Source of the DNA: Haplodiscus bocki
Lineage: Eukaryota
Length of the DNA stretch: 64,000 nucleotides
Assembly: GCA_965655095.1 (NCBI GenBank)
Contig: OZ296658.1
Location: 60,512,001-60,576,000, forward strand
Direction of reading: 5' to 3'
The notes below the pieces were generated by a model. It was not told the DNA's origin and made no database searches. It worked only from the letters and a program-made list of their open reading frames with translations. Made by a program: the position numbers and the translations under genes. Of the stretch, positions 1 to 64,000 are shown piece by piece. Within the stretch, counting starts at the first letter, position 1. Each line of letters begins with the position of its first letter.

Positions 1-3000
1 CCTCACAATGCGCTGCTTAGCTTGGAACACGCTACCTTGATTGCCATGTCTCTTTGTTAGACACACAGCGAACTGCTTCCTTTACGCGAGTGAATTTCGT
101 TAAGTTGTCATTGGAGGTGTCAAGCGAGAAATTGTCCTCTAGCGAAGGCAATTTGAGTTTCTCTTTGGGAAGCCAAGCTGGCAGCTATGAACCGTTGTGG
201 GAAAAACTTGTTTCAGACCACGTCAATCGTGCTCTGTTTCATTGGTTGCTTGTTTCAACTCGACCAAATATACTATCAAAACTGTATCGCATTGATACTG
301 CCCAACTAAATTGTTAAGATCCGTTGTTAATTAAAACGCGAAATACCCCAATAATGTCCCGAAGGTTCCCTAAAGTTCGCTCTGAAGTCTGGGTGACTTG
401 TTTTTTGGGCTGGCCGTTTCCATATAGCAAATTCAGTTTCGCTTCGAATCATGCTGTTTCGAAAGTGTGAACATTTTAGGACAAACTTTCTTTCCTAACA
501 TGCTTATGTTCATCAGTTCCAATAAAGATCGATTTTTTGCAGTGAGGAAAGAAAGTTCGGCTGACTGTTTTCAATCGGCCAAGTTAGACTAGCAGGAGAG
601 AAGGCCGCAATGAGACAAGCCATATAAAATGCCGTGATCCGTTTATGGCCAAACACTGATCTACTACGTTTTTGAGCTTGAGGTTCTTTCAATCAATTGA
701 GGTGTGGGCAAAAACTTCTCATGGGGCCTTTTTCAGGTGGCAGTAACACTTTTGCTTCCATACGAGTTTTGAAATCGACGATCCGTTGTGGGAAAAAAAT
801 CGTTTCAGATCACCTCAATCTGGCGATGTTCTTTGGTTGGTTGTTTCAACTCGACCGAAATGGACTAGCAAAACACAGTATGTCGTTCAAACTGGCTGTA
901 ATAACAAAGGTTAGACAAGGTTTGAAACACCTCGTTCTTCAGCGTGAGTTTCCTTAATGTTTTTTTTCAGGCGTTGTACAAAAATATTCTGGTCGCCTGT
1001 TCTCTTGTAGCACTATTTGTGTCACTTCGAAACATGCTATAATAAAAGCAATAATCCGTTTTAGGACAAATTGTTTTTTATCTACCTCGCTTATGCGCAT
1101 TAATTCCAATAAAAGTCATTGTGACGTTTTAAGTGAGGGATCCCTAATTGCTTGTCCTCTGTTGACTGGAGTATCCTTGCAGTTCTGAGATTCAATGCGA
1201 GATAATTTTTTTTATTTTTAAAATCCGCTCTGGGACAAGTCCACTGTGATGTGCCTCGTTCACGCGCATGACTTTCATTGAGCATCCAATTAATTTTGCG
1301 AGCTGGAAATTGTTGGTTGAGGGTATTCTGTCAGCCATGTTAGACTTGCAAAACTGCATTTCATTTCAAGAATGGTTGTGTTGATTGCACTGATACATTG
1401 TGCAAGAAACTTTGTCTCAACTCCTTTTTAGCTTTTGTTTGTTGGCCGCGTTAGCCCCGCAATATGTAGTATCGCTCCGAAATGGCGTTTAAATTCATGT
1501 CATCCTTGGTCAAGCAACCAGTGATATACCTCATTCATGTGGATGAATTTCGTCAAGTTGTCAATTGGTGTTTTGAACGAGCAACTGCTGCTTGGGTGTT
1601 CTTTCTTGACTATGTTACCCTCACAATGCGCTGCTTAGCTTGGAACACGCTACCTTGATTGCCATGTCTCTTTGTTAGACACACAGCGAACTGCTTCCTT
1701 TACGCGAGTGAATTTCGTTAAGTTGTCATTGGAGGTGTCAAGCGAGAAATTGTCCTCTAGCGAAGGCAATTTGAGTTTCTCTTTGGGAAGCCAAGCTGGC
1801 AGCTATGAACCGTTGTGGGAAAAACTTGTTTCAGACCACGTCAATCGTGCTCTGTTTCATTGGTTGCTTGTTTCAACTCGACCAAATATACTATCAAAAC
1901 TGTATCGCATTGATACTGCCCAACTAAATTGTTAAGATCCGTTGTTAATTAAAACGCGAAATACCCCAATAATGTCCCGAAGGTTCCCTAAAGTTCGCTC
2001 TGAAGTCTGGGTGACTTGTTTTTTGGGCTGGCCGTTTCCATATAGCAAATTCAGTTTCGCTTCGAATCATGCTGTTTCGAAAGTGTGAACATTTTAGGAC
2101 AAACTTTCTTTCCTAACATGCTTATGTTCATCAGTTCCAATAAAGATCGATTTTTTGCAGTGAGGAAAGAAAGTTCGGCTGACTGTTTTCAATCGGCCAA
2201 GTTAGACTAGCAGGAGAGAAGGCCGCAATGAGACAAGCCATATAAAATGCCGTGATCCGTTTATGGCCAAACACTGATCTACTACGTTTTTGAGCTTGAG
2301 GTTCTTTCAATCAATTGAGGTGTGGGCAAAAACTTCTCATGGGGCCTTTTTCAGGTGGCAGTAACACTTTTGCTTCCATACGAGTTTTGAAATCGACGAT
2401 CCGTTGTGGGAAAAAAATCGTTTCAGATCACCTCAATCTGGCGATGTTCTTTGGTTGGTTGTTTCAACTCGACCGAAATGGACTAGCAAAACACAGTATG
2501 TCGTTCAAACTGGCTGTAATAACAAAGGTTAGACAAGGTTTGAAACACCTCGTTCTTCAGCGTGAGTTTCCTTAATGTTTTTTTTCAGGCGTTGTACAAA
2601 AATATTCTGGTCGCCTGTTCTCTTGTAGCACTATTTGTGTCACTTCGAAACATGCTATAATAAAAGCAATAATCCGTTTTAGGACAAATTGTTTTTTATC
2701 TACCTCGTTTATGCGCATTAATTCCAATAAAAGTCATTGTGACGTTTTAAGTGAGGGAGCCCTAATTGCTTGTCCTCTGTTGACTGGAGTATCCTTGCAG
2801 TTCTGAGATTCAATGCGAGATAATTTTTTTTATTTTTAAAATCCGCTCTGGGACAAGTCCACTGTGATGTGCCTCGTTCACGCGCATGACTTTCATTGAG
2901 CATCCAATTAATTTTGCGAGCTGGAAATTGTTGGTTGAGGGTATTCTGTCAGCCATGTTAGACTTGCAAAACTGCATTTCATTTCAAGAATGGTTGTGTT

Positions 3001-6000
3001 GATTGCACTGATACATTGTGCAAGAAACTTTGTCTCAACTCCTTTTTAGCTTTTGTTTGTTGGCCGCGTTAGCCCCGCAATATGTAGTATCGCTCCGAAA
3101 TGGCGTTTAAATTCATGTCATCCCTTGTCAAGCAACCAGCTGTTTAACATTCATGTGGATGAATTTCGTCAAGTTGTCAGTTGCGGTTTCGAACGAGCAA
3201 CTGCTGCTGTTGGGATGTTCTTTTTTGACTTTGTTACCCTCTTAATGCGCTGCTTAGCTGGGAACACGCTAGATTGATTGCCATGACTCTTTGTTAGACA
3301 AACAGCGAACTGCTTCCTTTACGCGAGTGAATTTCGTTAAGTTGTCATTGGAGGTGTCAAGCGAGAAATTTTTCTTTGGCGAAGGCAATTTGAGTTTTGC
3401 TTTGGGAACCCAAGTTCGCAGCATTGAACCGTTGCGGGAAAGGTTTATTCCAGATCACCTCAAACTGGCGCCGTTTTACTGGTTGCTTGTTTCAACTCGA
3501 CCAAATATACCATCAAAACTGTATCGCATTGATATTGCCTAACTACATTGCTGCGACCCGTTGTTAATTAAAGGCGAAATATCCCATTCTTGTCCCGAAG
3601 GTTCCCTAAAGTTCGCTCCGAAGTCTGGGTGAATTGTTTTTTGGTTGGCCGTTTCCGGATATCAATTTCAGTTTTGCTTCGAATCATGCTGTTTTGAAAC
3701 TGTGAACATTTTAGGACAAACTTTGTTTCCTAACATGCTTATGCTCATCAGTTCCAATAAAGATCGATTTTTTGCAGTGAGGAAAAAAATATTGGTTGAC
3801 TGTTTTCAATCGGCCAAGTTAGACTAGCAGAACAGAGTGTTGCAAAGAGGAAAACCATTTACAATGCCGTGAACCGTTTATGGCCAAACACTGATCTACT
3901 ACGTTTTTGAGCTTGAGGTTCTTCCAATCAATTGAGGTGTGGACAAAAACTTCTCATGGGCCTTATTCGGGTAGCAGTAACACTTTTGCTTCCATACTAG
4001 TTCTGAAACCGATGATCCGTTGTGGGAAAAACTTGTTTCGGATCACCTCAATCTGGCGCTGTTCTGTAGCTTGGTTGTTTCAACTCGGCCAAATTAGACT
4101 AGCAAAACACAGTATCGCGTTCAAACTGGCTGTAATATCAAAGGTTAGACAAGGTTTGAAACACCTCGTTTTCCAGCGTGAGTTTCCTTAGTGTTTTTTT
4201 TCAGGCGTGATACAAAAATGTTTGGTCGCCTGTTCTTTTGTAGCACTTTTTGTGTCACTTGGAATCATGCTATCATAAAAGCAATAATCCGATTTGGGAC
4301 AAACTCTTTGTTATCTACCTCGTTTATGCGCATTAATTCCAATAAAAGTCACTGTGAGGTTTTGAGTGAGGGAGCCTTATTTGGTTGTCTTCTGTTGACT
4401 GGAGTGTCATTGCAGTTCTGAGCTTCAATGCGAGATAATATTTTCTATTTTTGTAATCCACTCTGGGAAAAGACCACTGTGATGTGCTTCGTTCACGCGC
4501 ATGAGTTTTATTGAGTTACCATTTATTTTTGCGAGCGCGAAATTGTTGGTTGAGGGTATTTTGTCAGCCGTGTTAGACTTGCAAAACTGCATTTCATTTC
4601 AAGAATCGTTGTGTTGATTGCACTGATGCATTGTGCAAGAAAGTTTGTCTCAGCTCGTTTTGAGCTTTTTTGTGTTGGCTGCGTTAGCCCCGCAATACGT
4701 AGTATCGCTCCGAGACGGCGTTTACATTCATGTCATCCCTTGTCAAGCAAGCAGCGGTTTAACATTCATGTGGATGAATTTCGTCAAGCTGTCAGTTGCG
4801 GTTTCGAACGAGCAACTGCTGCTTGGATGTTCTTTTTTGACTATGTTACCCTCACAATGCGCTGCTTAGCTTGGAACACGCTACCTTGATGGCCAAGACT
4901 ACTTGTTTGACAAACAGCGAACTGCTTCCTTCACGCGAGTGAATTTCGTTAAATTCTCATTGGAGGTGTCAAGCGAGAAATTTTTCTTTGGCGAAGGCAA
5001 TTTGAGTTTTGCTTTGGGAAGCCAAGTTCGCAGCAATGAACCGTTGCGGGAAAGACTTATTTCAGATCACCTCAAACCGGCGCCGTTTTATTGGTTGCTT
5101 GTTTCAACTCGACCAAATATACTATCAAAACTGTATCGCATTGATGCTGCCCAAATACATTGTTGCGATCCGTTGTTAATTAAAGGGCGAAATACCTCAT
5201 TCTTGTCCAGGAGGTTCCTTGATGCTCGCTCTAAAGTCTGGGTGAATTGTTTTTTGGTTGGCCGTTTCCAGATAGCAATTTCAGTTTCGCTTCGAATCAT
5301 GCTGTTTTGAAAGTGTGAATATTTTAGGACAAACTTTGTTTCCTAACATGCTTATGCTCATCAGTTCCAATAACGATAGAATTTTTGCAGTGAGGAAAAA
5401 AATATCGGTTGACTGTTTTCAATCGGCCAAGTTAGACTAGCAGAACAGAGTGTTGCAAAGAGAAAAACCATTTACAATGCCGTGATCCGTTTATGGACAA
5501 ACACTGAACTACTACGGTTTTGAGCTTGAGGCTCTTTCAATCAATTGAGGTGTGGGCAAAAACTTCTCATGGGGCCTTATTCAGGTAGCAGTAACACTTT
5601 TGCTTGCATACTAGTTTTGAAACCGACGATCCGTTGTGGGAAAAAATTGTTCCAGATCACCTCAATCTGGCGCTGTTCTGTTGCTTGGTTGTTTCAACTC
5701 GGCCAAAATATAATAGCAAAACACAGTATCGCGTTCAAACTGGCTGTAATAACAAAGGTTAGACAAGGTTTGAAACACCTCGTTCTTCAGCGTGAGTTTC
5801 CTTAGTGTTTTTTTTCAGGCGTGGTACAAAAATTCTGGTCGCCTGTTCTTTTGTAGCACTAATTGTGTGACTTCGAAACATGCTATAATAAAAGCAATAA
5901 TCCGTCTTGGGACAAATTCTTTGTTATCTACCTCGTTTATGCGCATTAATTCCAATAAAGGTCACTGTGAGGTTTTGAGTGAGGGCGCCTTAATTGGTTG

Positions 6001-6516
6001 CCCTCTGTTGACTGGAGTATCATTGCAGTTCTGAGCTTCAATGCGAGATAATATTTTCTTTTTTTTGTAGTCCACTCTGGGAAAAGACCACTGTGATGTG
6101 CTTCGTTCACGCGCATGAGTTTTATTGAGTTACCATTTATTTTTGCGAGCGCGAAATTGTTGGTTGAGGGTATTTTGTCAGCCGTGTTAGACTTGAAAAA
6201 GTGCATTTCATTCCAAGAATCGTTGTGTTGGTTGCACTGATGCATTGTGCAAGAAACTTTGTCTCAGCTCGTTTTGAGCTTTTGTTTGTTGGCCGCGTTA
6301 GCCCCGCAATACGTAGTATCGCTCCGAGACGGCGTTTACATTCATGTCATCCCTTGTCAAGCAAGCAGCGGTTTAACATTCATGTGGATGAATTTCGTCA
6401 AGTTGTCAGTTGCGGTTTCGAACGAGCAACTGCTGCTTGGATGTTCTTTTTTGACTTTGTTACCCTCTTAATGCGCTGCTTAGCTGGGAACACGCTAGAT
6501 TGATTGCCATGACTCT
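1..6516. repeat. Array A short-unit subtype (1612-1619 bp)
   Basis: Four periods lacking the 74-bp internal duplication. 1-~1500 and 1619-~3120 are nearly identical (differences seen at ~1090 and ~1141). Confidence 0.9.
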
Positions 6517-9500
6517 TTGTTAGACAAACAGCGAACTGCTTCCTTCACGCGAGTGAATTTCGTTAAATTCTCATTGGAGGTGTCCAGCGAGAAATTGTCC
6601 TCTGGCGAAGGCAATTTGAGTTTTGCTTTGGGAAGCCAAGTTAACAGCTATGAACCGTTGTGGGAAAAACTTGTTTCAGATCACCTCAATCGTGCTGTGT
6701 TTCATTGGTTGTTTGTTTCATCTCCACCAAATATACTATCAAAACTGTATCGCATTGATGCTGCCCAACTACATTGTTGCGATCCGTTGTTAATTAAAGG
6801 GCGAAATACCGAAATACCCCATTCTTGTCCAGGAGGTTCCTTGATGCTCGCTCTGAAGTGTGGGCGAATTGTTTGTGGTTGGCCGTTTCCAGATAAAAGT
6901 TTCAGTTTCGCTTCGAATCATGCTGTTTTGAAAGTGGGATCATTTTGGTACAAACCTTGTTTCCTAACATGATTATGCTCGTCAGTTCCAATAAAGATGG
7001 ATTTTTTGCAGTGAGGAAAGAAATATCGGTTGACTGTTTTCAATCGGCCAAGTTAGACTAGCAGAACAGAATGCCGCAATGAGACAAGCCATATACAATG
7101 CCGTGATCCGTTTATGGACAAACATTGAACTACTTCGTTTTTGAGCTTGAAGTTCTTTCAAGTTTCATTTGAGGTGTGGGCAAAAGTTTCTCATGTGGCC
7201 ATTTTCAGGTGGCAGTAACAGTTTTGCCTCCCTACAAGTTTTGATACCGATGATCCGTTGTTTGAAAAACTTGTTTCAGATCACCTCAAGCTGGCGCTGT
7301 TCTGTTGGTGGGTTGTTTCAACTCGGCCAAATTAGACTAGCAAAACAGAGTACAGGGTTGAGACTGGCTAATGGTTGGTTGGTTGGTTGTTTCAACTCGG
7401 CCAAAAGAAGTTAGCAAAACAGAGTGTCGCGTTGAGAATGACTATATAGACGAATGTTAGACAAAGTTCGAGAAACCTCGTTCTTGAGCATGAGTTTCCT
7501 GAGTGTTTTATTTTAAGGCGTGGTACAAAAATTTTTTGGTCGCCTGTTTTCTTGTGGCACTATTTGTGTCACTTCGAAACATGCTTCAATAAAAGCAGGA
7601 ATCCCTTTTGGGACAAACTCTTGTTATCCACCTCGTTTATGCGCATTGGTTCCAATAAAGGTTGATTTGAGGTTTTAGGTGAAGGAGCCTTGTTGGTTGT
7701 CTTCTGTTGATTGGGGTATCATTTCAGTTCCGAGCCTCAATGCGAGATAATTTTTATTTTTGTAATCAGCTCTGGGACAAGTCCACTGTGATGTGCCTCG
7801 TTCACGCGTATGAGTTTCATTGAGAATTCAATTAATTTTGCGACCGCGAAATTTTTGGTTGACGGGATTCTGTCAGCCGTGTTAGACTTGCAAAACTGCA
7901 TTTCATTTCAAGAATCGTTGTGTTGATTGCTCTGATGTTTTGTGCAAGAAACTTTCTCGCAGCTCGTTTTGAGCTTTTGTTTGTTGGCCGCGTTAGCCTC
8001 ACAATACATAGTATCGGTCCGAGACCGCGTTTACATTCATGTCATCATTAGTCAAGCAACCAGCGATATACCTCATTCATGTGGATGAATTTCGTCAAGT
8101 TGTCAATTGGTGTTTTGAACGAGCAACTGCTGCTTGGGTGTTCTTTCTTGACTATGTTACCCTCACAATGCGCTGCTTAGCTTGGAACACGCTACCTTGA
8201 TTGCCATGTCTCTTTGTTAGACACACAGCGAACTGCTTCCCTTACGCGAGTGAATTTCGTTAAGTTGTCATTGGAGGTGTCAAGCGAGAAATTGTCCTCT
8301 AGCGAAGGCAATTTGAGTTTCTCTTTGGGAAGCCAAGCTGGCAGCTATGAACCGTTGTGGGAAAAACTTGTTTCAGACCACCTCAATCGTGCTCTGTTTC
8401 ATTGGTTGTTTGTTTCATCTCGATGAAATATACTATCATAACTGTATCGCGGTGATACTGGCTACATACATTGCGGTAATCCGTTGTTAGTTAAAGGGCG
8501 AAACACCTCATTCTTGTCCAGGAAGTTCCTTGATGCTCGCTCTGAAGTGTGCGTGAATTGTTTGTGGTTGGCCGTTTCCAGATAACAGTTTCAGTTTAAC
8601 TTCGAATCATGCTGTTTTGAAAGTGTGATCATTTTGGTACAAACCTTGTTTCCTAACATGATTATGCTCGTCAGTTCCAATAAAGATGGATTTTTTGCAG
8701 TGAGGAAAGAAATATCGGTTGACTGTTTTCAATCGGCCAAGTTAGACTAGCAGAACAGAATGCCGCAATGAGACAAGCCATATACAATGCCGTGATCCGT
8801 TTATGGACAAACATTGAACTACTTCGTTTTTGAGCTTGAAGTTCTTTCAAGTTTCATTTGAGGTGTGGGCAAAAGTTTCTCATGTGGCCTTTTTCAGGTG
8901 GCAGTAACAGTTTTGCCTCCCTACAAGTTTTGATACCGATGATCCGTTGTTTGAAAAACTTGTTTCAGATCACCTCAAGCTGGCGCTGTTCTGTTGGTGG
9001 GTTGTTTCAACTCGGCCAAATTAGACTAGCAAAACAGAGTACAGGGTTGAGACTGGCTAATGGTTGGTTGGTTGGTTGTTTCAACTCGGCCAAAAGAAGT
9101 TAGCAAAACAGAGTGTCGCGTTGAGAATGACTATATAGACGAATGTTAGACAAAGTTCGAGAAACCTCGTTCTTGAGCATGAGTTTCCTGAGTGTTTTAT
9201 TTTAAGGCGTGGTACAAAAATTTTTTGGTCGCCTGTTTTCTTGTGGCACTATTTGTGTCACTTCGAAACATGCTTCAATAAAAGCAGGAATCCCTTTTGG
9301 GACAAACTCTTTGTTATCCACCTCGTTTATGCGCATTGGTTCCAATAAAGGTTGATTTGAGGTTTTAGGTGAAGGAGCCTTGTTGGTTGTCTTCTGTTGA
9401 CTGGGGTATCATTTCAGTTCCGAGCTTCAATGCGAGATAATTTTTTTTTCTTTTTGTAATCCGCTCTGGGACAAGACCACTGTGATGTGCCTCGTTCACG

Positions 9501-12500
9501 CGTATGAGTTTCGTTGAGAATTCAATTAATTTTGCGACCGCGAAATTGTTGGTTGAGGGGATTCTGTCAGCCGTGTTAGACTTGCAAAACTGCATTTCAT
9601 TTCAAGAATCGTTGTGTTGATTGCTCTGATGTTTTGTGCAAGAAACTTTCTCGCAGCTCGTTTTGAGCTTTTGTTTGTTGGCCGCGTTAGCCTCACAATA
9701 CATAGTATCGGTCCGAGACCGCGTTTACATTCATGTCATCCTTAGTCAAGCAACCAGCGATATACCTCATTCATGTGGATGAATTTCGTCAAGTTGTCAA
9801 TTGGTGTTTTGAACGAGCAACTGCTGCTTGGGTGTTCTTTCTTGACTATGTTACCCTCACAATGCGCTGCTTAGCTTGGAACACGCTACCTTGATTGCCA
9901 TGTCTCTTTGTTAGACACACAGCGAACTGCTTCCTTTACGCGAGTGAATTTCGTTAAGTTGTCATTGGAGGTGTCAAGCGAGAAATTGTCCTCTAGCGAA
10001 GGCAATTTGAGTTTCTCTTTGGGAAGCCAAGCTGGCAGCTATGAACCGTTGTGGGAAAAACTTGTTTCAGACCACCTCAATCGTGCTCTGTTTCATTGGT
10101 TGTTTGTTTCATCTCGATGAAATATACTATCATAACTGTATCGCGGTGATACTGGCTACATACATTGCGGTAATCCGTTGTTAGTTAAAGGGCGAAACAC
10201 CTCATTCTTGTCCAGGAAGTTCCTTGATGCTCGCTCTGAAGTGTGCGTGAATTGTTTGTGGTTGGCCGTTTCCAGATAACAGTTTCAGTTTAACTTCGAA
10301 TCATGCTGTTTTGAAAGTGTGATCATTTTGGTACAAACCTTGTTTCCTAACATGATTATGCTCGTCAGTTCCAATAAAGATGGATTTTTTGCAGTGAGGA
10401 AAGAAATATCGGTTGACTGTTTTCAATCGGCCAAGTTAGACTAGCAGAACAGAATGCCGCAATGAGACAAGCCATATACAATGCCGTGATCCGTTTATGG
10501 ACAAACATTGAACTACTTCGTTTTTGAGCTTGAAGTTCTTTCAAGTTTCATTTGAGGTGTGGGCAAAAGTTTCTCATGTGGCCTTTTTCAGGTGGCAGTA
10601 ACAGTTTTGCCTCCCTACAAGTTTTGATACCGATGATCCGTTGTTTGAAAAACTTGTTTCAGATCACCTCAAGCTGGCGCTGTTCTGTTGGTGGGTTGTT
10701 TCAACTCGGCCAAATTAGACTAGCAAAACAGAGTACAGGGTTGAGACTGGCTAATGGTTGGTTGGTTGGTTGTTTCAACTCGGCCAAAAGAAGTTAGCAA
10801 AACAGAGTGTCGCGTTGAGAATGACTATATAGACGAATGTTAGACAAAGTTCGAGAAACCTCGTTCTTGAGCATGAGTTTCCTGAGTGTTTTATTTTAAG
10901 GCGTGGTACAAAAATTTTTTGGTCGCCTGTTTTCTTGTGGCACTATTTGTGTCACTTCGAAACATGCTTCAATAAAAGCAGGAATCCCTTTTGGGACAAA
11001 CTCTTTGTTATCCACCTCGTTTATGCGCATTGGTTCCAATAAAGGTTGATTTGAGGTTTTAGGTGAAGGAGCCTTGTTGGTTGTCTTCTGTTGACTGGGG
11101 TATCATTTCAGTTCCGAGCTTCAATGCGAGATAATTTTTTTTTTTTGTAATCCGCTCTGGGACAAGACCACTGTGATGTGCCTCGTTCACGCGTATGAGT
11201 TTCGTTGAGAATTCAATTAATTTTGCGACCGAGAAATTGTTGGTTGAGGGGATTCTGTCAGCCGTGATAGACTTGCAAAACTGCATTTCATTTCAAGAAT
11301 AGTTGTGTTGATTGCTCTGATGGATTGTGCAAGAAACTTTCTCTCAGCTCGTTTTGAGCTTTTGTTGGCCGCGTTAGCCTCACAATACGTACTATCGGTC
11401 CGAGACCGCGTTTACATTCATGTCATCCTTGGTCAAGCAACCAGCGATATACCTCATTCATGTGGATGAATTTCGTCAAGTTGTCAATTGGTGTTTTGAA
11501 CGAGCAACTGCTGCTTGGGTGTTCTTTCTTGACTATGTTACCCTCACAATGCGCTGCTTAGCTTGGAACACGCTACCTTGATTGCCATGTCTCTTTGTTA
11601 GACACACAGCGAACTGCTTCCTTTACGCGAGTGAATTTCGTTAAGTTGTCATTGGAGGTGTCAAGCGAGAAATTGTCCTCTAGCGAAGGCAATTTGAGTT
11701 TCTCTTTGGGAAGCCAAGCTGGCAGCTATGAACCGTTGTGGGAAAAACTTGTTTCAGACCACCTCAATCGTGCTCTGTTTCATTGGTTGTTTGTTTCATC
11801 TCGATGAAATATACTATCATAACTGTATCGCGGTGATACTGGCTACATACATTGCGGTAATCCGTTGTTAGTTAAAGGGCGAAACACCTCATTCTTGTCC
11901 AGGAAGTTCCTTGATGCTCGCTCTGAAGTGTGCGTGAATTGTTTGTGGTTGGCCGTTTCCAGATAACAGTTTCAGTTTAACTTCGAATCATGCTGTTTTG
12001 AAAGTGTGATCATTTTGGTACAAACCTTGTTTCCTAACATGATTATGCTCGTCAGTTCCAATAAAGATGGATTTTTTGCAGTGAGGAAAGAAATATCGGT
12101 TGACTGTTTTCAATCGGCCAAGTTAGACTAGCAGAACAGAATGCCGCAATGAGACAAGCCATATACAATGCCGTGATCCGTTTATGGACAAACATTGAAC
12201 TACTTCGTTTTTGAGCTTGAAGTTCTTTCAAGTTTCATTTGAGGTGTGGGCAAAAGTTTCTCATGTGGCCTTTTTCAGGTGGCAGTAACAGTTTTGCCTC
12301 CCTACAAGTTTTGATACCGATGATCCGTTGTTTGAAAAACTTGTTTCAGATCACCTCAAGCTGGCGCTGTTCTGTTGGTGGGTTGTTTCAACTCGGCCAA
12401 ATTAGACTAGCAAAACAGAGTACAGGGTTGAGACTGGCTAATGGTTGGTTGGTTGGTTGTTTCAACTCGGCCAAAAGAAGTTAGCAAAACAGAGTGTCGC

Positions 12501-14972
12501 GTTGAGAATGACTATATAGACGAATGTTAGACAAAGTTCGAGAAACCTCGTTCTTGAGCATGAGTTTCCTGAGTGTTTTATTTTAAGGCGTGGTACAAAA
12601 ATTTTTTGGTCGCCTGTTTTCTTGTGGCACTATTTGTGTCACTTCGAAACATGCTTCAATAAAAGCAGGAATCCCTTTTGGGACAAACTCTTTGTTATCC
12701 ACCTCGTTTATGCGCATTGGTTCCAATAAAGGTTGATTTGAGGTTTTAGGTGAAGGAGCCTTGTTGGTTGTCTTCTGTTGACTGGGGTATCATTTCAGTT
12801 CCGAGCTTCAATGCGAGATAATTTTTTTTTTTTGTAATCCGCTCTGGGACAAGACCACTGTGATGTGCCTCGTTCACGCGTATGAGTTTCGTTGAGAATT
12901 CAATTAATTTTGCGACCGAGAAATTGTTGGTTGAGGGGATTCTGTCAGCCGTGATAGACTTGCAAAACTGCATTTCATTTCAAGAATAGTTGTGTTGATT
13001 GCTCTGATGGATTGTGCAAGAAACTTTCTCTCAGCTCGTTTTGAGCTTTTGTTGGCCGCGTTATTCTCGCAATGCGTAGTATCGGTCCGAGACCGCGTTT
13101 ACATTCAAGTCATCCCTTGTCAAGCAACCAGCGATATACCTCATTCATGTGGATGAATTTCGTCAAGTTGTCAATTGGTGTTTTGAACGAGCAACTGCTG
13201 CTTGGGTGTTCTTTCTTGACTATGTTACCCTCACAATGCGCTGCTTAGCTTGGAACACGCTACCTTGATGGCCAAGAGTACTTGTTTGACAAACAGCGAA
13301 CTGCTTCCTTCACGCGAGTGAATTTTGTTAAATTCTCATTGGAGGTGTCAAGCGAGAAATTGTCCTCTAGCGAAGGCAATTTGAGTTTCTCTTTGGGAAG
13401 CCAAGCTGGCAGCTATGAACCGTTGTGGGAAAAACTTGTTTCAGACCACCTCAATCGTGCTCTGTTTCATTGGTTGTTTGTTTCATCTCGATGAAATATA
13501 CTATCATAACTGTATCGCGGTGATACTGGCTACATACATTGCGGTAATCCGTTGTTAGTTAAAGGGCGAAACACCTCATTCTTGTCCAGGAAGTTCCTTG
13601 ATGCTCGCTCTGAAGTGTGCGTGAATTGTTTGTGGTTGGCCGTTTCCAGATAACAGTTTCAGTTTAACTTCGAATCATGCTGTTTTGAAAGTGTGATCAT
13701 TTTGGTACAAACCTTGTTTCCTAACATGATTATGCTCGTCAGTTCCAATAAAGATGGATTTTTTGCAGTGAGGAAAGAAATATCGGTTGACTGTTTTCAA
13801 TCGGCCAAGTTAGACTAGCAGAACAGAATGCCGCAATGAGACAAGCCATATACAATGCCGTGATCCGTTTATGGACAAACATTGAACTACTTCGTTTTTG
13901 AGCTTGAAGTTCTTTAAAGTTTCATTTGAGGTGTGGGCAAAAGTTTCTCATGTGGCCTTTTTCAGGTGGCAGTAACAGTTTTGCCTCCCTACAAGTTTTG
14001 ATACCGATGATCCGTTGTTTGAAAAACTTGTTTCAGATCACCTCAAGCTGGCGCTGTTCTGTTGGTGGGTTGTTTCAACTCGGCCAAATTAGACTAGCAA
14101 AACAGAGTACAGGGTTGAGACTGGCTAATGGTTGGTTGGTTGGTTGTTTCAACTCGGCCAAAAGAAGTTAGCAAAACAGAGTGTCGCGTTGAGAATGACT
14201 ATATAGACGAATGTTAGACAAAGTTCGAGAAACCTCGTTCTTGAGCATGAGTTTCCTGAGTGTTTTATTTTAAGGCGTGGTACAAAAATTTTTTGGTCGC
14301 CTGTTTTCTTGTGGCACTATTTGTGTCACTTCGAAACATGCTTCAATAAAAGCAGGAATCCCTTTTGGGACAAACTCTTTGTTATCCACCTCGTTTATGC
14401 GCATTGGTTCCAATAAAGGTTGATTTGAGGTTTTAGGTGAAGGAGCCTTGTTGGTTGTCTTCTGTTGACTGGGGTATCATTTCAGTTCCGAGCTTCAATG
14501 CGAGATAATTTTTTTTTTTTGTAATCCGCTCTGGGACAAGACCACTGTGATGTGCCTCGTTCACGCGTATGAGTTTCATTGAGAATTCAATTAATTTTGC
14601 GACCGCGAAATTTTTGGTTGACGGGATTCTGTCAGCCGTGTTAGACTTGCAAAACTGCATTTCATTTCAAGAATCGTTGTGTTGATTGCACTGATGTTTT
14701 GTGCAAGAAACTTTCTCTCAGCTCGTTTTGAGCTTTTGTTTGTTGGCCGCGTTAGCCTCACAATACGTACTATCGGTCCGAGACCGCGTTTACATTCATG
14801 TCATCCTTGGTCAAGCAACCAGCGATATACCTCATTCATGTGGATGAATTTCGTCAAGTTGTCAATTGGTGTTTTGAACGAGCAACTGCTGCTTGGGTGT
14901 TCTTTCTTGACTATGTTACCCTTACAATGCGCTGCTTACCTTGGAACACGCTACCTTGATGGCCAAGACTAC
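6517..14972. repeat. Array A long-unit subtype (1687-1697 bp) carrying a 74-bp internal duplication
   Basis: Five periods, each with a duplicated ggttgtttcaactcggccaaa...tagcaaaacagagt block (first copies at 7311, 9000, 10694, 12381, 14068). An identical 81-aa spurious ORF occurs at 7169, 8858, 10552, 12239, 13926. Confidence 0.92.
7311..7458. repeat. 74-bp internal tandem duplication with a (GGTT)4 microsatellite at the junction
   Basis: ggttgtttcaactcggccaaa at 7311 and 7385, with atggttggttggttggttgt at 7371-7390. Absent from units 1-4 and from the last unit (~15750). Confidence 0.9.
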
Positions 14973-15862
14973 TTGTTTGACAAACAGCCAACTGCTTCCT
15001 TTACGCCAGTGAATTTCGTTAATTTGTCATTGGAGGTGTCAAGCGATAAATTGTCCTCTGGCGAAGGCAATTTGAGTTTTGCTTTGGGAAGCCAAGTTAA
15101 CAGCTATGAACCGTTGTGGGAAAAACTTGTTTCAGATCACCTCAATCGTGCTGTGTTTCATTGGTTGTTTGTTTCATCTCCACCAAATATACTATCAAAA
15201 CTGTATCGCATTGATGCTGCCCAACTACATTGTTGCGATCCGTTGTTAATTAAAGGGCGAAATACCCCATTTTTGTCCAGGAGGTTCCTTGATGCTCGCT
15301 CTGAAGTGTGGGCGAATTGTTTGTGGTTGGCCGTTTCCAGATAACAGTTTCAGTTTCGCTTCGAATCATGCTGTTTTGAAAGTGTGATCATTTTGGTACA
15401 AGCCTTGTTTCCTAACATGCTTATGCTCGTCAGTTCCAATAAAGATGGATTTTTTGCAGTGAGGAAAGAAATATCGGTTGACTGTTTTCAATCGGCCAAG
15501 TTAGACTAGCAGAACAGAATGCCGCAATGAGACAAGCCATATACAATGCCGTGATCCGTTTATGGACAAACATTGAACTACTTCGTTTTTGAGCTTGAAG
15601 TTCTTTCAAGTTTCATTTGAGGTGTGGGCAAAAGTTTCTCATGTGGCCATTTTCAGGTGGCAGTAACAGTTTTGCCTCCCTACAAGTTTTGAAACCGATG
15701 ATCCGTTGTGGGAAAAATTTGTTTCAGATCACCTCAATCTGGCGCTGTTTTGTTGTTTGCTTGTTTCAACTCGGCCATAATAGATTAGAAAAAAACCGTA
15801 TCGCGTTCAAATTGGCTGTAATAACAAAGGTTAGACAAGGTTTGAAACATCTCGTTCTTCAG

Positions 15863-17080
15863 TACTTCTTTTTTGGGTTTGATGCTCTTTCAAGTTTCAT
15901 TTGAAGTGTTTGCAAAAGTTTTTTATTTGGCCTTTTGCAGGTGGCAGTAACCGTCTTGCTTCGAAACAAGTATTGAAAGCTGTGATACGTTGTGGGAAAT
16001 TTTTATTCATATATTTTTTATCTTGCGCTTTTTTTTGGTTGGTTGTTTCAGCTCGGCCAAATTAGACTAATGAAAGAGTGTATCGCGTTGCGATTGGCTA
16101 TATACAATGCTGCGATCCGTTGTCAGACAAAGCTCAAAACACCTCATTCTTGAGCTGAATTTCATTAAGGTTCTATTTCCATGGATGGTACAAGAAAATT
16201 TATGGTCGGTTGTTCTCTTGTGGCACCAGTTGTGTCACTTCGAAACATGCTATGAAAAAAGCTTTGATCCGTTTTGAGACAAACTCAATGTTATCCACCT
16301 CGTTTATGCGCATTAGTTCCAAGAAATGTTGATTCGAGGTTTTGAGTGAGGGAGCGCTGGTTGGTTGCCCTCTGTTGACTGGTTTTTCCTCGCAGTACTG
16401 AGCTTGGCTGAAAAAAAAATTTAAAAAATGCAATCTGCAAAAGGACAAGGCCTCTGCAATGTGGCTCGTTCATGCGCATGAGTTTTTTTGCGAGTCCAAT
16501 TGGGTTTGCGAGCAGGAAATTGTAAGTTGGAGGTATTCAGTCGGCCATTTTAGACTTGAAAACTGGAATTCACTCCGAGAAGCGCTATATTGATTGCTCT
16601 GATGCATTGTGCAAGAATTTGTTTCATCTCGTTTTGCACTTTTGTTTGTTGGATTCAGTTAGCCGCGTTAGCTTCGCAAAATGTGGTACAGCTTCAAGAC
16701 AGGGTGTCTTGGTTGCTATATCTTGGAAACGCGCCCAAGGTTGTCCCTTTGATCTGTTGTGAACCAAACTCAAACCCAATCACCTCATTCAAGCCCTAAT
16801 TTTTTGCTCGATTCGTCTCATTTGCACACGATATCACTGTTTTTTGCATTGTTTTCTCAATGCCTCCAGACATGGAAAAATAATGGCTGTGATCGGCTAA
16901 TAAACAAAAAGCAAAGTACCTCGTTTCAGCGTGTGAATCCCATAAGGTTTTCTGTTTGATGAGTCCGGTCAAAAGTTTTTGGTTAACCGTTTCAGGTGAG
17001 AGTTTCTAAAAATGCTTCGAGACATCCACGAAACAACGAAGACGATTTTTTGAGACATGCTATAGTTGCATTTGCAAAAG
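15863..17080. repeat. Degenerate, non-homogenised A-family monomers (old array edge)
   Basis: Recognisable A motifs with many substitutions: caggtggcagtaac (~15938), gtgtcacttcgaaacatgctat (~16232), ccacctcgtttatgcgcattagttcc (~16295), gccgcgttagc (~16662), acctcgtttcagcgtgtgaatccc (~16918). Confidence 0.85.
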
Positions 17081-20000
17081 CAAGTGTTATATCATAGATT
17101 TGTTCCGTTTTACCGAGTTGTGTACGCCTTCCGTTTGTGCCTGCATACTAGAGAAGCCTATATTTTGCTAGTGCCCTCTCATTTTGTCGCAAGAGATGAT
17201 TCTTGGCCCCTTTTGCAGAAAGTTTGTCTTAGTCACTCCTGCATTGCATTGCGCCTTTTAAAATAACAGTTATACACCAAAGTTAATTTACCTTCTGTGT
17301 ATTTGTTTAGTTAGCCGTATTGGTAGAAAAACTTTCTGATCAAAATCAGTCGAATTTGCTCCTTATGTTCACAAGTATTCCACTGGCACAAGTGTTGTCA
17401 AGCTGAGCTTCACCTCTGTGTCTTAGTTGTCAGACAGAGTAATTTTGAAGTAGCCTGTTTTTGTGCGTGATTTCCAATGAGAGTCCATTTGATATCTCGA
17501 GCAATGAATTGCTGTTTCGCGGCTTCCATTTGGTCAAGTTGGACCTGTAAATTTGGATTTGGCTTTCAGACACGTCTTATTGGTTGCTCGATTCCTCTTT
17601 GAGACGAACAGATTTCGTTTGAAAAGGTTTATACTCTTTTTTCCTGGTTGGTTCTTTCAGTAGACCAGGAAATGCTCGCAAAAAAGAGCTTCGCTTCGAG
17701 ACTTGCTCTAGTTATACTTGCGGAGGCAATTGTTATACCATACCATTTTCTCTTGTTCCATATGTTCAGAGCTTCCAACTCTTCCAATTAGGCCTACATA
17801 CTAAAAATGCCTGGACTTAGTTCGTGCGTTCACGATGTTTTTCCAAAAATTTGATCTCAAGGCCTATTTTTCTGACTGAATACTTGTTTGAATTAGGAAA
17901 CACTAGAATTAACTCTTGCAGCCCTTTGAGCTTGATAATTGTACATGAATTCACTTGAGATTAATGAACTTCCAAGCATTTGTTTAATCAGTAGTTTTGG
18001 TGGTAATGTTTCCTTCTCAAAGTCAGTTGTACTTGCTCGTTTTGTTCACTAGTGTTCGGTTGGCTGCAGTCTTGCCAAGCTCAGCTTCGCATCTCAGTTT
18101 TTGTTGTGGATCAAAAGAAACTCGAGCTACTTCCTTTGTGTGGATGAATTCCAATTGGAATCTATTGGATATCTCCAGCGAGAAAACGTTGGTTGGTTGT
18201 TTTCAGTTGGTCAGGTTCTACCTGCAATATAAAATTTCGTCTCCAAACACGCTGTTAGGATTGCTGCGACGCGTTGCTAGACAAAAACTAGTTTTGTTTT
18301 ACGTCGTTTAAGCGTTTCTTGTGTTTGTTGGTTGTTCAAGTAGACATGATTACGCTCTCATTAGGATGCTTTGCTCCGACGCATACATTAACAATTTCGC
18401 TTGAGCGACAATCCATCACAGTCTTTTTTTCCAACCGGTCACAGCTCGTCTTTGTGTCCTCCTAAAAAAGTTTCTTAGATTTTGTTCCTGCGTTTTTGAC
18501 TTCATGCAAAACTTTGGATCATGCGGTTTTTTTATTATTTCGGTTGCTTGTTTTATTTGAATGAAAACCGGAGTAATCACAACAGTTGTATAATTCTACA
18601 CCAGATAAATATTAAACCAGTGTCGACAAAATTTCTGAAAAATAGGTTGTTTATTAGGTTTGGGAGTACTTTTCCAATGTGAGCTTTAATTGTTCGTAAT
18701 GTTCATTGCTTTTCCGTCGGTGCAGGTATTGCCAGGCTCGGCTTCGCTTCTGTGTCTCAGTTGTGACAGAAAGTAATTTTGAACAAACACGTTCGTGTGC
18801 ATGAGTTCCGATTAGAGTTCTTTTGATGTTTCGATGGAGCAAATGTTGGTTGTTATTTTCAGTTGGTTAACTTAGAGAAGCAAGTTTTACTTTCGCTTCC
18901 CGACAGGCTATTATGATGAATGTTATCCACTACGAGACGAACTGATTTCTTTTCAAACAATTCCTACGCTTCCGTGTTGGTTGGTTATTTCACTTGGCCC
19001 TAATTTGCTCTGGAAAGGAGCTTCAGTTCGAAATTTTCTATGATTACACTTACGGAGGCAAATGCCAATTCATAGTGTTTTCCCTTTCTCCATCTAATAT
19101 ACAGTTTGCGCTTGCGCCTACCTAAAAAATATGCCAAGGTTCTGTTCAAACCCCCCTCAATTTGTTGCGAAGAGTTGTTCACAGGGCTTTTTTCATGTCT
19201 CTAGGCTCTCTGTAAATGAAAGACAACAAAATTCACTGCTGTAAAAGTTTGCGCCTTTTTTATAACTTTTTTCACTACAAAATTAATTTACTTTCTGTGT
19301 ACTTGTTTAGTTGCTTGTTTTGATAGAATCACTTTCCCTTCAATGTCAGTCGAACCTGCTTAATATGTTCACGTGTAATCCCTTAGCGGAAGTGTTACCA
19401 AGCTCAGTGTCACCTCGGTGTCTCAGTTGTTAGACAAGAAAAGTTTGAAACAGCTTTTTAATGTAATTGATTTCCAATTAGAGTCTTTGATATCTCAGGC
19501 GAGGAATGAAAGGTTTGCTAGTTTTCAGTTGGGGAAGTTAGACTAGCGTTAATGATTTTAGCTTACAGACACGCCATTCTGGTTGCCGTTATCCACTAAA
19601 AGACTCACTGACTTTCTTTGGAATGGTTTAGATGCTTTGGTTTTGGTTGGTCTTTTTAATGGCCCAGGTTATGCTCACAATAAAGAGCTTGGCTTCGAGA
19701 TTTATTGTAGTCTACTTGCTGAGGCTAGTGTTATGTCATACTATTTTCCGTTTTTTCCATCTATTCACAGCTTGCACTTGTGTCTACATTTCTAAGTTGC
19801 TCAGACCTAGCTCAAGCGTTCAAAGAGCTCCAAAGAACTGATTTCTTGGCCTATTTCTCAGCCTGGAAACTTGTTTCAGTTAAAAAGCACTAGAAATGGC
19901 TCCCATATCCCTTTCCGCAACACGAATTCACCAAGATCCACCTGAGATAAATCAAAGTCCGTGCATCAGTTTAATCAATGAATTTGCTGGTGACGCTTTT

Positions 20001-21300
20001 TTTCAAAGTCCACTAAATAAACTCGTTTTGTTCACTAGTGTTTGGTCGGTGGCACTCTCGCCAAGCTCAGTTTTGCCTCTCTGCTTTTTTTTGGTCAAGG
20101 TAAGCTCAAGTTACCTCATTTGAGTAGATGAGTTCCAATTGGTGTCCATTTGATGTAGCAAGCGAGAAATTGTTGGTTGCTTGTTCTCAGTTGGTTAACT
20201 TAGAAAAGCAAGTCTTAGCTTCGCTTCCCGACACGCTAATTTGATATATGTTCTCCATTACGAAACAAACTGATTTCCTTTCAAATATTTTCTACGCTTT
20301 CGTGTTGGTTGGTTATTTAAATTGGGCCTAATTTGCTCTGGAAAAGAACCTCAATTCGAGATTTTCTGTGATTACACTTACGGAGGCGAATGTCAATTCA
20401 AAGAGTTTTCCCTTTTTCCATTTAATTTACAATTTGCATTTGTGCCTACGTAGAAACATGCCAATGTTTTGTTAAACCCCCCTCAATTTGCTGCAGAAAT
20501 TTGTTCACGGGGCTTTTTATGTCTCCTGGTTCTCTTTAAAGGAAGAACAACAAAATTCACTTTCATCTTTCATTATAACTTTTCTACTACAGAGTTTAAA
20601 TAATTTCTGTGTAATTTTTTAGTTGCTTCTCTTGGTAGAATCACTTTCCCTAAAGAATTAGCTGAACTCGTTCGATATGTTCACAAGTAATCTACTGGCG
20701 CAAGTGTTGCTGAACTCAACTTGACCTATGTGTCTCAGTTGTGAGGCAAATTGAACTTGAAGTAGCTTTATAGTGTACGTGGTTTTCAAATGGAGTCCAT
20801 TTGATATCTCGAGCGAGGAATGAAAGGTTCTCTAGTTTTCAGTTGGTGAAGTTAGGTTAGCTTTTTTGAATTTAACAAACAGACACGCCAGATAATTATA
20901 TCTCATTGTTTTTTCGTTTTTTTTCCACCAGTTCAAAGCTCTAACTTGTGCCTACATAATTAGGTTGCAATTGCCTACACTTAGCTCATGTGTTCACGAT
21001 TACTTCCAAAAAACTGATACCTTGGCCAATTTTTCAGGCTGGATACTTGTTTCGTTTAAAAAACACTAGGAATAACTCCTGCAGCTGCTTCCGCTCCTCA
21101 ATTCTGTCAAAATGCACCTGAGATAAATGAATTTCCGTGCATTAGTTTACACAGTAGTTTTGGTGGTAACGTCTCCTTTTCAAAATCAATAAAACTTACT
21201 GGTTTTGTTCACTAGTGTTCAGTTGGTAGCACTCTTGTCGAGCTCAGCGTCACCTCTGCGTCTCAGTTGCGAGGCAAAGTAAACTTTAGGTAGCTTTCTA
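17081..21300. repeat. Divergent ~660-bp B-family subunits in irregular order (monomeric-like zone)
   Basis: The anchor ttgccaagctcagc-like occurs at 17395, 18072, 18729, 19395, 20058, 20707, 21235 (spacings 677, 657, 666, 663, 649, 528). No near-identical neighbours. Confidence 0.88.
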
Positions 21301-24300
21301 GTGTGCGTGATTTCCAATTAGAGTGCATTTGATTTCTCGAGCAGGAAACTAACGGGACGCTAGTTTCCAGTTGGTGAAGTTATACTCGCAATATTAGCTT
21401 TCACACTCGCCACATTGATTGCTGTTTTCCACCATTAGTCACACTAACTTTCGTTGAAATGGTGTATACGCTTTAGTCTTGGTTAATTCTTTCAGTGGGC
21501 TAGGTCACCCTCACAAAAAAAGCTTCGCTTCGAGATTTGCTGTAGTAAACTGGCGGAGGCAAGTTTTATATCAAACCCTTCTTCGTTTTTTTCCATCCGT
21601 TCTCAACCGGCGCTTGTGCCTCGTTACTAAAGTTGCCTAGACTTTCTTAATGCATTTTCGATGTCTTCCATAAAACATACCGTGGTCTGATTTCCAGCTT
21701 GGATGTTTGTTTTACTTATAAAACAACAGACTCTGACCGCTAGACGTGATTGCGTCTTCTCTTGTTACATATATACAGCTCAGTTAAGTGAGCTTCGGCG
21801 TTTTTGTTCAATCAGTGATTTTGGTAGTACAGCTTCACCTTCATTATCAGCAATACTCCACGAGATGTTCTCTATTGTTCCCGTGGCGCAAGTGTTACCA
21901 ACCTCGGCTTCGCTTCTGTGTCCTCGTTCTTGGTGAAGGTGAATTCGAGCTACATCTTTTGTTTGTATGAGTTGCAGTTGGAGTCCATTTGACCTCTCGA
22001 GCGAGAAAACGTTGGATGGTTGTTTTGAGTTGAATAAAATTTATTCGCAGAACATAGTTTCGCTTCCTGACAGGCATCATTGATTGCTGCGAAAGGTTGC
22101 GATACAGAGAATAGTTTTGTTTTATTTCTTCTGAGCGGTGTTGTGTTGATTGGTTGTTCAAATTGGTGAGAGTACGCTCCCCTAAGACGCTTTGCTCCAA
22201 GATTGGCGCAATGACACCTGCTTGAGTGATAATCCATCACAGTCCTTTTGTATTTTTACATTCGTTGACAGCTCGTGTTTGTATTATGATACTGAAGTTA
22301 CTAGCTAGTTCTTCCTCAAGCATTTTTGATCTCTTGAAATAAAACTATCACGTGGCTAAGTTGCTACCTATTATGCTACTTTTAGTTAAAAAACAGCCGA
22401 AATCTTTCCAATATTTGTTAGATTTTGCTCTAGATAGTTATTAAACCTGAGCCAACAGAATTCGTGTCAAATTGATTCTTCAGTGGTTTTGGTAGTGCTT
22501 TTTCGCCCTTCAAAATAGGATATAGTTGAATATGTTCCTTGGTCTGTCGGTGGCGCAAATAATGCGAAACTCAGTTTCGATTTTCTGTCCAAGATGTGAG
22601 AAAAATTTTGTTTAACCTACTGTGTGCAAAAGTTTCGATTAGAGTCCGTCTGATTTCATGATTTGGCAAACTTAGGTCGCTCGTTTTCGGTTGGTTAGCC
22701 TATACAGGCAAATTTTACTTTTGCTTTCCGTTACAGTTTTCGATAACTGTAATCCATTACAAGACAAACTGATTTCTTTTAAAACACGTTATACGACTTC
22801 ATGCTGGTTGGTTGTTTCAGTTGGCCATGTTTTTCTCACAAAAAAGAGCTTCTTTTGGAGATCTGCCAAGATTACACTTACGGTGGCAAACGTCACGTCG
22901 TTTCATTTTCTCTTCTTGTTGTTTTTTCACAGTCCGCATTTCTTTCTTCTTAAGAAACGTGCCTTGATTTTAATCAAATCCCATCAATTTGTTGCATAAA
23001 GTTAATCATGGGGCTTTTTTTTCGAACTTCCGGCTTTCTTCAATTGATTGACAACAAAATTCACTCCAGTAAATTTCTGCACCTCTCAAATCAATTTTTA
23101 TACACCGGAAAAATCTTTTAAGATCTGTGTAAGTTTTAAGTAGTTGTTGTGGAAGATTCGGTATCCCTTCAACATCATTGGAACTTGCTCGATATATTCA
23201 CAAGAAAACCACTGGTGCAAGTGTTGGCAAGCTCAACGTTGGCTCTGCGTCTCAGTTATGAGACAAAGCAAGTTTGAAGTAGCTTTCTAGTGCGCCTGAT
23301 TTCCAAAAACAATCGATTTGATACCTCGAGCGAGGAAGTAATAGTCCGCTAGATTCCAGTTGGTGAAGTTAACCTCGCAGTTTTAAATTCAGCTTCCACA
23401 CACGCCATATTGGTTGCTGTTACCCACTATAAAGCACACAGACTTTCTCTGAAATGGTGTTTACGCTTTGGTCTTGGTTGGTCCTTCCAGTGGCCCAGGT
23501 GACGCTCACAATAAAAAGCTTCGCTTCGAGACTTGCTGTAGCTCAATTCCGGAGGCAAGTTTTATATCAAATCCTTTTTCGCTTTTTTTCATCCGTTCAC
23601 AGCTGGAGCTTGTGCCTCGTTACTAAAGTTGCCTAGACTTTCTTAATGCATTTTCGATGTCTTCCATAAAACTGATACCGTGGTCTGATTTCCAGCTTGG
23701 ATGTTTGATTTAGTTATAAAACAACAGACTCTGACCGCTAGACGTGATTGCGTCTTCTCTTGTTACATATATACAGCTCAGTTAAATGAGCTTCCGCGTC
23801 TTTGTTCAATCAGTGATTTTGGTAGTACAGCTTCATCTTCATTATCAGCAATACTCCACGAGTTGTTCTCTATTGTTCCCGTGGCGCGAGGGTTGCCAAG
23901 CTCGGCTTCGCTTCTGTGTCCTCGTTCTTGGTGAAGGTGAATTCGAGCTACAGCCTTGTTTGTATAAGTTGCAGTTGGCGTCCATTTGATCTCTCGAGCG
24001 AGAAAACGTTGGTTGGTTGTTTTGAGTTGAATAAAATTTATTCGCAGAACATAGTTTCGCTTCCTGACAGGCATCATTGATTGCTGCGAAAGGTTGCGAT
24101 GCAGAGAATAGTTTTGTTTTATTTCTTCTGAGCGGTGTTGTGTTGCTTGGTTGTTCAAATTGGTAAAAGTACGCTCCCCTAAGACGCTTTGATCCGAGAT
24201 TTGCGCAATTACACCTGCTTGAGGGATAACCCATCACAGTAGTTTTTTGTATTTTCCCATTCGTTGACAGCTCGTATTTGAGCTATGATACTGAAGTTAC

Positions 24301-27300
24301 TACCTAGTTTTTTCTCATGCCTTTTGATTTCTTGCGATAAAAATATCACGTGGCCTAATTGCTAGCTCTCATCTTTGTTTCACTTAAATAACAGCCGAAA
24401 TTTTTCCAAAAATTGTATATTTTTGCACCACATAATTATTAAACATGAGACAACAGAATTCGCAACAAATTGATTCTTCAGTGGTTTTAGCAGTACCTCT
24501 TCCCCCTTCAAAATATAATGTAGTTCCTCAAAATGTTCACTAGTTTGTTGTTGGTGCAGATATTACCAAGTTCAGCTCCGCTTTTTTGACTAAGTTGGGA
24601 CTTACTGTGTTTGACTTTCTGTGTGCACAAGATCCGATGAGTGTCCGACTGGTTTCACAATCCAGCAAATTTTGGTTGCTTGTTTTCAAATGATTAACTT
24701 AGATAAGCCATTTTTAATTTTGCATCCCGGCGTAAATTTTAATAACTGTACTCCACTAAGACGAACTGATTCTTTTTCAAACAGTTTATGCGCCTTCATG
24801 CTGTTTGAATATTTCAGTTGGCTAAGTTTTGCTCACAAAAAAGGGCTTCATTTAGACATTTCCTCAGAATATACTTACTGTGGTAAATGTAATGTAGTTG
24901 TTTTTTCCATCTTTCACGGTCATTTACAGTTCATATTTCTGTCTGCGTAAAAATTGTTCCTAGGTTTTCTTCGAACCCCATCAATTTGTCGGAAAAAGTT
25001 AATCACGGAGCGTTTTTGCAAACTTTCGCCCTTCTTCAATTGATTGACAACACAGTTTATTCCAGATATTTTCTGCACCTCCTATTACAACTGTTACACT
25101 CCAAAAGTAAATTGAATTCTGTGTGGGTTTCCAGTTGGTGAAGTTAACCTCGCAGTTTTAAATTCAGCTTCCACACACGCCATATTGGTTGCTGTTACCC
25201 ACTATAAAGCACACAGACTTTCTCTGAAATGGTGTTTACGCTTTGGTCTTGGTTGGTCCTTCCAGTGGCCCAGGTGACGCTCACAATAAAAAGCTTCGCT
25301 TCGAGACTTGCTGTAGCTCAATTCCGGAGGCAAGTTTTATATCAAATCCTTTTTCGCTTTTTTTCATCCGTTCACAGCTGGAGCTTGTGCCTCGTTACTA
25401 AAGTTGCCTAGACTTTCTTAATGCATTTTCGATGTCTTCCATAAAACTGATACCGTGGTCTGATTTCCAGCTTGGATGTATGTTTTAGTTATAAAACAAC
25501 AGACTCTGACCCATAGACGTGATTGCGTCTTCTCTTGTTACATATATACAGCTCAGTTAAGTGAGCTTCGGCGTCTTTGTTCAATCAGTGATTTTGGTAG
25601 TACAGCTTCACCTTCATTATCAACAATACTCCACGAGATGTTCTCTAGTGTTCCCTTGGCGCAAGTGTTGCCAAGCTCAGCTTCGCGTCGGTGTCTCCGT
25701 TCTTGGTGAAGGTGAGTTCGAGCTACTTCTTTTGTTTGTATGAGTTTCATTTGATGTCTCGAGCCCGAAAACGGTGGTTGGTTGTTTTGAAATGATTAAA
25801 AAATTTTTGCAACACATAGTTTCGCTTCCTGACATGCTGCATTGGTCGCTGCAAAACGTTGCGGTACAGAGAATAATTTTGTTTTCCTTCTTTTGAGCGC
25901 TGTTGTGTTGCTTGGTTGTTCAAATTGGTAAGAGTACGCTCCCCTAAGAAGCTTTGGTCCCAGATTGTCGCATTTACACCTGCTTGAGGGACAATCCATC
26001 ACAGTAGATTTTGTATTTTTCCATTCGTCGACAGCTCGTATTTGTGCTATGATACTGAAGTTACTACCTAAAATTTTCTCATGCAATTTCATTTCTTGCG
26101 AAAAACTATCACTTTGCCTAATTGCTAGGTCTTCTTTTAAATTCAGTTAAAAAAGAGCCGAAATTTTTCCAAAGTTGTATATTCTTGCTCCAGATAATTA
26201 TTAAACCTGAGCCAACAGAATTCGTGTCAAATTGATTCTTCAGTGGTTTTGGTAGTGCTTTTTCGCCCTTCAAAATAGGATATAGTTGAATATGTTCCTT
26301 GGTCTGTCGGTGGCGCAAATAATGCGAAACTCAGTTTCGATTTTCTGTCCAAGATGTGAGAAAAATTTTGTTTAACCTACTGTGTGCAAAAGTTTCGATT
26401 AGAGTCCGTCTGATTTCATGATTTGGCAGACTTAGGTCGCTCGTTTTCGGTTGGTTAGCCTATACAGGCAAATTTTACTTTTGCTTTCCGTTACAGTTTT
26501 CGATAACTGTAATCCATTACAAGACAAACTGATTTCTTTTAAAACACGTTATACGACTTCATGCTGGTTGGTTGTTTCAGTTGGCCATGTTTTTCTCACA
26601 AAAAAGAGCTTCTTTTGGAGATCTGCCAAGATTACACTTACGGTGGCAAACGTCACGTCGTTTCATTTTCTCTTCTTGTTGTTTTTTCACAGTCCGCATT
26701 TCTTTCTTCTTAAGAAACGTGCCTTGATTTTAATCAAATCCCATCAATTTGTTGCATAAAGTTAATCATGGGGCTTTTTTTTCGAACTTCCGGCTTTCTT
26801 CAATTGATTGACAACAAAATTCACTCCAGTAAATTTCTGCACCTCTCAAATCAATTTTTATACACCGGAAAAATCTTTTAAGATCTGTGTAAGTTTTAAG
26901 TAGTTGTTGTGGAAGATTCGGTATCCCTTCAACATCATTGGAACTTGCTCGATATATTCACAAGAAAACCACTGGTGCAAGTGTTGGCAAGCTCAACGTT
27001 GGCTCTGCGTCTCAGTTATGAGACAAAGCAAGTTTGAAGTAGCTTTCTAGTGCGCCTGATTTCCAAAAACAATCGATTTGATACCTCGAGCGAGGAAGTA
27101 ATAGTCCGCTAGATTCCAGTTGGTGAAGTTAACCTCGCAGTTTTAAATTCAGCTTCCACACACGCCATATTGGTTGCTGTTACCCACTATAAAGCACACA
27201 GACTTTCTCTGAAATGGTGTTTACGCTTTGGTCTTGGTTGGTCCTTCCAGTGGCCCAGGTGACGCTCACAATAAAAAGCTTCGCTTCGAGACTTGCTGTA

Positions 27301-30300
27301 GCTCAATTCCGGAGGCAAGTTTTATATCAAATCCTTTTTCGCTTTTTTTCATCCGTTCACAGCTGGAGCTTGTGCCTCGTTACTAAAGTTGCCTAGACTT
27401 TCTTAATGCATTTTCGATGTCTTCCATAAAACTGATACCGTGGTCTGATTTCCAGCTTGGATGTTTGATTTAGTTATAAAACAACAGACTCTGACCGCTA
27501 GACGTGATTGCGTCTTCTCTTGTTACATATATACAGCTCAGTTAAATGAGCTTCCGCGTCTTTGTTCAATCAGTGATTTTGGTAGTACAGCTTCATCTTC
27601 ATTATCAGCAATACTCCACGAGTTGTTCTCTATTGTTCCCGTGGCGCGAGGGTTGCCAAGCTCGGCTTCGCTTCTGTGTCCTCGTTCTTGGTGAAGGTGA
27701 ATTCGAGCTACAGCCTTGTTTGTATAAGTTGCAGTTGGCGTCCATTTGATCTCTCGAGCGAGAAAACGTTGGTTGGTTGTTTTGAGTTGAATAAAATTTA
27801 TTCGCAGAACATAGTTTCGCTTCCTGACAGGCATCATTGATTGCTGCGAAAGGTTGCGATGCAGAGAATAGTTTTGTTTTATTTCTTCTGAGCGGTGTTG
27901 TGTTGCTTGGTTGTTCAAATTGGTAAAAGTACGCTCCCCTAAGACGCTTTGATCCGAGATTTGCGCAATTACACCTGCTTGAGGGATAACCCATCACAGT
28001 AGTTTTTTGTATTTTCCCATTCGTTGACAGCTCGTATTTGAGCTATGATACTGAAGTTACTACCTAGTTTTTTCTCATGCCTTTTGATTTCTTGCGATAA
28101 AAATATCACGTGGCCTAATTGCTAGCTCTCATCTTTGTTTCACTTAAATAACAGCCGAAATTTTTCCAAAAATTGTATATTTTTGCACCACATAATTATT
28201 AAACATGAGACAACAGAATTCGCAACAAATTGATTCTTCAGTGGTTTTAGCAGTACCTCTTCCCCCTTCAAAATATAATGTAGTTCCTCAAAATGTTCAC
28301 TAGTTTGTTGTTGGTGCAGATATTACCAAGTTCAGCTCCGCTTTTTTGACTAAGTTGGGACTTACTGTGTTTGACTTTCTGTGTGCACAAGATCCGATGA
28401 GTGTCCGACTGGTTTCACAATCCAGCAAATTTTGGTTGCTTGTTTTCAAATGATTAACTTAGATAAGCCATTTTTAATTTTGCATCCCGGCGTAAATTTT
28501 AATAACTGTACTCCACTAAGACGAACTGATTCTTTTTCAAACAGTTTATGCGCCTTCATGCTGTTTGAATATTTCAGTTGGCTAAGTTTTGCTCACAAAA
28601 AAGGGCTTCATTTAGACATTTCCTCAGAATATACTTACTGTGGTAAATGTAATGTAGTTGTTTTTTCCATCTTTCACGGTCATTTACAGTTCATATTTCT
28701 GTCTGCGTAAAAATTGTTCCTAGGTTTTCTTCGAACCCCATCAATTTGTCGGAAAAAGTTAATCACGGAGCGTTTTTGCAAACTTTCGCCCTTCTTCAAT
28801 TGATTGACAACACAGTTTATTCCAGATATTTTCTGCACCTCCTATTACAACTGTTACACTCCAAAAGTAAATTGAATTCTGTGTGGGTTTCCAGTTGGTG
28901 AAGTTAACCTCGCAGTTTTAAATTCAGCTTCCACACACGCCATATTGGTTGCTGTTACCCACTATAAAGCACACAGACTTTCTCTGAAATGGTGTTTACG
29001 CTTTGGTCTTGGTTGGTCCTTCCAGTGGCCCAGGTGACGCTCACAATAAAAAGCTTCGCTTCGAGACTTGCTGTAGCTCAATTCCGGAGGCAAGTTTTAT
29101 ATCAAATCCTTTTTCGCTTTTTTTCATCCGTTCACAGCTGGAGCTTGTGCCTCGTTACTAAAGTTGCCTAGACTTTCTTAATGCATTTTCGATGTCTTCC
29201 ATAAAACTGATACCGTGGTCTGATTTCCAGCTTGGATGTATGTTTTAGTTATAAAACAACAGACTCTGACCCATAGACGTGATTGCGTCTTCTCTTGTTA
29301 CATATATACAGCTCAGTTAAGTGAGCTTCGGCGTCTTTGTTCAATCAGTGATTTTGGTAGTACAGCTTCACCTTCATTATCAACAATACTCCACGAGATG
29401 TTCTCTAGTGTTCCCTTGGCGCAAGTGTTGCCAAGCTCAGCTTCGCGTCGGTGTCTCCGTTCTTGGTGAAGGTGAGTTCGAGCTACTTCTTTTGTTTGTA
29501 TGAGTTTCATTTGATGTCTCGAGCCCGAAAACGGTGGTTGGTTGTTTTGAAATGATTAAAAAATTTTTGCAACACATAGTTTCGCTTCCTGACATGCTGC
29601 ATTGGTCGCTGCAAAACGTTGCGGTACAGAGAATAGTTTTGTTTTCCTTCTTTTGAGCGCTGTTGTGTTGCTTGGTTGTTCAAATTGGTAAGAGTACGCT
29701 CCCCTAAGAAGCTTTGGTCCCAGATTGTCGCATTTACACCTGCTTGAGGGACAATCCATCACAGTAGATTTTGTATTTTTCCATTCGTCGACAGCTCGTA
29801 TTTGTGCTATGATACTGAAGTTACTACCTAAAATTTTCTCATGCAATTTCATTTCTTGCGAAAAACTATCACTTTGCCTAATTGCTAGGTCTTCTTTTAA
29901 ATTCAGTTAAAAAAGAGCCGAAATTTTTCCAAAGTTGTATATTCTTGCTCCAGATAATTATTGAACCTGAGACAACAGAATTCGTAACAAATTTATTCTT
30001 CAGTGGTTTTGAAAGTACCTCTTCCTCCTTCACAAATAGGATGTAGTTCCTCAAAAGGTTCACTAGTTTGTTGTTGGTGCAGATATTACCAAGTTCAGCT
30101 CCGTTTTTCTGACTAAGTTGGGACTTACTGTGTTTGACTTTCTGTGTGCACAAGATCCGATGAGAGTCCGACTGGTTTCACAATCCAGCAAATTTTGGTT
30201 GCTTGTTTTCAAATGGTTAAATTAGACAGGCCATTTTTAATTTTGCATCCCGGCGTAAATTTTAATAACTGTACTCCACTAAGACGAACTGATTCTTTTT

Positions 30301-32100
30301 CAAACAGTTTATGCGCCTTCATGCTGTTTGAAAATTTCAGTTGGCCAAGTTTTGCTCACAAAAAAGAGCTTCATTCAGATATTTCCTCAGAATATACTTA
30401 CTGTGGTAAATGTAATGTAGTGGTTTTTTCCATCTTTCACGGTCATTTACAGTTCACATTTGTGTCTGCGTAAAAATTGTTCCTAGGTTTTCTTCGAACC
30501 CCATCAATTTGTTGGAAAAAATTAATCACGGAGCGTTTTTGCAAACTTTCGCCCTTCTTCAATTGATTGACAACACAGTTTATTCCAGATATTTTCTGCA
30601 CCTCCTATTACAACTGTTACACTCCAAAAGTAAATTGAATTCTGTGTGGGTTTCCATTTGGTGAAGTTAACCTCGCAGTTTTAAATTCAGCTTCCACACA
30701 CGCCATATTGGTTGCTGTTACCCACTATAAAGCACACAGACTTTCTCTGAAATGGTGTTTACGCTTTGGTCTTGGTTGGTCCTTCCAGTGGCCCAGGTGA
30801 CGCTCACAATAAAAAGCTTCGCTTCGAGACTTGCTGTAGCTCAATTCCGGAGGCAAGTTTTATATCAAATCCTTTTTCGCTTTTTTTCATCCGTTCACAG
30901 CTGGAGCTTGTGCGTCGTTACTAAAGTTGCCTAGACTTTCTTAATGCATTTTCGATGTCTTCCATAAAACTGATACCGTGGTCTGATTTCCAGCTTGGAT
31001 GTTTGTTTTAGTTATAAAACAACAGACTCTGACCGCTAGACGTGATTGCGTCTTCTCTTGTTACGTATATACTGCTCAGTTAAGTGAGCTTCGGCGTTTT
31101 TGTTCAATCAGTGATTTTGGTAGTACAGCTTCACCTTCATTATCAGCAATACTCCACGAGATGTTCTCTATTGTTCCCGTGGCGCAAGTGTTACCAACCT
31201 CAGCTTCGCGTCGGTGTCTCCGTTCCTGGTGAAGGTGAGTTCGAGCTACTTCTTTTGTTTGTATGAGGTTCATTTGATGTCTCGAGCCCGAAAACGTTGG
31301 TTGGTTGTTTTGAAATGATTAAAAATTTTTTGCAACACATAGTTTCGCTTCCTGACATGCTGCATTGTTCGCTGCAAAACGTTGCGGTACAGAGAATAGT
31401 TTTGTTTTCTTTCTTCTGAGCGCTGTTGTATTGCTTGGTTGTTCAAATTGGTAAGAGTACGCTCCCCTAAGAAGCTTTGGTCCCAGATTGTCGCATTTAC
31501 ACCTGCTTGAGGGACAATCCATCACAGTAGATTTTGTATTTTTCCATTCGTCGACAGCTCGTATTTGTGCTATGATACTGAAGTTACTACCTAAATTTTT
31601 CTCATGCAATTTCATTTCTTGCGAAAAACTGTCACTTTGCCTAATTGCTAGGTCTTCTTTTAAATTCAGTTAAAAAAGAGCCGAAATTTTTCCAAAGTTT
31701 GTATATTCTTGCTCCAGATAATTATCGAACCTGAGACAACAGAATTCGTAACAAAATTATTCTTCAGTGGTTTTGAAAGTACCTCTTCCTCCTTCACAAA
31801 TAGGATGTAGTTCCTCAAAACGTTCACTAGTTTGTTGTTGGTGCAGATATTACCAAGTTCAGCTCCGTTTTTCTGACTAAGTTGGGACTTACTGTGTTTG
31901 ACTTTCTGTGTGCACAAGATCCGATGAGAGTCCGACTGGTTTCACAATCCAGCAAATTTTGGTTGCTTGTTTTCAAATGGTTAACTTAGACAGGCCATTT
32001 TTAATTTTGCATCCCGGCGTAAATTTTAATAACTGTACTCCACTAAGACGAACTGATTCTTTTTCCAACAGTTTATGCGCCTTCATGGTGTTTGGTTATT
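21301..32100. repeat. Array B subfamily B1
   Basis: Diagnostic string ataaaacaacagactctgacc(g/c)(c/a)tagacgtgattgcgtcttctcttg in six units (~21720, 23718, 25493, 27478, 29253, 31016). It is not seen after 32 kb. Confidence 0.85.
22440..29960. repeat. Near-perfect 3760-bp tandem duplication (1775-bp + 1985-bp unit dimer)
   Basis: All ORFs shift by exactly 3760 (22691/26451, 23454/27214, 24621/28381, 25476/29236, 25796/29556). I spotted only isolated substitutions (22669/26429, 25876/29636). Confidence 0.95.
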
Positions 32101-35100
32101 TCATTTGGCCAGGATTTGCTCGCAAAAAAAGGAATTTCATTTAGACAACTGCTCAGAAAAATTTTTCTGTGACAAATGTAAAATCGTTGTTCTTTTTCCT
32201 CTTTCACGTTAATTTACAGTTCACATTTGTGTCAGCGTAAAAAGTTTTCTCATATTTTAACCAAACCCAATCATTTCTTGGAAAAAGTTAATCACGGAGC
32301 GTTTTTGCAGACTTTCGCCCTTCTTCAATTGAGTGACAACAAAGTATATTGCAGATATTTTCTGCACCTGCTTTTACAACTGTTACACTCCAGAAGTAAA
32401 ATGATTTCTGTGTAACTGTTTAGTTGATTTTTTGGTAGAATCACTTTCCCCATAACATTAGTGGAACCTGTTCGATATTTTCACAAGTAATCCACTAGCG
32501 CAAATAATGCCAAGCTCAACGTCAGCTCTGTGTCTTAGTTGTGAGGCAAACTAAACTTGAAGTTGCTTTTTAGTGTGTCTGATTTCCATATAAAATCCAT
32601 TTGATATCTCGATCGAGGAATTTATCATCCGCTAGTTTCCAGTTGGTGAAGTTAACCTCGCAGTTTTGAATTTAGCTTCCACACACGCCATATTCTTTGC
32701 TGTAACACACTTTAAAGCACACGGTTTTTCTTTGAAAATGTTTTTTCGGTTTGGTCTTGGTTGGTCCTTCCAGTGGGCCAGGTTTTGCTTACAAAAAAGA
32801 CCTTCGCTTCAAATTTTGATGTAGTTCACCAGCGCAGGCAAGTTTTCTTCCGAACTGTTTTTAGTTTTTCCCTTCCGTTCGAGGCCTACTTTTGTGCCTG
32901 CAAACTAAAGTTGCCCAGACTTTGCTCAAGCGTTCACAATGTTTTCCATGAAAAGATTACTGTGGCTTGTCTTCCAGCTGGAACGTTTTGTATTAGTTGA
33001 ACAACAACAGAATTAACAGCTAAAATTGGTTGCGCTACTTAATATTAAATATATACACCTCAGTTAGGTGAACGTTTGTGTATTTGTTAAATCAGTAAGT
33101 TTGATAGAACATCTTTACGTTCAAAATCAGCAATACTTGTTGAGATTTGCGCTGGTGTTCCCTTGGGGCAAGTGTTGCCATGCTCAGCTACGCCTCTGGG
33201 TCTTTGTTATGGGTCAGGTAAATTTGAGCCACATCGTTTGTTTGGATGAGTTCCATTTGGAGTCCGTTTGATGTCTCGAGCGGGGAATATTGTTGCTAGG
33301 TTGTTATTGGTTGGTCAAATTTTACCTGCAAAACTGAGATTTGCTTCCAGACAGGCTGTATTGATGACTGCGATACGGTGCGATACAGAGGAGAGTTTTT
33401 TTAACTTCATTTGAGCGCTGTTTTTTGGTTAATTGTTCAAGTTGGTAAGAGTACGCCCCAAAAAAACGCTTTGCTCTGAGACTCGCAAAATTACACCTGA
33501 TTGAGAAAAAAGTCCATCACAGCCGTTTTTCTTCTTTGCACTCGTTCCCAACTCGCATTTGTGCTCTCATACTGAAGTTACTACCTAAGCTTTGTCCATG
33601 CTTTTTTGATTTCTTGCAAGAAAACTATCACATGGACTAATTGCTAGCTATTCTGCTGGTTTCAGTTAAACAACAGTCGAAACTTCCCCAAAAGTTGTAT
33701 ATTTTTTCTCCACAAAATTATTAAACCTGAGACAACAGAATTTGTGTCAAATTGATTCTTCAGTAGCTTTGGTAGCACCTCTTCGCCATTCAAAATAAGT
33801 TATAGTTGTTGAATATGTTCACTGTTGTGTCGTTGGTGCAGATATTGCCAGGTTCAGCTTCGGTTGTTGGTCTAAGTTGTGAGAAAATCTATGATTGACT
33901 TACTGTGTGCCCATGTTCCGATGAGAAACCGACTCATTTCACAATCAAGCAAAATTTGGTTGCTCCTTTTCTGTTGGTTAGCTTAGACAGGCAATTTATA
34001 CTTTTGAATCCCGGCACAAGTTTTGATAACTGTACTCCACAGACACGAACTGCTTCTTTTTCAAACATTTTATGCGCCTTCTTGCTGTTTGATCACTTCT
34101 ATTGGCCAAGTTTTGCTCACAAAAAAAGAGCTTCATTTTGATATTCGCTCAGAATATACCTTCTGCGGCAAATGTAAAGTCATTGTTCTTTTCCCTCTTT
34201 CACGTTCGCTTACTTTTCACCTTTGTGTCTACGTAAAAATTGTTCGAAGATTTTAATCGAACCCCATCAATTTATTGGAAAAAGTTAATCACGGGGCGTT
34301 TTTTCAAACTTTCGGCTTTCTCCGATTGACTGACGACAAAATTCATTCCAGACATTTTCTGCACCTCCCAGTACAATTGTTATATTCCAAAAGTAAATTG
34401 AAATCTGTGTGATTGTTGACTTGGTTTTTTGGTAGAATCACTTTCCCCATAACCTTAGTTGAATTTGCTCGATATAATCACAAGCAATACACTGGCGCAA
34501 ATGTTGCCAAGCTCAGTGTTAGCTCTGGGTCTCAGTTGTGCGGCAAAGTAAACTTCAAGTAGCTTTTTAGTGTGTCTGATTTCCAATTAGAATCCATTTG
34601 ATATCTCGAGCGAGGAATTAATGGTCGGCTAGTTTCCAGTTGGTGAAGTTAACCTCGCAGTTTTAAATTCAGCTTCCACACACGCCATATTGGTTGCTGT
34701 AACCCACTATAAAGCACATGGACATTCTTTGAAAAAGTTTCCTCGCTTTGGTCTTGGTTGGTCCTTCCAGTGGGCCAGGTTCTGTTTACAAATAAAGACC
34801 TTCGCTTCAAGTTTTGCTGTAAATCACCAGCGCAGGCAACTTTCCTTTCTAACTGTTTTTAGTTTTTCCTTTCCGTTAAAGGCCTAGTTTTTTGCCTGCA
34901 TACTAAAGTTGCCTAGACTCTGCTCAAGCGTTCACGATGTTTCCCATGAAAACATTACCGTAGCTTGTTTTCCAGCTTGCACGTTTGTTTCAGTTGATGA
35001 ACAACAGAATTGACCGCTAAAAGTGGTTGCGCTACATAATATTAAATGTATACACCTTAGTTGAGTAAACTTTTGTGAATTTGTGAAATCAGTAGGTTTG

Positions 35101-38100
35101 ATAGTACATCCTTACCTTCATTATTAGCAATACTTCTCGAGATTTGCGCTAGTGTTCCCTTAGCGCGTATGTTGCCATGCTCAGCTACTCCTCTGTGTCT
35201 TTGTTCTGGTTCAGGTGAAATTGAGCTACATCGTTTGTTTGGATGAGTTCCTTTTGGTGTCATTTGATGTCTCGAGCGGGAACAATGTTGCTTGGTTGTT
35301 ATTAGTTGGTCCATTTTTACCTGCAAAACTGAGATTTGCTTCCAGACACGCTGTATTGATTACTGCGATAAGGTGCGATACAGAAAAGAGTTTTTTACCT
35401 TCATTCGAGCGCTGTTGTGTTGGTTAATTGTTCAAGTTGGCAAGAATACACACCCATTAGGACTTTCTGCCCCGAGACTCGCACAATTACACTTGCTTCA
35501 GAAAAAAGTCCATCGCAGTCATTTTTCTGCTTTCCAATAGTTCCCAGCTCGCATTTGTGCTCTCATACTGAAGTTACTACCTAGATTTTGTCCATGCATT
35601 TTTGAATTCTTGCAATAATACCATCGCATGGCCTAATTGCCACCTCTTTTGCTGGTTTGTGTTAAATAACAGCCGAAATTTTTCCAAAAGTTGTTTGTTT
35701 TTGCACCAGATAATTATTAAACCTGAGACAACAGAATTCGTGTGAAATTGATTCTTCAGTAGTTTTGGTAGCACCTCTTCCCCATTCAAATAGGGATATA
35801 GTTGCTCAAAATGTTCACTCATGTGTCGTTGGTGCAGATTTTGCCAAGTTCAGCTTCACTTGTCGGTCTAAGTTGTGAGAAAAGCTATGTTTGACTGACT
35901 GCGTGCCCAAGTTCCGATGGGAGTCCGATTCATTTCACAATCAAGCAAAATTTGGTTGCGTCTTTTCTCTTGGATAGCTTAGACAGGCATGTTTTAGTTT
36001 TGCATCCCGGCACAACTTTTGATTGCTGTACTCCACTAAGACGAACTGAATCTTTTTGAAACAGTTTGTGCGCCTTCATGCTGTTTGTTCATTTCAGTTG
36101 GCCAAGTTTTGCTCACAAAAAAAAGACCTTTATTTTGATATTTGCTCAGGATATACATTCTGTGGCATATGTACAGTCGATGTTTTTTTCCCTCTTTCAC
36201 GTTCATTTACAGTTCACATTTGTGTCTACGTAAAAATTGTTCCTAGATTTTAATCCAACCCATCAATTTGTTGGAGAAAAAAAATCACAGGGCGTTTTTT
36301 CAAAATTTCGGCTTTCTGCAATTGATTGACAACAAAATTCGTTCCGGATATTTTCTGCACCTCCTAATACAATTGTTACACTCCAAAATTAAATGAAATC
36401 TGTTTAAATGTTTGCTTGGTTTTTGGTAGAAACACTTTCCCCATAATAATAGTCGAACTTGCTCGATATAATCACAAGTAATTGACTGGCGCAAATGTTG
36501 CCAGGCTCAGCGTCAGCTGTGGGTCTCAGTTGTGAGGCAAAGTAAACTTCGAGTAGCCTTTTTGTGTGTCTGATTTCCGAATAGAATCCATTTGATATCT
36601 CGATCGAGGAATTACCGATCCGCTAGTTTCCAGTTGGTGAAGTTGACCTCGCAGTTTTAAATTCAGCTTCCACACACGCCATTTTAGTTGCTGTAACCCA
36701 CTATAAACCACACGGATTTTCTCTGAAAGTGTTTACACGCTTTGCTCTTGGTTCGTCCTTCCAGTGGGCCAGGTTCTGTTTACAAAAAAAGGCTTCGCTT
36801 CAAGTTTTGCTGTAGTTCACCAGCGCAGGCAACTTTTCTTTCGAACTGTTTTTAGTTTTTCCCTATTGTTCAATTCCTACTTTTGTGCCTGCATGCTAAA
36901 GTTGCCTAGACTTTGCTCAAGCGTTCACGATGTTTTCCATGAAAAGATTACCGTGCTTTGTTTTCCAGCTTGCACGTTTTTTTTAGTTGAACAACAACAG
37001 AATTCACCGCTAATTTTGGTTCCGCTACTTAATTTTAAATAAATACACCTTAGTTGAGTAAACTTTTATGTATTTGTGAAATCAGTAAGTTTGATAGTAC
37101 ATCTTTACCTTCATTATCAGCAATACTTCTCGAGATTTGCGCTAGTGTTCCCTTGGCGCATATGTTGCCATGCTCAGCTACTCCTCTGTGTCTTTGTTCC
37201 GGTTTGTTTAGATTAGTTCCTTTTGGTGTCATTTGATGTCTCCAGCGGGAACAATCTTGCTTGGTTTTTATTAGTTGGTCAATTTTTACCTGCAAAACTG
37301 AGATTTGCTTCCAGATACGCTGTATTGATTACTGCGATACGGTGCGATACAGAGGAGAGTTTTTTTTAAATTCTTTTGAGCGCTGTTTTTTGGTTAAATG
37401 TTCAGGTTGGTAAGAGTACGCCCCAATAGGACGCTTTGCTCTGAGACTCGCACAATTACACCTGCTTGAGAAAAAAGTCCATCACAGTCGTTTTTCTTTT
37501 TTCCACTCGCTCCCAGCTCGCATTTGTGCTCTCATGCTGAAGTTACTACATAGACTTCGTCTATGCATCTTTGATTTCTTGAAATAAAACTGTCACGTGG
37601 CCTAATTGCTAGCTCTTATGCTGGTTTCAGTTAAACAACAGCCGAATTTTTTCCAAAAGTTGTATATTTTTGCACCACACGAATATTAAACCTGAGACAA
37701 CAGAATTCGTGTCAAATTGATTCTTCAGTAGTTTTGGTAGCACCTCTTTGCTATTCAAAATAAGATATAGTTGCTCAATATGTTCACTGGTGTGTCGTTG
37801 GTGCAGATATTGCCAGGTTCAGCTTCGCTTGTCGGTATAAGTTGTGAGAAAATGTATGTTTGACTTACTGTGTGCCCAAGTTCCGATGAGAAACCGACTC
37901 TTTTCACAATCAAGCAAAAGTTGGTTGCTTCTTTTCTGTTGGTTAGCTTAGACAAGCAACTTTTATGTTTGCATCCCGGCACAAGTTTTGAGAACTGTAT
38001 TCCAGTAAGACGAACTGATTCTTTTTCAAACATTTTATGCGCCTTCATGCTGTTCGATTGTTTCAGTTGGCCAAAATTTGCTCACAAAAAAGAGCTTCAT

Positions 38101-40724
38101 TTTGATATTTGCTCAGAATATACCTTCTGTGGCAAATGTAAAGTCGTTGTTCTTTTCCCTCTTTCACGTTCGTTTACAGTTCACATTTGTGTCTACGGAA
38201 AAATTGTTCCTAGATTTTACTCGAACCCCATCAATTTGTTGGAAAAAGTTAATCACGGGGCGTTCTTTCAAACTTTCGGCTTTCTCCAATTGATTATTGA
38301 CAAACTTCATTCCAGATTTTTTCTGCACCTCCGAATACAATTGTTATATTCCAAAAGTAAATTGAAATCTGTGTAGTTGTTGACTTGGTTTTTTGGTAGA
38401 ATCATTTTCCCCATAACATTAGTTGAACTTGCTCGATAAAATCACAAGTAATCCACTGGCGCAAATGTTGCCAAGCTCAGTGTTAGCTCTGGGTCTCAGA
38501 TGTGAGGCAAAGTAAACTTGAAATAGATTTTTAGTAGGTCTGATTTCCAATTAGAATCCCTTTGATATCTCGAGCGAAGAATTAATGGTCCACTAGCTTC
38601 CAGTTGGTGAAGTTAACCTCAGAGTTTTAAGTCCAGCTTCCACACACGCCATATTGGTTGCTGTAACCCACTATAAACCACACTGATTTTCACCGAAAAG
38701 GTTCATACTCTTTGGTCTTGGTTAGCTCTTCCAGTGAGCCAGTTTCTGTTTACAAAAAAAAAGACCTTTGCTTCAAGTTTTGCTGTAGTTCACCAGCGCG
38801 CAGGCATCTTTTCTTTCTTACTGTTTTTAGTTTTTCCCTTCCGTTTAAGGCCTAGTTTTTCGCCTGCATAGTAAAGTTCCCTAGACTTTGCTGAAGCGTT
38901 CACGATGTTTTCCATGAAAACATTACCGTAGCTTGTTTTCCAGCTTGCACGTTTGTTTCAGTTGATCAACAACAGAATTGACCGCTAAAGTTGGTTGCGC
39001 TACTTAATATTAAATGTATACACCTTAAATGAGTAAACTTTTGTTTATTTGTGAAACGAGTAAGTTTGCTAGTACATCTTTACCTTCATTATCAGCAATA
39101 CTTCTCGAGATTTGCGCTGGTGTTCCCTTGGCGCAAATGTTGCCATGCTCAGCTACGCCTCTGGGTCTTTGTTGTGGTTCAGTTGATTATGAGTCACATC
39201 GTTTGTTTGCATGAGTTCCATTTGGAGTCCATTTGATGTCTCGAGCGGGAATAATAATGCTTGGTTGTTATTAGTTGGTCAATGTTTACCTGCAAAACTG
39301 AGATTTGCTTCCAGATGCGCTGTATTGATTACTGCGATACGGTGCGATACATAGGAGAGTTTTTTTAACTTCATTTGAGCGCCGTTTTTTGATTAATTGT
39401 TCAAGTTGGCAAGAGTACGCCCCAATAGGACGCTTTGCTCTGAGACTCACACAATTACACCTGCTTGAGAAAAAAGTCCATCACAGTCGTTTTTCTTTTT
39501 TCCACTCGCTCCCAGCTCGCCTTTGTGCTCTCATGCTGAAGTTACTACCTAGATTTCGTCTATGCATCTTTGATTTCTCGCAATGAAACTGTCACGTGGC
39601 CTAATTGCTAGCTCTTACGCTGGTTTCAGTTAAACAACAGCCGAATTTTTTCCAAAAGTTGTATATTTTTGCACCACACAATTATTAAACCTGAGACAAC
39701 AGAATTGGTGTCAAATTGATTCTTCAGTAGTTTTGGTAGCAACTCTTCGCCATTCAAAATATGATAAAGTTGCTCATTATGTTCACTGGTGTGTCGTTGG
39801 GCAGATATTGCCAGGTTCAGCTTCGCTTGTCGGTCTAAGTTGTGAGAAAAGGTATGTTTGACTTACTGCGTGCCCAAGTTCCGAAGAGAAACCGACTCAA
39901 TTCACAATCAAGCAAAAGTTGGTTGCTTCTTTTCTGTTGGTTAGCTTAGACAGGCAACTTTTATGTTTGCATCCCGGCACAAGTTTTGATAACTGTATTC
40001 CAGTAAGACGAACTGATTCTTTTTCAAACATTTTATGCGCCTTCATGCTGTTCGATTATTTCAGTTGGCCAAAATTTGCTCACAAAAAAAGAGCTTCATT
40101 TTGATATTTGCTCAGAATATACCTTCTGTGGCAAACGTAAAGTCGTTGTTCTTTTCCTTCTTTCACGTTCGTTTACAGTTCACATTTGTGTCTACGGAAA
40201 AATTGTTCCTAGATTTTATTCGAACCCCATCAATTTGTTGGAAAATGTTAATCACGGGGCGTTCTTTCAAACTTTCGGCTTTCTCCAATTGATTATTGAC
40301 AAACTTCATTCCAGATTTTTTCTGCACCTCCCAAAACAATTGTTATATTCCAGAAGTAAATTGAAATCTGTGGATTTGTTGACTTGGCTTTTTGGTAGAA
40401 TCACTTTCCCCATAACATTATTTGACCTTGCTCGATAAAATCACAAGTATTGCACTGGCGCAAATGTTGCCAGGCTCAGTGTCAGCTCTGGGTTTCAGTT
40501 GTGAGGCAAAATAAACCTGAAATAGATTTTTAGTAGGTCTGATTTCCAATTAGAATCCATTTGATGTCTCGAGCGAGGAATTAATGGTCCGCTATATTCC
40601 AGTTGATGAAGTTAACCTCGCAGTTTTAAATTCAGCTTCCACACACGCCATTTTGGTTGCTTTAAGCCACTATAAACCACACGGATTTTCTCTGAAAGTG
40701 TTTATACGCTGTGGTCTTGGTTCG

Positions 40725-43700
40725 TCCTTCCAGTGGGCCAGGTTCTGTTTACAAAAAGAGACCTGCGCTTCAAGTTTTGCTGTAGTTCACCAGTGGAGGC
40801 AAGTTTTCTTTCGAACTGTTTTTAGTTTTTCCCCTCCGTTCAGTTCCTACTTTTGTGCCTGCAAACTAAAGTTGCCTAGAATTTGCTCAAGCGTTCACGA
40901 TGTTTTCCATGAAAAGATTACCGTGGCTGGTTTTCCAGCTGGCACTTTTGTTTTAGTTGAACAACAACTGAAACGACACGCTAAAGTTGGTTGCGCTACT
41001 TCATATTAAATATATACACCTTAGTTGAGTAAACTTTTGTGTACTTGTGAAATCAGTAAGTTTGCTAGTACATCTTTACCTTCATTATCAGCAATACTTC
41101 TCGAGATTTGCGCTAGTGTTCCCTTAGCGCGTATGTTGCCATGCTCAGCTACTCCACTGTGTCTTTGTTCTGGTTCAGGTGAAATTGAGCTACATCGTTT
41201 GTTTAGATGAGTTCCTTTTGGTGTCATTTGATGTCTCGAGCGGGAACAATGTTGCTTGGTTGTTATTAGTTGGTCCATTTTTACCTGCAAAACTGAGATT
41301 TGCTTCCAGATACGCTGTATTGATTACTGCGATACGGTGCGATACAGAGGAGAGTTTTTTAACTTCATTTGAGCGCTGTTTTTTTTTGTTAATTGTTCAA
41401 GTTGGTAAGAGTACGCCCCATTAGGACTTTCTGCTCCGAGACTCGCACAACTACACCTGCTTGAGAAAAAAGTCCATCGCAGTCGTTTTTCTGCTTTCCA
41501 ATCGTTCCCAGCTCGCATTTGTGCTCTCATACTGAAGTTACTGCCCAGATTTTGTACATGCATTTTTGACTTCTTGCAATAATACCATCGCTTGGACTAA
41601 TTGCTAGCTCTTCTGCTGGTTTGAGTTGAATAACAGCCGAAATTTTTCCAAAACTTGTTTGTTTTTGCACCAGATAATTATTAAACCTGAGACAAAATAG
41701 AATTCGTGTGAAATTGATTCTTCAGTAGTTTTGGTAGCACCTCTTCCCCATTCAAATAAGGATATAGTTGCTCAAAATGTTCACTGATGCGTCGTTGGTG
41801 CAGATATTGTCAGGTTCAGCTTCGCTTGTCGGTCTAAGTTGTGAGAAAAGCTATGTTTGACTTACTGTGTGCCCAAGTTCCGATGAGAAACCGACTCAAT
41901 TCACAATCAAGCAAAATTTGGTTGCTTCTTTTCTGTTGGTTAGCTTAGACAGGCAAGTTTTATTTTTGCATCCCGGCACAAGTTTTGATAACTGTACACC
42001 ACTAAGACGAACTGATTCTTTTTCAAACAGTTTATGCGCCTTCATGCTGTTTGATTATTTCAGTTGGCCAAGTTTTGCTCACAAAAAACGACCTTCTGTT
42101 TGATATTTGCTCAGGATATACCTTCTGTGGCAAATGTACAGTCTTTGTTTTTTTCCCTCTTCCACGTTCATTTACAGTTCATATTTGTGTCTACGTAAAA
42201 ACTTTTCCTAGACTTTAATCCAACCCATCAATTTGTTGGAAAAAGTTAATCACGGGGCGTTCTTTCAAACTTTCGGCTTTCTGCAACTGATTAACGACAA
42301 AATTCATTCCAGATTTTTTCTGCACCTCCCAATACAATTGTTATATTCCAAAAGTAAATTGAAATCTGTAAAATTGTTGACTTGGTTTTTTGATAGAATC
42401 ACTTTCCCCATAACATTAGTTGAACTCGCTCGAAATAATCACAAGTAATTGACTGGCGCAAATGTTGCCAGGCTCAGCGTCAGCTCTGGGTCTCAGTTGT
42501 GAGGCAAAGAAAACTTCGAGTAGCTGTTTTGTGTGTCTGATTTCCGAATAGAATCCATTTGATATCTCGAGCGAGGAATTACCGATCCGCTAGTTTCCAG
42601 TTGGTGAAATTAACCTCGCAGTTTTAAAGTTAGCTTCCACACACGCCATATTGGTTGCTGTAACCCACTATAAAGCACGCGGACTTTCTTTGAAATGGTT
42701 TATACGCTTTGGTCTTGGTTGGTCCTTCCAGTGGGCCAGGTTCTGTTTACAAAAAGAGACCTGCGCTTCAAGTTTTGCTGTAGTTCACCAGTGGAGGCAA
42801 GTTTTCTTTCGAACTGTTTTTAGTTTTTCCCCTCCGTTCAGTTCCTACTTTTGTGCCTGCAAACTAAAGTTGCCTAGAATTTGCTCAAGCGTTCACGATG
42901 TTTTCCATGAAAAGATTACCGTGGCTGGTTTTCCAGCTGGCACTTTTGTTTTAGTTGAACAACAACTGAAACGACACGCTAAAGTTGGTTGCGCTACTTC
43001 ATATTAAATATATACACCTTAGTTGAGTAAACTTTTGTGTACTTGTGAAATCAGTAAGTTTGCTAGTACATCTTTACCTTCATTATCAGCAATACTTCTC
43101 GAGATTTGCGCTAGTGTTCCCTTAGCGCGTATGTTGCCATGCTCAGCTACTCCACTGTGTCTTTGTTCTGGTTCAGGTGAAATTGAGCTACATCGTTTGT
43201 TTAGATGAGTTCCTTTTGGTGTCATTTGATGTCTCGAGCGGGAACAATGTTGCTTGGTTGTTATTAGTTGGTCCATTTTTACCTGCAAAACTGAGATTTG
43301 CTTCCAGATACGCTGTATTGATTACTGCGATACGGTGCGATACAGAGGAGAGTTTTTTAACTTCATTTGAGCGCTGTTTTTTTTGTTAAATGTTCAAGTT
43401 GGTAAGAGTACGCCCCATTAGGACTTTCTGCTCCGAGACTCGCACAACTACACCTGCTTGAGAAAAAAGTCCATCGCAGTCGTTTTTCTGCTTTCCAATC
43501 GTTCCCAGCTCGCATTTGTGCTCTCATACTGAAGTTACTACCCAGATTTTGTACATGCATTTTTGACTTCTTGCAATAATACCATCGCTTGGACTAATTG
43601 CTAGCTCTTCTGCTGGTTTGAGTTGAATAACAGCCGAAATTTTTCCAAAACTTGTTTGTTTTTGCACCAGATAATTATTAAACCTGAGACAAAATAGAAT

Positions 43701-46700
43701 TCGTGTGAAATTGATTCTTCAGTAGTTTTGGTAGCACCTCTTCCCCATTCAAATAAGGATATAGTTGCTCAAAATGTTCACTGATGCGTCGTTGGTGCAG
43801 ATATTGTCAGGTTCAGCTTCGCTTGTCGGTCTAAGTTGTGAGAAAAGCTATGTTTGACTTACTGTGTGCCCAAGTTCCGATGAGAAACCGACTCAATTCA
43901 CAATCAAGCAAAATTTGGTTGCTTCTTTTCTGTTGGTTAGCTTAGACAGGCAAGTTTTATTTTTGCATCCCGGCACAAGTTTTGATAACTGTACACCACT
44001 AAGACGAACTGATTCTTTTTCAAACAGTTTATGCGCCTTCATGCTGTTTGATTATTTCAGTTGGCCAAGTTTTGCTCACAAAAAACGACCTTCTGTTTGA
44101 TATTTGCTCAGGATATACCTTCTGTGGCAAATGTACAGTCTTTGTTTTTTTCCCTCTTCCACGTTCATTTACAGTTCATATTTGTGTCTACGTAAAAACT
44201 TTTCCTAGACTTTAATCCAACCCATCAATTTGTTGGAAAAAGTTAATCACGGGGCGTTCTTTCAAACTTTCGGCTTTCTGCAACTGATTAACGACAAAAT
44301 TCATTCCAGATTTTTTCTGCACCTCCCAATACAATTGTTATATTCCAAAAGTAAATTGAAATCTGTAAAATTGTTGACTTGGTTTTTTGATAGAATCACT
44401 TTCCCCATAACATTAGTTGAACTCGCTCGAAATAATCACAAGTAATTGACTGGCGCAAATGTTGCCAGGCTCAGCGTCAGCTCTGGGTCTCAGTTGTGAG
44501 GCAAAGAAAACTTCGAGTAGCTGTTTTGTGTGTCTGATTTCCGAATAGAATCCATTTGATATCTCCAGCGAGGAATTACCGATCCGCTAGTTTCCAGTTG
44601 GTGAAATTAACCTCGCAGTTTTAAAGTTAGCTTCCACACACGCCATATTGGTTGCTGTAACCCACTATAAAGCACGCGGACTTTCTTTGAAATGGTTTAT
44701 ACGCTTTGGTCTTGGTTGGTCCTTCCAGTGGGCCAGGTTCTGTTTACAAAAAGAGACCTGCGCTTCAAGTTTTGCTGTAGTTCACCAGTGGAGGCAAGTT
44801 TTCTTTCGAACTGTTTTTAGTTTTTCCCCTCCGTTCAGTTCCTACTTTTGTGCCTGCAAACTAAAGTTGCCTAGAATTTGCTCAAGCGTTCACGATGTTT
44901 TCCATGAAAAGATTACCGTGGCTGGTTTTCCAGCTGGCACTTTTGTTTTAGTTGAACAACAACTGAAACGACACGCTAAAGTTGGTTGCGCTACTTCATA
45001 TTAAATATATACACCTTAGTTGAGTAAACTTTTGTGTACTTGTGAAATCAGTAAGTTTGCTAGTACATCTTTACCTTCATTATCAGCAATACTTCTCGAG
45101 ATTTGCGCTAGTGTTCCCTTAGCGCGTATGTTGCCATGCTCAGCTACTCCACTGTGTCTTTGTTCTGGTTCAGGTGAAATTGAGCTACATCGTTTGTTTA
45201 GATGAGTTCCTTTTGGTGTCATTTGATGTCTCGAGCGGGAACAATGTTGCTTGGTTGTTATTAGTTGGTCCATTTTTACCTGCAAAACTGAGATTTGCTT
45301 CCAGATACGCTGTATTGATTACTGCGATACGGTGCGATACAGAGGAGAGTTTTTTAACTTCATTTGAGCGCTGTTTTTTTTTGTTAATTGTTCAAGTTGG
45401 TAAGAGTACGCCCCATTAGGACTTTCTGCTCCGAGACTCGCACAACTACACCTGCTTGAGAAAAAAGTCCATCGCAGTCGTTTTTCTGCTTTCCAATCGT
45501 TCCAAGCTCGCATTTGTGCTCTCATACTGAAGTTACTACCCAGATTTTGTACATGCATTTTTGACTTCTTGCAATAATACCATCGCTTGGACTAATTGCT
45601 AGCTCTTCTGCTGGTTTGAGTTGAATAACAGCCGAAATTTTTCCAAAACTTGTTTGTTTTTGCACCAGATAATTATTAAACCTGAGACAAAATAGAATTC
45701 GTGTGAAATTGATTCTTCAGTAGTTTTGGTAGCACCTCTTCCCCATTCAAATAAGGATATAGTTGCTCAAAATGTTCACTGATGCGTCGTTGGTGCAGAT
45801 ATTGTCAGGTTCAGCTTCGCTTGTCGGTCTAAGTTGTGAGAAAAGCTATGTTTGACTTACTGTGTGCCCAAGTTCCGATGAGAAACCGACTCAATTCACA
45901 ATCAAGCAAAATTTGGTTGCTTCTTTTCTGTTGGTTAGCTTAGACAGGCAAGTTTTATTTTTGCATCCCGGCACAAGTTTTGATAACTGTACACCACTAA
46001 GACGAACTGATTCTTTTTCAAACAGTTTATGCGCCTTCATGCTGTTTGATTATTTCAGTTGGCCAAGTTTTGCTCACAAAAAACGACCTTCTGTTTGATA
46101 TTTGCTCAGGATATACCTTCTGTGGCAAATGTACAGTCTTTGTTTTTTTCCCTCTTCCACGTTCATTTACAGTTCATATTTGTGTCTACGTAAAAACTTT
46201 TCCTAGACTTTAATCCAACCCATCAATTTGTTGGAAAAAGTTAATCACGGGGCGTTCTTTCAAACTTTCGGCTTTCTGCAACTGATTAACGACAAAATTC
46301 ATTCCAGATTTTTTCTGCACCTCCCAATACAATTGTTATATTCCAAAAGTAAATTGAAATCTGTAAAATTGTTGACTTGGTTTTTTGATAGAATCACTTT
46401 CCCCATAACATTAGTTGAACTCGCTCGAAATAATCACAAGTAATTGACTGGCGCAAATGTTGCCAGGCTCAGCGTCAGCTCTGGGTCTCAGTTGTGAGGC
46501 AAAGAAAACTTCGAGTAGCTGTTTTGTGTGTCTGATTTCCGAATAGAATCCATTTGATATCTCCAGCGAGGAATTACCGATCCGCTAGTTTCCAGTTGGT
46601 GAAATTAACCTCGCAGTTTTAAAGTTAGCTTCCACACACGCCATATTGGTTGCTGTAACCCACTATAAAGCACGCGGACTTTCTTTGAAATGGTTTATAC

Positions 46701-47118
46701 GCTTTGGTCTTGGTTGATCCTTCCAGTGGGCCAGGTTCTGTTTACAAAAAGAGACCTGCGCTTCAAGTTTTGCTGTAGTTCACCAGTGGAGGCAAGTTTT
46801 CTTTCGAACTGTTTTTAGTTTTTCCCCTCCGTTCAGTTCCTACTTTTGTGCCTGCAAACTAAAGTTGCCTAGAATTTGCTCAAGCGTTCACGATGTTTTC
46901 CATGCAAAGATTACCGTGGCTGGTTTTCCAGCTGGCACTTTTGTTTTAGTTGAACAACAACTGAAACGACACGCTAAAGTTGGTTGCGCTACTTCATATT
47001 AAATATATACACCTTAGTTGAGTAAACTTTTGTGTACTTGTGAAATCAGTAAGTTTGCTAGTACATCTTTACCTTCATTATCAGCAATACTTCTCGAGAT
47101 TTGCGCTAGTGTTCCCTT
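40725..47118. repeat. Recent amplification block: ~3.2 near-identical 1997-1998-bp units
   Basis: Identical peptides at 41867/43864/45862, 42233/44230/46228, 41021/43019/45016. Differences are mainly poly-T length and single substitutions. Confidence 0.93.
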
Positions 47119-47119
47119 G

Positions 47120-50100
47120 GCGCAAATGTTGCCATGCTCAGCAACGCCTCTGGGTCTTTGTTGTGGTTCAGTTGATTAGGTGTCATATCATTTGTTTGCA
47201 TGAGTTCCATTTGGAGTCCATTTGATGTCTCGAGCGGGATTAATGTTGCTTGGTTGTTATTATTTGGTCAATTTTTCCCTGCAAATTTGAGATTTGCTTC
47301 CAGATACGCTGTATTGATTACTGCGATACGGTGCGATACAAAAGAGAATTTTTTTAACTTCCATTGAGCGCTGTTTTTTGTTTAATTGTTCAAGTTGGTA
47401 AGAACACGCCCCAAAAAGACGCTTTGCTCTGAGACTCGCACATTTACACCTGCTTGAGAAAAAAGTCCATCACGGTCGTTTTTCTTTTTTCCACTCGCTC
47501 CCAGCTCCCATTTGTGCTCTCATGCTGAGGTTACTACCTAAGTTTTCTCCATGCATCTTTGATTTCTTGCAAAAAAACTGTCACGTGGCCTAATTGCTAG
47601 CTCTTATGCTGGTTTCAGTTGAACAACAGCCAAAATTTGTCCAAAAGTTTTATTTTTTTGCTCCACAAAATTATTAAACCTGAGACAACACAATTCGTGT
47701 CAAATTTAGAGTTCAGTAGTTTTGGTAGCACCTCTTCGCCATTCAAATTGAGATATAGTTGCTCAATATGTTCACTGGTGTGTCGTTGGTGCAGATTTTG
47801 TCAGGTTCAGCTTCGCTTGTCGGTCTAAGTTGTGAGAAAAGCTATGTTTGACTTACTGTGTGCCCAAGTTCCGATGAGAAACCGACTCAATTCACAAGCA
47901 AGCAAATTTTGGTTGCTTCTTTTCTGTTGGTTAGCTTAGACAGGCAAGTTTTATTTTTGCATCCCGGCACAAGTTTTGATAACTGGACTCCACTAAGACG
48001 AACTGCTTCTTTTTCAAACAGTTGATGCGCCTTCATGCTGCTTGATTACTTCATTTGGCCAAGTTTTGCTCACAAAAATGAGCTTCACTTTGATATTTGC
48101 CCAGAATATTCCTTCTGTGGCAAATGTAAAATCGTTGTTCTTTTCCCTCTTTCACGTTCACTTACAGTTCACATTTGTGTCTACGTAAAAATTGTTCCTA
48201 GAATTTAGTCGAGCCCCATCTATTTGTTGGAAAAAGTTGATCACGGGGCGTTTTCTCAAACTTTCGGCTTTCTTCAATTGATTGACGACAAAAATCATTC
48301 CAGATTTGTTCTGCACCTCCCAGTACAATTGTTATATTCCAAAAGTAAATTGAATTCTGTGTAATTGTTTACTTGGTTTTTTGGTAGAATAACTTTCCCC
48401 ATAACATTAGTTGAAATTGCTAGATAAAATCACAAGTAATCCACTGTCACGAATGTTGCCAAGCTCAGCGTCATCTCTGGGTCTCAGTTGTGAGGCAAAG
48501 TAAACTTGAAGTAGCTTTTTAGTGTGTCTGACTTCCAATTACAATCCATTTGATATCTCTAACGAGGAATTAATGGTCCGCCACTTTCCAGTTGGCGAAG
48601 TTAAACTCGCAGTTTTAAATTCAGCTTGCACACACGCCAGGGTTTTTGCTGTAACCCACTTTAAAGCACACGGATTTTCTCTGGAAAGGTTTATTCGCTT
48701 TGGTCTTGGTTGGTCCTTCCAGTGGGCTAGGTTCTGTTTACAAAGAAAGACCTTCGCTTCAAGTTTTGCTGTAGTCCACCAGTGGAGGCAAGTTTTCTTT
48801 CGAACTGTTTTTAGTTTTTCCCTTCCGTTCAATTCCTACTTTTGTGCCCGCAAACTAAAGTTGCCTAGACTTTGCTCAAGCGTTCACGATGTTTTCCATG
48901 AAAAGATTACCGTGGCTTGTTTTCCAGCTTGCTTCTCGAGATTTGCGCTAGTCTTCCCTCGGCGCAAATGTTGCCATGCTCAGCAACGCCTCTGGGTCTT
49001 TGTTGTGGTTCAGTTGATTATGAGTCACATCATTTGTTTGCATGAGTTCCATTTGGAGTCCATTTGATGTCTCGAGTGGGAATAATGTTGCTTGGTTGTT
49101 ATTATTTGGTCAATTTTTAACTGCAAAACTGAGATTTGCTTCCAGATACGCTGTATTGGTTACTGCGATACGGTGCGATACAGAGGAGAAGTTTTTTAAC
49201 TTCATTTGAGCGCTGTTTTTTGGTTAATTGTTCAAGTTGGTAAGAGTACGCCCCAATAGGACGCTTTGCTCTGAGACTCGCACAAATACACCTGATTGAG
49301 AAAAAAGTCCATCACAGTCGTTTTTCTTTTTTCCACTCGCTCCCAGCTCCCATTTGTGCTCTCATGCTGAGGTTACTACCTAAGTTTTCTCCATGCATCT
49401 TTGATTTCTTGCAAAAAAACTGTCACGTGGCCTAATTGCTAGCTCTTATGCTGGTTTCAGTTGAACAACAGCCGAAATTTGTCCAAAAGTTTTATTTTTT
49501 TGCTCCACAAAATTATTAAACCTGAGACAACACAATTCGTGTCAAATTTAGAGTTCAGTAGTTTTGGTAGCACCTCTTCGCCATTCAAATTGAGATATAG
49601 TTGCTCAATATGTTCACTGGTGTGTCGTTGGTGCAGATTTTGTCAGGTTCAGCTTCGCTTGTCGGTCTAAGTTGTGAGAAAAGCTATGTTTGACTTACTG
49701 TGTGCCCAAGTTCCGATGAGAAACCGACTCAATTCACAAGCAAGCAAATTTTGGTTGCTTCTTTTCTGTTGGTTAGCTTAGACAGGCAAGTTTTATTTTT
49801 GCATCCCGGCACAAGTTTTGATAACTGGACTCCACTAAGACGAACTGCTTCTTTTTCAAACAGTTGATGCGCCTTCATGCTGCTTGATTACTTCATTTGG
49901 CCAAGTTTTGCTCACAAAAATGAGCTTCACTTTGATATTTGCCCAGAATATTCCTTCTGTGGCAAATGTAAAATCGTTGTTCTTTTCCCTCTTTCACGTT
50001 CACTTACAGTTCACATTTGTGTCTACGTAAAAATTGTTCCTAGAATTTAGTCGAGCCCCATCTATTTGTTGGAAAAAGTTGATCACGGGGCGTTTTCTCA

Positions 50101-50560
50101 AACTTTCGGCTTTCTTCAATTGATTGACGACAAAAATCATTCCAGATTTGTTCTGCACCTCCCAGTACAATTGTTATATTCCAAAAGTAAATTGAATTCT
50201 GTGTAATTGTTTACTTGGTTTTTTGGTAGAATCACTTTCCCCATAACATTAGTTGAAATTGCTCGATAAAATCACAAGTAATCCACTGTCACGAATGTTG
50301 CCAAGCTCAGCGTCATCTCTGGGTCTCAGTTGTGAGGCAAAGTAAACTTGAAGTAGCTTTTAGTGTGTCTGACTTCCAATTACAATCCATTTGATATCTC
50401 TAACGAGGAATTAATGGTCCGCTACTTTCCAGTTGGTGAAGTTAAACTCGCAGTTTTAAATTCAGCTTGCACACACGCCAGGGTTTTTGCTGTAACCCAC
50501 TTTAAAGCACACGGCTTTTCTTTGGAAAGGTTTATTCGCTTTGGTCTTGGTTGGTCCTTC
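47120..50560. repeat. Pair of closely similar units with a 1842-bp period (~153-bp deletion at ~48932)
   Basis: ORFs 47619/49461 (offset 1842) and 48522/50363 (offset 1841). Junction reads ttttccagcttgc|ttctcgagatttgc. Confidence 0.88.
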
Positions 50561-53500
50561 CAACTGGGCCCCGTTCTGTTTGCAAAAAAAGACCTTCGCT
50601 TCAAGTTTTGCTGTAGTTCACCAGCGCAGGCAAAATTTCTTTCGAACTGTTTTTGGTTTTACCCTTCCGTACAATTTCTACTTTTGTGCCTGCATAATAA
50701 AGTTGCCTAGACTTTGCTCAAGCTTTCACGATGTTTTCCATGGAAAGAATACCGTGGTTTGTTTTCCAGCTTGCACCTTTGTTTTAGTTCAACATTAACA
50801 GAATTGACCGCTAAAGTTGGTTGCGCTACTTAATATCAAATATATACACCTTAGTTGAGTAAACTTTTGTGTATTTGTGAAATCAGTAAGTTTGATAGTA
50901 CATCTTTACCTTCATTATCAGCAATACTTCTCGGGATTTGCGCTAGTGTTCCCTTGGCGCAAATGTTGCCATGCTCAGCTACAACTCTGGGTCTTTGTTG
51001 TGGTTCAGTTGATTATGAGTCACTTCGTTTGTTTGCATGAGTTCAATTTGGATTCCCTTTGATGCCTTGAGCGGGAATAATGTTGCTTGGTTGTTATCAG
51101 TTGGTCAATTTTTACCTGCAAGACCGAGATTTGCTTCCAAATACGCTGCATTGATTACTGCGATACGGTGCGATACATAGGAGAGTTTTTTTAACTTCAT
51201 TTGAGCGCCGTTTTTTGATTAATTGTTCAAGTTGGCAAGAGTACGCCCCAATAGGACGCTTTGCTCTGAGACTCACACAGTTACACCTGCTTGAGAAAAA
51301 AGTCCATCACAGTCGTTTTTCTTTTTTCCACTCGCTCCCAGCTCGCCTTTGTGCTCTCATGCTGAAGTTACTACCTAGATTTCGTCTATGCATCTTTGAT
51401 TTCTTGCAAAAAGACTGTCTCGTGGCCTAATTGCTAGCTCTTATGCTGGTTTCAGTTGAACAACAGCCGAAAAACTTCCAAAAGTTGTGTATTTTTGCTC
51501 CACAAAATTATTAAACCTGAGACAACATAATTCGTGTCGAATTGAGTCTTCAGTAGTTTTGGTAGCACCTCTTCGCCATTCAAAATGAGATATAGTTGCT
51601 CAATATGTTCACTGGTGTGTCGTTGGTGCAGATATTGTCAGGTTCAGCTTCGCTTGTCGGTCTAAGTTGTGAAAAAAGCTATGTTTGACTTACTGTGTGC
51701 CCAAGTTCCGATAAGAAACCGACTCAATTCACAATCAAGCAAAATTTTGTTGCTTCTTTTCTGTTGGTTAGCTTAGACAGGCAAGGTTTATTTTTGCATC
51801 CCGGCGCAAGTTTTGATAACTGTACTCTACTAAGACGAACTGCTTCTTTTTCAAACAGTTGATGCGCCTTCATGCTGTTTGATTACTTCATTTGGCCAAG
51901 TTTTGCTCACAAAAATGAGCTTCAGTTTGATATTTGCCCAGAATTTTCCTTCTGTGGCAAATGTAAAATCGTTGTTCTTTTCCCTCTTTCACGTTCACTT
52001 ACAGTTCACATTTGTGTCTACGTAAAAATTGTTCCTAGATTTTAGTCGAGCCCCATCTATTTGTTGGAAAAAGTTGATCACGGGGCGTTTTCTCAAACTT
52101 TCGGCTTTCTTCAATTGATTGACGACAAAAATCATTCCAGATTTGTTCTGCACCTCCCAGTACAATTGTTATATTCCAAAAGTAAATTGAATTCTGTGTA
52201 ATTGTTTACTTGGTTTTTTGGTAGAATCACTTTCCCCATAACATTAGTTGAACTTGCTCGATAAAATCACAAGTAATCCACTGTCACGAATGTTGCCAAG
52301 CTCAGCGTCATCTCTGGGTCTCAGTTGTGAGGAAAAGTAAACTTGAAGTAGCTTTTTAGTGTGTCTGACTTCCAATTAGAATCCATTTGATATCTCGAAC
52401 GAGGAATTAATGGTCCGCTACTTTCCAGTTGGTGAATTTAACCTCGCAGTTTTAAATTCAGCTTGCACACACGCCAGGGTTTTTGCGGTAACCCACCTTA
52501 AAGCACACGGCTTTTCTCTGGAAAGGTTTATTCGCTTTGGTCTTGGTTGGTCCTTCTAACTGGGCCACGTTCTGTTTGCAAAAAAGAGACCTTCGCTTCA
52601 AGTTTTGCTGTAGTTCACCAGCGCAGGCAAGTTTTCTTTCGAACTGGTTTTGGTTTTACCCTTCCGTACAGTTTCTACTTTTGTGCCTGCATACTAAAGT
52701 TGCCTAGACTTTGCTCAAGCGTTCACGATGTTTTCCATGGAAAGAATACCGTGGCTTGTTTTCCAGCTTGCACGTTTGTTTTAGTTCAACATTAACAGAA
52801 TTGACCGCTAAAGTTGGTTGCGCTACTTAATATCAAATATATACACCTTAGTTGAGTAAACTTTTGTGTATTTGTGAAATCAGTAAGTTTGATAGTACAT
52901 CTTTACCTTCATTATCAGCAATACTTCTCGGGATTTGCGCTAGTGTTCCCTTGGCGCAAATGTTGCCATGCTCAGCTACAACTCTGGGTCTTTGTTGTGG
53001 TTCAGTTGATTATGAGTCACTTCGTTTGTTTGCATGAGTTCAATTTGGAGTCCTTTTGATACCCGGAATGGGAATAATGTTGCTTGGTTGTTTTTAGTTG
53101 GTCAATTTTTACCTGCAAGACTGAGATTTGCTTCCAGATACGCTGCATTGATTACTGCGATACGGTGCGATACATAGGGGAGTTTTTTTAACTTCATTTG
53201 AGCGCCGTTTTTTGATTAATTGTTCAAGTTGGCAAGAGTACGCCCCAATAGGACGCTTTGCTCGGAGACTCACACAATTACACCTGCTTGAGAAAAAAGT
53301 CCATCACAGTCGTTTTTCTTTTTTCCACTCGCTCCCAGCTCGTATTTGTGCCCTCATGCTGAAGTAACTACCTAGATTTCGTCTATGCATCTTTGATTTC
53401 TTGCAATGAAACTGTCACGTGGCCTAATTGCTAGCTCTTATGCTGGTTTCAGTTAAACAACAGCCGAATTTTTTCCAAAAGTTGTATATTTTTGCACCAC

Positions 53501-56500
53501 ACAATTATTAAACCTGAGACAACACAATTCGTGTCAAATTGAGTCTTCAGTGGTTTTGGTAGCACCTCTTCGCCATTCAAATTGAGATATATTTGCTCAA
53601 TATGTTCACTGGTATGTCGTTGGTGCAGATATTGTCAGGTTCAGCTTCGCTTGTCGGTCTAAGTTGTGAGAAAAGGTATGTTTGACTTACTGTGTGCCCA
53701 AGTTCGGATGAGAAACCGACTCGTTTTACAATCAAGCAAAGTTTGTTTGCTCCTTTTCTGTTGGTTAGCTTAGACAAGGAAGTTATTATTTTGCATCCCG
53801 GCACAAATTTTGATGGCTGTACTCCACTAAGACGAACTGCTTCTTCTTCAAACAGTTGATGCGCCTTCTTGCTGTTTGATTACTTCTATTGGCCAAGTTT
53901 TGCCCACAAAAAAAAGAGCTTCAGTTTGATATTTGCTCAGAATATACCTTCTGTGGCAAATGTAAAGTCGTTGTTCTTTTCCCTCTTTCACGTTCACTTA
54001 CAGTTCAAATTTGTGTCTACGTAAAGATTGTTCCTAGATTTTCATCGAACCCCATCAATTTGTTGGGAAAAGTTAATCACGGGGCGTTTTTTCAAACTTT
54101 CGGCTTGCTTCAATTAATTGACGACAAATTTCCTTCCAGATTTTTTCTGCACCTCCCAATACGATTGTTAGATTCCGAAAGTAAAATGAAATCTGTGTAA
54201 ATGTTTACTTGGTTTTTTGGTAGAATCACTTTCCCCATAACATTAGTTGAACTTGCTCGATGAAATCACAAGTAACCAACTGTCACGAATGATGCCAAGC
54301 TGAGCGTCATCGCTGGGTCTCAGTTGTGAGGCAAAGTAAACTTGAAGTAGTTGTTTAGTGTGTCTGATTTCCAATTAGAATCCATTTGATATCTCGAACG
54401 AGGAATTAATGGTCCGCTACTTTCCAGTTGGTGAAGTTAACATCGCAGTTTTAAATTCAGCTTGCACACACGCCAGGGTTTTTGCTGTAACCCACTTTAA
54501 AGCACACGGCTTTTCTTTGGAAAGGTTTATTCGCTTTGGTCTTGGTTGGTCCTTCCAACTGGGCCACGTTCTGTTTGCAAAAAAAAGACCTTCGCTTCAA
54601 GTTTTGCTGTAGTTCACCAGCGGAGGCAAGTTTTCTTTCGAACTGTTTTTGGTTTTACCCTTCCGTACAATTCCTACTTTTGTGCCTGCATACTAAAGTT
54701 GCCTAGACTTTGCTCAAGCGTTCACGATGTTTTCCATGGAAAGAATACCGTGGCTGGTTTTCCAGCTTGCACGTTTGTTTTAGTTCAACATTAAGAGAAT
54801 TGACCGCTAAAGTTGGTTGCGCTACTTAATATCAAATATATACACCTTAGTTGAGTAAACTTTTGTGTACTTGTGAAATCAGTAAGTTTGCTAGTACATC
54901 TTTACCTTCATTATCAGCAATACTTCTCGAGATTTGCGCTAGTGTTCCCTTAGCGCGTATGTTGCCATGCTCAGCTACTCCACTGTGTCCTTGTTCTGGT
55001 TCAGGTGAAATTGAGCTACATCGTTTGTTTGGATGAGTTCCTTTTGGTGTCATTTGATGTCTCGAGCGGGAATAATGTTGCTTGGTTGTTATTAGTTGGT
55101 CAATTTTTACCTGCAAGACTGAGATTTGCTTCCAGATACGCTGTATTGATTACTGCGATACGGTGCGATACATAGGAGAGTTTTTTTAACTTCATTTGAG
55201 CGCCGTTCTTTGAATAATTGTTCAAGTTGGCAAGAGTACGCCCCAATAGGACGCTTTCCTCTGAGACTCGCACAATTACATTTGATTGAGAAAAAGTCCA
55301 TCTTAGTCGTTTTTCTTTTTTCCACTCGCTCCCAGCTCGCATTTGTGCTCTCATGCTGTTGTTATTACCTAAATTTTCTCCATGCATCTTTGATTTCTTG
55401 CAATAAAACTGTCACGTGGCCTAATTGCTAGCTCTTATGCTGGTTTCAGTTGAACAACAGCCGAAATTTTTCCAATAGTTGTATTTTTTTGCACCACAAA
55501 ATTATTAAACCTGAGACAACAGAATTCGTGTCAAAATGATTCTTCAGTAGTTTTGGCAGCACCTCTTCGCCATTCAAAATGAGATATGTTTGCTCAATAT
55601 GTTCACTGGTGTGTCGTTGGTGCAGATATCGTCAGGTTCAGCTTCACTTGGCGGTCTAAGTTGTGAGACAAGCTATGTTTGACTTACTGTGTGCCCAAGT
55701 TCTGATGAGAGACCGACTCCTTTCACAATCAAGCAAACTTTGGTTGCTTCTTTCCTGTTGGTTAGCTTAGACAGGCAAGTTTTAGTTTTGCATCCCGGCA
55801 CAAGTTTTGATAACTGTACTCCACTAAGACGAACTGCTTCTTTTTCAAACAGTTGATGCGCCTTCATGCTGTTTGATTACTTCATTTGGCCAAGTTTTGC
55901 TCACAAAAATGAGCTTCACTTTGATATTTGCCCAGAATATTCCTTCTGTGGCAAATGTGAAGTCGTTGTTCTTTGCCCTCTTTCACGTTCGTTTACAGTT
56001 CACATTTGTGTCTACGTAAAAATTGTTCCTAGAATTTAATCGAACCCCATCTATTTGTTGGAAAAAGTTGATCACGGGGCGTTTTTTCAAACTTTCGGCT
56101 TTCTTCAATAGATTGACGACAAAAATCATTCCAGATTTGTTCTGCACCTCCCAGTACAATTGTTATATTCCAAAAGTAAATTGAATTCTGTGTAATTGTT
56201 TACTTGGTTTTTTGGTAGAATCACTTTCCCCATAACATTAGTTGAACTTGCTCGATAAAATCACAAGTAATCCACTGTCACGAATGTTGCCAAACTCAGC
56301 GTCATCTCTGGGTCTCAGTTGTGAGGCAAAGTAAACTTGAAGTAGATTTCTAGTGTGTCTGACTTCCAATTAGAATCCATTTGATATCTCGAACGAGGAA
56401 TTAATGGTCCGCTACTTTCCAGTTGGTGAAGTTAACCTCGCAGTTTTAAATTCAGCTTGCACACACGCCAGGGTTTTTGCTGTAACCCATTTCAAAGCAC

Positions 56501-57279
56501 ACGGCTTTTCTCTGAAAATAAATATTCGCTTTGGTCTTGGTTGGTCCTTCCAAAGGGCCACGTTCTGTTTGCAAAAAAATACCTTCGCTTCAATTTTTGC
56601 TGTAGTTCACCAGTGCAGGCAACTTTTCTTTCTAACTGGTTTTTGTTTTTCCCTTCCGTTCAAGTCTTATATTTTTGCCTGCATACTGAAGTTGCCTAGA
56701 CTTTGCTCAAGCGTTCACGATGTTTTCCATGGAAAGAATACCGTGGCTTGTTTTCCAGCTTGCACGTTTGTTTTAGTTCAACATTAACAGAATTGACCGC
56801 TAAAGTTGGTTGCACTACTTAAAATCAAACATATACACCATGGTTGAGTAAACATTTGTTTGTTTGTGAAATCTGTAATTTTGACAGTACATCTTTACCT
56901 TCTTTGTCGGCAAAACTTCTCGAGATTTGCGCTAGTGTTCCCTTGGCGCTAATGTTGCCATGCTCAGCTACGCCTCTGGGTCTTTGTTGTGGTTCAGTTG
57001 ATTATGAGTCACATCGTTTGTTTGCATGAGTTCCATTTGGAGTCCTTTTGATGTCTCGAGCGAGAATAATGTTGCTTGGTTGTTTTTATTTTGTCATTTT
57101 TTACCTGCAAAACAGAGATTTGCTTCCAGATACGCTGAATTGATTACTGCGATAGGGTGCGATACAGAGGAGAATTTTTTTAACTTCATTTGACCGCGGT
57201 TTTTTTAATAATTGTTCAAGTTGGTAAGAGTACGCCCCAATAGGACGCTTTGCTCTGAGACTCGCACAATTACACCTGC

Positions 57280-60200
57280 TTGAGAAAAAATCCATCACAG
57301 TCGTTTTTCTTTTTTCCACTCGCTCCCAGCTCGCATTTGTGCTCCCATGCTGAAGTTAATACCTAAACTTTGTCCATGCATCTTTGATTTCTTGCAATAA
57401 AACTGTCACTTGGCCTAATTCCTAGCTCTTATGCTGGTTTCAGTTAAACAACAGCCGAAACTTCTCCAAAAGTTGTATATTTTTGCACCACACAATTATT
57501 AAACCTGCGACAACAGAATTCGTGTCAAATTGATTCTTCAGTAGTTTCGGTAGCACCTCTTTGCCTTTCAAAAAATATATAGTTGCTCAAAATGTTCAAT
57601 GGTCTTTCGTTGGTGCAGATATTGTCAGGTTCAGCTTCGCTTGTCTGTCTAAGTTGTGAGAAAAGCTATGTTTGACTTACTGTGTGCCCAAGTTCCGATG
57701 AGAAACCGACTCATTCCACAATCAAGCAAAAATTGGTTGGTTCTTTTCTGTTGGTTAGCTTAGACAGGCAATTTATATTTTTGCATCCCGGCACAAGTTT
57801 TGAGAACTGTACTCCACAAAGACGAACTGCTTCTTTTTCAAACAGTTGATGCGCCTTCATGCTGTTTGATCACTTCTATTGGCCAAGTTTTGCTCACAAA
57901 AAAAGAGATTCATTTTGATATTTGCTCAGAATATACCTTCTGTGGCAAATGTAAAGTCGTCATTTTTTCCCTCTTTCACGTTCATTTACAATTCACATTC
58001 GTGTCTACGTAAAAATTGTTCCTAGATTTTATTCGAACCCCATCAATTTGTTGGAAACAGTTAATCAGGTAGCGTTTTTTCGGCTTTCTTCAATTGGTTG
58101 GCAACAAAAATATTTCCAAATTTTTTCTGCACCTCCCAATACAAATGTTATACTCCAAAAAAAATTAAAAATCTGGGTAAATGTTTACTTGGTTTTTTGG
58201 TAGAATCACTTTCCACATAATATTAGTGGAACTTGCTCGATATAATCACAAGTAATTGACTGGCGCAAATGTTGCCAGGCTCAGCGTCAGCTCTGGGTCT
58301 CAGTTGTGAGGCAAAGTAAACTTCAAGTGGCTTTTTATTGTGTCTGATTTCCAATTAGAATCCATTTGATAAATCGAGCGAGGAATTAATGGTCCGCTAG
58401 TTTCCAGTTGGTGAAGTTAACCTCGCAGTTTTAAATTCAGCTTCCACACACGCCATATTGGTTGCTGTAACCCACTATAAAGCACACGGACTTTCTTTGA
58501 AATAGTTTATTCGCTTTGGTCTTGGTTGGTCCTTCCAGTGGGCCAGGTGCTGTTTACAAAAAAAGATCTTCGCTTCAAGTTTTGCTGTAGTTCACCAGCG
58601 GAGGCAACTTTTCTTTCGAGCTGTTTTTGGTTTTTCCCTTCTGTTCAAGGCCTAGTTTTTTGCCTGCATACTAAAGTTGCCTAGACTTTGCTCAAGCGTT
58701 CACGATGTTTTCCATGAAAAGATTACCGTGACTTGTTCTCTAGCTTGCACGTTTGTTTTAGTTCAACATTAACAGAATTGACCGCTAAAGTTGGTTGCGC
58801 TACCTAATATTGCATATACACACCTTGGTTAAGTGAACTTTTGTTTGTTTGTGAAATCTGTAAGTTTGATAGTACATCTTTACCTTCTTTATCAGCAATA
58901 CTTCTCGAGATTTGCGCTGGTGTTCCCTTGGCGCAAATGTTGCCATGCTCAGCTACGCCTCTGGGTCTTTGTTGTGGTTCAGTTGATTATGAGTCACATC
59001 GTTTGTTTGCATGAGTTCCATTTGGAGTCCATTTGATGTCTCGAGCGGGAATAATAATGCTTGGTTGTTATTAGTTGGTCAATGTTTACCTGCAAAACTG
59101 AGATTTGCTTCCAGATACGCTGTATTGATTACTGCGATATGTTGCGATACAGAGGAGAGTTTCTTAACTTCATTTGAGCGCTGTCTTCTGGTTAATTGTT
59201 CAAGTTGGTAAGAGTACGCCCCAATAGGAGGCTTTGCTCTGAGACTCACACAATTACACCTGCTTGAGAAAAAATCCATCACAGTCGTTTTTCTTTTTTC
59301 CACTCGCTCCCAGCTCGCATTTGTGCTCCCATGCTGAAGTTAATACCTAAACTTTGTCCATGCATCTTTGATTTCTTGCAATAAAACTGTCACTTGGCCT
59401 AATTCCTAGCTCTTATGCTGGTTTCAGTTAAACAACAGCCGAAACTTCTCCAAAAGTTGTATATTTTTGCACCACACAATTATTAAACCTGCGACAACAG
59501 AATTCGTGTCAAATTGATTCTTCAGTAGTTTCGGTAGCACCTCTTTGCCTTTCAAAAAATATATAGTTGCTCAAAATGTTCAATGGTCTTTCGTTGGTGC
59601 AGATATTGTCAGGTTCAGCTTCGCTTGTCTGTCTAAGTTGTGAGAAAAGCTATGTTTGACTTACTGTGTGCCCAAGTTCCGATGAGAAACCGACTCATTC
59701 CACAATCAAGCAAAAATTGGTTGGTTCTTTTCTGTTGGTTAGCTTAGACAGGCAATTTATATTTTTGCATCCCGGCACAAGTTTTGAGAACTGTACTCCA
59801 CAAAGACGAACTGCTTCTTTTTCAAACAGTTGATGCGCCTTCATGCTGTTTGATCACTTCTATTGGCCAAGTTTTGCTCACAAAAAAAGAGATTCATTTT
59901 GATATTTGCTCAGAATATACCTTCTGTGGCAAATGTAAAGTCGTCGTTTTTTCCCTCTTTCACGTTCATTTACAATTCACATTCGTGTCTACGTAAAAAT
60001 TGTTCCTAGATTTTATTCGAACCCCATCAATTTGTTGGAAACAGTTAATCAGGTAGCGTTTTTTCGGCTTTCTTCAATTGGTTGGCAACAAAAATATTTC
60101 CAAATTTTTTCTGCACCTCCCAATACAAATGTTATACTCCAAAAAAAATTAAAAATCTGGGTAAATGTTTACTTGGTTTTTTGGTAGAATCACTTTCCAC

Positions 60201-61258
60201 ATAATATTAGTGGAACTTGCTCGATATAATCACAAGTAATTGACTGGCGCAAATGTTGCCAGGCTCAGCGTCAGCTCTGGGTCTCAGTTGTGAGGCAAAG
60301 TAAACTTCAAGTGGCTTTTTATTGTGTCTGATTTCCAATTAGAATCCATTTGATAAATCGAGCGAGGAATTAATGGTCCGCTAGTTTCCAGTTGGTGAAG
60401 TTAACCTCGCAGTTTTAAATTCAGCTTCCACACACGCCATATTGGTTGCTGTAACCCACTATAAAGCACACGGACTTTCTTTGAAATAGTTTATTCGCTT
60501 TGGTCTTGGTTGGTCCTTCCAGTGGGCCAGGTGCTGTTTACAAAAAAAGATCTTCGCTTCAAGTTTTGCTGTAGTTCACCAGCGGAGGCAACTTTTCTTT
60601 CGAGCTGTTTTTGGTTTTTCCCTTCTGTTCAAGGCCTAGTTTTTTGCCTGCATACTAAAGTTGCCTAGACTTTGCTCAAGCGTTCACGATGTTTTCCATG
60701 AAAAGATTACCGTGACTTGTTCTCTAGCTTGCACGTTTGTTTTAGTTCAACATTAACAGAATTGACCGCTAAAGTTGGTTGCGCTACCTAATATTGCATA
60801 TACACACCTTGGTTAAGTGAACTTTTGTTTGTTTGTGAAATCTGTAAGTTTGATAGTACATCTTTACCTTCTTTATCAGCAATACTTCTCGAGATTTGCG
60901 CTGGTGTTCCCTTGGCGCAAATGTTGCCATGCTCAGCTACGCCTCTGGGTCTTTGTTGTGGTTCAGTTGATTATGAGTCACATCGTTTGTTTGCATGAGT
61001 TCCATTTGGAGTCCATTTGATGTCTCGAGCGGGAATAATAATGCTTGGTTGTTATTAGTTGGTCAATGTTTACCTGCAAAACTGAGATTTGCTTCCAGAT
61101 ACGCTGTATTGATTACTGCGATATGTTGCGATACAGAGGAGAGTTTCTTAACTTCATTTGAGCGCTGTCTTCTGGTTAATTGTTCAAGTTGGTAAGAGTA
61201 CGCCCCAATAGGAGGCTTTGCTCTGAGACTCACACAATTACACCTGCTTGAGAAAAAA
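57280..61258. repeat. Near-perfect duplication with a 1984-bp period, followed by a closely related third unit
   Basis: ORFs 57800/59784 and 58833/60817 (offset 1984), then 62804 (offset 1987). Shared small deletion gcgttttttcggcttt lacking caaacttt. Confidence 0.92.
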
Positions 61259-64000
61259 GTCCATCACAGTCGTTTTTGTTTTTTTCACTCGCTCCCAGCT
61301 CGCGTTTGTGCTCTCATGCTGAAGTTACTACCCAGGTTTTGCCCATGCATCTTTGATTTCTTGCAATAAAAAATGTCAGGTGGCCTAAATGCTAGCTCTT
61401 TTGCTGGTTTCAGTTAAACAACAAACGAAACTTCTCCAAAAGTTGTATATTTTTGCACCACACAATTATTAAACCTGAGACAACACAATTCGTCTCAAAT
61501 TGATTCTTCAGTAGTTTTGGCAGCACCTCTTCGCCATTCAAAATAAGATATAGTTGCTCAATACGTTCACTGGTGTGTCGTTGGTGCAGATATTGCCAAT
61601 TTCAGCTTCGCTTGTCTGTCTAAGTTGTGAGAAAAGCTATGTTTGACTTACTGTGTGCCCAAGTTCCGATGAGAAACCGACTCATTCCACAATCAAGCAA
61701 AAAATGGTTGGTTCTTTTCTGTTGCTTAGCTTAGACAGGCAATTTATAATTTTGCATCCCGGCACAAGTTTTGAGAACTGTACTCCACAAAGACGAACTG
61801 CTTCTTTTTCAAACAGTTGATGCGCCTTCATGCTGTTTGATCACTTCTTTTGGCCAAGTTTTGCTCACAAAAAAAGAGATTCATTTTGATATTTGCTCAG
61901 AATAAACCTTCTGTGGCAAATGTAAAGTCGTCGTTTTTTCCCTCTTTCACGTTCATTTACAATTCACATTCGTGTCTACGTAAAAATTGTTCCTAGATTT
62001 TATTCGAACCCCACCAATTTGTTGGAAAAAAAAAATCAGGGAGCGTTTTTTCGGCTTTCTTCAATTGATTGGCAACAAAAATGTTTCCAAAATTTTTCTG
62101 CACCTCCCAATACAAATGTTATACTCCAAAAAAAATTAAAAATCTGGGTAAATGTTTACTTGGTTTTTTGGTAGAATCACTTTCCACATAATATTAGTGG
62201 AACTTGCTCGATATATTCACAAGTAATCCACTGGAGCGAATGTTGCCAAGCTCAGCGTCAGCTCTGGGTCTCAGTTGTGAGGCAAAGTAAACTTCAAGTG
62301 GCTTTTTATTGTGTCTGATTTCCAATTAGAATCCATTTGATAAATCGAGCGAGGAATTAATGGTCCGCTAGTTTCCAGTTGGTGAAGTTAACCTCGCAGT
62401 TTTAAATTCAGCTTCCACACACGCCATATTGGTTGCTGTAACCCACTATAAAGCACACGGACTTTCTTTGAAATAGTTTATTCGCTTTGGTCTTGGTTGG
62501 TCCTTCCAGTGGGCCAGGTGCTGTTTACAAAAAAAGATCTTCGCTTCAAGTTTTGCTGTAGTTCACCAGCGGAGGCAACTTTTCTTTCGAGCTGTTTTTA
62601 GTTTTTCCCTTCCGTCCAAGGCCTAGTTTTTTGCCTGCATACTAAAGTTGCCTAGACTTTGCTCAAGCGTTCACGATGTTTTCCATGAAAAGATTACCGT
62701 GACTTGTTCTCTAGCTTGCACGTTTGTTTTAGTTCAACATTAACAGAATTGACCGCTAAAGTTGGTTGCGCTACCTAATATTATATATACACACTTTGGT
62801 TAAGTGAACTTTTGTTTGTTTGTGAAATCTGTAAGTTTGATAGTACATCTTTACCTCCTTTATCAGCAATACTTCTCGAGATTTGCGCTGGTGTTCCCTT
62901 GGCGCAAATGTTGCCATGCTCAGCTACGCCTCTGGGTCTTTGTTGTGGTTCAGTTGATTATGAGTCACATCGTTTGTTTGCATGAGTTCCATTTGGAGTC
63001 CATTTGATGTCTCGAGCGGGAATAATAATGCTTGGTTGTTATTAGTTGGTCAATGTTTACCTGCAAAACTGAGATTTGCTTCCAGATACGCTGTATTGAT
63101 TACTGCGATATGTTGCGATACAGAGGAGAGTTTCTTAACTTCATTTGAGCGCTGTCCTCTGGTTAATTGTTCAAGTTGGTAAGAGTACGCCCCAATAGGA
63201 CGCTTTGCTCTGAGACTCACACAATTACACCTGCTTGAGAAAAAAGTCCATCACAGTCGTTTTTGTTTTTTTCACTCGCTCCCAGCTCGCGTTTGTGCTC
63301 TCATGCTGAAGTTACTACCTAGGTTTTGTCCATGCATCTTTGATTTCTTGCAATAAAAATGTCAGGTGGCCTAAATGCTAGCTCTTTTGCTGGTTTCAGT
63401 TAAACAACAGTCGAAACTTCTCCAAAAGTTGTATATTTTTGCACCACACAATTATTAAACCTGAGACAACACAATTCGTCTCAAATTGATTCTTCAGTAG
63501 TTTTGGCAGCACCTCTTCGCCTTTCAAAGAAAGATATAGTTGCTCAATACGTTCACTGGTGTGTCGTTGGTGCAGATATTGCCAGTTTCAGCTTCGCTGG
63601 TCAGTCTAAATTTTGAGAAAAGGTATGTTGGATTACTGTGAGCCCAAGTTCCGATGAGAAACCGACTCTTTTCACAATCAAGAAAAAAGTGGTTGGTTCT
63701 TTTCTGTTGGTTAGCTTAGACAGGCAATTTATATTTTTGCCTCCCGGCACAAGTTTTGAGAACTGTACTCCACAAAGACGAACTGCTTCTTTTTCAAACA
63801 TTTTATGCGCCTTCTTGCTGTTTGATTACTTCTTTTGGCCAAGTTTTGCTCACAAAAAAGAGCTTCATTTTGATATTTGCTCAGAATATACCTTCTGTGG
63901 CAATTGTAAAGTTGTTGTTTTTTTCCCTCTTTCACGTTCATTTACAGTACACATTTGTGTCTACGTAAGAATTGTTCCTAGATTTTATTCGAACCCCATC

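What the first reader, a model, noticed from the sequence alone, without database searches (positions are those of the whole stretch)
81..1699. Array A unit is a cryptic three-tier HOR: ~110-170-bp monomers, ~590-bp block, 1618-bp unit
A degenerate core (cctcgttca-N-gcatgagtttc-like) recurs within one unit at 81, ~351, 503, 669, 935, 1090, 1259, 1534 and 1699. Spacings are (270,152,166), (266,155,169), (275,165), i.e. blocks of 588, 590 and 440 bp, which sum to 1618. Each ~270-bp interval looks like one full plus one shortened monomer, giving ~11 monomers. Independent anchors support the ~590 period: ccgttgtgggaaaaa at 192/783, ttcgaa(t/a)catgct at 443/1026, ttttaggacaaa at 474/1059. Monomers within a unit are highly diverged while whole units are near-identical. 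That is the defining pattern of HORs such as primate alpha satellite (established knowledge), although this sequence is not recognisably alpha satellite.
Basis: partly seen in the sequence, partly recalled or inferred. Interest (0 to 1): 0.72.

Follow-up and report, generated by a model that had tools for sequence, protein, structure and literature searches.

The report
Hidden eleven-monomer satellite repeat, confirmed
The 1.6-kb tandem repeat is non-coding satellite DNA whose unit is made of eleven very old, strongly diverged copies of a ~170-bp piece, four of them duplicated as a ~590-bp block; this is the layout known from centromere repeats, so it is real but ordinary.

Summary

- **~590-bp period:** real. 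189-282 matches 780-874 at 82%, E 3e-20. Smith-Waterman z is 34 against shuffles.
- **~110-170-bp monomer tier:** real. A profile built only from a separate array of plain ~172-bp monomers, 115-250 kb upstream on the same chromosome, finds exactly 11 in-phase matches in the unit (E 5e-3 to 8e-15). It finds none in 100 shuffles.
- **HOR hallmark:** monomers cluster by position across diverged units.

Two corrections:
- The 440-bp "third block" is not a demonstrable copy of the 590-bp block. The unit is best read as an 11-mer HOR with one internal four-monomer duplication.
- "Near-identical units" holds only for some pairs (98.6%). The other units are 87-91% alike.

Array A is small: 21-22 units, ~36 kb, found only here. 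It lies in a ~380-kb composite satellite domain whose arrays all use one monomer family. There is no gene, RNA family or protein domain. Centromere function is untested.

The scan has already reported similar hidden-monomer HOR satellites elsewhere in this genome. This is a new member of a known kind.

The parts
1..16688 (+). Array A as seen in the window. There are about 10 units: four of 1612-1621 bp, then 1687-1697-bp units, then a 73%-identical relic partial unit at 15863-16688. The whole array is C11:60,492,552-60,528,700 with 21-22 units.
   Evidence: BLAST of the unit on the window. Unit starts and identity matrix over 22 units. Monomer-profile hits cover 82% of it, all on the + strand.
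76..1693 (+). One 1618-bp higher-order unit in monomer phase.
76..663 (+). Block 1 (588 bp), made of monomers M1a, M1b, M2, M3.
   Evidence: Block 1 vs block 2: Smith-Waterman z 34.5. About 66% identity over aligned columns.
664..1253 (+). Block 2 (590 bp), made of monomers M4a, M4b, M5, M6. It is the tandem duplicate of block 1.
   Evidence: The (M1b,M4b) clade has 94/100 support.
1254..1693 (+). The remaining 440 bp, made of monomers M7a, M7b, M8. They belong to the same monomer family but are not shown to be a copy of the 590-bp block.
   Evidence: Block 3 vs blocks 1 and 2: z 5.3 and 3.0, and the signal comes from M8~M1a and M7a~M3.
76..205 (+). M1a, a short monomer with an internal ~22-column deletion.
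   Evidence: C-only profile hit at 87-214, E 2.8e-9. Alignment A1.
206..345 (+). M1b, a 5'-truncated monomer.
   Evidence: C-only profile hit at 241-298, E 4.8e-3. A-derived profile hit at 208-344.
346..497 (+). M2, a short monomer.
   Evidence: C-only hit at 392-487, E 1.1e-7.
498..663 (+). M3, a full-length monomer.
   Evidence: C-only hit at 511-654, E 3.8e-11. B-only profile hit at 504-643, E 1e-6.
664..796 (+). M4a, a short monomer.
   Evidence: C-only hit at 687-806, E 4.8e-5.
797..929 (+). M4b, a 5'-truncated monomer. The 74-bp duplication of the 1.69-kb unit variant lies here.
   Evidence: C-only hit at 832-935, E 3.5e-5. for the duplication.
930..1084 (+). M5, a short monomer.
   Evidence: C-only hit at 942-1076, E 5.9e-9.
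1085..1253 (+). M6, a full-length monomer.
   Evidence: C-only hit at 1093-1239, E 1.5e-7. B-only hit at 1091-1192.
1254..1418 (+). M7a, a full-length monomer. It is specific to array A: 22 copies in the genome, all in this array.
   Evidence: C-only hit at 1296-1411, E 7.8e-15. B-only hit, E 4.8e-11. Genome search.
1419..1528 (+). M7b, a half monomer covering profile positions ~55-165.
   Evidence: C-only hit at 1429-1482, E 5.3e-6..
1529..1693 (+). M8, a full-length monomer.
   Evidence: C-only hit at 1541-1681, E 2.6e-11. B-only hit, E 5.4e-8.
7304..7444 (+). A 74-bp tandem duplication (1.9 copies, 82% alike) inside M4b. It turns the 1.62-kb unit into the 1.69-kb unit and recurs in every 1.69-kb unit.
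   Evidence: TRF. BLAST columns 1-817 then 753-1618..
17269..64000 (+). Array B: ~2.0-kb units, each made of three ~668-bp blocks. Each block holds one full and one half monomer of the same family plus ~420 bp that the monomer profiles do not recognise.

Best explanation
Array A is non-coding satellite DNA with a higher-order repeat (HOR) layout. Its 1618-bp unit is a head-to-tail string of eleven old copies of one ~165-172-bp monomer. Four copies are full length (M3, M6, M7a, M8). Four are shortened by an internal deletion (M1a, M2, M4a, M5). Three are cut at the 5' side (M1b, M4b, M7b). The order is S-T-S-L | S-T-S-L | L-T-L.

The likely history, inferred from divergence levels, is as follows.
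1. A plain monomer array existed, like array C that still lies 115-250 kb upstream.
2. The monomers diverged to about 50% identity and picked up indels.
3. A four-monomer ~590-bp segment duplicated in tandem; its two copies are now about 66% alike.
4. The 11-monomer stretch began to be copied as one unit, by unequal crossing-over or gene conversion, giving 21-22 units.
5. A 74-bp length variant separates the 1.62-kb and 1.69-kb units. The 1.69-kb form was homogenised recently (95-99%) on both sides of an older, more mixed 1.6-kb core.

Shown: the architecture and the homologies. Inferred: the order of events, the recombination mechanism, and any role as (peri)centromeric heterochromatin.
For: - Unit tandem array.
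- 590-bp duplication: (z 34.5).
- Monomer tier: an independent profile from array C finds 11/11 monomers in phase and 0/100 shuffles give a hit. A profile from array B alone finds 7 monomers in register. Alignment identity is 48.5% against 37.4 +/- 1.2% for shuffles. Local alignments are in register.
- Position-specific clades across diverged units, 94-100% support.
- Every A monomer is closer to the array C monomer C1 (53-62%) than to its unit mates (mean 49%), as expected for separate descent from a C-like ancestor.
- All 256 profile hits in the window are on the + strand and cover 82% of A.
- No Rfam family, tRNA, long conserved ORF or Pfam domain.
- Short contigs from two samples cover the whole stretch.
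Against: - Monomer identity (~49%) is far lower than in textbook HORs, so gapless autocorrelation is only borderline.
- Two monomers (M1b, M4a) score weakly with the independent profile (E 5e-3, 5e-5).
- The last 440 bp does not fit the 590-bp block.
- The array is small (~36 kb) and unique, so it is not a major satellite by itself.
- No data here bear on chromatin, CENP-A or transcription.
Confidence: 0.9

Rival explanations
1. Strict three-tier reading. The 440-bp tail is a truncated third copy of the ~590-bp block, so the unit is 2.75 copies of a former 590-bp tandem repeat.
For: The interval pattern (270,152,166), (266,155,169), (275,165) looks parallel. M7 also consists of one monomer plus a shortened one.
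Against: - M7 vs M1 and M7 vs M4 are not above shuffles (z 1.9 and 2.4). M8 vs M2/M5 gives z -0.6 and 2.3. M8 matches M1a (z 8.4) and M7a matches M3 (z 6.6) instead.
- M7a is full length and M7b is a half monomer, whereas M1a/M4a carry an internal deletion and M1b/M4b lack only ~12-18 positions.
- No separate 590-bp array exists in the genome.
Confidence: 0.12
2. Chance recurrence. The recurring core and anchors are chance or compositional matches in a T-rich 1.6-kb repeat, and there is no monomer tier.
For: Gapless autocorrelation peaks do not clearly exceed shuffle maxima. The core is weak at 351, 503 and 669.
Against: - The independent array C profile finds 11 in-phase hits and none in 100 shuffles, where the best score is 3.8 bits.
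- The array B profile hits in register.
- BLAST E 3e-20 for the 590-bp shift.
Confidence: 0.01
3. Transposon or gene origin. The 1.6-kb unit is a tandemly amplified piece of a mobile element or gene cluster (for example Helitron- or LTR-derived tandem repeats, or rDNA spacer subrepeats) rather than a satellite grown from a monomer array.
For: Array B blocks contain ~420 bp that the monomer profile does not recognise. Earlier notes report many Helitron-like and LTR elements in this genome (unchecked).
Against: - 82% of array A is covered by monomer hits with no foreign insert.
- No ORF with a Pfam domain, no rRNA, tRNA or other Rfam family.
- The same monomer forms a 118-kb plain array nearby.
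Confidence: 0.05

Closest known systems
Primate alpha-satellite higher-order repeats
   Same: The monomer is near nucleosome length (~165-172 bp against 171 bp). The multi-monomer unit is repeated head to tail. The same position in different units is much more alike than neighbours within a unit. Several distinct HOR arrays of one monomer family lie side by side, with diverged relic units at the array edges.
   Different: No sequence relation is claimed or was tested. Monomers here are ~49% alike, against the 60-80% I recall for alpha satellite (from memory, not tested). Several monomers are truncated or carry deletions. The array is only ~36 kb. The young homogenised units flank an older core, rather than the reverse. 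Centromere function is unknown.
Cascading HORs / superHORs of alpha satellite (Gluncic and co-workers, PMC11050224, PMC12428378; listing and abstract openings seen, papers not read)
   Same: A HOR unit that holds a repeated sub-block of monomers inside it. Here a four-monomer block is present twice in an 11-mer.
   Different: Here the inner duplication is ancient (~66% identity) and has only two copies. In the primate cases the inner copies are recognisably similar monomer types.
Other hidden-monomer HOR satellites noted by this scan in the same genome (s1-381258, s1-381257, s1-354055, s1-354081)
   Same: A kilobase-scale tandem unit built of very diverged 166-180-bp monomers, non-coding, with centromere role untested (AI notes).
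   Different: They lie on other stretches of the genome. I could not test whether their monomers belong to the same family. BLAST-level copies of the A and C monomers are confined to this locus on C11. The top 150 profile hits add only a small B-like array on C5.

Membership tests
Higher-order repeat (HOR) satellite | Head-to-tail tandem array of a unit longer than the basic monomer | tested here: met
   21-22 units of 1.60-1.70 kb, all on the + strand.
Higher-order repeat (HOR) satellite | The unit is a string of mutually homologous monomers | tested here: met
   11 in-phase hits of a profile built from a different array, with 0 hits in 100 shuffles. Alignment identity is 48.5% against 37.4% for shuffles.
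Higher-order repeat (HOR) satellite | Monomers at the same position of different units are much more alike than monomers within a unit | tested here: met
   Units are 87-99% alike. Monomers within a unit are 39-64% alike, mean 49%. Position-specific clades have 94-100% support.
Higher-order repeat (HOR) satellite | The monomer family also exists outside this HOR (monomeric or other HOR arrays) | tested here: met
   Array C has ~172-bp monomers with a 520-bp 3-mer HOR over ~118 kb. Array B holds 1.5 monomers per 668-bp block.
Nested / cascading HOR (three tiers) | A sub-block of several monomers recurs inside the HOR unit | tested here: met
   M1a-M1b-M2-M3 vs M4a-M4b-M5-M6: z 34.5, BLAST E 3e-20.
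Nested / cascading HOR (three tiers) | The whole unit is made up of copies of that sub-block (the third 440-bp block is a truncated copy) | tested here: not met
   M7a, M7b and M8 do not pair with the block positions expected.
Centromeric satellite | Bound by the centromeric histone (CENP-A/CenH3), or lying at the cytological centromere | not testable with these tools
   No chromatin or cytological data. The locus is at 60.3-60.6 Mb of a 91.8-Mb contig.
Centromeric satellite | One main domain of the family per chromosome | tested here: inconclusive
   Among the scored hits the family is concentrated in one ~380-kb domain on C11, with a ~5-kb array on C5. Only the best 150 candidates were scored.
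Primate alpha satellite | Sequence homology to the 171-bp alpha monomer | not tested
No alpha-satellite reference was at hand and the genome is a non-vertebrate animal by earlier notes.

The most novel reading that the evidence does not exclude
The ~380-kb composite domain on C11 is the centromere of this chromosome. It runs array C, a ~115-kb stretch without the satellite where sampled, array A, then array B, all built from one ~170-bp monomer family in one orientation. On this reading array A is a fossil HOR layer whose 11-mer unit has kept its register through more than 30% divergence. If the genome is an acoel's, as earlier notes suggest, this would show alpha-satellite-like layered centromere evolution in an early-branching bilaterian lineage.
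Probability: 0.2. Interest if true: 0.55.

Novelty: new member of a known kind. Interest (0 to 1): 0.3.

Why it matters
It shows that kilobase-unit 'complex' satellites in this genome can be resolved into nucleosome-length monomers. These monomers are too diverged for TRF, which reported only a 74-bp repeat here, or for plain autocorrelation, which was borderline. A profile taken from a neighbouring plain array is enough to decode them. The result is a monomer model and a map of three related arrays (C, A, B), usable as FISH or ChIP targets to find out whether this domain is a centromere. In itself the architecture is the known HOR pattern, and the scan has seen it several times in this genome.

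Tried and rejected
- **Whole-unit genome search:** not scored, too many candidates. Replaced by single-monomer and two-monomer queries.
- **Gapless circular autocorrelation:** peaks fall at the predicted shifts but do not clearly exceed shuffle maxima, so it is not used as proof.
- **Random-partition control for the MAFFT alignment:** uninformative, because local alignment re-registers the pieces.
- **Direct BLAST of array B unit vs array A unit:** nothing at E<0.01. The relation appears only with profiles.
- **Iterated profiles on array B:** the ~420 bp per block stayed unrecognised.
- **Is the single 74-bp copy of the 1.62-kb units a hybrid of the two copies in the 1.69-kb units?** Inconclusive, 81% vs 76%.
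- **Crude test of the 14-bp dyad reported by another note:** best dyads at monomer starts average 4.25 of 7 pairs, against 3.87 for the background, and none reach 6. No support from this test.
- **Organism name:** coded in the run search. Earlier notes disagree (acoel-like vs coral) and I did not test it. The published Symsagittifera roscoffensis assembly (1.1 Gb, N50 1 Mb) does not match this assembly's size and contiguity.
- **Findings search:** blank by sequence. Negative offsets are not accepted. One malformed paper query.
- **Literature:** no paper on acoel satellite DNA in the library.

Full report
**What is there**

The window is G000:C11:60,512,001-60,576,000 of a 1.5-Gb assembly; the contig is 91.8 Mb. 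K-mer periods and BLAST show two long-unit tandem arrays.
- Array A covers 1-16,688. It starts with units of 1612-1621 bp and continues with units of 1687-1697 bp.
- Array B covers about 17,269-64,000, with ~2.0-kb units.
- Nothing in the window reaches an Rfam gathering score. There is no tRNA. Only 12 ORFs reach 120 aa, the longest being 221 aa, and the four I tested have no Pfam domain.
- The DNA is about 40% G+C and T-rich on the + strand throughout.

**The observation**

- The three anchor words are at 192/783, 443/1026 and 474/1059.
- The degenerate core is at the nine listed sites. It is clear at 81, 935, 1090, 1259 and 1534, and weak at 351, 503 and 669.
- The spacings sum to the 1618-bp unit.

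**The ~590-bp tier**

- BLAST of the unit against itself gives 189-282 vs 780-874 (82%, E 3e-20) and 436-526 vs 1019-1113 (70.5%, E 1e-6), both at a shift of 583-591.
- Against 200 dinucleotide-preserving shuffles, block 1 (76-663) vs block 2 (664-1253) has Smith-Waterman z 34.5.
- The positional monomer pairs M1/M4, M2/M5 and M3/M6 have z 24, 8.4 and 6.9.
- A global alignment gives about 66% identity over aligned columns.

**The monomer tier**

- Twelve of the 28 monomer pairs beat all 200 shuffles. Most of the best non-positional alignments start at the same offset from the proposed monomer starts, for example M1 3-59 vs M8 3-59 and M7 1-148 vs M8 1-147.
- Splitting each ~270-bp interval in two gives 11 pieces. 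They align with 48.5% mean identity, against 37.4 +/- 1.2% for shuffled pieces.
- The strongest tests use information from outside array A.
  - A profile built from the 11 pieces finds near-full-length matches in array B, one per ~668-bp block (E 1e-14, 2e-15).
  - A profile built from only the three array B monomers finds seven of the A monomers, each in register.
  - A sequence-only model searched over the whole genome scored best on a separate array, here called C, at C11:60.259-60.377 Mb. Its top hits outscored the best array A monomer listed.
  - Array C is a plain head-to-tail run of ~172-bp monomers (median spacing 172.5 bp), mostly as a 520-bp three-monomer HOR.
  - A profile built from array C alone finds exactly eleven in-phase hits in the 1618-bp unit, one per proposed monomer (E 5e-3 to 8e-15). 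It finds none at E<=0.01 in 100 shuffles, where the best score is 3.8 bits.

Plain gapless autocorrelation would not have settled this.

**Anatomy of the unit**

- By alignment and profile coordinates the monomers fall into three forms.
  - Full length, ~165 bp: M3, M6, M7a, M8.
  - Short, with an internal ~22-column deletion: M1a, M2, M4a, M5.
  - 5'-truncated: M1b, M4b, M7b.
- The order is S-T-S-L | S-T-S-L | L-T-L.
- Monomers within a unit are 39-64% alike (mean 49%) over profile columns. Each is closer to the array C monomer C1 (53-62%). This fits separate descent from a C-like ancestor.
- In a maximum-likelihood tree of monomers from five diverged units, each of the 11 positions forms its own clade (94-100% support) apart from rows of the relic edge unit. 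Deeper down, (M1b,M4b) and (M2,M5,M4a) are supported.
- The gamma shape of 9.2 in that tree points to fairly even rates along the monomer, so I see no sharply conserved box. A crude test of the 14-bp dyad noted by another reader was not above background.

- The last 440 bp is not a demonstrable truncated copy of the 590-bp block.
  - M7 vs M1 and M7 vs M4 are at shuffle level.
  - M8 resembles M1a and M7a resembles M3.
  - The internal make-up of the 275-bp interval (full plus half monomer) differs from that of the 270- and 266-bp intervals (deleted plus slightly truncated monomer).
  - No independent 590-bp array exists in the genome.
  - Tier 2 is therefore one old tandem duplication inside an 11-mer.
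- Units are not uniformly near-identical. Over the whole array (22 units) there are two classes.
  - The 1.69-kb units on both flanks are 95-99% alike.
- The 1.69-kb form differs by a 74-bp tandem duplication inside M4b whose copies are 82% alike.
- Relic units, 60-69% identical on the left and 73-85% on the right, sit at the two array ends.

**Context**

- Array A is small and unique: M7a has 22 copies and M2+M3 has 21, all in this array.
- It lies in a composite domain with this order:
  - array C, ~118 kb;
  - ~115 kb without the satellite at the three places sampled (L002, L003, and L020 beyond ~60.377 Mb);
  - array A, ~36 kb;
  - array B, ~107 kb, ending before 60.636 Mb.
- All arrays are in the same orientation.
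- A ~5-kb B-like array lies on C5 on the other strand.
- Array B blocks hold one and a half monomers plus ~420 bp that no profile recognised.
- Short contigs from two samples of the same organism cover all of 1-6000, so the sequence is not peculiar to one assembly. A run labelled as another organism holds four 151-bp contigs at 92-99%.

**Mechanism**

The structures are shown. The order of events, and the mechanism of unequal exchange or conversion as the copying process, are inferred from divergence levels and from established knowledge of satellite evolution. Nothing here tests chromatin state, transcription or centromere function.

**Comparison and novelty**

All tested HOR criteria are met, so this is a HOR satellite with an inner duplicated sub-block. 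It is close in form to alpha-satellite HORs and to the cascading HORs or superHORs listed for primates (PMC11050224, PMC12428378; only the listing and abstract openings were seen). It differs in several ways:
- the monomers are far older (~49% identity);
- some monomers are truncated;
- the array is small;
- the young units flank an older core.

Earlier notes of this scan report several other hidden-monomer (166-180 bp) HOR satellites in the same genome. I found no paper on satellites of acoels, the lineage those notes suggest. I did not verify the lineage.

**Verdict**

It is a new member of a known kind, of modest interest.

Noticed in passing
L007-L018, L020, L021 (G000:C11:60,259,070-60,377,000): Array C: about 118 kb of plain ~172-bp monomers, mostly a 520-bp three-monomer HOR with monomers 69-78% alike. 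It belongs to the same family as the monomers of arrays A and B and is closer to the family consensus than any array A monomer.
   Followed up: partly
window 17269-64000 and L004, L005: Array B's 2.0-kb unit is three ~668-bp blocks. Each block holds one full and one half monomer plus ~420 bp of sequence that no monomer profile recognises. Length variants of 1763, 1775, 1842 and 1984 bp form sub-arrays. In L005 the blocks are much more diverged.
   Followed up: partly
L019+L001+window 1-18000 (C11:60,492,552-60,528,700): The young, 95-99% identical 1.69-kb units lie on both sides of seven older, more mixed 1.60-1.62-kb units. Unit 16 on the right is 99% identical to units 2-7 on the left, across 11 kb. 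This is the reverse of the usual 'young core, old flanks' layering.
   Followed up: partly
L023 (G000:C5:7,091,600-7,096,400, minus strand): A small (~5 kb) B-like array of the same monomer family on another chromosome-scale contig.
   Followed up: no
window 1486-1636, 1813-1918, 5655-5983: A run labelled as a different organism (X5, organism B, another study) holds four 151-bp contigs 92-99% identical to array A at depth 3. This could be a close relative, a mixed sample or carry-over.
   Followed up: no
window 81-94, 503-516, 1259-1272, 1534-1547: The 14-bp dyad at monomer starts, noted by another reader (s1-354148), reaches only 5 of 7 Watson-Crick pairs at best. On average it is not above the background of the unit in a crude test.
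   Followed up: partly
window 16720-17462: The junction between arrays A and B has about 740 bp without any monomer-profile hit. It lies between a 73%-identical relic A unit and 67%-identical relic B units.
   Followed up: no

What the first reader, a model, noticed from the sequence alone, without database searches (positions are those of the whole stretch)
1..64000. Arrays A and B descend from one ancestral repeat but fixed different higher-order periods
A at 4499-4670 and B at 59009-59180 are colinear: gcatgagtt...ccattt...cgagcg...tgcaaaactg...tgt(g/a)ttgatt...tttgagc. Offsets from the first anchor match (tgcaaaactg +81 vs +82; tttgagc +160 vs +164). The following short monomer also matches (A ttggttgtttcaactcggccaaa...tcgcgttcaaactggctgta; B ttggttggtccttccagtgggccagg...tcgcttcaagttttgctgta). 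So a full+short monomer doublet is shared, embedded in a ~590-bp block in A and a ~666-bp block in B. Each block appears to have been triplicated (1.6 kb and 2.0 kb). I do not recognise this family, and it may be undescribed.
Basis: partly seen in the sequence, partly recalled or inferred. Interest (0 to 1): 0.7.

Follow-up and report, generated by a model that had tools for sequence, protein, structure and literature searches.

The report
Two related cryptic higher-order satellite arrays
The window holds two adjoining non-coding tandem arrays (1.6-1.7 kb and 2.0 kb units) that both descend from one local ~172-bp satellite and share a derived full-plus-shortened monomer pair; this is real but an ordinary kind of satellite evolution.

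Summary
Observation confirmed. The anchors sit at the stated offsets. A profile of the A doublet scores 37.6 bits on B. Reversed B gives no hit, and 300 dinucleotide shuffles reach at most 9.3 bits.

Array A has about 21 units and spans about 36 kb. Its unit is 11 head-to-tail monomers in three blocks: FFFS (599 bp), FFS (435 bp) and FFFS (583 bp). Array B has about 52 units and spans about 106 kb. Its unit is three colinear ~665-bp blocks, each made of F, S and ~365 bp with no monomer signal.

In both arrays S is a monomer with the same ~40-bp internal deletion. No sampled canonical monomer carries it, so the doublet is a shared derived state. A tree groups A's three doublets apart from B's three, which suggests the blocks multiplied separately.

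Both arrays belong to a ~375-kb, single-polarity satellite domain found only on contig C11. It includes a ~115-kb canonical array of 170-175-bp monomers about 135 kb upstream.

There are no ORFs with family hits, no tRNAs and no Rfam matches. Dfam, Repbase and nt could not be searched, so "undescribed" remains untested. Earlier scan notes report similar cryptic higher-order repeats on other contigs of this genome. Nothing tested here bears on a centromere role.

The parts
1..7238 (+). Array A, subfamily A1: units of 1615-1624 bp (boundaries 767, 2385, 4001, 5615). The array continues upstream of the window to about -19450.
   Evidence: units 89-94% identical to each other; A.hmm gives full-length hits.
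7239..15686 (+). Array A, subfamily A2: five units of 1687-1694 bp that carry a 74-bp tandem duplication of the short monomer. Units are 96-99% identical.
   Evidence: (TRF period 74, five times).
4499..4760 (+).
   Evidence: (anchors).
8992..10653 (+). Monomer map of one A2 unit. S 8992-9059; duplicated S 9060-9139; F 9157-9307; F 9316-9474; F 9482-9646; S core 9667-9753; F 9757-9920; F 9922-10061; S core 10096-10188; F 10192-10338; F 10356-10506; F 10508-10653. The order is FFFS | FFS | FFFS.
   Evidence: mono.hmm hits, 35-106 bits, all on + strand.
15687..17024 (+). Degenerate, truncated A-type units at the right edge of array A.
   Evidence: A.hmm partial hits, 73% identity; single-copy read depth.
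17049..21457 (+). Degenerate B-type units at the left edge of array B, 67-74% identical to core units. A and B simply abut here; no intermediate forms are present.
21458..32735 (+). Array B, subfamily B1: 1995-bp units alternating with 1765-1775-bp units (deletion of consensus 1677-1895), giving a 3.76-kb super-repeat. Units 23453-25227 and 27213-28987 are 100% identical.
32736..56518 (+). Array B, subfamily B2: ~1995-2000-bp units, 87-100% identical. One unit (48685-50525) has a 152-bp deletion.
56519..64000 (+). Array B, subfamily B3: ~1985-bp units, 94-97% identical. The array continues downstream of the window to about +122732.
59009..59245 (+).
58589..58990 (+). Example of segment X, the ~365-400 bp of each ~665-bp B block with no detectable monomer homology. 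It may be captured or inserted non-satellite DNA.
   Evidence: no hits from mono, canonical or sub-monomer HMMs, nor to A, C or D; found only in B copies.

Best explanation
A and B are two adjoining, non-coding, same-strand tandem arrays. Both belong to one ~172-bp (170/173/175-bp) satellite family that is specific to contig C11.

Inferred history:
1. A monomer array acquired a variant monomer S with a ~40-bp internal deletion. This created an F+S doublet.
2. Two lineages carrying that doublet then diverged. In the A lineage a four-monomer block (FFFS, ~590 bp) was multiplied to three blocks, one of which lost a monomer. The result is an 11-monomer unit of 1615 bp. In the B lineage the doublet became joined to ~365 bp of unrelated sequence (X), and that 665-bp block was triplicated into a 2.0-kb unit.
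3. Much later, when the monomers were only 45-63% alike, each long unit was itself amplified. A reached about 21 copies and B about 52, with units 86-100% identical.
4. Turnover is still going on. Evidence for this is the 74-bp duplication subfamily in A, the deletion variants and 3.76-kb super-repeat in B, and units that are 100% identical.

Shown: the homology, the monomer maps, the shared deletion, the block structure, and identity that is high in the array cores and low at the edges.

Inferred: the order of events, and the mechanism. The mechanism is taken to be unequal crossing-over or segmental tandem duplication at different registers, with local homogenisation. I assign no sequence-specific function; the arrays are most likely neutral satellite DNA.
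For: - A/B homology far above shuffled and reversed controls.
- The monomer HMM tiles the whole A unit. In each B block it finds only F and S.
- All 541 monomer hits in 264 kb are on the + strand.
- A canonical array of full-length monomers lies at C11:60.261-60.377 Mb.
- Family motifs give 292 and 225 forward hits, 0 reverse hits, and none on contigs C1-C10.
- Five of the six S monomers resume at canonical position 71-75, 32-34 bp after the end of F in the four best-defined doublets; A_S719 resumes at 81 after 20 bp, a ~57-bp deletion.
- No S-type spacing was found among 79 + 97 canonical monomers.
- A blocks are 57-61% identical against a shuffled null of 43%. B blocks are 58-60% identical, uniformly along the block and including X.
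- Units within each array are 86-100% identical, with diverged edge units.
- In the ML tree of FS doublets, A's three group together (80/86), B's three group together (85/89) and the canonical dimers group together (100/99).
- No ORF longer than 221 aa, and no Pfam, tRNA or Rfam hits.
- Contigs from two samples reproduce the junction.
Against: - At the substitution level, A and B monomers are no closer to each other (37-63%) than each is to the canonical type-d consensus (55-74%). A specific A+B ancestor therefore rests on the shared deletion alone, and that deletion lies between short direct repeats and could in principle recur.
S-type monomers there are excluded only by an exact-anchor pattern.
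- The within-array grouping in the tree has only moderate support and could reflect concerted evolution, not independent multiplication.
- The origin of X is unknown.
Confidence: 0.8

Rival explanations
1. A and B arose independently from the canonical ~172-bp monomer library. Their likeness is only family-level homology, and the short monomer arose twice by slippage between the same short direct repeats.
For: A-B monomer identities (37-63%) are no higher than A-canonical or B-canonical identities. The deletion is flanked by TTG(T/G)-type microhomology in the canonical monomer. In the tree A, B and canonical form three separate groups with no resolved A+B clade.
Against: Five of the six S monomers share the resume point (canonical position 71-75); the 32-34-bp spacer holds for four, and A_S719 has a larger, ~57-bp deletion (resume at 81). 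None of 176 sampled canonical monomers has this deletion, and the short-gap pattern hits only B. In every case S directly follows a full F, and a single local alignment runs through F and on into S.
Confidence: 0.15
2. The domain is the centromeric or pericentromeric satellite of chromosome C11. On this view A and B are old, displaced higher-order-repeat layers beside a younger core, as in primate alpha-satellite centromeres, and would matter for kinetochore position or heterochromatin.
For: Monomers are of nucleosome length. The domain is single, chromosome-specific, about 375 kb long and of one polarity. It has higher-order repeats of many periods and layered identity. Earlier scan notes describe comparable domains on other contigs (not checked here).
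Against: There are no CENP-A, methylation or cytological data. The satellite total is only about 270 kb and is interrupted by about 100 kb of non-satellite DNA that includes a Maverick-type polymerase B gene. The older arrays lie on one side only, as far as could be read. Earlier follow-ups on similar arrays also found no centromere evidence.
Confidence: 0.15
3. The arrays are transposon-derived: the monomers are the internal tandem repeats of a mobile element (Helitron, Helentron or Maverick end), and A and B grew from inserted copies.
For: An earlier scan note reports a ~176-bp monomer family inside thousands of Helitron-like elements elsewhere in this genome (unchecked). A Maverick-type polymerase B lies 90 kb upstream. 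The unit of array C is one monomer plus the DNA flanking the canonical array's edge, so segments at array edges do get copied.
Against: Family-specific motifs occur only in this C11 domain, all on one strand, with no hit on C1-C10. An A-specific 22-mer is confined to this locus. A B-specific 22-mer occurs outside it only in a 5-kb copy on C5 that abuts an assembly gap. No transposon protein domains were found in the arrays.
Confidence: 0.07

Closest known systems
Primate alpha-satellite higher-order repeats (171-bp monomers, chromosome-specific HOR arrays, layered centromeres; abstracts of PMC4131833, PMC5052062 and PMC11062924 as listed)
   Same: Monomers of about 170-175 bp arranged head to tail in one polarity. 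Multi-monomer units that are far more alike than the monomers inside them. Two distinct HOR arrays side by side in one chromosome-specific domain. Homogeneous cores with diverged edges.
   Different: This is a non-primate 1.5-Gb genome, and no sequence relationship to alpha satellite was tested or is claimed. Monomers within a unit are much more diverged (45-63%). The arrays are small (36 and 106 kb). Over half of the B unit is not monomer-derived. There is no evidence of CENP-A or CENP-B binding.
Single-locus macrosatellites (kilobase-unit tandem arrays such as D4Z4 or DXZ4; from general knowledge)
   Same: Units of 1.6-2.0 kb, tens of copies, essentially one locus, and copy variants that spread locally.
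   Different: The units carry no gene or ORF and can be resolved into old satellite monomers. They sit inside a larger satellite domain of the same family.
Transposon-linked ~160-170-bp satellites of marine invertebrates (for example oyster satellitomes; abstracts of PMC8268682 and PMC11136912)
   Same: Similar monomer length in a marine-invertebrate-type genome rich in Mavericks and Helitrons (organism as given in scan notes; not verified here).
   Different: Those satellites are scattered genome-wide in short arrays inside mobile elements. This family is confined to one ~375-kb domain on one contig.

Membership tests
Higher-order-repeat (HOR) satellite architecture | The repeat unit is an integer string of monomers of one family, head to tail. 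| tested here: met
   Array A: 8 full and 3 short monomers tile the 1615-bp unit, all on the + strand. For array B this is only partly met: F+S (~300 bp) of each 665-bp block is monomer-derived and X (~365 bp) is not.
Higher-order-repeat (HOR) satellite architecture | Identity between units is far higher than identity between monomers within a unit. | tested here: met
   Units are 86-100% identical. Monomers within a unit are 37-63% identical, up to 81% among the S copies.
Common descent of A and B from one F+S doublet | Similarity above composition-matched chance, plus a shared derived structural change. | tested here: met
   37.6 bits against at most 9.3 in 300 shuffles, and no hit on reversed sequence. 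All six S monomers share the ~40-bp deletion, which is absent from 176 sampled canonical monomers.
Centromeric satellite | Association with CENP-A or the kinetochore, or a hypomethylated dip, at the array. | not testable with these tools
   No chromatin or methylation data were available. No RNA runs were listed.
Centromeric satellite | One dominant satellite domain per chromosome. | tested here: inconclusive
   The family is confined to C11:60.26-60.635 Mb. Other satellites on C11 were not surveyed, and earlier notes list a tRNA array 43 Mb away.
Transposon-derived or dispersed satellite | Monomers or units are found dispersed inside mobile-element copies genome-wide. | tested here: not met
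   Motif and 22-mer searches hit only this domain, apart from one 5-kb B copy on C5 beside an N gap. There is one weak 71% match on C2.
Described repeat family (Dfam, Repbase, nt) | A sequence match to a curated consensus. | not testable with these tools
   No such library is available. Rfam gave 0 hits. Two literature searches found no satellite description for corals or other cnidarians that fits.

The most novel reading that the evidence does not exclude
The ~375-kb, single-polarity, chromosome-specific domain (canonical 172-bp array, then arrays C, A and B) is the centromere region of this chromosome. A and B would be expelled older layers. If so, a non-bilaterian-type animal genome (a coral according to scan notes) would have alpha-satellite-like, chromosome-specific HOR centromeres. 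New long-period layers would be born at array edges by co-amplifying satellite with flanking DNA, as seen for B's segment X and for array C.
Probability: 0.15. Interest if true: 0.6.

Novelty: new member of a known kind. Interest (0 to 1): 0.3.

Why it matters
The locus is a clean worked example of how kilobase-unit "macrosatellites" arise from an old short-monomer satellite. Three features make it so. A shared derived deletion ties two arrays with different periods to one ancestral doublet. One array recruited non-satellite DNA into its unit. Both were re-amplified long after their monomers had decayed.

It also defines a chromosome-specific satellite domain that could serve as a cytogenetic marker, or as a candidate region if centromeres are mapped in this species. 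It adds no new kind of element or mechanism.

Tried and rejected
- Chance or composition as the cause of the A/B match: rejected by dinucleotide-shuffle and reversed controls.
- Coding or RNA gene content: no ORF longer than 221 aa, four ORFs without a Pfam hit, no tRNA, no Rfam family.
- X as decayed monomers: full, canonical and three sub-monomer HMMs give nothing inside X, although F and S of the same age score 20-117 bits and the B blocks diverge uniformly. There is only a weak hint (E 0.15-0.29, one block) that X ends in a monomer 3' end.
- X related to array C, the D copies, or the flank of the canonical array: no hit.
- One-to-one correspondence of A's three F monomers with the canonical trimer types c, d and e: not seen; all are closest to type d.
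- Intermediate A/B units at the junction: none, only degenerate A and degenerate B units.
- Genome-wide mapping with the DNA or model search: saturated by local copies, or skipped as common words.
- Organism identity: coded in the run table. 'Coral' comes only from earlier scan notes and was not verified.
- Literature: no matching satellite description found.
Full report
**What is in the window.** The whole 64-kb window is non-coding tandem DNA at about 40% G+C, T-rich on the + strand.
- K-mer spacing and unit mapping show array A at 1-16705. Its units are 1615-1624 bp up to 7238. From 7239 to 15686 they are 1687-1694 bp, because a 74-bp piece is tandemly duplicated.
- Array B runs from about 17049 to the end of the window, with units of about 1985-2000 bp. 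Within it, 21458-32735 alternates 1995-bp and ~1770-bp units as a 3.76-kb super-repeat.
- No ORF exceeds 221 aa. The four longest have no Pfam hit, and there are no tRNAs or Rfam families.
- The window is G000:C11:60512001-60576000 in a 1.5-Gb eukaryotic assembly. Earlier scan notes call the organism a coral. I did not verify that.

**Checking the observation.**
- Standard blastn finds no A/B match.
An HMM of the A doublet (4499-4760 in all nine aligned units) scores 37.6 bits (E 2e-12) on B at 59009-59245 and 60993-61229. It gives nothing on reversed B, and at most 9.3 bits on 300 dinucleotide-preserving shuffles.
- Whole-unit HMMs agree. A against the B consensus scores 32.1 bits (best of 200 shuffles -0.3). 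B against the A consensus scores 22.4 bits (best shuffle 1.7).
- The similarity is real and lies on the same strand.

**Anatomy of array A.** An iteratively built monomer HMM of 166 positions tiles the A unit completely. It finds eight full monomers (F, 140-165 bp) and three short ones (S), all head to tail. The order is FFFS | FFS | FFFS. The three blocks are 599, 435 and 583 bp long. They align colinearly at 57-61% identity, against a shuffled null of 43% with a maximum of 47.5%.

**Anatomy of array B.** The unit is three blocks of 662, 666 and 667 bp that are colinear over their full length. Block-to-block identity is 58-60% and is uniform along the block. Each block holds one F and one S, together about 300 bp, followed by about 365 bp ('X').
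- X gives no signal with the mixed monomer HMM, with a canonical-monomer HMM or with three sub-monomer HMMs. It also matches nothing in A.
- F and S in the same blocks score 20-117 bits, and the blocks diverge evenly. X is therefore unlikely to be decayed monomers. It looks like unrelated DNA that joined the block before the triplication.
- In the genome search X was found only in B copies.

With 200 kb of flanks fetched, A extends from window coordinate -19450 to 16705 (about 21 units, 36 kb). B extends from 17049 to 122732 (about 52 units, 106 kb). Both have degenerate units at their outer edges and at their mutual junction.
- All 541 monomer hits in these 264 kb are on the + strand.
- About 135 kb upstream lies a canonical array of 170/173/175-bp monomers. 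Adjacent monomers are 74% identical and i+2 or i+3 neighbours about 82%. Local periods include 340, 520, 690 and 1190 bp. Every monomer matches the HMM end to end at 52-116 bits.
- Pattern and model searches place this canonical array at C11:60,261,288-60,376,690.
- Family motifs give 292 and 225 forward hits, no reverse hits and no hits for the control patterns. No hit is on contigs C1-C10.
- An A-specific 22-mer occurs only at this locus (three two-mismatch hits elsewhere, close to the control count). A B-specific 22-mer occurs only here and in one 5-kb copy on C5.
- A and B are thus two members of a ~375-kb, single-polarity satellite domain specific to this contig.

**Is the doublet a shared derived state or only family likeness?** At the substitution level A and B monomers are no closer to each other (37-63%) than each is to the canonical type-d consensus (55-74%). 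Taken alone, that would allow independent origins. The S monomers decide the matter.
- Aligned with a canonical dimer, all six doublets (three in A, three in B) keep the first ~33 bp of the second monomer. They then skip about 38-43 bp (57 bp in one A copy) and resume at canonical position 71-75.
- None of the 97 canonical monomers read here has such a length.
- An anchor pattern with the full-length gap finds 79 monomers, all in the canonical array. The same anchors with the short gap find 6, all in array B.
- A maximum-likelihood tree of the doublets groups A's three (support 80/86), B's three (85/89) and four canonical dimers (100/99) separately. This fits block multiplication after the A/B split, though concerted evolution could mimic it.
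- I therefore read the F+S doublet as a single-origin variant inherited by both arrays, with about 80% confidence.

**Mechanism.**
- Shown: old monomers (45-63% alike) sit inside young units (86-100% alike; two B units 3.76 kb apart are identical). Local subfamilies are marked by indels that spread to neighbouring units. Array cores are homogeneous and edges are diverged.
- Inferred: repeated unequal exchange or segmental tandem duplication at different registers fixed an 11-monomer register in A and a 3 x (F+S+X) register in B. The long units were then re-amplified.
- Array C gives a parallel case of a new long-period array forming from a satellite edge plus its neighbouring DNA. Its 2045-bp unit pairs one monomer with DNA homologous to the right flank of the canonical array (74% over 434 bp).

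**Assembly check.** Logan contigs from two samples were laid on 15500-21400. One 5,683-bp contig of run X1 spans 15863-21400 with 10 differences, and run X4 covers the same stretch in several pieces. Word depth is about 31 over the junction and 220-860 in array A, as expected for a single-copy junction beside a multi-copy array. The runs may include the sample used for the assembly, so this support is only partly independent.

**Comparison and novelty.** In layout this is closest to alpha-satellite HOR domains. It shares the monomer length, the single polarity, the chromosome specificity and the adjacent distinct HOR arrays. It differs in that there is no sequence link, the monomers are far more decayed, the arrays are small, one unit is more than half non-satellite, and there is no centromere evidence.
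- It is not a dispersed transposon-linked satellite by the tests possible here.
- Dfam, Repbase and nt are not available, so the claim that the family is undescribed stays open. Two literature searches found nothing relevant.
- Earlier notes of this scan report similar cryptic HORs of ~158-180-bp monomers on other contigs of the same genome. The phenomenon is therefore common in this genome.

**Verdict.** It is a new member of a known kind, of modest interest.

Noticed in passing
L027:1-10000 and L025:1-6690 (C11:60360001-60376690); by pattern hits back to C11:60261288: Canonical tandem array of 170/173/175-bp monomers of the same family, about 115 kb long and all on the + strand. It has several local higher-order periods: 340, 520, 690 and 1190 bp in the part read, and 1054 and 1171 bp by hit spacing further left.
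   Followed up: partly
L001:1 to L002:5550 (window coordinates -100000 to about -84450); related copies in L007:2270-7700 (about -37730 to -32300): A third long-period array, 'C': 2045-bp units that are 96-99.8% identical and extend beyond the DNA fetched. Each unit has one monomer plus ~1.9 kb of other DNA. Unit positions 519-942 are homologous (74%) to the last monomer plus right flank of the canonical array (L025:6594-7023). Two to three 80-87% copies lie 50 kb further right.
   Followed up: partly
L003:6356-9574 (-), window coordinates -73644 to -70426: Three adjoining ORFs of 306, 414 and 402 aa. The first has a protein-primed DNA polymerase B domain (PF03175, E 7.7e-8). This is probably a Maverick/Polinton-type element lying between arrays C and A.
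   Followed up: no
L022:6614 to L023:1695 (C5:7091614-7096695, - strand): A 5,083-bp copy of about 2.6 B units on another contig, 96.7% identical to window 57503-62580. It directly abuts a run of N on one side. It is either a recent transposed duplicate or a mis-scaffolded piece.
   Followed up: partly
L021:4001-6000 and L024:8001-10000 (C5): Stretches with 170- and 335-340-bp periodicity that do not match the monomer HMM of this family (E <= 1e-4). They appear to be a different ~170-bp satellite.
   Followed up: no
window 23453-25227 vs 27213-28987; 40696-46688: Very recent turnover inside array B. Two 1775-bp units 3.76 kb apart are 100% identical, and three consecutive 2-kb units are 99.7-99.85% identical.
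   Followed up: yes
alignment A1, columns 42-46: All eleven full monomers of A and B lack the same 5 bases that most canonical monomers have. One canonical monomer type (for example L027:1274-1437) lacks them too. A and B may therefore derive from that 170-bp subtype.
   Followed up: no
G000:C2:120320501-120320718: A single 71% match to canonical monomers on another contig. It may be a distant relative of the family outside C11. It could not be fetched.
   Followed up: no
L018:3065-3264 (window coordinates 137065-137264): A 200-N assembly gap 14 kb beyond the right end of array B. It was left as is.
   Followed up: no
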